The notes under the pieces were generated by a model that made no database searches, was not told where the DNA came from, and saw nothing but the letters and a program-made list of their open reading frames with translations. Of a stretch of DNA of 32,828 nucleotides, positions 1-32,828 are shown piece by piece. Every line of letters begins with the position of its first letter. The stretch's first letter is position 1. Made by a program: the position numbers and the translations under genes. The stretch lies in NCBI GenBank assembly GCA_041487215.1, contig JBGPMX010000003.1, positions 1-32,828 on the forward strand, in the 5' to 3' direction. This DNA comes from Planctomycetia bacterium. GTDB taxonomy: Bacteria > Planctomycetota > Planctomycetia > JALXBF01 > JBGPMX01.

Positions 1-478
1 ACAGCAGCTTGCCGAAGACGTTGCCGATGGATTTGCGCGGGATACCCGGCCCGTTGTCGGTCACCGTGACGATGAACCGATCCGCCTGCGCGGGACTTGG
101 CGGTGGCTGGTCGCCACTCGGTGCGACCGCGATCTTCACCACGATCTCGGGAAGGATCCCCGCCTCTTCGCAGGCGTCGAGCGAGTTGTCGACGGCCTCC
201 TTGACCGTGGTGAGCAGTGCCTTGCGCGGATTGTCGAAGCCGAGCAGGTGGCGGTTCTTGGCGAAGAACTCGCTGACCGAGATCTCGCGGTGCTTCGCCG
301 CCATCTCGAGCGCCGTGACGGGCCTCGTGGCCCCGCCCGAGCGCGGCACCCGTGCCGGACGTGCCGCGGCACCATCTCCGTTCCCCTCTTTTGTCGCCAC
401 CGTCTCCAGCGGCGCTTCCTTACCGGCGCGGGCTGCGGCCTTGCCGGTTTCGCCTTTTTCCTTATGCGTCGCCCGCAA
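1..478 (-). CDS. top6B: DNA topoisomerase VI subunit B, N-terminal part (runs off the left edge of the window)
   Basis: Not in the ORF track because it has no stop in the window. Manual translation gives MAAKHREISVSEFFAKNRHLLGFDNPRKALLTTVKEAVDNSLDACEEAGILPEI...FIVTVTDNGPGIPRKSIGNVFGKLL: GHKL ATPase motifs (ExxDNSLDA, DNGxGI) plus the Top6B-typical EFFxKN and VFGKLL. Proposed TTG start at 478 with GGAGG about 9 nt upstream. Confidence 0.93.
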   Translation of the reverse strand, partial: MRATHKEKGETGKAAARAGKEAPLETVATKEGNGDGAAARPARVPRSGGATRPVTALEMAAKHREISVSEFFAKNRHLLGFDNPRKALLTTVKEAVDNSLDACEEAGILPEIVVKIAVAPSGDQPPPSPAQADRFIVTVTDNGPGIPRKSIGNVFGKLL

Positions 479-542
479 TGGTCTCTTCCTCCCGCCAGGT
501 ACCTCGTTACCAGTCCCTATAGTGAACAAATGTGAGCTATGA

Positions 543-548
543 ATTATA
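543..548 (-). promoter_or_regulatory. Perfect -10 hexamer (TATAAT) upstream of top6B
   Basis: Forward ATTATA at 543-548 in an AT-rich patch 65 nt upstream of the top6B start. No convincing -35. Confidence 0.4.
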
Positions 549-753
549 CCGTTTTTGCCGATAAATCCACAGGCCAGTTCCCTCTTTCGCATGCGGCGAG
601 CGACCGGGGGAGTCTCTTGAGTCATGCTTGTTCGAACGCGATTCCCAGAGTTCCCCCGCGTGACCGATCGCAGGCATTGAGCAAGCGTTGCGCTTGCCGC
701 GCGTCGCGGCAGCGACGATCGGAGCCGGTGGCGCAAGAAACGAGGGAGCGAGG

Positions 754-1113
754 ATGTTCGGATCGATGCGAGTCTTCTTCGGTGCCGCTATGGCCGCTGG
801 TCTTGCCCTGACGGCGGCGGCCGGCGCGGACGATTGCACCTGCCAGAGTGGACACGGGATCGGACATGGCGGGACGGTTTATACGCGCGAGACCAACCAC
901 GGGCTGTTGCATTACCCGTCCGGCACGTACTGGCACTCCTGGCGAGCGCCCACGGTCTGGACCAACGAGTACGCGAATCCGGCGGAGCCGGGTGCCTGGG
1001 CGGCGCCGAGCCCCTGGGCGTATCATTCGATCGCCCCGTACCCCCACCACTACCACTTCTTCTACGGCGAGAGCTACGGCTGGGACGACGAGTGCTTCAG
1101 CTGTCGGAACTGA
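754..1113 (+). CDS. Small secreted His/Trp/Tyr-rich protein of unknown function (~119 aa)
   Basis: ATG at 754 preceded by GAGGGAG/GAGG. Signal-peptide-like MRVFFGAAMAAGLALTAAAGA, followed by an aromatic/His-rich mature part with CxC and CxxC at its ends. Confidence 0.7.
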   Translation: MFGSMRVFFGAAMAAGLALTAAAGADDCTCQSGHGIGHGGTVYTRETNHGLLHYPSGTYWHSWRAPTVWTNEYANPAEPGAWAAPSPWAYHSIAPYPHHYHFFYGESYGWDDECFSCRN

Positions 1114-1140
1114 TGGGACGGACAGGATTGTCCGTCCCAC
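1114..1140. repeat. GTRG-type REP-like palindrome between convergent genes
   Basis: TGGGACGGACA-GGAT-TGTCCGTCCCA is a perfect 11-bp stem. It reads GTGG-GACGGACAATCCTGTCCGTCCC on the minus strand. No U-tract follows on either strand. Confidence 0.6.
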
Positions 1141-1177
1141 AAAGAACCGAACGTGGTCGCCAACGTCGACGCACGGC

Positions 1178-4100
1178 TTACCGGGCATGCCAGGTTGCGA
1201 GTACGTCGTCCAGGACGCACGCCTCGATCAAATCGTGCGCGCAGCCGCGCTGCGCAGGAGTTTCCCCGAGACGTTCCGGCTCGATCGGCTCGAAGCCATC
1301 CTGGATCGGCGCGACGCCCCGGTCCACGCGGCTCGCCAGAACGGCGTCGACCGCCGGAGCCCGCTCGGGATCGGATTGCGGCGGGGTCGGCACGGAGAGG
1401 GGAACCACGTCGAGAGTCGCTGCCGGTCGCAGCGCCGCGGCTGCCGGGCGTTGGCTCGGAGTTACGGAGCCGCTTGCAGAGTCATCGTTGCCGAACCGCA
1501 CCCTGCCTCGCGCTCCGCTCAGCAACCGAACGGCGCGGCTCGCGGCGTCTGCCGGTGCGGTCTGGACCCAGCCTTGTTGGACCATCTGGGTGACGTGATA
1601 GAGACCGGGGGCCAGGTCTGGGAAGACGAACTTGCCCGTCCCGTTGCTGACCTTCGACGGTTCGTTTGGATCCTGCGACCCATCCCCATCGAGATCGAGA
1701 AAAACGGTCCAGCCGGGCAGGCGCGCCTCATCAGCGTCCTGGGCGCCGTTCCGGTTGTCGTCGTGGAAGATCTTGCCTCGGATGCGGCCCGGCTGGTAGG
1801 CGGCCACATCGATTTTACGGGCGACACCGCCGGGGGGAACGCTCGCATGCATCGGCACGGCGACGAATCCGCTCGCACTCACGAGCACGACGGCGTGATC
1901 GCCGGGGTCCAGGTTCTTGAACGAATACGTTCCGTTGGGCCGCGTGAGCTTCGACCGTTCGCCGGGGTCGGGTATCCCGTTGCCGTTCGAGTCGAGCAGC
2001 ACCACCCAGCCGGCGAGCAGAGGTTCGCCGGCGTCATAGCGCTGGTCGCCGTTCATGTCCTCGAAGGCGTGCCCCTTGATCTTCCCCGGGCGGGCCGGCG
2101 TGTCGCCGATGTCCGCGTTGGCAACGTCTCCGCCGCTCGACGCGAAAATTGTCTCGGGATTGCCCGTGGTGCGGAACCAGCCGGGTTCCACCACCTGGCG
2201 CACGCGGTAGGTACCGGGACCCAGGTCGAGGAACGCGTAGTTCCCCTGGGCGTCGGTCTGCGTGCTGGCTTCGCCGGCATCGAGCGTGCCGCTGTCATCG
2301 GCGTCGAGGAAGAGCGTCCAGCCCGCGAGTCCCTGGTCTTCCGTATCCTGGAGGCCGTTGCCGTTGTGGTCCTCGTAGATCGACCCACGGATCGTGATCT
2401 TCCGGAAGTTGCCGAAGTCGATGCCATCGAGCACGTCGCCGGCGGCGACCTGAACCGTGCGGCTCCCGGCGATGACCGGGGACCTGGCGGGCCGGTCATG
2501 AGGCGCTTCTCCGGTTGTCGCGTGGGAGCCGATCGTGGCCAGCGGCGCTCCACCGGCCAGCGCTAGAATCCCCTCGGCGAGTGCCAGCACATCCACGCGG
2601 GCGAAGCTGAGCCCGGTGTTCGTGACGTTATCACGCTCGTCGTCGCCGTCCTTGATGATGGTGGCCGTTGATACCAGCAAGGATCGGAATTCATCCAGGG
2701 TCAAGCGCCGCCCCAGCTTGTCGAGCGCCAGCTGCTGCGCGAGCGCGGCCACACCGGTCACATACGGGGCGGCCATGCTGGTGCCGGAGAAGGTGGCCAC
2801 CCCACCCCCCAGGCCGGCTCCGGCGATGAGCGCGCCCGGCGCGAACGCGTCGCTCAGGCCGTCGTCGCGCTGGGAGAAGCTGACGATGCGATCTGCTGCC
2901 GTGCTCAAATCCCTGGCGCCGTTCTTCCAGGTAAAAGGTCCGCCGGCATCCGCGCTCCAGACAGCGCCGATCGACAGCGAGTTCGGGTCCGCGGACGGAT
3001 AGGCAACTCCTTGCCTGCTGCCGTCGGCGTAGAAGTCATTGCCCGATGCGGACACCACGATCACGCCCAGCGCCGCCAGGGCGGCCAGGTCATTGCTGAT
3101 CCCCGCCCTGAGCTGGGGCGTGCTGTAATTGCCGCCATCGCCGAACGACATGTTCACGCCAGCGATGCGGTATTGCGCCGCATGCGCGATCACCCACTCG
3201 AGCGCCCGCTCGACCGAGGCGAAGCTTCCACTCCCCGTGCTGTCCAGCACCTTGAGCTCGATCAGGTTTACGCTCGGCGCCACACCGCGATGGACGAGGT
3301 CGCGCGACGCAACGATGCTCGAGACGTGCGAGCCGTGTCCGTGGTCGTCGCTCGCGTCGGCGTCGTCGTGAACGAAGTCCCACTGATACACCACGGAATC
3401 GGCGACGCCGTTGGAATCGCCGTCCGCCCCGAAGAACGGGTGGTCCGGGTCGATGCCGGTGTCGAGGATGACCACGGACAAACCGCTGCCGTCGATGCCG
3501 GCAAACCTGGGATCGGCACGGAAGGCGTCGAGAGCGATGAGACCGCCCGCCCGCTCGGCGCTCACAAGACTGCTCGGGGTGGTCTCGTCCGAGCTGCGTA
3601 CCCCCGCGATGGTCACCCGCACGTCACCGAGCGCGGTCCGAGAAACCGGCGCAGCCGAGGTCGATCCCCCTGGCCCGGGCGAGGTCTGCATCCAGCCCTG
3701 CTGCATGACCTCCGCCACGACGTAGGACCCCGGCGCCAGGGCGGTGAAGACATACGCGCCGTTGGCGTCGGTGACCGTGCTCGGCTCTTCGGTGTCGAGC
3801 AACCCGTCGTCATCCAGGTCCAGGAAGATGGTCCAGTCGGCGAGGCCCGGTTCGCCCGCGTCCTTTGTGCCGTCGCCGTCGAGGTCGTTGAACTCCTGGC
3901 CATGGATCTCCCCCGCCGGCAAGGCGCCCACGTGGGTCTGCGCATCCGGCGTGGCGGGTGGGGCCTCGATATTGCCCGCGTTGTCGCGAGCCACGCTATA
4001 GAACGCATAGGCGTGCCCCGGCTCGCCCGTGTACAGCGCCTCGGTAAGGCTAGTGCCGACGAGCCAGCGCACGAACGGGCCGCCGTTGTCCGATACGTAG

Positions 4101-7100
4101 ATGGCAAAATCGGCCAGGGCCGAACCGCCTTCGTCGTCTCGGCCCGACCAGGAAACGAGGAAGGTGCTTTCCGCCGTCGCGGCGCTCAGAAGATCAACCG
4201 CGCTGGTCGGCGGGGCGCTGTCCAGCGCGTTGGCGATCCCCGGCGTGTCGATCGGCTCGTTGGTGTCGAACACGACCCGCGCCCGCGCGTCGATGCGAGC
4301 GCCGGTGGTGACGTCGTGCTTGGGCCGGATCGTGTAGGTCACGAAGCCCTCTCCGATGCCGCTTGAATCGTTCGGGGGCAGGAAACCCAGGAGCGCGTCA
4401 GCCGGAGACTCGCCGGTCTGCGGATCGACCGTGCTGAGCACCCAGGTGGCCAGCCCGGTCTGGACATCGACCGAGGCGGTGATATCCACTGCGTAGCCCA
4501 ATGTGTCGAACAGGTCGATGCGGCCTTGATAGAAGCCTTGCTTCGCATCGAGCTCGATGTGCTGGTCGCCCCAGCCGAAGTCAGCGACTCGGAAGCTGCG
4601 CACGTCGAGGTCGTCATCGAGCGCTTGCGTGATAACCACTCGCTGCGCCGGCCCGCTGGCATCGGCCTTGTTCTCGAAGCGGATCATGTAGGGCAGCGTA
4701 TCGGAGCTGCTCACCCACGCCTCGCTGCCGAACCCGGTGGGCCCGATGATGTCGTTCGGGTCGAGCGAAACGGCCTGCCGCGGCTCGTAGGGTTGCGGAG
4801 GCTCGGGCGGCGTCGGCACCGGCGGGGGCGGCGGTACCGGAAGGGGCAAGGGCCGGGGATCGTTCGGTTTCGGCTGCGGCGGCTTCTTGGGCTTCTTGGA
4901 GCAGTCGCTCGGGACATCGCCCCAGTCGACCGAGTAGAGCCAGTCTGTCAGGTCCAAATCCGAAGCTCGGAACCGGGCCGTCGAACCTTCCGCTTGAGAG
5001 GAGGATGGCCCGAAATCCGCTCCGCTCGCTGTCGTCGCCGCGGCCACGGGATCAAACGCCGTCGGTTCGGACCAATGCCCGTTGAAAGTGCTCTGGAATA
5101 TGCTCGGGTCGTTGTTGTTCAGGTTCCCTGTAACGTCCTGGGTCCAGAACAGGACCGTGTTTCCGTGAAGCTGGGTGATGGCAGCCGGGCCGGTGATGGC
5201 GCCAACGTCGACGGCCTCGGGTGTCGTCCAGCCGTTGCCGTCCCAGAACGCGGCCATCAGCTGGGTGCCGCTGTCCGCCGCGTGCTTCCAGGTGGCGAGA
5301 AGGCGGCCATCCGCCGAGACACTCACCACCACTTCGCTTTCGCGTCCGTTCGCGGTCCAGATCGGCACGGGTGTCGACCACGCCCCATTGCGGTATGTCG
5401 AGAAGACGACGTCGTTGCGCGTGAGCGTCCCCAGGATCTGGTTGGTGTCTGACTGAGGCGTGAGAGCGCTGGTGTCGGCCATGGACCAGACGATGATCGG
5501 CTCGCCGCCGGGACCAAAACCGATCGCGGGCTTATCGCTGAAGCCTCGGCTTCCGGGCAGCTCGACCGGCTCGTTCCATCGGGTTCCGTCGAACCGGGAG
5601 ACCAGGACGCGATCGCCCAGCGGCCCGGGCGAGGCCGGATCGGCATCCTTGGCCCACGCCAGGTAGATATCACCATTTGGCGCCTTCGCGAGCGTTGCGG
5701 GACCGTCTTCCGAGAGATCGGACGCGACGTTGCTGAGGATGCTTCCACTGCCGTAGACAGTTCCCGTGCCCGCGTGAGGCCCGTAGTGCAGCGACAGGCT
5801 CTGCGTGGTCGGGCCCGGGCGTGGGGTCTCGAGTGCAAAGGGTTCTGAGGCTGCGGACAACTGGAGCGAGGAACCGGTCGGCCTGGATGGGTCTTCGATC
5901 CAGACCGCGGTCATGGCTCCGCCCCAGGGCCCTGCGGTTACGAGCACGTCCATGGTGACCGTCAGGCGCTTGAACGTCAGGAAGCGGGGATAGGCCTCCC
6001 ACCGGGCCGTTCCGAGCACCTTCGCCTGCACCCGGATTTTGTTCAGGAGCTTGGCTTTGCCGAAGGCGCCGACCGAAAGATCGGTGTACAGATTCGCTTG
6101 CGCCGGCTGGTCGACCGTCCACTTGTAGGAACCGCTAAGGCCGAACCCGAACGAGGCTCCGACGCTGAACTTGGCGAGCTCATCCCCGAGATCCACTAGC
6201 ACAATGCCGAGCGGGATGGGCGGCATCGGCACGGGGATCTTGACGAAGGGGATATCGACCGAACCGGAGATGGCGCCGCCCAGCTTGAACTCGTTCACCG
6301 AGTAGCCGCCCGGCTCGGCGGCGGCCGACAGAGACGCGTTCAACTCGCCGGCGAATTCGACGTCGTCCGCGACTTCCGCCTTGAGCTGCACGAAGCCGGA
6401 TATCTTCGCCACCTCGCAGTTCTTGCTGCGATTGAGAACCCCGAGGACGGCGATGTTCTTCTTGCCGCCGATGAGCGGGATCCACGACGGGAGCTGGTTC
6501 TGGTAACCAAACCCGACCGACACGATGTCGGGGGAGTCCACGGCGGCGCGAAAGCCCAGATCGTCGGTGCCCGCTAGCGCGGCCGTCGCGACGCCCGCCG
6601 GCCAGATGAGGCCGGCGGACCCGATCTCGACCAGCCGCGCATAAAGGTCCGCATCATCCTGAAGTGTGTCGTCGTACTTCTGTGACACCAGCAGCACCCG
6701 TCCGGAATTCGTCACCACGACGGTCGGTGAATCATCGTAGGCGCTGTCCAGGGTGAGGTTGATCGGCGCGGACCACTCATAGGCGCCGCCCGCGCGAGCC
6801 CGGCCAAGGCTGTAATAGATGTCCGAGTTGTTGCCCTGTCCCTGGCGCCAGGTGACAAGAATACCGGCGGCCTGTCCGTCGATCAGGTTGCCGGCGGCCT
6901 GGATCGCGTAACTGTCCGGGATGGCGCCGGGAATGGGACCAGCCCCCACCCACGCGCTGCCGTTGTAAGAGGCGTGCCACAGCTCCTGGTTGTGAGTCCA
7001 GATCATGTGCGGCACCCCAGAGGCGTCGATCGCCAGCGCGGGGTCCGCCTGGTCCAGGTGAGGCGGCTCCGCGGACGGCTGAGGATCGGGGTCGGGCAGC

Positions 7101-10100
7101 AACTTGGGCGACAGCATCAGGTCCGTCGCGGCTTCGCCCGGCCGTAAGGTGACGGTGGGGATCGTGTCGAAGTAGAAGCCGCGGATGAACACCTCCCACG
7201 TTCCGGCGTGCAGCTCCTCGATGCGAAATCGTCCCTCCGGGTCGGTGGTCCCGTGCGCGAGCCGTGCATTGTCGCCGCGGATGACCTGTCGGAGTGTCAC
7301 CTGCGCACCCGCGGCAGGCTGGTGCGTCGCGGCGTCCAGGACGTGCCCGCCGATCACGCCGGACGGCTCGAACAGCTCCTCGAAATAGATCGCGCGGAAC
7401 AGCTCGGCCACACCAACCACCCGTTGACCTCGGACGCTCAGAAACGTCGCCATGTCGGCGAGCGCCCGCACGTAATCGCCCCAGGTGTTCCCGAGCCGTG
7501 CCTGGATGTCGGGCCAGATCGCGTTCCATAGGTCATCGGGCAGATCCGGCGGGCGGATGGCGGCTTCGACCTGCTGGAAGTCAATCGGCCGATTGTCGTC
7601 GGCCGTAATCGTGTGCAGCAGGAACCGGCCGGTCCCGCCGTTCGTGTTGTAGAAGAATGGGATGCTGCCCAGCTCGCCCGCGCGGAGCACGCCGGCCGGC
7701 CCGTCGCCCGAGATGCCCAGCACCTGGAGCGTGCGGCCCGGTGCCAAATCGTCGCGTGACAGCCCGAACGGCACACCGTCGGGGCCTTGCACGATCAGTA
7801 GCGGCGCCACCGCGTCGGCGTCGCCGTTGTTGCCGTAGTTGGCGTAGAAGACATACTCGTGGTCGAGCCGCACAACAGCCGGGCCGTTCAGTGTGGCGCC
7901 GAGTCGCGGGCCGACGCCCGGCAGCACCACGAGGTCCAAGCCACTCGTCTCGCCGCTCGCGTTTGTTACGACGACGCGATAGCGATTCTGCGGCTCGCCG
8001 GAACCCCCTGACCCCGTCGGCGGCTGGCCGGTGAGGTCAAAGGTGACGAAGGCGGTCATCGGGTCCTGGATCTGGACTTGCGTGGGACTCAACACCCGGT
8101 CGCCATTGCGCGTGATCCGGAACGTCGTGCTCGCGTCCAACTGCGATCCCACCAGCCGCATCGTGACCGGGCCGGCGTTGCCGACCTGGGTGGGCGCCTC
8201 GAGCAGTGAGAACGGTAGCGTATGCACACTGACTCGGAACCTCTCGTGGCTGGAATCGTCGCTAGAGTTGTGGCTGGAGCCGGGGCTGAAGTCCGGGTGC
8301 GTGTCGCGCACATCGAGACGAACGAAGTAGGTGCCCGCCTGCGTGCGAGGGATGACCAGCGGCTTGGCGTCGCCCGAATGGAGGGAGCTCCGCAGCCATT
8401 CGTCCTCCCGAAGGTCGTGCGCAAACGGTGTAGGCACACGTCCGAACGCCACGTACGCCGCCGTTACGGTCTGCCGGGGCACCGTCTCGAAATGATCTCC
8501 CACGGGCGGGGCATCGTGCACGAACACGTCCGGGATATCGCTGAAAAGAGCCTCGATGGCGATGGTCTCGTCCTGCGGCGCGTCGAAGCGAAAATACAGG
8601 GCCTGTGTGTATTGATGGGGCACGAATGTGTCCACATCGGCCGAACCGGCCCCGTCGCTGAGCGCGATCTCCGGCACACTGACGGTGAAGCTATCGAGCG
8701 ACGCGCGTAAGTTGTTCGTCTCGTTGCTCTCCGGGATGACGTTGAATACGTCGCTGCGCACGATCAGGAAATAGTCGCCCGGTAAGACGGCCGGCAGCCC
8801 GGCGCCCGCGTGCACGGTCAGGCTTCCGCCCGGCTCGATCCGGCCCTGGGCTTCCTCGCGGTGCTGCAACAGGGAGAGCGGCACGTCGTCGGCGCTGTAG
8901 TGGTCGTCCGACGAAAGGTAGAGCCGGTCCCACCAGCTGCCCCGGGCGGCATTGGTGCCCAGGTTCTCGAGCGTGTACGAGAGCGATACGTTCGATCCGA
9001 CCGGCGCGTTTTGGGGAATCGTCACGCTGCCCACAAGCAGATCGGCGGGCGGCGCGAGCGACGCGACCAGCGCCGTAGGGTCGTATGCCGTGTTGTTCGC
9101 CTCGCCATCTGCCTCCAACACTTCGTCGCTCCGATCGGTTGCGACGAACACATAAAGCGGACCGGTGAGACCGGCCGGTACGCGGAAGGTCGCGCTGCGC
9201 GTGTAAACCTGGTAGGGATCGCCCGGGCCGGTCACGGGAACGAGATCTTCCATCCGGGCAGTCCGCTCGCCCAGAAAGTAATCGCTGCCCGCATCGAACA
9301 CCTGGTCGCGCGACAGGAACACCACGTCGCGCCAGTGGCCCGAGCGCAACTCGGGGCGTAACCGTTCGGGTGGAGTGCCGGGCGGGTCGATGAAGTCACC
9401 GACGTTGCGGACTTCCCAGGCGACGTCGAATTCCTGAGCGCTCAGCGCCTCGGCCGGCGCCGTGATGCTCGACACGATAAGGTCTGGCTTGAACCGCAAC
9501 GTCGCGACGTCGAGTTGACCGGCGAGCTGAGTGTTGTTCGAGTCGCTCTCCTCGAGGACCTGGTTGTCGGCATCGGCGCGGATGAAGAAATAGAGCAGGC
9601 CGCTCAGGCTCCGCGGCAGCTCCACCCAATCTGCACCCGCGTACTGGCCGCCGTGAGCAAGCGCCCCCGAGTGATACACGCTGTCGAGCAGCAGGTCATT
9701 GCCGTTGCCGAAAACGTCATCAGGGGATGCGTAGATCCCGTCGTGCCAGTACTCCGAGCTCGTGCGATTGGCGCCGCTGTTCGTCACGGTCCACTCCAGG
9801 CGGAGCCGCCCGTTCTCCGCGGCCAGTCTGGTCGGCAGCAGTTCCAGGTCCGCCGTCTCACGCGTGACCTGGATTGGCACCGCGCTCGATGCGTTGTTGC
9901 TCTCGTTGTCGGCCTCGAAAACCGCGTTGCCGGCGTCGCTGACGACAAAGAGGCTGTACGAGCCGGCGAACTCAAACGGCAAGCCGACGGTGGCCGCGTT
10001 CCCGTAGGACTGTCTGGGATCCAGCGCGCCGGTGTGGGAGACAAGGGCAAGCACCGTGTCGTCGCCGTCCCCCAGCGCGTCGTTGCGCGAGGCGATGATC

Positions 10101-13100
10101 TGGTCCGCCCAGGTGCCGACGATGGTGTCGCCGTCGCCCCGGTTGCGCACCGTCCAGGTGATCGTGATCGAGCCGCCTGCCGCCGGGGTGCCTGAGACCG
10201 CCGCCGACGCAACCACCAGGTCCGCCGGGAGCGAGTTGATGAGCACCGGCGCGGCGTCCGGGGCGACATTGTTGCCGTCGTTGAGTTCGAACACGCCGTT
10301 GTCGGCATCCACGGCAACAAAGACGTAGCGCGGGCCGCTCAGCCCGTTGGGCAGTGTGAGCGAGGCGGTGGCGTCGTAAGAACCGTCTACAGCCAGCGCA
10401 CCCAGGTGGGTCCGTTGGCCGAGCAGGAGGTCGACCGTCGGATCGAACTGACTGTCCTCGGACAGGTAGAACGCGTCGCTCCAGCTGTCGTTGGGCGTTG
10501 CGGTCGACCCGAAGTTGGTCACGTGGTAGCTCACAGTCATTGAGTGGCCGGCCAGGGCCGTGTCTGCGACGCCAACTCCCGATGCCTCCAGGTCCGGCGG
10601 CGGAGTCAAGTTGATCGTAGTGGGGACCGGGTCGTATCCGGAGTTATTCGTCTCGAAGGCGAACTCGTCGAGCTGGTTGGTCGCATCGGCCGCGACGAAG
10701 AAATAGAACGTTCCCGAGACCCCGGCCGGCAGCGTGACCACCGGGCGAGACGTGTACTCGTTGGTGCCGCGGAAGGTGGACGTGCTGTTCGGCACGCCCG
10801 TGAGCCGCCGATCCTCGGCCGGGTTGAGCACGTCATCGGCCGACATGTAGACGTCGTCGAACCATCCCTGTGGCGCGATGAGCGCCGCGCCCGTGTTGCC
10901 GACGGTGTAGGCGAGCGTGATCGCCTGACCGGAGAATGCCTGATCGGGAGCGTGGACCTGCGTGACCACGAGGTCCGGTGGGGGCGGCCGGTCCACATGG
11001 ACCCGGGGGCCCACGCCCACGTTATCTGCCTCGTCCAGGTATTCGAAGACCTGGCCGCGGGCATCGGCCATCACCAGCACGTAGTAGTCGCCCGGGCCGA
11101 CACCGCGCGCAGTTGCCACCGCGCTGCCGGGGTACCCCTGCCCCGCGCTCAGGTAGCTGGGGTTTACGGCGCCGCCGATGTAGACATCGGTGCTGTCGAG
11201 GATCTGATCGACTGAGAAGTAGGCGTAGTCGCTCCACTGCGGCGCGTCCGTCGGGCCAGTGCCGGCGTTGTTCACGGTCCAGGAGACCTGGAATGCATCA
11301 CCGAGCGTGACGCTCGATACCCCTGCGGTGACGCCGCTCACCTGAAGATTCGGGAAGGGGGACGACCGCACGTCGATCTGCCGATCGTCCACCGTGTTGT
11401 TGTTGCTCTCGGCGGCCCCTTCCGCAACGGCACTGTCGCCCGCGTCCGTCTCAATAACCACGTACCGCGGCCCACTCAGATCGATCGGCACGGTGACCGT
11501 CTGGGTCCGGAGGATGGAGCGATCGGGGTCGATCGACCCGGCGAAATCGAATTCACCGAGCATCAGATCGTTCCCCACGGTGCCGTCATCCGAAAGGTAA
11601 ACCCGGTCCTTCCAGGCGCCCGTCGCCGGGGCATCCCCGCGGTTCGTGATCCGCCACGTGATGTCGATCCGCTGGCCCGAGAACACTTCGAGCGGCGCGC
11701 TGACGTCACTCACGATCAGGTCGGCTGCCCTGAGCTGGATCGGCACCGCGCGGGTGTTGTTGGTCTCATCGGACTCCGGCTGGTATTGGCCCTGGCCGTT
11801 CGGCACGTAGCCGTTCCCCTGGTCGGCGACGATGAGCAGGTACCGGTTGCCCGCGGCGGTGTTGGGGATAAGCACGTCGCGCGTTCGGTCATAGCTCGAG
11901 CCGGCGGCCAGCGGCGTCTCGTCCGCGGCCGAGAACGAAGCCAGGAAGAGGTCCGACCCGTCCAGCGCCGTGTCGTCGGAGATGAAGATACTGTCGAACC
12001 AGCCGGCCGAGGCGGGGCCGTTCCCCTGATTGGCGACGCTCCAGGAGACCGCGACGGAGTTCCCCAGCACGGCGGAGGCCGGGGCGTTCACGCCGGGCGG
12101 CACCAGCAGGTCGGCGCCGGTGATCTCGATCGGCCTGGCCAGCACGTTGTTGCCGTTGTCGCTCTCGAACTGGTCGCCCCCGTGGTCGGTGACCACCAGT
12201 AGGTAACGGTTGCCGATCGCGGTGTCCGGGATCGTCAGATCACGGTTCAGGCTGTAGCTCAATTGGTTCAGAAGCGGCGTCTGGTCCCCAACCGGGAACG
12301 AACGCACGAAGAGGTCGGACGGGTCGAGGGTCGTGTCGTCCGAGACGAAGAACGCATCGGACCAGTCGGCAACGGCGTCGCCCGGGCCCCGGTTGAGCAC
12401 GGTCCAGGAGACCGTGATCGTCTCGCCCAGGGCGGCCGACACCGGGGACCCCAGATCGGTGGGCTTGAGGTCCGCGGCCTTGAGCTCGATCGGCCGCGCC
12501 AGGACGTTGTTCACGTAGTCGGTTTCCCCCTGCGCCTGCCCCGCATTGACCACGAACAGCAGGTAGCGACTGCCGGTTGCCGTGTCCGGGATGGTGATGT
12601 TCTTGGGGATCGTGTAGCCGCTGTCCTTACCGAGCGGTGTCTGGGCGGTGATGGATTCGGAGTCCAACGCAATGTCCGAACCGTCCAGCGTCGCGTCGTC
12701 GGACAGATAGATGGCGTCCTGCCAGTCGGCCAAGGCGGCACCGGGACCGAGATTGGTGACCAGCCACGAGACCGGGATCGTCTCGCCAAGTGCCGCCGAA
12801 GCCGGTGAGGAGGCATCTGAGACGACGAGGTCGGGAACCTGCGCTGATGTGGGCGCTGCGACGATGTTGTTCGTCTTGTTCGTCTCGGCCTGCCGGTTCT
12901 CTGCGTCAGTCACAAAGAGCAAGTACTTGCCCGTCACCGCGGTGTTCGGGATGGAGATGCCGTAGGGGACGGTGTAACTGGCCTGCGCGTCCAAAGGGGT
13001 GTACCAGGGCTCATTGAACAACACCGTATCTTCGGGGCCCGGTGTCGCATCGTCGGACAGGTAGATCTTGTCGCGCCAGACCGGGGATGCATGCGTGTCG

Positions 13101-15550
13101 GCCTGCTCGGAGCCGTCGTTCAGCACGGTGTAGGTGCCTTCGACGTACTGCCCGGGGCTCACCTCCGCCGGCACAATCGCCGAAATGACCAGATCGACGT
13201 CGGGCGGCGTTAACAAGATCGGCTGCGCGTACACGTTGTTGGTTTCGTCCGTTTCCCCTTGGTCCTCAAAGCCGTCCGCCACAACCAGCAGGTAGCGGTT
13301 TCCCGCCGCCGTGTTGGGGATTCTCACGGTCAGCGTGGTCGTGTAGCTGGCGCCGGCAGCCAGGGGGATGTGATCGCGTGGGTATGCCTCGTCCACGGTC
13401 GTATCGCTGTCGTCGAACACCATGTCGTCGGAGATGGCAATGACGTCGTCCCAGCCCGCCGCCGCGCTGCCGGGCCCGTGGTTGATGACCGTCCACGAGA
13501 CGTCGATCGTCTGGAAGATGACAGCCGAGTCCGGCGCCGAGGCGGCGGTGACCTCGAGGTCCGGCGCCTTGATCTCGATCGGCAGCGCGCGGACGTTGTT
13601 CGTTTCGTCGGTTTCGGACCTCTGGCCGAATGCGTCGGCGACGATCAGCAGGTACTTGCTTCCCGGTGTGGCTTCATCCAGGTTGACGGTTTGCGTGACC
13701 TGGTAGCTGCCACCGTTTGCATCCAGCGGCGGTGCGTTGTGCCGGTACTGGTCCAGCTGCGTGTCGCTGTCCACGTCGAATGCCACGTCATCGGACAGGA
13801 AGACCGCGTCGTACCAGCTGCCCGGGGCGAACACGCTCCCCTGGTTCGTGACGGTCCAGGAAACGGAGATCCGTTCCCCCACCGAGGCTGACGGGGGCGC
13901 CGACGCGGTCGGGGCGGGTACGATCAGGTCCGGCTTCTCCACGTCGATTGCCACCGCGACCACGTTATTCGTCTCGTCCGTCTCGTACTGGGCGTTATTC
14001 TTGTCCGTGACGAACAGCAGGTAGCTGGTTCCGGTGCCTGCGTCCGCAGGGATGGAGACGGTCAGAGGACCGCCGTAACTGAGACCACCCGCCAGCGGTG
14101 TCTCAGCACTCACGAACCGCAAGCCGATGGACTTGTCCCTGCTGGTGTCGAGCACCACATCATCGGAGATGTAAACATAGTCGTACCAGTCCTTGACCGC
14201 GGGCTCTGTTCCCTCGTTGCGCACGCTGAAAGGAACATCCAGCGCCTGACCCGCCACAACCACCGGCGGAACGGTTGGTGGAACGACCGTGAGGTCCACG
14301 TCCGGCCCGGTGATCTCGATCGGCACCGACACGACGTTGTTGGTCTCGTCGGTCTCGCCCTGGAAGTTCGAGTTGGAATACCGGTCGGTCGTAAAGAGCA
14401 GGTAGTGGCTGCCGGCCGTTGTATTCGGAATCGTGGCACTCTTGGTTACGTTGTAGCTTGTGCCTCCGGCCAGCGGTATCTGCGGCGCGATGGCAAAGCT
14501 GAAGACTATGGCCAGGTCGGTGTTGTCGAGAGTGTTGTCCGTGGAAAGGTAGACCACGTCGTACCAAAAGGGAGCGACTGTGCTCTCCGACCGTGCATTG
14601 CTTACTGTCCAGGAGACGTCGAAGGTCTGATAAACCGCCGCGGTGGCCGGGTGGGACGTGGGGGTGATCTGGAGATCAACGTCCGGGGCGGCGAGCGCGA
14701 TGGGCAGGACCTGGATGTTGTTGGTCTCGTCCGTCTCTCCCTGCGATCCGGAGACATCGGCCACGAAGAGCAGGTAGCGACTGCCCGCGTTGAACGCCGG
14801 GATGGTGACGTCCTGGCTGATCGTGTAGCTGTCCCCACCGGCCAGCGGGGTTCTATCCGCCGCGGAAAAGGTCTGCACGTTTTTGTCGATCGCGAAGCCA
14901 TCGAAGGTTGGGTCATTGGAAAGGACCAGCGCGTCGGTGTAGTCGGTCAGTGCCGACACGGAGCTGCTCTGGTTGTGCACGATAAATGAGACCGGGATCG
15001 TCTGGTGCATGGCGGCCGACGCAGGAGCCATCGCGTCCGACACCGCCAGATCCGGCGCCTGGATCTCGATGGCGCGCGCAAGGACGTTGTTGGTTTTGTC
15101 CGTCTCCGGCTGGTACCGGTCGTGGTCTGTCACGATCAGGAGATAGCGGGTGCCGGGCGTCGCGTTGTAGAGCGTCACGGAGTCGCTCAGGGTGTAGCTG
15201 GCCCCCGCGCCGAGCCGGTCGCTGCTGGGAGGATAGAACGCCCCGAGCACGGTGTCCCCGTCGTCCAGGATCGTGTCGCTCGAGAGGTAGGCGAAGTCTC
15301 TCCAGAGGGCGGGGCGGCTCGCGGTGGTGCCCTGGTTCTGGACCGTCCAGCGGATCGCGATCGTGTCGCCGCTGACCGCCGCCGCGGGGGCGGAAAGGTC
15401 TGTGATGACCAGGTCCACGTCGCTGGCGAGCAGCAGCCGCTCTTCCAAGTTTTCCAGCAATAACTCGCGCCGTTTGTTGCACTTGTGGCTGCGAGCTTGC
15501 CGGGGATTGCCCGGCCATGCGGCACGTTGGCAACGGGCAGATCGCATCAT
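1178..15550 (-). CDS. Giant exported multidomain protein (~4790 aa): LExRxLL signal, 18 CARDB-type repeats, Ig/IPT domains, carboxypeptidase-regulatory-like domain, propeller-like repeats, SxDPND domain, FN3-like domain, 4 SdrD-B-like domains, S8 subtilase
   Basis: Open frame. True start is likely ATGATG at 15550 with GGGAG RBS, followed by a basic leader and RRELLLENLEERLLLA. S8 motifs: VVILDTGID, HGHGSHV, SASGND, FSGTSMAAP. SdrD-B motifs of the type GxxFxDxDGDGxxDxGEPGLxxWTIFLDxDxDG. The ORF-track start at 15886 lies inside a MITE. Confidence 0.92.
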   Translation of the reverse strand: MMRSARCQRAAWPGNPRQARSHKCNKRRELLLENLEERLLLASDVDLVITDLSAPAAAVSGDTIAIRWTVQNQGTTASRPALWRDFAYLSSDTILDDGDTVLGAFYPPSSDRLGAGASYTLSDSVTLYNATPGTRYLLIVTDHDRYQPETDKTNNVLARAIEIQAPDLAVSDAMAPASAAMHQTIPVSFIVHNQSSSVSALTDYTDALVLSNDPTFDGFAIDKNVQTFSAADRTPLAGGDSYTISQDVTIPAFNAGSRYLLFVADVSGSQGETDETNNIQVLPIALAAPDVDLQITPTSHPATAAVYQTFDVSWTVSNARSESTVAPFWYDVVYLSTDNTLDNTDLAIVFSFAIAPQIPLAGGTSYNVTKSATIPNTTAGSHYLLFTTDRYSNSNFQGETDETNNVVSVPIEITGPDVDLTVVPPTVPPVVVAGQALDVPFSVRNEGTEPAVKDWYDYVYISDDVVLDTSRDKSIGLRFVSAETPLAGGLSYGGPLTVSIPADAGTGTSYLLFVTDKNNAQYETDETNNVVAVAIDVEKPDLIVPAPTASAPPSASVGERISVSWTVTNQGSVFAPGSWYDAVFLSDDVAFDVDSDTQLDQYRHNAPPLDANGGSYQVTQTVNLDEATPGSKYLLIVADAFGQRSETDETNNVRALPIEIKAPDLEVTAASAPDSAVIFQTIDVSWTVINHGPGSAAAGWDDVIAISDDMVFDDSDTTVDEAYPRDHIPLAAGASYTTTLTVRIPNTAAGNRYLLVVADGFEDQGETDETNNVYAQPILLTPPDVDLVISAIVPAEVSPGQYVEGTYTVLNDGSEQADTHASPVWRDKIYLSDDATPGPEDTVLFNEPWYTPLDAQASYTVPYGISIPNTAVTGKYLLFVTDAENRQAETNKTNNIVAAPTSAQVPDLVVSDASSPASAALGETIPVSWLVTNLGPGAALADWQDAIYLSDDATLDGSDIALDSESITAQTPLGKDSGYTIPKNITIPDTATGSRYLLFVVNAGQAQGETDYVNNVLARPIELKAADLKPTDLGSPVSAALGETITVSWTVLNRGPGDAVADWSDAFFVSDDTTLDPSDLFVRSFPVGDQTPLLNQLSYSLNRDLTIPDTAIGNRYLLVVTDHGGDQFESDNGNNVLARPIEITGADLLVPPGVNAPASAVLGNSVAVSWSVANQGNGPASAGWFDSIFISDDTALDGSDLFLASFSAADETPLAAGSSYDRTRDVLIPNTAAGNRYLLIVADQGNGYVPNGQGQYQPESDETNNTRAVPIQLRAADLIVSDVSAPLEVFSGQRIDITWRITNRGDAPATGAWKDRVYLSDDGTVGNDLMLGEFDFAGSIDPDRSILRTQTVTVPIDLSGPRYVVIETDAGDSAVAEGAAESNNNTVDDRQIDVRSSPFPNLQVSGVTAGVSSVTLGDAFQVSWTVNNAGTGPTDAPQWSDYAYFSVDQILDSTDVYIGGAVNPSYLSAGQGYPGSAVATARGVGPGDYYVLVMADARGQVFEYLDEADNVGVGPRVHVDRPPPPDLVVTQVHAPDQAFSGQAITLAYTVGNTGAALIAPQGWFDDVYMSADDVLNPAEDRRLTGVPNSTSTFRGTNEYTSRPVVTLPAGVSGTFYFFVAADATNQLDEFAFETNNSGYDPVPTTINLTPPPDLEASGVGVADTALAGHSMTVSYHVTNFGSTATPNDSWSDAFYLSEDSQFDPTVDLLLGQRTHLGALAVDGSYDATASLTLPNGLSGPRYVFVAVDADNGVFELNDGNNVAPDAAPVLINSLPADLVVASAAVSGTPAAGGSITITWTVRNRGDGDTIVGTWADQIIASRNDALGDGDDTVLALVSHTGALDPRQSYGNAATVGLPFEFAGSYSLFVVSDAGNAVFEADNESNNASSAVPIQVTRETADLELLPTRLAAENGRLRLEWTVTNSGANRTSSEYWHDGIYASPDDVFGNGNDLLLDSVYHSGALAHGGQYAGADWVELPRSLSGLLYFFIRADADNQVLEESDSNNTQLAGQLDVATLRFKPDLIVSSITAPAEALSAQEFDVAWEVRNVGDFIDPPGTPPERLRPELRSGHWRDVVFLSRDQVFDAGSDYFLGERTARMEDLVPVTGPGDPYQVYTRSATFRVPAGLTGPLYVFVATDRSDEVLEADGEANNTAYDPTALVASLAPPADLLVGSVTIPQNAPVGSNVSLSYTLENLGTNAARGSWWDRLYLSSDDHYSADDVPLSLLQHREEAQGRIEPGGSLTVHAGAGLPAVLPGDYFLIVRSDVFNVIPESNETNNLRASLDSFTVSVPEIALSDGAGSADVDTFVPHQYTQALYFRFDAPQDETIAIEALFSDIPDVFVHDAPPVGDHFETVPRQTVTAAYVAFGRVPTPFAHDLREDEWLRSSLHSGDAKPLVIPRTQAGTYFVRLDVRDTHPDFSPGSSHNSSDDSSHERFRVSVHTLPFSLLEAPTQVGNAGPVTMRLVGSQLDASTTFRITRNGDRVLSPTQVQIQDPMTAFVTFDLTGQPPTGSGGSGEPQNRYRVVVTNASGETSGLDLVVLPGVGPRLGATLNGPAVVRLDHEYVFYANYGNNGDADAVAPLLIVQGPDGVPFGLSRDDLAPGRTLQVLGISGDGPAGVLRAGELGSIPFFYNTNGGTGRFLLHTITADDNRPIDFQQVEAAIRPPDLPDDLWNAIWPDIQARLGNTWGDYVRALADMATFLSVRGQRVVGVAELFRAIYFEELFEPSGVIGGHVLDAATHQPAAGAQVTLRQVIRGDNARLAHGTTDPEGRFRIEELHAGTWEVFIRGFYFDTIPTVTLRPGEAATDLMLSPKLLPDPDPQPSAEPPHLDQADPALAIDASGVPHMIWTHNQELWHASYNGSAWVGAGPIPGAIPDSYAIQAAGNLIDGQAAGILVTWRQGQGNNSDIYYSLGRARAGGAYEWSAPINLTLDSAYDDSPTVVVTNSGRVLLVSQKYDDTLQDDADLYARLVEIGSAGLIWPAGVATAALAGTDDLGFRAAVDSPDIVSVGFGYQNQLPSWIPLIGGKKNIAVLGVLNRSKNCEVAKISGFVQLKAEVADDVEFAGELNASLSAAAEPGGYSVNEFKLGGAISGSVDIPFVKIPVPMPPIPLGIVLVDLGDELAKFSVGASFGFGLSGSYKWTVDQPAQANLYTDLSVGAFGKAKLLNKIRVQAKVLGTARWEAYPRFLTFKRLTVTMDVLVTAGPWGGAMTAVWIEDPSRPTGSSLQLSAASEPFALETPRPGPTTQSLSLHYGPHAGTGTVYGSGSILSNVASDLSEDGPATLAKAPNGDIYLAWAKDADPASPGPLGDRVLVSRFDGTRWNEPVELPGSRGFSDKPAIGFGPGGEPIIVWSMADTSALTPQSDTNQILGTLTRNDVVFSTYRNGAWSTPVPIWTANGRESEVVVSVSADGRLLATWKHAADSGTQLMAAFWDGNGWTTPEAVDVGAITGPAAITQLHGNTVLFWTQDVTGNLNNNDPSIFQSTFNGHWSEPTAFDPVAAATTASGADFGPSSSQAEGSTARFRASDLDLTDWLYSVDWGDVPSDCSKKPKKPPQPKPNDPRPLPLPVPPPPPVPTPPEPPQPYEPRQAVSLDPNDIIGPTGFGSEAWVSSSDTLPYMIRFENKADASGPAQRVVITQALDDDLDVRSFRVADFGWGDQHIELDAKQGFYQGRIDLFDTLGYAVDITASVDVQTGLATWVLSTVDPQTGESPADALLGFLPPNDSSGIGEGFVTYTIRPKHDVTTGARIDARARVVFDTNEPIDTPGIANALDSAPPTSAVDLLSAATAESTFLVSWSGRDDEGGSALADFAIYVSDNGGPFVRWLVGTSLTEALYTGEPGHAYAFYSVARDNAGNIEAPPATPDAQTHVGALPAGEIHGQEFNDLDGDGTKDAGEPGLADWTIFLDLDDDGLLDTEEPSTVTDANGAYVFTALAPGSYVVAEVMQQGWMQTSPGPGGSTSAAPVSRTALGDVRVTIAGVRSSDETTPSSLVSAERAGGLIALDAFRADPRFAGIDGSGLSVVILDTGIDPDHPFFGADGDSNGVADSVVYQWDFVHDDADASDDHGHGSHVSSIVASRDLVHRGVAPSVNLIELKVLDSTGSGSFASVERALEWVIAHAAQYRIAGVNMSFGDGGNYSTPQLRAGISNDLAALAALGVIVVSASGNDFYADGSRQGVAYPSADPNSLSIGAVWSADAGGPFTWKNGARDLSTAADRIVSFSQRDDGLSDAFAPGALIAGAGLGGGVATFSGTSMAAPYVTGVAALAQQLALDKLGRRLTLDEFRSLLVSTATIIKDGDDERDNVTNTGLSFARVDVLALAEGILALAGGAPLATIGSHATTGEAPHDRPARSPVIAGSRTVQVAAGDVLDGIDFGNFRKITIRGSIYEDHNGNGLQDTEDQGLAGWTLFLDADDSGTLDAGEASTQTDAQGNYAFLDLGPGTYRVRQVVEPGWFRTTGNPETIFASSGGDVANADIGDTPARPGKIKGHAFEDMNGDQRYDAGEPLLAGWVVLLDSNGNGIPDPGERSKLTRPNGTYSFKNLDPGDHAVVLVSASGFVAVPMHASVPPGGVARKIDVAAYQPGRIRGKIFHDDNRNGAQDADEARLPGWTVFLDLDGDGSQDPNEPSKVSNGTGKFVFPDLAPGLYHVTQMVQQGWVQTAPADAASRAVRLLSGARGRVRFGNDDSASGSVTPSQRPAAAALRPAATLDVVPLSVPTPPQSDPERAPAVDAVLASRVDRGVAPIQDGFEPIEPERLGETPAQRGCAHDLIEACVLDDVLATWHAR
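8690..15421 (-). repeat. Tandem array of 18 CARDB-type Ig-like repeats (~120 aa each) within the giant protein
   Basis: Recurring unit xDLxV...P...G..I.V.WTV.N.G...W.D..YLS.D...D..D...G.YLL.V.D...E.DETNN, counted 18 times in the translation. Confidence 0.88.
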
Positions 15551-15605
15551 GACAAGTCTCCCGAACGAACAACCAAGAACCGGAGCCTGAGCCCCTGAAT
15601 GCGTA

Positions 15606-15631
15606 TATGCGCCGGGTTCGGGAAACCTGTC
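15606..15631 (-). promoter_or_regulatory. Putative ECF-sigma promoter of the giant protein gene (GACAGGT-N12-GCGCATA)
   Basis: Minus strand GACAGGT ttcccgaacccg GCGCATA, ending about 55 nt before the ATG. Same boxes and spacing as 20783-20808. Confidence 0.7.
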
Positions 15632-15732
15632 AGTGATCTCAATGCTGGAGTGGCAACGTCGCTGCGCGACCGCCTGAAGGGGTACGGGAAGCAGGCTGGG
15701 GAGATGTGGAGGCGAGGCGTGCGGCGCGGCCC

Positions 15733-15801
15733 TCAACCCTCGACTGATGTGCTCTGCGCGGCTGGCAGATCGCCAGGAGGCATCGGCTCGGCCACTACAT
15801 C
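15733..15801 (-). pseudogene. Orphaned ancestral 3' end of the kinase gene (DVVAEPMPPGDLPAAQSTSVEG-stop)
   Basis: Removing the MITE and one TSD copy rejoins ...EAEALL in frame to 22 further codons and a TGA at 15733-15735. Confidence 0.75.
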
Positions 15802-15809
15802 GAGCAGCG

Positions 15810-15900
15810 GGTACTGGGTCAGTTTGGCTGATACCCCCCCTTGTCCCCCCCTTGCTAAGGGGGGGACAGGGGGGGTCGCATTTCAAACTGACCCAGTACC
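15810..15900. mobile_element. 91-bp MITE with 17-bp perfect TIRs and 8-bp target-site duplication (possibly IS1595-family)
   Basis: GGTACTGGGTCAGTTTG (15810-15826) and CAAACTGACCCAGTACC (15884-15900) are exact reverse complements. GAGCAGCG flanks both ends (15802-15809, 15901-15908). The interior is a poly-C/poly-G hairpin. The family guess rests only on TSD length and TIR appearance. Confidence 0.9.
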
Positions 15901-18900
15901 GAGCAGCGCCTCGGCTTCCGCACGGAACCCGAGCAACTCGACATCATCAGGCTTGTTGGTGTTCATCCACTCGACCGCCTGGTCGTACCATCGCCGTGCG
16001 GCGTCTCGGTCCCCGAGGCGCCAGTGCGCCATGGCCAGGAAGAAGAAGTCGAAGCTGTGTCCGCCCTGAAGTTCGACGGACCTCTCCAGTGCGGCGACGG
16101 CGGATTCCCAGTCGATCGCCCGATAGTAGGCGATCCCGAGCGTGTTCCACGAGTACCCGTCGTGCGGGCTGAGCTCGACAGCGCGTCGGGCCAACCGGAC
16201 TGCCAAGACAGGGTCGTGACTCTGGTGGTCCTGGCCGGTGACGAGGTGCCAGGCCGAGCTGTTGCAGGCCTCGGCGCTGTTCGGTTCTGGACCCAGAGGC
16301 TCGAGCAGCTGGGCAGCGATGCGCTCGCGCACCGAGCGTAGCAGCTCATCCGCGCTGTCGCGTGTCCGTGCCGCCTCCTCGGGCCGGCCGGTTGTTTCGA
16401 GGCAGCTGCCGAGCCGATCGAGACTGACGATCAGCTCGTCCGCGTAGCCGATCGTGTCTGGGAAGTCGGCCGCTAGTCTCTCGAACACCGTAACCGCTCT
16501 GCCGTACGCGTCGCGCGCCGGCGCATCCTCACCCCGCCGCAGGTAGATATCTCCCGCGCGCCGGAATGCGCTGCCGGCCTGTTGCCGCACCGCGGGTTCG
16601 TCTGCTCCTCGATCCAGCGCCGCCGCGTATGCGGCGGCAGCCTGTTGCCAATCGCCGCCGGCGGCGTACACGCGAGCGCGGTCTGCGTAGTGTTGCCACT
16701 GCGATGGCGCCGCGGCGATCAGGCGGTCCAGGTGGAACGCCGCAGCGGACCATTGCCCGCCGCGCAGGCAATCGTCGGCTTCGTAGCGATGCCAGGCAGT
16801 CACGGCGTCTGGCGACGCGATCACATCGGCCGGGTATTGCGTACGCAACGTTTGCCATGCCTCACGCGTCGTGGCGGAGTCGATCGGAACCAGGCCGCCG
16901 GTATGGTCAATCTGGTGCGCGGCGACGAGCGGTGCCAGACGCTGCAAGTCTGCGACGGAATGCGCGTCGCAAGGCAGCTGCCACACCTGTGCGGTCCCGT
17001 CCCAGCTGGCGGTGACGATGCGGCGGCCGTCCGGGCTGAACTCCGCGTAGCCCACGCGGCTCTTGTGCTTCAAGATTGGTGTGACCGGTTCGCCCGTGCT
17101 CGCGTCCCACACCCGCGCCGTGCCGTTGTGGCAAGCCGTGACCAGGCGGCGCCCGTCACGGCTGAACAACACGTGGATCACGTGACTTCCGTGCATTAAC
17201 GGGGGCGTGGTGGCACGCCCGGTCTCGGCGTCCCAGACGCGGGCCGTGCTATCCTCGCTGGCGGTGACGATGCGATCGCCCTGGGGGCTGAACGAAGCAG
17301 CTAGCACACCGTCGCGGTGCCTGAGGGGGCTGCCTACGCGATCGCCCGTCTCTACGTCCCACACCTGGGCCTCGCGCTCCTCGAGCGAGCCGTCCCAGCA
17401 GGCGGTGACAACACGGTGTCCGTCGGGACTGAAGCTGGCGTGTTCGACCCAGTTGTCGTTGGGAAAGCTCTTGAGCTCCGCGCCGGTCGCGACGTCCCAG
17501 AGGCGCGCCGTATGGTCGTAGCTGGCCGTGACGACGAGCCGGCCGTCCGGGCTGAACGACGCGTCCCGCACGCGATCTTGGTGTTTTAGCGGCCCACTGG
17601 TTGGTTGCGCCGTTACCGCATCCCACACCCGCGCCGTGCCGTCGTCGCTGGCGGTGACGATGAGCCGGCCGTCGGGGCTGAACGAGGCGTGTTGCACCGC
17701 CGCGCCGTGCAGCGTAAAGAAGCTGAGCGGCTGGCCGGTCAGCGTATCCCACACCCGCGCGGTCCTGTCTGCGCTGGCGGTCACGACGCGGCTACCGTCC
17801 GGGCTGAACGATGCGTGCGTTACCGCTCCGCGGTGCCGCAACGGCGGCCCGGCTGGCTGGCTGGTCGCCGCGTCCCACAGCTGCGCCGTGCCGTCTTCGC
17901 TGGCCGTAAGCACCAGGTGCCCGTTCGGGCTGAACGCGGCGTGGGACACCGCGCCGCGGTGCCGCAGCGGCGGCAGCAATCGGTCGCTCGTGGCCAGATC
18001 CCACAACCGGGTCGTCCGGTCCCACGAGCTCGTCAGCACGCGGCGTCCGTCGGGCGCGAACGCTGCGCACAGCACAAAACTGCCGTGCCGGAGCGACGGA
18101 CTGACCGGCTCACCCGTCGCCGCATCCCATACGCGTGCCGTGCCGTCGTAGCTGGCTGTCACGACCCGCCGGCCGTCAGGACTGAACGACGCCTTCAGAA
18201 CCGCCGCGCTGTGCCTGAGCGGCGACAGGGTCACGAGGGTACCGCTCTCGGTGTTCCACACCGCGGCAGTCCAGTCCCAGCTGGCGGTAACCACGCGGCG
18301 GCCGTCTGGACTGAACGAGGCGGTGATCACGCCCTCCAGGTGTTTGAGGGGCGGCGCGCACGGTTCGCCGGTCTGCGCGTCCCAGAGGCGTGCTTCACCG
18401 GGACCGCCGAATCCGCCGGCAGCGGTCACGACCCGGCGGCCGTCCGGGCTGAATGAGGCCTGATTGACAAACGTGGAGTGCGCAAGCGGCGGCGTGATCG
18501 GTTCGCCCGTGTCGCTGCTCCACACGCGCGCCGTGAAATCGCCGCTGGCCGTAACCACGCGGTCCCCGTTCGGGCTGAACGATACGTAGGCGACCGCCGC
18601 GCGGTGCCGCAGCGGCGGACCGACCGGGGCGCTCGTCGCCACGTCCCATACCTGAGCGGTCCCGTCGCGGCTCGCCGTGGCCACACGCCGCCCGTCGGGG
18701 CTGAAGCACGCGTGCCGGATGGCGTCTCCTTGCTTGAGCGGCGCGCTGCGCGGCTCGCCGGTCGCTGCGTCCCAGACCCGCGTCGTCGAGTCTGCGGCGG
18801 CGGTGACCACCAGGCTGCCATCGGGGCTGAATGCCGCGTGAGCCAGTCGGGCGGCATGACGCAGCGGCGGCGTGACGGGTTCGCCCGTCTCTGTGTCCCA

Positions 18901-20721
18901 CACCCGTGCGATCCCGTCCTCGCTCGCGGTCACCACCCGTCGCCCGTCGGGGCTGAATGCCGCGTGCCAGGCGGCACGATCGTGGAACCAGATCTCGACC
19001 AGCTTGGGGCTCCGCATCCAGACAGCGGCCAGGCGCATGCGGTGCATCTCTTGCCGCGCCGGGTCTTGCTTATCGAGCCCCATGGCGCGGACGAACCAGG
19101 GGATCGCGGCGAAGAAGTCCCCCTCGTTCGTGAACCGCACCCCATTGGCGATGCTCAGCCGCACCAATTGTTCGGTGGCCTCGTCGCGCTGCCGCACGGC
19201 CTCGACCCGCGCGCGCGCGATCAGCACCGTGCTGGCCGCGAGACCAAGAACCGCCGCGACCAGCAGCCCGGCTGCGAGCAGCACCGCCGTCTTGTGCCGC
19301 CGCGACCACTTGGCGAGCCGCTGCGCCACCGTGGGACGTCCGGCCCGAACCGGCTTGTCCTCGATGAAGCGTCTCAGGTCATCTGCCAGCTCCGCCGCCG
19401 CGGCGTAGCGCTCCGAGGGCACCTTGGCCATCGCCTTCAACACGATAGTCTCGAGATCGCGTGGGATGCGCCGGTCAAGCCGGCGCGGCGGTAGTGCTTC
19501 GGCCTCGGCCACCTGCTTGATGAGACGTGCACGGTCCGGCTCGTCGAACGCCGGGCGCGCGGTCAAGAGCTCGTAGAGCGTCAGCCCCAGGCCGTAGATG
19601 TCGCTGCGTGGGTCCGACCATCCCTGGAACCGCTCGGGCGCCATATATCGCAGGGTCCCAAGCAGGTCGCCGGTGTGCGTGAGCTCATCGGCTCCCTCCG
19701 CCTTGGCGAGGCCGAAGTCGGTCACCCAGACGGTGCCGTGCCTGTCGAGCAGCAGGTTCGAAGGCTTGATGTCGCGGTGCAGCACGCCGTTTTGGTGCGC
19801 ATAGGCAAGGGCCTCGGCGGCCTGGATGCCGATGCGTGCGACGCTGTAGAAATACTGCCGGCGCGAACCTGCCGCGCTGGGGATGTCCGACGAGCCGGGC
19901 AGCGCCGGCGCCGTTCCACGCCTGGGTCGACCGACCCCTGTACCGGGCTCGGACCCGTCCGAAGACGCTTGCGTGGTGCCCGGGTCAGGCTCGCGCGCCG
20001 TATCGGGCGCCGAGCCATCCGCCGGCGTGAATTTTCCGGTGAGCAATCGCCGCGCAAGGCCGGCGCTATCGGCGTCCCATGCCCGCGAGGTCGCAGTGCC
20101 GCCGGGCCCCGCGGTTGCACCCATCCGGGCCATCTCGCCCAGCAGCTGATCGAGGCCCCAGCCGTCGATGAACTGCATGGCGTAAAAATGCGCCGCCCCC
20201 TGCTCGCCGACGCCGAACACCGGCACGATGTTGCCGTGGTGCAAGCGGGCGGCGGCGCGCGCCTCGCGATGGAACCGGCGCACGTGGTCCCGGTCCATCA
20301 GTAGTTGCGCCGGCAGTACTTTGAGCGCCACGTGTCGGCCGAGCGATTGCTGCTCGGCCTCGTAAACGACGCCCATGCCGCCCCGGCCGATCTCGCGGAT
20401 GATCCGGTAATCGCCCAGCATGCTGCCGGCCGGCTGCGCGGGCCCCGGGCGGCGGGAACCGGATCCGCTGGCGGGCCGCAACTCGCAAAGTCGCTCGATC
20501 AAGCCCTCGACCGCCTCGCTATCCGGGCCCGCGCCGAGCGGCGCCTGCGCCCGGAGCGGCCCCAGCAGCTTGTCGGTGTCCGTGAGTGCGTCCACCGCCT
20601 TGGCGCAGCGATCGCACTCGAGCAGATGCCGCGCCATCGGTTCCGCCTCGACATCCGAGCTCTCGCCGAACGTGAACCGGCGGAGGGCTTCGGCGTCAGG
20701 GCAACCGGACGGTAGCTGCAC
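15883..20721 (-). CDS. Membrane-anchored Hanks-type Ser/Thr kinase with N-terminal zinc anti-sigma (HxxxCxxC) motif, 16 WD40 repeats and C-terminal TPRs (~1612 aa)
   Basis: GTG at 20721 with GGAG RBS. CPD...RHLLECDRC. Kinase motifs [32 protein letters not shown]. One TM segment ([24 protein letters not shown]). 16 FSPDGxxVVTASxDxTARVWD units. TPR-like [11 protein letters not shown]. Confidence 0.95.
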
Positions 20722-20782
20722 GGTATCACTCCGGGGACCGCGCGCGGGCCGGCCGCCCAGGCAGAACGATCCAGCAAGAAAG

Positions 20783-20808
20783 TATGCGCGATCGCGGGCG
20801 GACCTGTC
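20783..20808 (-). promoter_or_regulatory. Putative ECF-sigma promoter of the kinase gene (GACAGGT-N12-GCGCATA)
   Basis: Minus strand GACAGGT ccgcccgcgatc GCGCATA, ending about 61 nt before the GTG. Identical boxes to 15606-15631. Confidence 0.7.
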
Positions 20809-20880
20809 CCGGCTTCCGGAAGAAAACGGGCGGCTCTGCGGTTGCCGGGCCCCACGCACCGAAAGGCGGCCGAGCGCCCA

Positions 20881-21444
20881 TCATTCCAGCAAACCTTTGA
20901 GCTCCTGGTGCAACCGCCGTAGTACACGCGACTTCGCGAGATAGACGGCGTTCACGCTCATGCCCAGTTCGGCCGCGACTGCGGCGGCCGGCCGGCTCCC
21001 CACCACGCACTCCCAGCACGCCTTCCAGGTGGTCGGTTCGAATTCCTGCTGCATGAGCTTCAGTGCGCGGCCGACGAGGTAGCGGCGGTACTCGAACTCG
21101 TCGAAGTCGTCGGTCTCCGGCGCACGCAGATCGGCAATGGGCGGGTCGGTCGGCCCGGCCGTCGGCAGGGCGCGGCGACGCCGCTGCTCGCGCCACTTGT
21201 TCCGCGTCACGGTGCGCAGCCAGCCTCGGAAACTCTTCTCCGGGTCGTACGCGAAGCCAGGCAGCTTTTGCACGAGCACGAGCAGCACTTCCTCGACAAG
21301 ATCGGCGGCGTCCTCCGGTCCCAAGCCCACACGACGCGACCAGGAATAGAGCAGCGGTGTATAGAGCTTGACGAAGCGCGACCATGCCTCCTGTTCGGAA
21401 GGCTGCCGCAGGCGTTCGAGCAGGCTTACCGAGGTGGTGTACAT
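20881..21444 (-). CDS. ECF-family RNA polymerase sigma factor, planctomycete kinase-associated type
   Basis: 187 aa with sigma2 (AWSRFVKLYTPLL...EDAADLVEEV...SFRGWLRTVTRN) and sigma4 HTH (AAVAAELGMSVNAVYLAKSRVLRRL). N-terminal TSVSLLERLR. Directly upstream of a Ser/Thr kinase. Confidence 0.95.
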   Translation of the reverse strand: MYTTSVSLLERLRQPSEQEAWSRFVKLYTPLLYSWSRRVGLGPEDAADLVEEVLLVLVQKLPGFAYDPEKSFRGWLRTVTRNKWREQRRRRALPTAGPTDPPIADLRAPETDDFDEFEYRRYLVGRALKLMQQEFEPTTWKACWECVVGSRPAAAVAAELGMSVNAVYLAKSRVLRRLHQELKGLLE

Positions 21445-21515
21445 GGGGCAGGCGACGGCCCGATCCTGTGCGCAGACGGCGAGAGCCGCGGCTGACGGGC
21501 GGGGCGACGCCCGCC

Positions 21516-21544
21516 AGTATAGACCGGCGCGCGAGCAGAGTCAT
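21516..21544 (-). promoter_or_regulatory. sigma70-like promoter of the ECF gene (ATGACT-N17-TATACT)
   Basis: Minus strand ATGACT ctgctcgcgcgccggtc TATACT. The spacer is 17 nt, and the -10 ends about 71 nt before the ATG. Confidence 0.6.
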
Positions 21545-21570
21545 ACGAACGAAGCTTCCGGCGGCGCTGC

Positions 21571-21696
21571 TGCGGTGTACAGATGCTCGTCCGTGTCAAC
21601 TGGGAATGCCTTGAAGCGGGACGGATACACATGCCCGTAGCCGACTCGCCCCCGATGCAACCGCCAACGCCGGACGTGGGTTGTCCCCAGGCGCTG
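21571..21696 (-). pseudogene. Internal fragment of a Y1 HUH transposase (RAYT / IS200-like)
   Basis: Translates as QRLGTTHVRRWRLHRGRVGYGHVYPSRFKAFPVDTDEHLYTA, matching the RAYT segment TH..RW..H....GH(V/L)YQxRFKxFPV..DEH. The HUH motif and the catalytic Y(V/I)ERN part are absent. Confidence 0.75.
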
Positions 21697-21748
21697 GTCC
21701 GTGGCGCCCGATGCTGCGCTGATCCTACCCACCCGGTTGAATCAGTCC

Positions 21749-21777
21749 CTCGGTAGCAGAGCAGACCCTGCTGCGAG
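21749..21777. terminator. Imperfect hairpin just downstream of the HD hydrolase gene (terminator or REP remnant)
   Basis: CTCGGTAGCAG...CTGCTGCGAG pairing, 12 nt past the stop codon. No clear U-tract. Confidence 0.3.
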
Positions 21778-21789
21778 AGTTGTGGCGCC

Positions 21790-22302
21790 TCACCTAGCCA
21801 GGGCCGCCAACAATTCCGTGATCGCCTGTTCGAGCACGGGGCAGGCGCCCCGCAGCGATTCCAGCAAACGAGGGGTTTCGCTCACGAGCCGTTTCCGCTT
21901 GCCCGGGTCCGTCGTGCCGCTCTCGAGGTTATCCAGTCGGTCCGCCAGCTTGATGAGCTTCGCCTCGCGGGACGCGCTGGCCATGCGGCGGATCATGTCC
22001 TCATGACGTTCGCGCTTCGGCAGCCGGCTGTCGTTGGTCAATTCCGCGACAATCCGCGCCACCCGCTCCCCGAACGCCTCGGCCAGCTCGTCGTGGCGCG
22101 TCCCCGAGTCCTCGATCGTATCGTGTAGGACGGCCGCGCAGAGGATCTCGACGTCCTCGCATCCCGCCCGCCGCCTCAGATGCTCGGCCACGCGGAGCGG
22201 GTGCACGATATAATCCGTCTCGCCGCCTGCCTCGTGGCGCTTCTGGCCGCGATGCTGCTCGAAGGCGAAGACCACCGCGCTCGCGTACAGCCTGTAATCC
22301 AC
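21790..22302 (-). CDS. Mesh1-like small alarmone hydrolase (RelA/SpoT HD domain only)
   Basis: Motifs HRGQKR, YIVHP, AAVLHDTIED, VAELTND, KLADRLDNL. 170 aa with no synthetase domain. Confidence 0.88.
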   Translation of the reverse strand: MDYRLYASAVVFAFEQHRGQKRHEAGGETDYIVHPLRVAEHLRRRAGCEDVEILCAAVLHDTIEDSGTRHDELAEAFGERVARIVAELTNDSRLPKRERHEDMIRRMASASREAKLIKLADRLDNLESGTTDPGKRKRLVSETPRLLESLRGACPVLEQAITELLAALAR

Positions 22303-22420
22303 GCGACTCCCCGAGCTGTGCTGAGGCGCTCCTCGCCCCGGCGGCAGTTACCCCTCGGGCAACCAGAACGAGCCGAACGAACCATCGGTTTCCGCGAATC
22401 CGGCTGCGGTAACAGGCGGG

Positions 22421-22912
22421 TCAGAACGAGGCGGCGAGATCGGCCTCGGTGAGCACCTCCAGATTGATCCGCTTGAGTGTCTCGACGGCCAGCTCGTGAT
22501 TCTCCACGTGCATCGCCAGCGCGGCGCGCCCGCGCGGGTGAATCATCATCGGGTACGCATAGTGGATGTTAATCTCCGCCTGCAGCAGAGCGGCGCAGAC
22601 ATCGACCAGTGGCTGCTGGATCTCCGGGAGCGCGACGGCCAACAGATCACTCTCGGCGATCGCCAACCCCGCGCGTTCGAGGATCTCGCGCCCCTGCTCG
22701 GGATGGCTCAGAACGAGCCGTACGATCGCACAGTCGGCCGAGTCGATGATCGACAGGGCGACGATGCGCACCTTGGTTTGATCGAAGCGGCGCACCACGT
22801 CGAGCAACTGGCCCACGCGGTTCTCGAGAAACACCGAGAACTGCCGGATGCTTGGCCAATCGCGCGCACGGTCGGTCCGGTAATCCGTCGAAGCTCCAGC
22901 GCCGGTGCTCAT
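22421..22912 (-). CDS. Tandem ACT-domain amino-acid-binding regulatory protein
   Basis: QFSVFLENRVGQLLDV first ACT unit and a second unit with L..V..AL..AEINIHYAY. ATG at 22912 with AAGGGAG RBS. Confidence 0.85.
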   Translation of the reverse strand: MSTGAGASTDYRTDRARDWPSIRQFSVFLENRVGQLLDVVRRFDQTKVRIVALSIIDSADCAIVRLVLSHPEQGREILERAGLAIAESDLLAVALPEIQQPLVDVCAALLQAEINIHYAYPMMIHPRGRAALAMHVENHELAVETLKRINLEVLTEADLAASF

Positions 22913-23082
22913 AGCAGCTCCCTTGCCGATCCGCAGGTCGCCCCATACTCCGAGAAGCTCAACGAGCGGATGAGCTGACCAGTCGCCCGAATGGTGCGGG
23001 AAGAGAGGAACGCCCCCCGAAATCCGCCCGTGTTGGTTGCGCCGTAACGATATGCGAAACCGGGGCATCGGTCAATGGTCCA

Positions 23083-23493
23083 CTAGCGCCCGAGCCCCTC
23101 GTTCGCCTCGCGAATCGCCTGCCCGAGCATGCCCGAGTAGCTCCCCACCACTACCGCGATGTCTAACAGAAACACCGCGACGGCCAGGAGCCATACCAGG
23201 TAGCGCGCGGGTCGGATCAGGAGCGGCAGGACGAAACCGGCCAGCGCCGCGGCGGCAGTGGCCCAGGCGGCCGTATCACCGTGCGTGCGCAAAATACGAG
23301 ACGCCTTCAGGACACTCGCTTGCCACCCCGACTCGCCCGATGCCGCCGACCGCGTGTCGGTCACGCGCTCGACCGCCGGCACGACCAGACTCAGCAACAG
23401 GTAAAGCACGCCGAGACCGGCAGCGAGGTAGAGCGACGCCAGGGTGAACCGGCTCCGCCGCATTCGTGCAACAGCCGGGCGGGCGCTGCCCAT
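23083..23493 (-). CDS. Hypothetical membrane protein (~136 aa, about 3 TM helices)
   Basis: C-terminal part of the 498-aa track ORF. ATG at 23493 preceded by GGGAGA. Three hydrophobic segments. The upstream part of that ORF is an off-frame overlap of folD. Confidence 0.7.
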   Translation of the reverse strand: MGSARPAVARMRRSRFTLASLYLAAGLGVLYLLLSLVVPAVERVTDTRSAASGESGWQASVLKASRILRTHGDTAAWATAAAALAGFVLPLLIRPARYLVWLLAVAVFLLDIAVVVGSYSGMLGQAIREANEGLGR

Positions 23494-23569
23494 GGTCGGT
23501 TTCTCCCAATGAGCGGTTCCGCGATGCGGTGCCGACACACCAGGACTAGGTTGTGTCCGGTGTTTGGAT

Positions 23570-23629
23570 ACTAGCCCGACGCGCCAGCGAGGCACAACGT
23601 CCCTGCTGGGGATTCCCTCGCTAGCCCGG
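23570..23629. repeat. Degenerate planctomycete-type REP doublet (ACTAGCCCGACGCGCCAGCGAGG ... CCTCGCTAG)
   Basis: Left arm intact. The right arm keeps only the CCTCGCT complement of AGCGAGG. Intergenic, downstream of folD. Confidence 0.5.
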
Positions 23630-23663
23630 CACCATGCCATCCGGACCGGGACACAGCTCAGAC

Positions 23664-24539
23664 TCAATCGCTTGTCGCGCGCGTCTGCCGCCGTGCCGCT
23701 TGCACGGTGTTGCTCAGCAGCATGCTGATGGTCATGGGCCCGACCCCCCCCGGCACGGGGCTGATCGCGCCGGCCACCTCTCGGACTGCCTCGAAATCCA
23801 CGTCGCCGACCACGCCCCCCGCCACGCGGTTGATGCCCACGTCGATCACGGTGGCGCCCGGTCGCACCATGCTTGCATTCAGGAATCGCGGCGTGCCGAT
23901 CGCCGTGACGATGATGTCGGCCTGGCGGGTGATGTCGCCGATGTTGCGGGTGCGGCTGTGGCAGACCGTGACGGTCGCATTGGCGCCCGGCCCCTTCTGC
24001 ATGAGGATGAGCGCGAGCGGCTTGCCGACGATGTTGCTCCGTCCCACGACGACCACGTGCGATCCTTCGACCGGGATCGCGCTGCGCAGCAGCATCTGCT
24101 GCACGCCGTGCGGGGTGCACGGGAGAAAGCGCGGCCGGCCGGCGGCGAGCAGGCCGAGGTTCTCCGGGCCGAACCCGTCGACGTCCTTCTCGGGATCGAC
24201 GGCATCGACGATCGCGTCCTCGTCGATCTGCTCGGGCAGGGGCAGCTGCACCAGGATTCCGTGTACCGCGGGGTCCTCGTTGAGCTCGGCGATGAGGTCC
24301 AGCAGCTCGGGCTGCCCGGTGTCCGCGGGGAGCCGGTGCAGGGTGCTGCGGATGCCGGCCTGCTCGCAGGCCCGCCGCTTGTTGCGCACGTAGATCTGGC
24401 TCGCCGGGTCTTCTCCAACGAGCACGGCGGCGAGACCGGGGGTGAGCCGGCTCTTCGCCTGGAGCTCGCGAACGCGCTCGGCTACCTCGGCCCGGATAGT
24501 CTCTGCCAGCTTGCTGCCGTCGATGATCTGAGCGGTCAC
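23664..24539 (-). CDS. folD: Bifunctional methylenetetrahydrofolate dehydrogenase/cyclohydrolase
   Basis: IIDG, YVRNK, GILVQLPLP, KDVDGF, PCTP, GRSNIVGKP, IDVGINR, PVPGGVGPMT. GTG start overlaps the cobB stop (GTGA). Confidence 0.97.
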   Translation of the reverse strand: MTAQIIDGSKLAETIRAEVAERVRELQAKSRLTPGLAAVLVGEDPASQIYVRNKRRACEQAGIRSTLHRLPADTGQPELLDLIAELNEDPAVHGILVQLPLPEQIDEDAIVDAVDPEKDVDGFGPENLGLLAAGRPRFLPCTPHGVQQMLLRSAIPVEGSHVVVVGRSNIVGKPLALILMQKGPGANATVTVCHSRTRNIGDITRQADIIVTAIGTPRFLNASMVRPGATVIDVGINRVAGGVVGDVDFEAVREVAGAISPVPGGVGPMTISMLLSNTVQAARRQTRATSD

Positions 24540-25318
24540 GAGGTCGTTTCCTGCGTTCCTTGTTGGACGCGGAGCGCACGGACGCGCCCCACCAGGTCGG
24601 GAAGAATCACGCCGGCCTGCCCGTACAGTCCGAGCGCGGCGATGTCGCGCGCGGGCGTGGGCTCGGTGTTGATCTCGATCACGCGCGAGCCGGCCTGCGC
24701 GGCACGCCACGCCAGGCTCGCCGCCGGCTGTACCACGGCGCTGGTGCCCACGACAAGCAGGCAATCGCTCTCGGCCACCGCACGCTCGGCCTGTTCCCAC
24801 ACGCCTGGCGGCAGCGGCTCGCCGAACCACACCACGCCGGGGCGCAGCAGTGCGCCGCACGCCGTGCAGCGAGGCAGGGCGCCGAGTGCCTCGCGGCTCG
24901 TGTGCTCTCCCCTGCACCCGGTACAGCGCACCACCCAGATGTTCCCGTGCAGCTCGAGCAGCCGCGCGCTGCCCGCACGCGCGTGCAGGCCGTCCACGTT
25001 CTGGGTAACGAGCGTGAATCGGGCCCCCAGCGATTCCAGCTCGGCGAGCGCCCGGTGCCCCGCGTTCGGCTCGACGCCCGCGAGCAGGTCGCGGCGATAG
25101 TTGTAGAACTCCCAGACCAGCGCCGGGTCGCGACGGAAGGCGGTTGGCGTCGCCACGTCTTCGGCCCGGTGGTTCTTCCAGTAGCCCCCTGCGCCGCGAA
25201 ACGTCGGCACCCCGCTCTCGTCCGACACCCCCGCGCCGGTAAGCGCGGCTACCGACCGAGCGGCTGCAAGCAACCGCGCAGCACCGTCGAGCAAGCTCGG
25301 ATCAACGACCCCGCTCAT
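24536..25318 (-). CDS. cobB: NAD-dependent protein deacylase (class III sirtuin)
   Basis: TGAGVSDESGVPTFRG, TQNVDGLH, LHG, CxxC...CxxC zinc ribbon, RPGVVWFGE, VGTS, INTE. YxxR (FYNYRR) desuccinylase signature. Confidence 0.95.
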   Translation of the reverse strand: MSGVVDPSLLDGAARLLAAARSVAALTGAGVSDESGVPTFRGAGGYWKNHRAEDVATPTAFRRDPALVWEFYNYRRDLLAGVEPNAGHRALAELESLGARFTLVTQNVDGLHARAGSARLLELHGNIWVVRCTGCRGEHTSREALGALPRCTACGALLRPGVVWFGEPLPPGVWEQAERAVAESDCLLVVGTSAVVQPAASLAWRAAQAGSRVIEINTEPTPARDIAALGLYGQAGVILPDLVGRVRALRVQQGTQETTS

Positions 25319-25390
25319 CCGCTACGCACCCCGCTTTTCACGCTTGTCGCCCGAATATACAGAAGACGCCCCTCGCCGTGCGAGGGCAGC

Positions 25391-25537
25391 GGAGGATGTG
25401 AGCCTGGTCAAATCAACGAGAATCTTCGTCAGTACGTGCTGTCGCGGCCCGTCCACACGGTTGAACTTGCGAGCGGACCTCCCGGTGAGCGACATTTACC
25501 TGAGCGGCAGGCCGAGTCCATAATGCCTGGCTCCTCC
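25391..25537 (+). ncRNA. 6S RNA-like rod-shaped structured RNA (candidate)
   Basis: Nested pairings GGAG/CTCC, GAGCC/GGCTC, then an A/T-rich unpaired bubble, then TCAG/CTGA, TGTCGC/GCGACA and GTCC/GGAC. A small alternative CCTG-AGCGG-CAGG hairpin lies on the 3' side. Strand and ends are uncertain. Confidence 0.5.
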
Positions 25538-25563
25538 ACCGGAGCCGTTCGGGAGAATCCAAG

Positions 25564-26136
25564 ATGAACCGCGAGGATGCTCTGGCGCTCGTTCGCGAGC
25601 ACACCAAGAACGAGAACCTGGTCAAGCACATGATGGCCGTTGAAGCGGCGATGCGGGCGTACGCACGGCGCTACGGCGAGGACGAGGACAAGTGGGGGAT
25701 CGTCGGCCTGCTGCACGACTTCGACTACGAGCGCTGGCCCAACCCGCCCGACCACCCGCTCCAGGGTGCCGAGATCCTCCGCGCACGCGGCTACCCGGAG
25801 GACGTGATCTACGCGATCAAGTCACACGCCGACTACCTGACCGACTGCCCGCGCGCGTCGCGTCTCGACAAGGCGCTCTACGCGTGCGACGAGCTGGCCG
25901 GGCTGATTACGGCGGCGGCGCTGGTGCGGCCGACGGGCATCACGGACCTCGAGGCGTCCAGCGTCAAAAAGAAGATGAAGCAGAAGAGCTTCGCAGCGAA
26001 CGTGAACCGTGAGGACATCGCGCGCGGCGCCGCCGACCTGGGCGTGGACCTCACCGAACACATCCAGTTCGTGATCGACGCGATGAAGACGATCGCAGAC
26101 GAACTGGGGCTGCGCGGCACCGGCCAGGGCGTCTAG
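25564..26136 (+). CDS. HDIG/HD-domain phosphohydrolase (COG2316-like)
   Basis: LVKHMMAVEAAM, GLLHDFDYE, HPLQG, AIKSH, ACDELAGLI, FAANVNREDI. GGGAGA RBS. Confidence 0.9.
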   Translation: MNREDALALVREHTKNENLVKHMMAVEAAMRAYARRYGEDEDKWGIVGLLHDFDYERWPNPPDHPLQGAEILRARGYPEDVIYAIKSHADYLTDCPRASRLDKALYACDELAGLITAAALVRPTGITDLEASSVKKKMKQKSFAANVNREDIARGAADLGVDLTEHIQFVIDAMKTIADELGLRGTGQGV

Positions 26137-26164
26137 CCCCCTCCCGTACCTGACTTCCCCGGGT

Positions 26165-26345
26165 TGCGGTCCCCTCGCCCCTGCGCCCACGGATCACGCG
26201 GACAGTCGGCAGTCCGCAGTCGGCAGGCATTCATAAGTCGTCGGTCGGTTTTGTCATCCTGAGCCGGCGAGGAACGAGCAGCGAAGGATCTCGGTGCTTC
26301 GTTATGGTGCGGTCCCCTCGCCCCCGGCGCTCACGGATCATGCGG
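26165..26345. repeat. Pair of ~37-bp imperfect direct repeats enclosing heptamer repeats and a TGTCATCCTGAGC...GCGAAGGATCT REP-like unit
   Basis: TGCGGTCCCCTCGCCCC..GCGCYCACGGATCAYGCGG at 26165-26201 and 26308-26345. (CAGTCSG)x3 at about 26203-26223. REP-like unit at 26252-26291. Confidence 0.7.
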
Positions 26346-26357
26346 CGGAAAGCGCGA

Positions 26358-26414
26358 TGCTGATACCCCCCCTTGTCCCCCCCTTCGGAAGGGGGGGAAG
26401 GGGGGGTATCAGCA
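26358..26414. repeat. Poly-C/poly-G palindromic element (near-perfect 57-nt hairpin)
   Basis: TGCTGATACCCCCCCTT-GT-CCCCCCCTTC-G-GAAGGGGGGG-AAGGGGGGGTATCAGCA. Related copies at 15828-15876 and 26554-26590. Confidence 0.85.
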
Positions 26415-26437
26415 ATCCCACCGCGCCCGATAGGGCC

Positions 26438-26547
26438 ATCCCATCGCGCCACTGCAATGTCACGATGCATCGATCATGATGAATCGAATACGATCCCATC
26501 GCGCCGGCCACGATGTCACGATGCATCGACCATGATGAATTGAATAC
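26438..26547. repeat. Two tandem ~55-bp repeats rich in short palindromes
   Basis: ATCCCATCGCGCC...ATGTCACGATGCATCGAYCATGATGAATYGAATAC starting at 26438 and 26493. A partial copy lies at about 26415-26427. Confidence 0.85.
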
Positions 26548-26553
26548 ATTCCG

Positions 26554-26590
26554 TGATACCCCCCCTACCCCCCTTCGGAAGGGGGGGACA
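26554..26590. repeat. Truncated copy of the poly-C/poly-G palindrome
   Basis: TGATACCCCCCCTACCCCCCTTCGGAAGGGGGGGACA. Confidence 0.75.
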
Positions 26591-26652
26591 ACCGCGCTAC
26601 CGCGGTGGTGCGGCAGTGATGAACGAGGAAGGGCCGGGGAGCGCCGGAAGCG

Positions 26653-27450
26653 TCAGGCCGGATCTTCCGCGGGCTCCGCCGTCCACGCCGCCGGATCGCC
26701 GTAGCACTCCCAGGGCGTCTTGGCCACCCAGCTGCCGGCGAGGTCGCGGACGACAAGGACTGCGATGCCGCCGAGGATCGGCAGCCCCGCGCCGCAGCAA
26801 ACGCCCAGGAACGCGCCCCCGCCCGGTGCGGCGTGCGCGGCGATCGCCAGCGGAACCAGGATGAGCAAGCTGATCAGGGCGATCAGCGTGAAGATGAATG
26901 CGGTCATCAGTACCCGCGGCGCGCGGTTGCCGCGCCACACGGCGGGCGGCCAGACGTTCTCGCGCCGGGCCCGGTGCACCCCCACATCCAGCCAGAGCCG
27001 CAGGCGAGCGCCGCGGGCCCCGGCCAGCGCTGTGTAGACGGCCAGCGTCGCCGCCCCAAAGCCCGCGAACGCTTCGAGCAGCGTCGCCGAGACCATCTCC
27101 AGCAGCGCGTTGGGCAGCATGCGCCCGGCGCGCGGATGCGACACGCAGGCCTGGATCAGTAGGAGCAGCACCATGGCGATGCTCGCCGCTACCGCCAGCC
27201 GCCACAAGCCGCCCGCCAGGTACAGCCAGAACAGGCAGCGGCCGCGGCGGCGATCCGGATCCACCCGGCGTAGCCAGAGCGCGGACTGCAAGTCGCTCCA
27301 GCCGAACTTGGCGCAAACCACCGCCACGGAAAGGGCCGGCTGCGCGGTCAGCTCGTAAACCAGGAAGCCGATGCCGAATAACAGCGACCAGAGGAGATAG
27401 TTCGGGCGAGATCCGGCGCCGTCGCCTTCGCCCGCATCAGGACCGGTCAT
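26653..27450 (-). CDS. Hypothetical polytopic membrane protein (about 6 hydrophobic segments)
   Basis: Multiple TM-like stretches, including LLWSLLFGIGFLVY and AFIFTLIALISLLILVPLAI. Start is ATG 27450 or GTG 27492. Confidence 0.75.
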   Translation of the reverse strand: MTGPDAGEGDGAGSRPNYLLWSLLFGIGFLVYELTAQPALSVAVVCAKFGWSDLQSALWLRRVDPDRRRGRCLFWLYLAGGLWRLAVAASIAMVLLLLIQACVSHPRAGRMLPNALLEMVSATLLEAFAGFGAATLAVYTALAGARGARLRLWLDVGVHRARRENVWPPAVWRGNRAPRVLMTAFIFTLIALISLLILVPLAIAAHAAPGGGAFLGVCCGAGLPILGGIAVLVVRDLAGSWVAKTPWECYGDPAAWTAEPAEDPA

Positions 27451-27537
27451 CGCACACCCGAATCGGACGGCGCCGGGATGCAGCGCGGGCACTCCAGGGC
27501 CGTGTCGTGTCCGAGGGCACCCGCGAATCGCCGGGAG

Positions 27538-27927
27538 TTACAGGCCGGGTTCAAGGCTCGATGCGGCGGGCACTGGCCCGGCCGCGACAAGCTTCTTGCG
27601 CGCCGAATCGACGGTGAGATTCAGGCCTTCGAGCGTGCGGGCGCCGAGTAACCGGAGGTCCCCCGGCTCCGCGAACACCACCTCGTCGATCGTGAAATAT
27701 TTGTCCACTCTGACAATGGCAAAGCCAACGCTGCGCGTGATCTGCGCCCCGTTCGCCATGGCAAAGGTGACATCTTTTTTCTCACGCGCGATGCCAAGTT
27801 TTTCGAGCGTCGTCTCGGGCACCCACGTGTATTCGCTCCCCGTATCGACAAGGACCTTAGGCAAAACTGCCGAGCGGCGGCGCTCCACCGAGTTCTGAAT
27901 CGTGCATCGCACGTAAAACGTACCCAT
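27538..27927 (-). CDS. Clan AA (retropepsin-like) aspartic protease, single domain
   Basis: MGTFYV start, catalytic VLVDTGS, LEKLGI, MANG, LLGARTLEGLNL. Confidence 0.88.
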   Translation of the reverse strand: MGTFYVRCTIQNSVERRRSAVLPKVLVDTGSEYTWVPETTLEKLGIAREKKDVTFAMANGAQITRSVGFAIVRVDKYFTIDEVVFAEPGDLRLLGARTLEGLNLTVDSARKKLVAAGPVPAASSLEPGL

Positions 27928-27955
27928 GCAGTCTTTCACGAGCCTATCCCACGAC

Positions 27956-29683
27956 TCAGGCCGCTTCTTTGTCGTGCATCGCGGCGAAGCGTTCGAGGTC
28001 TTCCTTGCCCTTGCGGAAGCAGAAGTCCCCGAAGCTCTCCGCCTCCTGCCGATCCGCTTTGAAATAGAGGAAGAGCGGCACCAGTGTGCGCACGATCTCG
28101 TCGTGGGCCACCAGATCCTTGTACACCCAGTTCATTCGCGTGCCGATGGTGTTGCCGCCGACAAGCATCGTGTACCGCCCGGCCGCCTTGCCGACCAGGC
28201 CAATGTCGCAGTTGTAAGGGCGGGCGCAGCCGTTCGGGCAGCCGGTCATGTGGATCGAGAACCGTTCGGCTTCAAGCCCCAGCTTGGCGATCTCGCGTTC
28301 GAGTTCGTCGATGATCGACGGCAACGCCCGCTCGCTCTCCGTCACGGCCAGGCCGCAGGTGGGAAGCGCCGGGCAGGCCATCGAGTAGCGCAGCACGTTC
28401 GAGATCTCATCGTGCGGCGGCACGGCGTGCTCGCGCAGCGTGCGCTCGATCTCTTCCCGCCACTCGGCCTGGAGGTCGGTGAGCAGGATGCTCTGGATCG
28501 CGGTGAGCCGGCCGTTCATCCCGAGCGGCCCGAATCGTTCGAAGAGCGTGCGCAGCGCGGCCTTGTACCGTACTGCGACGTCCTGGATCCGGCCGTTCTC
28601 GATGTTGACTCCCAGGTAAAATCGGCCGTCTCCCTGCGGGTGCCAGCCGAGGTGATCGTCCAGGCCGGTGACGTCGGCGGGGTGCGGCGGCGGCAAATCG
28701 CGCCCGATGTACTCGCACACCTTGGCCCGGAACTGCTCGAGCCCCCAGCGGTGGATCAGATACTTGAGCCGCGCCTGGTCCCGGTCGTCACGCCGGCCGA
28801 AATCGCGCTGCACGCCGACCACCGCGGCGGCGGCGTCGATCACCTGGTCCGGCGTGATGAACGCGAGCCGCTTGGCGAGCGCCGGGAAGGTCTCCTTCTT
28901 GGCCGGCTTCATTCCCATGCCGCCGCCGGCCAGCAGGTTGAACCCGATGAGCTGCCCCTGCTCGACGACCGCCAGCAGGCCCAGGTCGTTATCGTACACG
29001 TCGACGCAGTTGTCCTCGGCGAGCGCGATCGCCATCTTGAACTTGCGCGGCAGGTAAACCGCGCCGTAGATCGGCTCCTCTGCGGGCGTGCCGCGGCCCG
29101 GCAGATCCGTGAGCTGCTCGCCGTCGACCCAGATCTCGTGATAGGCGCGCGTGCGCGGCGCAAAGTGCGCGGCGAGCTCGTCCGCCACGCGCTGCATGGG
29201 GTCGCGCACGCCGTCCCCATGGTGCGGGGCCGGGCAGCAGACGACGTTGCGGTTCACGTCCCCGCAGGCACCCAACGTGGAGAGCAGGCAGGAGTTGATC
29301 TCGTGGATGGTCTGCCAGAGATTGCTCTTGAGCACGCCGTGCAGCTGGAAGCCCTGCCGCGTGGTGATGCGCAGCGTGCCGTTGCCGTAGCGCTCGGCCA
29401 GATCGAGCTGGGTGAGGAACTGCGTGGCGGTGATCTTGCCGCCCGGTATCTTCGAGCGGATCATGAACATGTACGCCCGCGCGGACTTGTTCTGCCCCGG
29501 CGCGCGGTTCTTACGCGCCTCGCGATCGTCTTGCTGGTACGTGCCGTGGAACTTGAGCAGGGCCGCGTCTGCCTTCGCAAAGTGCTCCGTGTCCTGCGCA
29601 AGCTCGGCTGCGATCGTGCCGCGCAGTTGCCCGCTGTTCTCTTTCACGATCTCAGCGCCCGAGCGCTCTGGTTTGGCCGGCAT
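27956..29683 (-). CDS. cysI: Assimilatory sulfite reductase siroheme/[4Fe-4S] subunit (CysI/Sir type)
   Basis: KFHGTYQQDDR, LRITTRQGFQLHG, ACGDVNRNV, YLPRKFK, RLKY, and ligand motifs CPALPTCGL and TGCPNGC. GGAG RBS. Confidence 0.93.
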   Translation of the reverse strand: MPAKPERSGAEIVKENSGQLRGTIAAELAQDTEHFAKADAALLKFHGTYQQDDREARKNRAPGQNKSARAYMFMIRSKIPGGKITATQFLTQLDLAERYGNGTLRITTRQGFQLHGVLKSNLWQTIHEINSCLLSTLGACGDVNRNVVCCPAPHHGDGVRDPMQRVADELAAHFAPRTRAYHEIWVDGEQLTDLPGRGTPAEEPIYGAVYLPRKFKMAIALAEDNCVDVYDNDLGLLAVVEQGQLIGFNLLAGGGMGMKPAKKETFPALAKRLAFITPDQVIDAAAAVVGVQRDFGRRDDRDQARLKYLIHRWGLEQFRAKVCEYIGRDLPPPHPADVTGLDDHLGWHPQGDGRFYLGVNIENGRIQDVAVRYKAALRTLFERFGPLGMNGRLTAIQSILLTDLQAEWREEIERTLREHAVPPHDEISNVLRYSMACPALPTCGLAVTESERALPSIIDELEREIAKLGLEAERFSIHMTGCPNGCARPYNCDIGLVGKAAGRYTMLVGGNTIGTRMNWVYKDLVAHDEIVRTLVPLFLYFKADRQEAESFGDFCFRKGKEDLERFAAMHDKEAA

Positions 29684-29935
29684 AACAATCTCCGCGTGAA
29701 GGAGACGTCCCTGTCTCGGCGCTTGCCCGCCCGGATGCGAAGGGCGCGCATCGGCCGGCTCCCGCCTCTGCCCGAAACGACACGGCGTTCGCCGTCCGGT
29801 TCGCCGTTATTCCCGGGGAGCCCGGGCGGACCGTTTAGTTTAGTCGATCACGGTCCCCAAGGGTACGCGAGCTTGCCGCTCCGCGCCGAAACGGCTTCCG
29901 TGCAGCTCCGCCCGCTCCCCGCCGCACAGGCGACG

Positions 29936-30018
29936 ATGTTCGGCGCGGGTCTCCCACATGTTCGGCGCGGGTCTCCCGACCCCGCCGCTCATGACTCGTC
30001 GGCAGACCCGCGCGAACA
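29936..30018. repeat. REP-like cluster: two tandem copies plus one inverted copy of TGTTCGGCGCGGGTCTCCC
   Basis: ATGTTCGGCGCGGGTCTCCC at 29936 and 29958. Inverted GTCGGCAGACCCGCGCGAACA at 29998-30018. Confidence 0.8.
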
Positions 30019-30079
30019 GAAGATCCGCGCCATCAGCAGGTCGAAGACCCGGTCGCCCCGTTCGGGCCTGTGGACGGCC

Positions 30080-31039
30080 TCATTTGCCCGGCGGGACGGG
30101 CTGGCCGCGCACGGCGGTGCGGATGCGATAGAGCGCCGAGGCCGTGGTGACGTAGAGCGTGTCGCGCCGCGGTCCGCCGAACGCGCAGTTCGTGGGCGGC
30201 TCCGGCGTTCGGACCACGGTGAGCAGCTGGGCCTTGGTCTGATCTTCGTTGACAAGGAAGACATGGACCCCGGCCTGGTCACCGGCCCCGGCGGTGGCCC
30301 AGATGCGACCGGAGTCGTCGATCGTCATACCGTCGATGCCGCGGCCGGTGCCAAAGTCGTACAGCACGCGCGCCTTGAGCGTCGCCGTGTCCCCGGTGAG
30401 ATCGTAGCTCAGAAGCAAGCGGTTGGCCGCACTCTCGGGATTGTCGGCCAGGTAGAGCGTTTTTTCGTCCGGTGCGAGCGCGATTCCGTTCGGGCGCGAC
30501 ACGCTGTCGATGATTCGGGTGAGCTTCCCGTCGGGGTGGATGCGGTACACGGCCTCCTTATCCTGCTCCACCCCCTTGCGGTCTCCGTAGCGCGGATCGG
30601 TGAAATAGATATTTCCCTGCGAATCGATGGCCAGGTCGTTCGGGCTGTTGAGCCGTTTGCCGTTGTAGCGATCGGCCAGGGTGACCACGCGGCCGTCCTT
30701 CTCGGTCCGTGAGATTCTCCGTCCGCCGTCGCTCGAATTCCCCTCGGCAGCCACCAGCCGTCCCTGGGGGTCGAAGGCCAGCCCGTTGGCGCGCCCGCTC
30801 GGCTCGCGAAACACGCTGACCTTGTCTCCCGGCTCGAGCTTGAGGATGCGGTTGCGGGGAATGTCCTCGAACAGAAGGAAGCCGTCGGGGTGCCAGGCGG
30901 GCCCCTCGCTGAACTGGAGTTCCCCCACCACCCGCTCCAGCTTGGCGCCCGGCGGAATCAGTTCGGGCTCCGCGGCGCCCGCGGGAGGAGCGGCTGCGAG
31001 CAGGATCAGCAGCGCAAGGCGGGAATGCAAGGCAGGCAT
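30080..31039 (-). CDS. Secreted SMP-30/gluconolactonase/LRE family protein
   Basis: Signal peptide MPALHSRLALLILLAAAPPAGAA, then FSEGPAW, ANGLAFD, LNSPNDL, YFTDP, PNGIAL, DGMTID, PTNCAFGG. ATG 31039 has a GGAG RBS (alternative 31045). Confidence 0.93.
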   Translation of the reverse strand: MPALHSRLALLILLAAAPPAGAAEPELIPPGAKLERVVGELQFSEGPAWHPDGFLLFEDIPRNRILKLEPGDKVSVFREPSGRANGLAFDPQGRLVAAEGNSSDGGRRISRTEKDGRVVTLADRYNGKRLNSPNDLAIDSQGNIYFTDPRYGDRKGVEQDKEAVYRIHPDGKLTRIIDSVSRPNGIALAPDEKTLYLADNPESAANRLLLSYDLTGDTATLKARVLYDFGTGRGIDGMTIDDSGRIWATAGAGDQAGVHVFLVNEDQTKAQLLTVVRTPEPPTNCAFGGPRRDTLYVTTASALYRIRTAVRGQPVPPGK

Positions 31040-31183
31040 CGGCATCTCCGCGTGGGATCGTTGCGGGTCCGGGGGGGCGGCCGGGGCGTTGCACAAGGGC
31101 CCATCGCTCCACGGGTCGCCCGTGCGGCCGGAGCGGGAGCAGCGCCGATTATCGGCCGATGGTCAGCCCTGTGCCACAAGAAA

Positions 31184-31483
31184 GGGCCCGTAAAGAAATA
31201 ACTTGACCATTTGACCCACTTGAAAGAGAGAATCCGCCGCGTGTCGCCCATCGAACTGCCGTTGCATCTCCGATGGAGTGCCAGGGTGTATCTCGGCGGA
31301 TTCTCTCTTTCAATGAAGGCCTCACACCGTTGAAACGGGCAGAAATGGAGCCACTGCGAGGGCACGTTGCGCGCGCCGGCTCGGGGGCTGTTTCGTCGAT
31401 TCGCTGCCCGAACCAACCCAGGTACCTCGCTCGCAGTGGCTCCATTTGTAGGTCAAATGTGCAAGTTATTTTTTTACGGGCCC
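31184..31483. mobile_element. 300-bp MITE-like element with 36-bp TIRs and two internal perfect inverted repeats
   Basis: TIRs at 31184-31219 and 31448-31483 match at 32 of 36 positions. Internal perfect IRs of 20 bp (31220-31239/31294-31313) and 18 bp (31343-31360/31430-31447). AAA on both flanks. Lower GC than its surroundings. Confidence 0.8.
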
Positions 31484-31486
31484 AAA

Positions 31487-32488
31487 TCAGCCCGTGTAAC
31501 CCGGGTACTGCTCCTGGAGCGGCCGGGCGTCGCGGCTGACCGGGCCGCGCTTCTGGAAGGCGTCGCGCACGTAGCGCGGCAGGTGAAAGAGGCGGCGGTG
31601 CGCGATGCCGTCGTAGAAGCCGAGCGGGGTGCTCACGCGCGCGGCAATGCGTGCGTCGATCTCGGTGGGGTCAACGGCCGCGGCGTCGACCGAGCCGGGC
31701 CCGGCAAGCGTAAAGGACCAGTCCGTGGTGTAGGCGGGAAGAAACACGGCGTAGCTGGCCGCGTGCGGCCAGGCCGACCGGACCGTGCGGTAGATCATCG
31801 CCGCGCTCTCCAGGCCGTGCAGGGTCACGGCATCCGATTGCAGGGCCACGAGGCCGCCGGGGTTGAGACGATCGCGTACCCGCTCGTAGAACTCGGCGGT
31901 GAAGAGGCGGCAGGAGGGGCCGCCGGCCATGGGGTTGGTCACGTCGATGATCACGACGTCGAACCGTTCGCGGCTGGTTTCGACGAACGCGCGTCCGTCT
32001 CCGAAGCGCAGCTTGGTGCGCGGGTCGTCGAACGACCCGGCGTGGAACGTGGGCAGGTGCTCGCGCGCGGCGGCCACCACGTGGGGATCGAGATCCACCA
32101 TGACGGCGCGGCGAACGGAGCGGTGCCGCAGCACCTCGCGGAGCGTCGCCCCCTCGCCCCCGCCAAGCACCAGCACGTCGCGCGGCGCGGCGTGTAGCAG
32201 CAGGGCCGGATGGACCAGCGACTCGTGGTAAATGTGCTCGTCCGCCTCGAAGCTCTGCACCTCGCCGTCCAGCAGCAGGCAGCGGCCGTAGGCCTCGGTC
32301 TCGACGATCTCGATCTCCTGGAATTCGCTCTGCACGCGGACGACCTCGCCGCGTACGGCGTGTGCGGTGTACTCCCAGGGAGCGGCCCAGTCGAGCATCC
32401 AGCGGTGACGGAACGCGCGCGGGGGCGGCGCGGCAACCGGTTCGCGGCGGCCGGGGTCCCGTGGTGTGCTGTGCCGCCGCGTTGTCAC
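31487..32488 (-). CDS. speE: Polyamine aminopropyltransferase (spermidine synthase family)
   Basis: SEFQEI, LLLDGEVQS, DEHIYHESLVHP, VLVLGGGEGATLREVL, MVDLD, FDVVIID, LNPGG. GTG start overlaps the speD stop (GTGA). Confidence 0.93.
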   Translation of the reverse strand: MTTRRHSTPRDPGRREPVAAPPPRAFRHRWMLDWAAPWEYTAHAVRGEVVRVQSEFQEIEIVETEAYGRCLLLDGEVQSFEADEHIYHESLVHPALLLHAAPRDVLVLGGGEGATLREVLRHRSVRRAVMVDLDPHVVAAAREHLPTFHAGSFDDPRTKLRFGDGRAFVETSRERFDVVIIDVTNPMAGGPSCRLFTAEFYERVRDRLNPGGLVALQSDAVTLHGLESAAMIYRTVRSAWPHAASYAVFLPAYTTDWSFTLAGPGSVDAAAVDPTEIDARIAARVSTPLGFYDGIAHRRLFHLPRYVRDAFQKRGPVSRDARPLQEQYPGYTG

Positions 32489-32828
32489 TGCGGCACCGCC
32501 GTCGGGGCGCGCGCCCCGGTCATGGCGCCCGGTGGCGCGGCCTGCCAATGCGCGGCGCGCGACGGATCGAGCTGGCCGCGCTCGAGCTCGAGCTCCATCA
32601 CTCGGCCGGCGCCCAGCGACGCGGCCAGGTACGCCTTGGCGCGGTGGGGATCGGTGACGCCGCTGCACACGAAGATGTCGCCGCTCGCCGTCCCGAGCTC
32701 CGGCCAGGTGTGCAGCGCCAGGTGACTCTCGGCGAGCACGACGACCAGGCTCACCCCGTGCGGCTGGAAGCGGTGTGCGTGCACGGCGACCACCGAAGCG
32801 CCCATCGCGTGGGCCGCCGCCACCGCGT
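32485..32828 (-). CDS. speD: S-adenosylmethionine decarboxylase proenzyme (SpeD/SpeH class), N-terminus outside the window
   Basis: HRFQPHGVS, pyruvoyl autocleavage site LAE|SH, HTWPE, DIFVC, ELERG. Coupled to speE. Confidence 0.92.
   Translation of the reverse strand, partial: AVAAAHAMGASVVAVHAHRFQPHGVSLVVVLAESHLALHTWPELGTASGDIFVCSGVTDPHRAKAYLAASLGAGRVMELELERGQLDPSRAAHWQAAPPGAMTGARAPTAVPQ

Follow-up and report, generated by a model that had tools for sequence, protein, structure and literature searches.

The window, that is, the whole 32,828-nucleotide stretch of DNA that was analysed, carries genes for an ECF sigma factor, a receptor kinase, and a giant exoprotein (Table 1). The preliminary description had presented these as a co-oriented trio, and all three were confirmed as minus-strand genes. 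The sigma factor matched Sigma70_r2 (E = 1.5e-12) and TIGR02937 (54.2 bits; cut-off, 42.9), with DAADLVEE as its region 2.2 and SVNAVYLAKS as its region 4.2. The acidic region 2.2 motif was kept in a 15-row alignment. Metagenome contig depth was very high across this bin.

Table 1. Features of the sigma/kinase/exoprotein locus, in window coordinates.
Feature	Position	Strand	Basis or remark
Candidate sigma70-like promoter, sigma gene, ATGACT-17-TATACT	21516..21544	-	consensus match
ECF sigma gene	20881..21444	-	187 aa + stop
Bipartite element, copy 1, GACAGGT-N12-GCGCATA	20783..20808	-	62 nt before kinase GTG
Receptor kinase gene	15883-20721	-	GTG start, 1612 aa; Pkinase, WD40, and TPR-type matches
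ZAS class I anti-sigma-like domain, kinase aa 1-85	20467..20721	-	C7/H32/C36/C39; profile, invariant residues, predicted complex
Hanks-type Ser/Thr kinase domain, ~aa 104-445, low-complexity insert	19387..20412	-	Pkinase E 2.9e-37
Single TM segment, ~aa 478-500	19222..19290	-	hydropathy scan
Predicted periplasmic sensor: ~14 WD40 blades (aa ~585-1250), then TPR-like repeats (aa ~1290-1600)	15922..18969	-	
GC-rich hairpin, 81 nt, over kinase stop codon	15815..15895	-	folding energy -65.3 kcal/mol, z -9.6
Bipartite element, copy 2, GACAGGT-N12-GCGCATA	15606..15631	-	56 nt before giant-gene ATG
Giant exoprotein gene	1178..15550	-	4790 aa; CARDB/S8/SdrD_B domain matches

The kinase has intact catalytic motifs (GRGGMGVV112, VALK131, HRDIKPSN315, DFG335, and APE361). 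Its transmembrane segment is the only stretch with a KD19 value of at least 1.6 and has positive charges (RRHK) on its N-terminal side; from this single segment, the WD40/TPR part is predicted to be periplasmic. Planctomycete kinases with the same topology are described in sections of PMC11032199.

The giant protein begins with a basic N-terminus and LENLEERLLLA, followed by CARDB repeats (16 stretches, ~2250 aa), a family-free region of ~1300 aa, DUF7619, SdrD_B, a Peptidase_S8 domain (aa 4021-4303, with D4030, H4072, and S4256 present), and a further SdrD_B region; CarboxypepD_reg was also matched. No classical hydrophobic signal segment was found in it (maximum KD19, 1.3). We infer that the protein is exported from its domain types and from the basic stretch that precedes LENLEERLLLA.

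A sigma70-like promoter had been proposed for the sigma gene, and a match is indeed present, the sole one to the consensus within positions 15300-21900 (6.6 kb). As a promoter it is at best a weak candidate, because this 1 match compares with 0.4 expected. By eye, TAnnnT-type hexamers occur at similar positions in several homologues. Between the kinase and giant genes, the 81-nt hairpin belongs to a dispersed REP/MITE-like repeat, with 273 BLAST high-scoring segment pairs in its own genome, and could possibly end transcription or insulate the two units from each other.

At the N-terminus of the kinase, Pfam gave no family in the first 100 aa. C7, H32, C36, and C39, forming a C..HxxxCxxC pattern, were invariant in all 10 kinase homologues, and a profile of this region matched the solved ZAS factors DdvA (8rlz_A, 5.6e-6), RslA (3hug_B, 6.3e-3), and RsiW (5wuq_C, 0.019). 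Among the best 29 sigma loci of relatives, a kinase lay downstream in 19, with C..HxxxCxxC there in 15. In a structural prediction of the head with the sigma factor, the median ipSAE was 0.62, whereas the best of three controls gave 0.01. Of 80 solved complexes 58 score as high, as do 2 of 110 mismatched pairs; the prediction was made from shallow alignments and may have succeeded because the pair resembles ECF/anti-sigma complexes of solved structure. Contacts agreed by at least 83% between runs, partner pLDDT was at least 70, and the predicted contacts fell on sigma residues 18-55 and 147-187. Kinase residues 1 to ~85 are thus predicted to form a zinc-type anti-sigma domain that clamps sigma-2 and sigma-4.

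This bears on how the sigma factor is controlled. According to the preliminary description, it would be made in an inactive form and switched on by phosphorylation, as in EcfP/PknT. In such a scheme the kinase would phosphorylate an intrinsically inactive sigma directly and the Cys/His motif would have no anti-sigma role. The arrangement of the locus fits, since the sigma gene adjoins that of a Hanks kinase with intact motifs, and a separate gene for an anti-sigma factor is absent; the kinase-linked planctomycete groups ECF59-62 and ECF217 are assigned to "phosphorylation" in the relevant passages of PMC7826278 and PMC8999054; and the sigma linker contains Thr residues (PTAGPTD), EcfK being phosphorylated at linker sites according to part of PMC13147305. 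However, the sigma keeps DAADLVEE in region 2.2 and so does not show the trait that defines ECF43, groups other than ECF43 retain DAED and might function in another way (PMC8999054, in its treatment of these groups), and the conserved ZAS-like kinase N-terminus is predicted to lie over sigma-2.2 and sigma-4. We therefore consider direct activation unlikely and withdraw that part of the earlier scheme: the retained DAADLVEE together with the ZAS-type kinase head makes sequestration and release more likely than EcfP-like activation.

The same ligand set invites another reading, in which the head senses thiol/redox state or zinc in the manner of RsrA or RshA, oxidative or electrophile stress frees the sigma factor in place of any action by the ectodomain or kinase, and the kinase has other substrates. 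The invariance of C..HxxxCxxC agrees with this, and some profile likeness to RsrA was seen, although it was weak (E = 1.0) and that to RslA and RsiW was better. Many ZAS domains, RsiW and DdvA among them, are not known to be redox switches. Moreover, the head is fused to a kinase, a transmembrane segment, and a periplasmic sensor of very large size; because this fusion is conserved in the class, an idle ectodomain and kinase would be hard to explain. The outputs are also exoproteins rather than thiol-repair genes, and we regard a redox switch as improbable. Sequestration by the kinase head, with release on a signal, remains the reading that we prefer.

The second line of evidence concerns promoters. 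An identical non-sigma70 motif had been noted before the kinase and giant genes, and its two exact copies proved to be the only ones in the 5.27-Mb draft genome. The lone copy with one mismatch genome-wide lies within an opposite-strand open reading frame and is taken as chance. None of 100 dinucleotide shuffles of the window gave the element at one mismatch or fewer. A fairer null, which counts every 7+7 bipartite match that the two upstream regions share, was matched in 42 of 5000 shuffles, so the pairwise match alone is suggestive, and it is the comparative evidence that carries weight.

In many orthologous loci the element lies at fixed spacing between the sigma and kinase genes. Thirteen foreign sites align gap-free; in them the -35 half is followed by a conserved GGTTT, and a conserved GCG precedes the -10 half. 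A matrix built from 7 foreign sites, with no site from the window, ranked the giant-gene copy top genome-wide on both strands (20.9 bits). With 12 foreign sites this copy came second (21.9 bits; reversed-genome maximum, 17.7), behind an AT-rich tandem repeat. The kinase-side copy scored 14.1 bits with the 7-site matrix and fell under the 11-bit listing threshold with the 12-site matrix.

The element also varies with the sigma factor. Sites were chosen with the two tested columns omitted from the matrix, and the residue (Z) after the Y of the sigma-4.2 AVY-Z stretch tracked bases 2-3 of the -35 box. Z = L was paired with GACAG in 15 loci, Z = A or T with GTCAG (6/6), M with GTGAG (2/2), V with GTAAG (2/2), and H with GGCAG (1/1), counts that overstate the number of events because related loci are not independent. 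Where H replaces the Y, the box reads ..AATC (Z = A in L041 and L005; Z = L in L133). Among loci with a clear site there were no exceptions to these rules; in 7 loci of the Y/L class, no clear site was found.

It could be argued that some other factor reads the element, which would then be a housekeeping-type promoter (cTGACA-N18-CATAnn), a site for some other regulator or ECF paralogue, or a product of chance. The -35 half does resemble TTGACA, ECF paralogues are numerous in the genome (28 candidates at a first look), and the shuffles just described produce some 7+7 match. Against this, the element accompanies the locus of this very sigma family in different genera, its conserved GGTTT and GCG are not sigma70-like, its -35 bases change with sigma-4.2 residues, only two exact copies exist genome-wide, and no Rfam family was found in the window. 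These alternatives are, in our view, very unlikely. The proposal that the linked sigma reads the element before both genes fits the foreign matrices, the orthologous sites, and the covariation, and most likely this sigma switches on both the kinase gene and the adjacent gene for the giant protease-adhesin via one shared promoter.

A candidate output gene of this kind, with an LExRxLL-type N-terminus, recurs in part of the family. In another genus (G199), the kinase stop codon is followed by a second copy that matches at all 16 core positions, and then by a gene for a 3309-aa dockerin/RHS protein with the N-terminus LDPRIVLAS. In a further genus (G405), a second copy that has 1 mismatch and whose spacer is shorter by one base precedes a gene for a 1195-aa reprolysin that starts MEPRVLLS. 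In a third (G350), a 3347-aa giant with LEDRTLPS starts 42 nt past the kinase stop codon. The enrichment of LExRxLL proteins that had been anticipated behind such pairs is borne out to some extent: by a fixed regular expression, a large open reading frame of this type lay downstream in 4 of 20 foreign orthologous loci. In most relatives no second site turned up; pattern searches gave no excess over the reversed control in G041, G042, G044, G045, and G033, and local searches found none in 17 further loci.

Taken together, we propose a circuit in which the sigma factor is sequestered by the receptor kinase, is freed on a signal, and drives the kinase and giant genes; we put the probability of this circuit as a whole at roughly 60%. 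The sigma gene would be transcribed from the weakly supported housekeeping-type promoter, and its product, competent for RNA polymerase, is probably held in check at the membrane by the kinase's own anti-sigma head, as the modelled complex suggests. A periplasmic signal acting on the WD40/TPR ectodomain would activate the kinase domain, which would free the sigma; the most plausible targets of phosphorylation are the kinase's own anti-sigma head or linker, or else the linker of the sigma. As the preliminary description further suggested, the S8 protease might itself liberate the peptide that induces the circuit. Free sigma would then read TGACAGGTT-N11-GCGCATA before two transcription units, one for the kinase/anti-sigma gene, which may reset and amplify the sensor, and one for the CARDB/S8 protease-adhesin as output. 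The positive feedback from sigma to kinase envisaged earlier would not be simply positive: as the kinase bears an anti-sigma head, its sigma-dependent expression should be at least partly negative feedback. The giant gene would be a lineage-specific recruit, the same module driving other large LExRxLL-type proteins in other genera.

Several known systems resemble this one in part. Kinase-linked planctomycete groups, ECF59-ECF62 and ECF217, were reportedly recognized by Jogler in 2012 and Casas-Pastor in 2021. As portrayed in part of PMC7826278, they share an ECF gene directly followed by one for a membrane Hanks kinase that bears WD40/TPR repeats, and they too have no separate gene for an anti-sigma factor; the passages of PMC7826278 and PMC8999054 on these groups say that an anti-sigma factor is missing and name no target genes, whereas our proposal includes a ZAS-type head, a promoter, and a regulon. 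EcfP/PknT of Vibrio parahaemolyticus and EcfK/PknS of Xanthomonas citri (ECF43) likewise pair a sigma with a transmembrane Hanks kinase and have an envelope or surface output. In ECF43 sigmas the acidic DxxD of region 2.2 is missing and Thr phosphorylation supplies the charge, according to portions of PMC13147305, and the absence of the motif is also stated in a section of PMC8999054. Unlike these, our sigma keeps DAADLVEE and its kinase bears an anti-sigma head; it is not an ECF43 member, although it may work partly like one.

With the ZAS class I pairs DdvA/DdvS (8rlz, 8rot), RslA/SigL (3hug), RsiW/SigW (5wuq), and RsrA/SigR (5frf), the kinase head shares the C/H..HxxxCxxC ligand set, profile matches, and predicted binding between sigma-2 and sigma-4, but here the putative zinc head sits in one chain with a Ser/Thr kinase, a transmembrane helix, and ~1100 periplasmic residues. 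Among the Pfam and NCBIfam matches listed for the three proteins (for the kinase, the best 25 families), there were no FecR, STN, or TonB-dependent receptor domains. The proposed logic would be akin to that of FecIRA, in which a regulator that spans the membrane once relays an external signal to its dedicated ECF sigma, and this drives a neighbouring envelope gene; in our system the sensor would be a kinase and the output an exoprotein. A precedent for the proposed release step is PknB of Mycobacterium tuberculosis, which phosphorylates the ZAS factors of RshA/SigH and RseA/SigE and frees the ECF sigma, as outlined in part of PMC8999054. There, kinase and anti-sigma factor are separate proteins, whereas the present locus would by analogy encode a fused version of that arrangement, with both in one polypeptide.

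Features of the trio and its intergenic regions, in window coordinates
Feature	Position	Strand	Details
ECF sigma gene, 187 aa	20881-21444	minus	TIGR02937 and Sigma70_r2
Kinase gene, 1612 aa	15883-20721	minus	domain search; GTG start at 20721 behind GGAG
Giant gene, 4790 aa	1178-15550	minus	domain search; ATG start at 15550
Promoter-like element, kinase-side copy	20808-20783	minus	62 nt before kinase start
Promoter-like element, giant-gene copy	15631-15606	minus	56 nt before giant start
GC-rich perfect hairpin, 81 nt	15815-15895		overlaps kinase stop codon; -65.3 kcal/mol, z -9.6

The smallest protein of the trio is an ECF (group 4) member of the sigma-70 family. It scores 54.2 bits against TIGR02937 (cut-off, 42.9) over residues 19 to 182 and matches Sigma70_r2 at 1.5e-12; TIGR02984 and TIGR02989 score far under their respective cut-offs. 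Upstream of its gene there is one weak match to a sigma70-like consensus, and by eye similar TAnnnT hexamers precede the sigma genes of homologues. The kinase gene begins 160 nt beyond the sigma stop and encodes a Cys/His-rich N terminus, a Pkinase domain (2.9e-37), 14 WD40 stretches, and C-terminal TPR-like repeats. Its catalytic set (P-loop, VAIK Lys, HRD, DFG, and APE) is intact, as in Hanks-type Ser/Thr kinases, and its single hydrophobic segment, at about residues 478 to 500, has RRHK just before it. The giant protein carries CARDB repeats over roughly its first 2,250 residues, and its C-terminal part combines DUF7619, SdrD_B domains, and an S8 protease (Peptidase_S8, 3e-38) with the subtilase triad intact (DTGI4030, HGSHV4072, and GTSMA4256). 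Its central ~1,300 residues (~2250 to 3590; window 4750 to 8900) matched no Pfam family, and a search of residues 2900 to 3500 against 40 relatives gave no match at E ≤ 1e-8. The flanking genes, with HD and ACT domains, look unrelated to the trio.

The hairpin at the kinase stop codon looks like a REP/MITE-like element. A second copy lies at about 26359 to 26413 of the window, and BLAST returned 273 HSPs in the same assembly (hereafter, the own genome), many of them full length at 91 to 95% identity; metagenome contig depth over the hairpin is very high. The last codons of the kinase gene are supplied by this dispersed repeat. The own genome, a draft in 816 contigs (5.27 Mb, 80% complete), was detected in sediment metagenomes.

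Both the kinase gene and the giant gene are preceded by the same promoter-like element, GACAGGT-N12-GCGCATA, with the first box in the -35 and the second in the -10 position. None of the window shuffles yielded this motif, and the only exact copies in the whole own genome are these two. The sole match with one mismatch, on contig C159, was rejected as it lies inside an opposite-strand ORF. Under a stricter null, allowing any 7+7 match of equal spacing in the two upstream regions, such a pair was attained in 42 of 5,000 shuffles, so the window pair by itself is suggestive only. No RNA sequencing run was listed as containing 15300 to 21700. Four DNA sequencing runs contained no variant in either motif copy and one C>G change at 15592 in a single run; as these runs are of the same strain and at low depth, they are uninformative on selection. 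No Rfam family was found within the window, and terminator-like matches in the leader of the giant gene (3 versus 2.5 expected) showed no excess.

Related loci are more telling. Closer sigma homologues (45 to 71% identity) were taken from metagenome and genome contigs, and orthologues at E ≤ 1e-55 occur in 65 of the 401 genomes of the class. In many of these loci the stretch that separates the sigma stop from the kinase start again holds the two-box element with fixed spacing, and the sequence between the boxes is not conserved. When a matrix was built from seven foreign sites only, the giant-gene copy (20.9 bits) outscored every other position on either strand of the 5.27-Mb genome. With 12 foreign sites it ranked second at 21.9 bits, behind a tandem repeat rich in AT; scores in the reversed genome peaked at 17.7. 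The kinase-side copy of the window is weaker (14.1 bits), yet it stands at the homologous position.

Among loci with chosen sites, the second and third bases of the -35 box go with the sigma-4.2 residue that follows Y in AVY-Z-A(K/R), here called Z. Sites were picked with a matrix omitting both tested columns. Counting loci that are related and thus not independent, Leu at Z accompanies GACAG in 15 (the window included), Ala or Thr accompanies GTCAG in 6/6, Met GTGAG in 2/2, Val GTAAG in 2/2, and His GGCAG in 1/1. A change of the preceding Y to H is matched at the other end of the box, which then ends in AATC: GTCAATC where Z is Ala (loci L041 and L005) and GACAATC where Z is Leu (L133). Seven more loci of the Y/L class lack a clear site; a contig end truncates one of them, and in L092 the full matrix picks out a GACAGG site. 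One pair of loci in the set, L088 and L054, comes from the same genome, and L058 was excluded for its frameshifted sigma gene. Two residue-to-base relations that assort separately are nevertheless hard to attribute to common descent alone. Taken together, the conserved position, the ranking by foreign matrices, and the covariation between the -35 box and the sigma point to the linked ECF sigma as the factor most likely to read the element.

Two of these loci have features of their own. Locus L054 (G043:C14, 6442-6567 and 7399-7436) has three motif copies, located before the sigma gene, divergent from it, and before the kinase gene. A strict pattern found only two matches in that entire 6.8-Mb genome, namely, the divergent and kinase-side copies flanking the sigma gene. 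The divergent copy was dropped, there being no convincing ORF behind it. In L058 (G042:C1, 10001-11000), from a long-read metagenome-assembled genome, the sigma frame shifts and the kinase N terminus has an in-frame stop; both probably stem from misassembly and not from decay.

How such a sigma factor might be controlled is a separate matter. The preliminary description had proposed an inactive sigma switched on by kinase phosphorylation, as in EcfP/PknT. According to PMC13147305 and PMC8999054, region 2.2 of ECF43 sigmas lacks the acidic DxxD, and Thr phosphorylation provides the charge; in that group the motif is swapped for uncharged residues plus a conserved Thr. The window sigma instead keeps DAADLVEE at residues 45 to 52, with D48, L49, and V50 invariant in a 15-row alignment, and so does not show the defining ECF43 feature. 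Together with a kinase that starts with a ZAS-like (zinc-type anti-sigma) domain, this speaks against EcfP-like activation. Section 3.4 of PMC8999054 states that groups other than ECF43 retain the acidic motif and may operate differently.

The N terminus of the kinase points to such a different mode. Residues C7, H32, C36, and C39, which form HxxxCxxC with an upstream Cys, the ZAS class I motif, are invariant in 10/10 homologues. Pfam gave no match to the N-terminal 100 aa at E ≤ 0.01, and a profile of the head (residues 1 to 85) found the solved ZAS anti-sigma factors DdvA (5.6e-6), RslA (6.3e-3), and RsiW (0.019) in the PDB. The sigma and residues 1 to 85 were predicted to form a complex with an ipSAE of 0.62, whereas the best-scoring of three controls had 0.01; the high score may owe something to likeness with solved relatives. 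Of 80 solved complexes, 58 attain that mark, as do 2 of 110 mismatched pairs. Contacts agreed between runs by at least 83%, with a partner pLDDT of at least 70. They involve sigma-2 (residues 18 to 55, including the acidic motif) and sigma-4 (147 to 187), and this predicted pattern is the class I anti-sigma binding mode.

With the acidic motif kept, a ZAS-like head, and a predicted complex, we favor a model in which the sigma is sequestered by the kinase's own head. The sigma would be held by the putative zinc anti-sigma head of the receptor kinase until a signal at the ectodomain caused the head, linker, or sigma to be phosphorylated; we infer that this would free the sigma. If the head does sequester it, sigma-dependent expression of the kinase gene would both amplify the sensor and feed back negatively. 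All of the support for the module, the promoter, and the mechanism is computational.

It is also important to ask whether the giant gene is a conserved target. The protein begins with a basic stretch followed by LENLEERLLLA, and no hydrophobic signal segment was found at its N terminus. On residues 30 to 44, the NCBIfam model NF012209 (LEPR-XLL) scores 7.9 bits, under its cut-off of 17 (E = 2.6). An Arg/Lys-rich start followed by LExRxLL(S/A) nevertheless heads at least 18 large ORFs of the own genome, compared with 0 in a reversed-sequence null; examples are C92:344, C103:2151, C113:15, and C172:5128. This tag appears to be a genome-wide N-terminal mark of big exoproteins and is perhaps an export signal.

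A survey for LExRxLL proteins after sigma-kinase pairs, suggested in the preliminary description, gave a divided answer across 20 orthologous loci with up to 20 kb around each. The genes following the kinase vary between loci, and the giant gene is not conserved as a gene. The arrangement itself is partly conserved: frames of at least 800 aa of the LExR type (fixed regular expression), downstream on the same strand, occur in 4 of the 20 foreign loci, against ~0.3 expected from a rough background of 13 in 395 such frames in one draft genome, that of the window. In genome G199 (L127), a second element copy, identical at 16/16 core positions, follows the kinase stop and precedes the gene of a 3,309-aa dockerin/RHS protein whose basic N terminus continues with LDPRIVLAS. 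In G405 (L126), a copy with one mismatch, its spacer shortened by one base, stands before the gene of a 1,195-aa reprolysin-type protease with MEPRVLLS. In G350 (L133), a 3,347-aa giant with LEDRTLPS and PD40, SdrD_B, RHS, DUF7619, and RTX domains starts 42 nt after the kinase stop and is probably cotranscribed with the kinase gene. Loci L122 and L136 likewise encode LExR-type proteins downstream; as neither showed a convincing second site, they were discarded as second-copy loci.

Other families also follow the kinase. In L125, L128, and L129, and as the first post-kinase gene also in L123 and L126, there are proteins of ~1,000 to 1,100 aa in which a signal peptide and WD40 repeats are combined with a caspase (Peptidase_C14)/CHAT domain at the C terminus, and in L117 and L118 there are WD40 plus CsgG-like proteins of ~1,500 aa.

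Genome-wide, searches for the pattern TGACAGGTT-N11-GCGCATA with up to two mismatches in relatives' genomes G041 to G045 gave no excess over the reversed control, pattern searches in G033, G041, G042, G044, and G045 gave none over their controls, and own-variant patterns in G033 and G041 returned the kinase-side site only. Two two-mismatch matches in G042 (L067 and L070) were dropped for ambiguous ORF context. On contigs C66, C338, and C371 of G044 (L064, L068, and L071), three identical 27-nt matches starting with TGACAGGTT lie ~100 nt from contig ends; they probably belong to a repeated mobile element and not to promoters.

In planctomycetes, ECF sigma factors with a partner Ser/Thr kinase number in the dozens. 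Our broadest proposal, tentative at a probability of roughly 0.3, is that the Planctomycetia ECF groups regarded as kinase regulated and without anti-sigma factors are governed by a zinc anti-sigma head inside the receptor kinase, and that -35 specificity is set by a simple two-residue code in sigma-4.2 (Y or H, then L, A/T, V, M, or H). Each module would thus privately drive its own sensor gene and an adjacent giant LExRxLL-type exoprotein, such as a protease, RHS toxin, or adhesin. If true, the outcome would be a circuit dedicated to sensing contact or prey, in which costly surface weapons are deployed on demand only. The locus and its orthologues offer a defined promoter, a residue-to-base specificity rule, and a candidate built-in anti-sigma domain, in a module tied to the poorly understood giant exoproteins of planctomycetes, which makes the question of regulation testable by reporter, pull-down, and phosphorylation assays.

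The FecIRA-like logic of the preliminary description has no counterpart in the domains listed for this trio. FecIRA signalling uses an anti-sigma factor of the FecR type plus a TonB-dependent transducer that carries an STN domain, and no FecR, STN, or TonB-receptor family was among the Pfam and NCBIfam matches listed for the three proteins (for the kinase, the best 25 families). Already known are kinase-linked ECF groups of planctomycetes, from genome surveys (PMC7826278), and periplasmic WD40/TPR kinases (PMC11032199). In their main texts, the reviews PMC7826278 and PMC8999054 describe the kinase-linked groups as being without anti-sigma factors and give no mechanism or targets, and no description of a ZAS-kinase fusion was found in the main texts of the literature searched. 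As in the planctomycete groups ECF59-62/217, a Hanks kinase gene directly follows the window sigma gene, and a separate anti-sigma gene is lacking; a kinase is downstream in 19 of 29 sigma loci of relatives. By analogy, the proposed release step would be a fused form of the scheme in which PknB acts on RshA and RseA, as outlined in the main text of PMC8999054.

Follow-up and report, generated by a model that had tools for sequence, protein, structure and literature searches.

The two-box motif GACAGGT-N12-GCGCATA, which occurs twice in the window (i.e., the whole stretch of 32,828 nucleotides that was analysed), is probably a -35/-10 promoter read by one clade of ECF sigma factors in planctomycetes, and would feed a gene for a combined anti-sigma factor and protein kinase as well as a giant gene. 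A pattern scan of the window located exact copies on the minus strand at 15606-15631 and 20783-20808, with GACAGGT boxes (-35 region) at 15631-15625 and 20808-20802 and GCGCATA boxes (-10 region) at 15612-15606 and 20789-20783; the spacer is 12 nt long in both, and its two sequences are unrelated. Of the 47 aligned flank and spacer columns beyond the boxes (14 positions), 12 were identical between the copies, which equals the background at this G+C content. The kinase-side site lies 72 nt past the stop codon of the ECF sigma factor gene (20881-21444, minus strand; 187 aa; Sigma70_r2, E = 1.5e-12; TIGR02937 sigma70-ECF, E = 1.2e-14) and ends 61 nt ahead of a GTG start codon at 20721; the giant-gene site ends 55 nt ahead of the ATG at 15550. 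A sequence-only reading of this DNA had reported an identical 7+7 motif with the N12 spacing at these positions, and distances of about 55 and 61 nt to the start codons; all of this was reproduced exactly. The giant-gene site is a full match to the extended consensus given below (tGACAGGTTtc...GCGCATAtac), and the kinase-side site is without the flanking T's of that consensus (gGACAGGTc).

Taken alone, the pair in the window is only suggestive in relation to chance, since 3 of 300 mononucleotide shuffles of the upstream regions (159 nt and 332 nt) yielded some exact 7+7 match when every equal gap from 0 to 30 was admitted. The whole draft assembly (5.27 Mb; 5,271,933 bases in 816 contigs, 80% complete) contained only two exact matches, i.e., the two window sites, and a single match with one mismatch, which was located inside a 570-aa open reading frame on the other strand; at up to two mismatches, 21 matches were found vs 38 for the reversed control pattern. 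The genome scan thus returned the window pair as the only exact one, but no further confident sites, and the regulon as seen consists of two promoters. With an independent matrix, built from non-window loci only, the giant-gene site scored 25.0, the highest value both within the window and genome-wide (best reversed-sequence control, 19.4), and the kinase-side site scored 15.7, which is within the genome background (scores of at least 15: 50 observed vs 58 in the control). It is because of the related loci that the motif is far beyond chance.

Homologous sigma loci, whose sigma factors are 51-71% identical to that of the window, were searched on the sense strand, between 20 nt before and 230 nt after the sigma stop codon, allowing up to three mismatches. 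The motif was present after the sigma gene in 19 of 42 loci (in three with 0 mismatches), compared with 22 of 840 shuffles (2.6%), with one of 41 control regions upstream of sigma and with one of 42 on the opposite strand. When the search was widened to 900 nt, 23 of 43 loci contained the motif, one of them being judged false. The boxes were conserved, and spacer and flanks were not; flank positions which had played no part in site selection were also conserved, namely a T before the first box (16/23), a T after it (20/23) and a T two bases past the second box (16/23). Of the 19 best homologous sites, 17 had the N12 spacing and two had N11, and the end of the -10 box lay 44-88 nt ahead of the downstream (kinase) start codon in 11 of 15 loci. 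An unseeded count of hexamers in 40 non-window regions recovered both boxes, the top five words being CAGATT, CGCATA, ACAGAT, GACAGA and ACAGGT with z values of 7.5-8.4 vs a shuffle maximum of 6.6. In 400 other genomes of the class, 11 exact matches were found vs 6 for the reversed control; five of them have a sigma homologue on one side and a kinase homologue on the other, and the other six, equal in number to the control, are chance matches inside genes. The homologous loci yield the extended consensus tGACAG(G/A)TT-N11-GCGCATAnT, which provides the concrete consensus for an ECF group that the sequence-only reading had held out; the boxes given there are conserved in about half of the 42-43 loci, but were drawn slightly too narrow.

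Matches with up to three mismatches were absent from the searched region in 23 of the 42 loci, some of which showed nothing recognisable; several of them carry diverged variants (GTCAATC, GTGAGGT, GCGTGTA, GGGGATA). Exact motifs were found at 52-62% sigma identity and variants in closer homologues (63-71%), thus the box sequence does not simply track sigma similarity. At one locus, L091, an antisense copy of the promoter motif is aimed at the sigma gene. The promoter hallmarks of ECF sigma factors, as named in a review (PMC8103513), are AAC at -35 and CGT at -10; the boxes of the window are GACAGGTT and GCGCATA, and both sites have ACAGG and CGC instead of the hallmarks. A -10 of the CGT type is present in some homologues (GCGTGTA in L057, L081 and L090; GCGTAA in L039). 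The group 4 promoters in the classification by Casas-Pastor et al. 2021 (PMC7826278) likewise consist of a pair of short, asymmetric boxes with a fixed spacing, and the motif resembles the classified ECF promoters described there in being kept with a sigma clade, beside the gene of the sigma factor's regulator. Judged from the sequences, conserved asymmetric boxes with fixed spacing ahead of a start codon are promoter geometry, which supports the promoter reading made from the window; that the adjacent sigma reads the motif, and where transcription would start, are the most likely assignments from synteny.

The gene behind the kinase-side site (15883-20721, minus strand) encodes a protein of 1612 aa with a putative N-terminal anti-sigma domain, a Hanks-type Ser/Thr kinase domain (Pkinase, 2.9e-37) and WD40 propellers (WD40, 5.7e-120, in 14 stretches). 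Its start codon was placed by alignment of the GTG at 20721 with residue 1 of 25 homologues; 25 homologous loci which passed the filters contain a full-length sigma gene followed by the kinase N-terminus on the same strand. By alignment and profile, residues 1-90 (20452-20721, minus strand) would be a zinc-type (C...HxxxCxxC) class I anti-sigma domain, and the "kinase" looks like an anti-sigma factor as well. This is suggested by the conservation of C7, H32, C36 and C39 in at least 90% of 26 homologues of the kinase N-terminus, by matches of the anti-sigma profile to the solved chains DdvA (4.6e-7), 3hug_B (4.5e-5) and ChrR (1.2e-3), and by matches of zf-HC2 to 17 of the 26 members (best E, 3.4e-7; the window's own member reached only an E of 0.22, which falls short of the Pfam threshold). 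The predicted complex of sigma and the anti-sigma domain scored 0.67 (best control, 0.00). Among solved complexes 58 of 80 attained this mark, as did 2 of 110 mismatched pairs; part of the score for the window pair may stem from its resemblance to sigma/anti-sigma complexes of solved structure. At least 80% of the contacts were common to the model runs, with a pLDDT of the partner of at least 68, and the modelled interface involves sigma residues 15-58 and 117-187, covering sigma-2 and sigma-4. The domain shares the N-terminal Cys and HxxxCxxC with the zinc class I anti-sigma factors (DdvA 8rlz, 3hug chain B, ChrR 2q1z, RsiW 5wuq) and, in the predicted complex, would pack on sigma-2 and sigma-4; here, however, its fusion partners are a cytoplasmic kinase and WD40 propellers, not a transmembrane or cupin sensor.

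A gene for a Hanks-type Ser/Thr kinase adjoining an ECF sigma gene is described for the groups ECF43, ECF59-62, ECF217, ECF267 and ECF283, with EcfP/PknT of Vibrio and EcfK/PknS of Xanthomonas as examples (PMC7826278, PMC8103513, PMC13147305), and the arrangement is the same here, in a planctomycete. In the main text of the classification, kinase-linked groups are described as typically without a co-encoded anti-sigma factor (PMC7826278), whereas the kinase protein of the window itself appears to start with an anti-sigma domain. Sigma factors of ECF43 have uncharged residues in place of the acidic DAED patch of sigma-2.2, and depend on phosphorylation of a Thr (PMC13147305, PMC8103513). The sigma of the window keeps an acidic sigma-2.2 patch, EDAADLVEE (DAAD), which is nearly invariant in an alignment of 26 homologues; in this it differs from the phosphorylation-activated sigma factors of the ECF43 type, with which it shares the adjacent kinase gene. 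Sigma residues A46, D48 and Q51 are conserved in at least 90% of the 26 homologues.

The putative output, a giant gene of 4790 aa (1178-15550, minus strand), encodes CARDB repeats (3.5e-102), a subtilase domain (Peptidase_S8, 8.5e-39), and SdrD_B (1.3e-43) and carboxypeptidase-regulatory-like domains. It is separated from the kinase gene by a palindromic interspersed repeat of about 92 nt (15805-15900, minus strand; minimum free energy -80.2 kcal/mol, z -9.8), which holds the kinase stop codon and occurs in dozens of copies of about 90% identity on other contigs. The repeat probably ends or insulates the kinase transcript; therefore, the giant gene would need a promoter of its own. Between the sigma and kinase genes no convincing terminator was found (fold z +0.69; no terminator-like site). 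A second site of the giant-gene type was absent in L039, L041, L045 and L046 over about 10 kb downstream of sigma, and in L056 and L058 over 1-2 kb.

We consider it improbable that the motif is a real regulatory site with another reader; such a reader could be a DNA-binding transcription factor or an ECF paralogue from the same expanded sigma family. The family is heavily expanded, with 28 sigma candidates in the own genome in a first-look search (three at E <= 1e-20) and up to five close sigma paralogues per genome elsewhere; adjacent sigma and motif are associated by synteny, and where one genome (G267) holds two sigma-kinase pairs with a near-identical motif, synteny does not decide between the adjacent sigma and the paralogue. 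In many genomes from several families, however, motif and sigma gene occur together, the motif always just downstream and on the strand of the gene, and a more distant paralogue in the own genome has different boxes in the same place (GTCACAC ... GGGGTAG), in line with a separate promoter for each sigma. Sites of dimeric factors are usually palindromic or direct repeats, and the two boxes are neither.

An action of the motif in RNA, i.e., as a processing or binding site in the 5' leader of the kinase mRNA or in a sigma-kinase co-transcript rather than as a promoter, appears very unlikely. Co-transcription is possible, because of the missing terminator between the two genes, and the motif would then be transcribed; but the spacer sequence is free, the boxes are not complementary, there is no conserved structure, and no Rfam family reached the threshold at the motif region. 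Moreover, the same motif precedes the giant gene, behind the strong hairpin of the repeat, and contact by sigma domains 4 and 2 calls for just such a pair of short boxes, at a fixed spacing of 12 nt. That the two window copies are a functionless coincidence could be argued from the roughly 1% of shuffles (3/300) which yield such a match, and from the class-wide exact matches inside genes, which did not exceed the control; this is contradicted by positional conservation in 19-23 independent loci, by the conserved flank bases outside the selected positions and by the unseeded word enrichment, and we regard it as extremely unlikely.

With the motif taken as a promoter of the adjacent sigma, a circuit may be outlined from the anti-sigma domain and the kept DAAD patch, in which sigma would drive its own anti-sigma/kinase and the giant gene. 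The sigma gene, being without the motif, would probably be expressed from a promoter of the housekeeping type, and the neighbouring kinase-WD40 protein would keep the sigma factor inactive through its N-terminal zinc-type domain. Upon release, sigma with RNA polymerase would start transcription a few bases downstream of GCGCATA at the two sites; that before the anti-sigma/kinase gene would provide a feedback, which we infer to be negative, and reset the switch, and that before the gene of the CARDB/subtilase surface protein would provide the output. In BldN/RsbN of Streptomyces, the anti-sigma gene directly downstream of the sigma gene is likewise a target of that sigma, as in the proposed circuit, and the BldN gene is controlled by other regulators; that system differs from the window in an unrelated anti-sigma fold, the lack of a kinase and a different phylum.

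More tentatively, and with rather less than even confidence, this could be a widespread planctomycetal signalling module, built around a giant Hanks kinase/WD40 protein whose N-terminal domain serves as the anti-sigma factor; the gene of that protein would be the one conserved target of sigma, with the sigma gene outside the loop. Sigma would be released by kinase activity or propeller ligands, not by proteolysis or sigma phosphorylation; outputs would be added per genome, here a giant subtilase-bearing surface protein, and the antisense promoter of L091 would act as a second brake. To our knowledge, there are no experiments on this planctomycetal sigma clade. Planctomycete genomes encode ECF sigma factors by the dozen, with a mean of about 40 (PMC7826278). 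As a regulatory prediction for an unstudied bacterial group the two-box motif is solid, and fairly ordinary; it provides a concrete and testable promoter consensus for one kinase-linked ECF clade and names a likely output gene, that of a 4790-aa surface protein with a protease domain. The partner protein, which resembles an anti-sigma/kinase fusion, differs from the phosphorylation switch described for ECF43, and the triple of sigma, promoter and anti-sigma would lend itself to tests in a heterologous host.

That the sigma gene has no copy of the motif upstream had already been remarked upon from the window, and was borne out by the independent matrix, which found no motif there; in 40 of 41 loci, too, no motif with up to three mismatches was present within 250 nt upstream of sigma. 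This fits a sigma gene outside its own regulon. The proposal of a non-autoregulated sigma is supported to that extent, but requires a qualification, since sigma would still take part in a feedback loop via its regulator, if the kinase is also the anti-sigma factor. The promoter pipeline of the ECF classification is built on autoregulation (PMC7826278); here the site is downstream of the sigma gene, not upstream of the sigma operon as in the classified promoters, and our reading of its description is that the pipeline examines the region ahead of the ECF gene, and would therefore miss such a site. More generally, searches limited to the regions upstream of sigma genes miss promoters of this kind. 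A sigma-70-like site, ATGACT-17-TATACT (21516-21544, minus strand), precedes the sigma start codon by about 70 nt; it agrees with the consensus in 9 of 12 positions, is the only such site in 6.6 kb (shuffle mean, 0.3), and may perhaps be a candidate for the housekeeping promoter of the sigma gene.

The ECF sigma factor gene (20881–21444; 187 aa; Sigma70_r2 E 1.5e-12, TIGR02937 E 1.2e-14), the kinase gene (15883–20721), encoding a 1612-aa protein in which a Hanks-type kinase domain is combined with numerous WD40 blades, and the giant gene (1178–15550; 4790 aa, with CARDB repeats, subtilase, SdrD_B and carboxypeptidase-regulatory-like domains) are arranged head to tail, all on the minus strand. 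Translations placed the start codons at 20721 for the kinase (GTG, also backed by an alignment with 25 homologous N-termini) and at 15550 for the giant gene (ATG). The two exact copies of GACAGGT-N12-GCGCATA which the sequence-only reading had reported at 15606–15631 and 20783–20808 (minus strand) were borne out, as were their distances to the start codons, 55 nt from the motif end for the giant gene and 61 nt for the kinase. A scan of the draft genome (5.27 Mb in 816 contigs, 80% complete) yielded these two as the only exact copies; the sole copy with one mismatch (contig C159) is located within an ORF, in antisense orientation, and matches with up to two mismatches were fewer than those of the reversed control (21 vs. 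38). Judged by the window alone, the coincidence of two sites is only moderately unlikely: 3/300 shuffles yielded an exact 7+7 match between both upstream regions when any shared gap of 0–30 nt was allowed. Outside the 14 box positions 12/47 columns of the two site regions were identical, which is the background level; thus, the sites do not represent a recent duplication.

Strong comparative support for a promoter was obtained from loci with homologues of the sigma factor. The sample comprised 8 relatives (45–64% identity; two distant matches were excluded) from species-representative genomes, 18 from metagenomes and 29 more from 400 sampled genomes of the class; 42 loci, with sigmas 45–71% identical to that of the window, were kept after removal of one-contig duplicates and of loci with less than 150 nt downstream. 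In the sole other genome of the same family, the sigma homologue is situated 81 nt from a contig end, hence outside the downstream comparison. When the sense strand was searched from -20 to +230 relative to the stop codon of the sigma gene, allowing spacers of 11–13 nt, the motif was present with at most three mismatches in 19/42 loci (none in 3, one in 1, two in 4 and three in 11). Shuffled regions contained it in 22/840 cases, the 250-nt stretches preceding the sigma gene in 1/41 cases, and the opposite strand in 1/42 loci. Widening the search to 900 nt gave 23/43 loci, including one site, at +365 in locus L086, which was judged to be false. Of the 19 best sites, 17 had a 12-nt spacer. Among the 15 loci with a site, the second box ended 44–88 nt upstream of the kinase start codon in 11 and 146–180 nt upstream in three. 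Variants in several further loci comprised GTCAATC-N12-GCGCA(T/C)A (L010 and L056), a first box GT(G/A)AGGT that shares bases with the sigma stop codon (L052, L054 and L057), and the -10 boxes GCGTGTA, GTGTGTA, GGGGATA and GTTCGTA. In most of the more distant sigma homologues (35–47% identity), the kinase gene abuts or overlaps the sigma gene and the motif is absent.

Several bases which had not been used for selection were conserved in the 23 sites: T directly 5' of the first box (16/23), T after the first box (20/23), T two bases past the second box (16/23) and a T-rich stretch farther upstream. The extended consensus reads tGACAG(G/A)TT-N11-GCGCATAnT. A hexamer count made independently of the motif, using 40 non-redundant downstream regions with the window excluded, was evaluated by z-scores, raw counts being swamped by G+C-rich words; the five most over-represented hexamers were CAGATT, CGCATA, ACAGAT, GACAGA and ACAGGT, with z of 7.5–8.4 vs. 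6.6 as the largest value across 100 shuffles. A count of exact 5+5 dyads over 16 loci was too strict, the top dyads occurring in 3 loci and being equalled in 18/100 shuffles. The exact 14-base pattern was detected 11 times in the 400 other genomes of the class, vs. 6 times for the reversed control; five of these matches, in four genomes, have a sigma homologue on one side and a kinase homologue on the other, and the remaining six are located within long ORFs, mostly antisense. Scanning of five genomes with the exact motif at up to two mismatches gave background numbers except for the sigma-adjacent sites; an extra near-exact site in one of the genomes (G187) was rejected, since it falls within an opposite-strand ORF of 455 aa.

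Short asymmetric boxes at a fixed distance around a free spacer, together with the constant strand and the constant place just upstream of a gene, mark the motif as a probable promoter and not as an operator or RNA element. The sequence-only reading had ascribed it to the adjacent ECF sigma; here the promoter geometry stood, and the assignment to this sigma is argued from synteny, as is customary for ECF promoters. The adjacent sigma would appear to read the motif, since site and sigma gene occur together in several families of the class and since a distant paralogue carries other boxes at the equivalent place. This paralogue (42% identity) is encoded in the same draft genome, on contig C48 downstream of 12852, and is followed by a kinase-type gene with a CP...HxxxCxxC N-terminus; the spacer contains GTCACAC ... 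GGGGTAG at the position of the motif. The boxes of the window differ from the textbook AAC and CGT (PMC8103513). The -10 box is similar to the boxes of CGT type seen in ECF promoters, GCGTGTA being the form in some homologues.

The N-terminus of the kinase (20452–20721, minus strand) contains a zinc-type anti-sigma domain, of which C7, H32, C36 and C39 are kept in at least 90% of 26 homologues, matching the C...HxxxCxxC signature of class I anti-sigma domains that bind zinc. Its profile matched solved anti-sigma factors (DdvA, 8rlz_A, E 4.6e-7; 3hug_B, 4.5e-5; ChrR, 1.2e-3; RsiW, 0.015); Pfam zf-HC2 was found in 17/26 members, the window's own sequence giving just E 0.22. A complex predicted for the sigma and kinase residues 1–90 scored 0.67 (best control, 0.00), a mark reached by 58/80 solved complexes and 2/110 mismatched pairs; at least 80% of the contacts were common to the runs, the partner pLDDT was at least 68, and contacts were predicted on sigma-2 and sigma-4 alike. 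This model lends support to a putative binding of the sigma by residues 1–90; part of the result may stem from the predictor's familiarity with solved sigma/anti-sigma complexes. The acidic patch of the sigma is retained (EDAADLVEE, with A46, D48 and Q51 near-invariant); in contrast, it is replaced in the phosphorylation-activated ECF43 sigmas (PMC13147305, PMC8103513). Because of the zinc-type N-terminal domain, the predicted complex and the retained DAAD patch, the pair is probably a sigma factor and its anti-sigma factor, the latter fused to a kinase and a WD40 sensor.

The sigma had also been proposed to be non-autoregulated. In agreement with this, no motif was present upstream of its gene, where instead a sigma-70-like site is located (ATGACT-17-TATACT, 21544–21516, minus strand; 9/12 positions), about 70 nt before the start codon and the only such site in 15400–22000; however, a loop would still be closed through the regulator. 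With the promoter before the anti-sigma/kinase gene, the anti-sigma and not the sigma would be the conserved target, which would result in negative feedback. In the ECF re-classification (PMC7826278), the kinase-linked groups listed in the main text are ECF43, ECF59-62, ECF217, ECF267 and ECF283, and promoter prediction is premised on autoregulation; we take this to mean a search upstream of the ECF gene, by which a promoter downstream of the sigma gene would be missed. In a full-text literature search, neither the promoter nor a planctomycetal fusion of anti-sigma and kinase was found described, although an earlier description is possible, for example among the per-group promoter predictions in the supplements of the re-classification. 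The comparisons of sequences support an ECF promoter that is unusual in both its boxes and its placement, within a putative sigma/anti-sigma-kinase module. The kind of promoter is in itself unsurprising; the prediction is useful and directly testable.

With a weight matrix built only from nine loci other than the window, the giant-gene site (15606–15631) scored 25.0, ranking first both in the window and genome-wide (best reversed-sequence control, 19.4), and it matches the extended consensus in full (tGACAGGTT). The kinase-side site is without both flanking T's and scored 15.7, within background. Genome-wide, the matrix gave 9 sites vs. 9 in the reversed control at scores of at least 17, and 1 vs. 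0 at 20 or more; no further confident site beyond the giant-gene site was found in the assembled 80% of the genome. An intragenic candidate in the giant gene (8221–8245, minus strand; GAGAGGTTCC-N8-GTGCATA) scored 18.1, below the control maximum, and was indistinguishable from background. A second site was absent over about 10 kb downstream of the sigma in L039, L041, L045 and L046, over 1–2 kb in L056 and L058, and, with up to two mismatches allowed, in the five scanned genomes in which the exact motif occurs; the coupling of the motif to a giant surface-protein gene thus looks particular to the source organism.

Between the kinase and giant genes, the kinase stop codon is contained in an interspersed, palindromic repeat about 92 nt long (15805–15900), the arms of which carry G/C runs. 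This repeat folds with -80 kcal/mol (z -9.8), is present in dozens of copies of about 90% identity across many contigs, and resembles a REP- or MITE-type element; a partial copy occurs at 26359–26413. The repeat probably terminates the kinase transcript, so that the giant gene would require its own promoter. No Rfam family reached the threshold over 15300–21900, four weak matches corresponding to the hairpin repeat. A terminator-like hairpin, followed by a T-rich run, is located between motif and ATG in the giant gene's predicted 5' leader (15573–15598, minus strand); terminator-like sites in the region did not exceed the number in shuffles.

Some arrangements in other genomes deserve mention. 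In L041, a divergent GACAGGT-N12-GTTCGTA (6450–6475, minus strand) points away from the sigma gene, about 170 nt upstream of it, with no convincing ORF behind. One sigma-kinase spacer (L091; contig C102 of genome G312) harbors two exact copies, at 1128–1153 and 1355–1380; one faces the kinase and ends 146 nt before its start, and the other, a possible antisense promoter, lies on the opposite strand and is directed into the sigma gene from its 3' end. L092/L104, from a genome of the same genus, have the sense copy only. Genome G267 possesses two paralogous sigma-kinase pairs (C340:7074–7100 and C409:38390–38416) with the near-identical promoters TGACAGGTT...GCGCATA and TGTCAGGTT...GCGCATA; since these pairs share almost the same promoter, cross-recognition among close sigma paralogues is possible.
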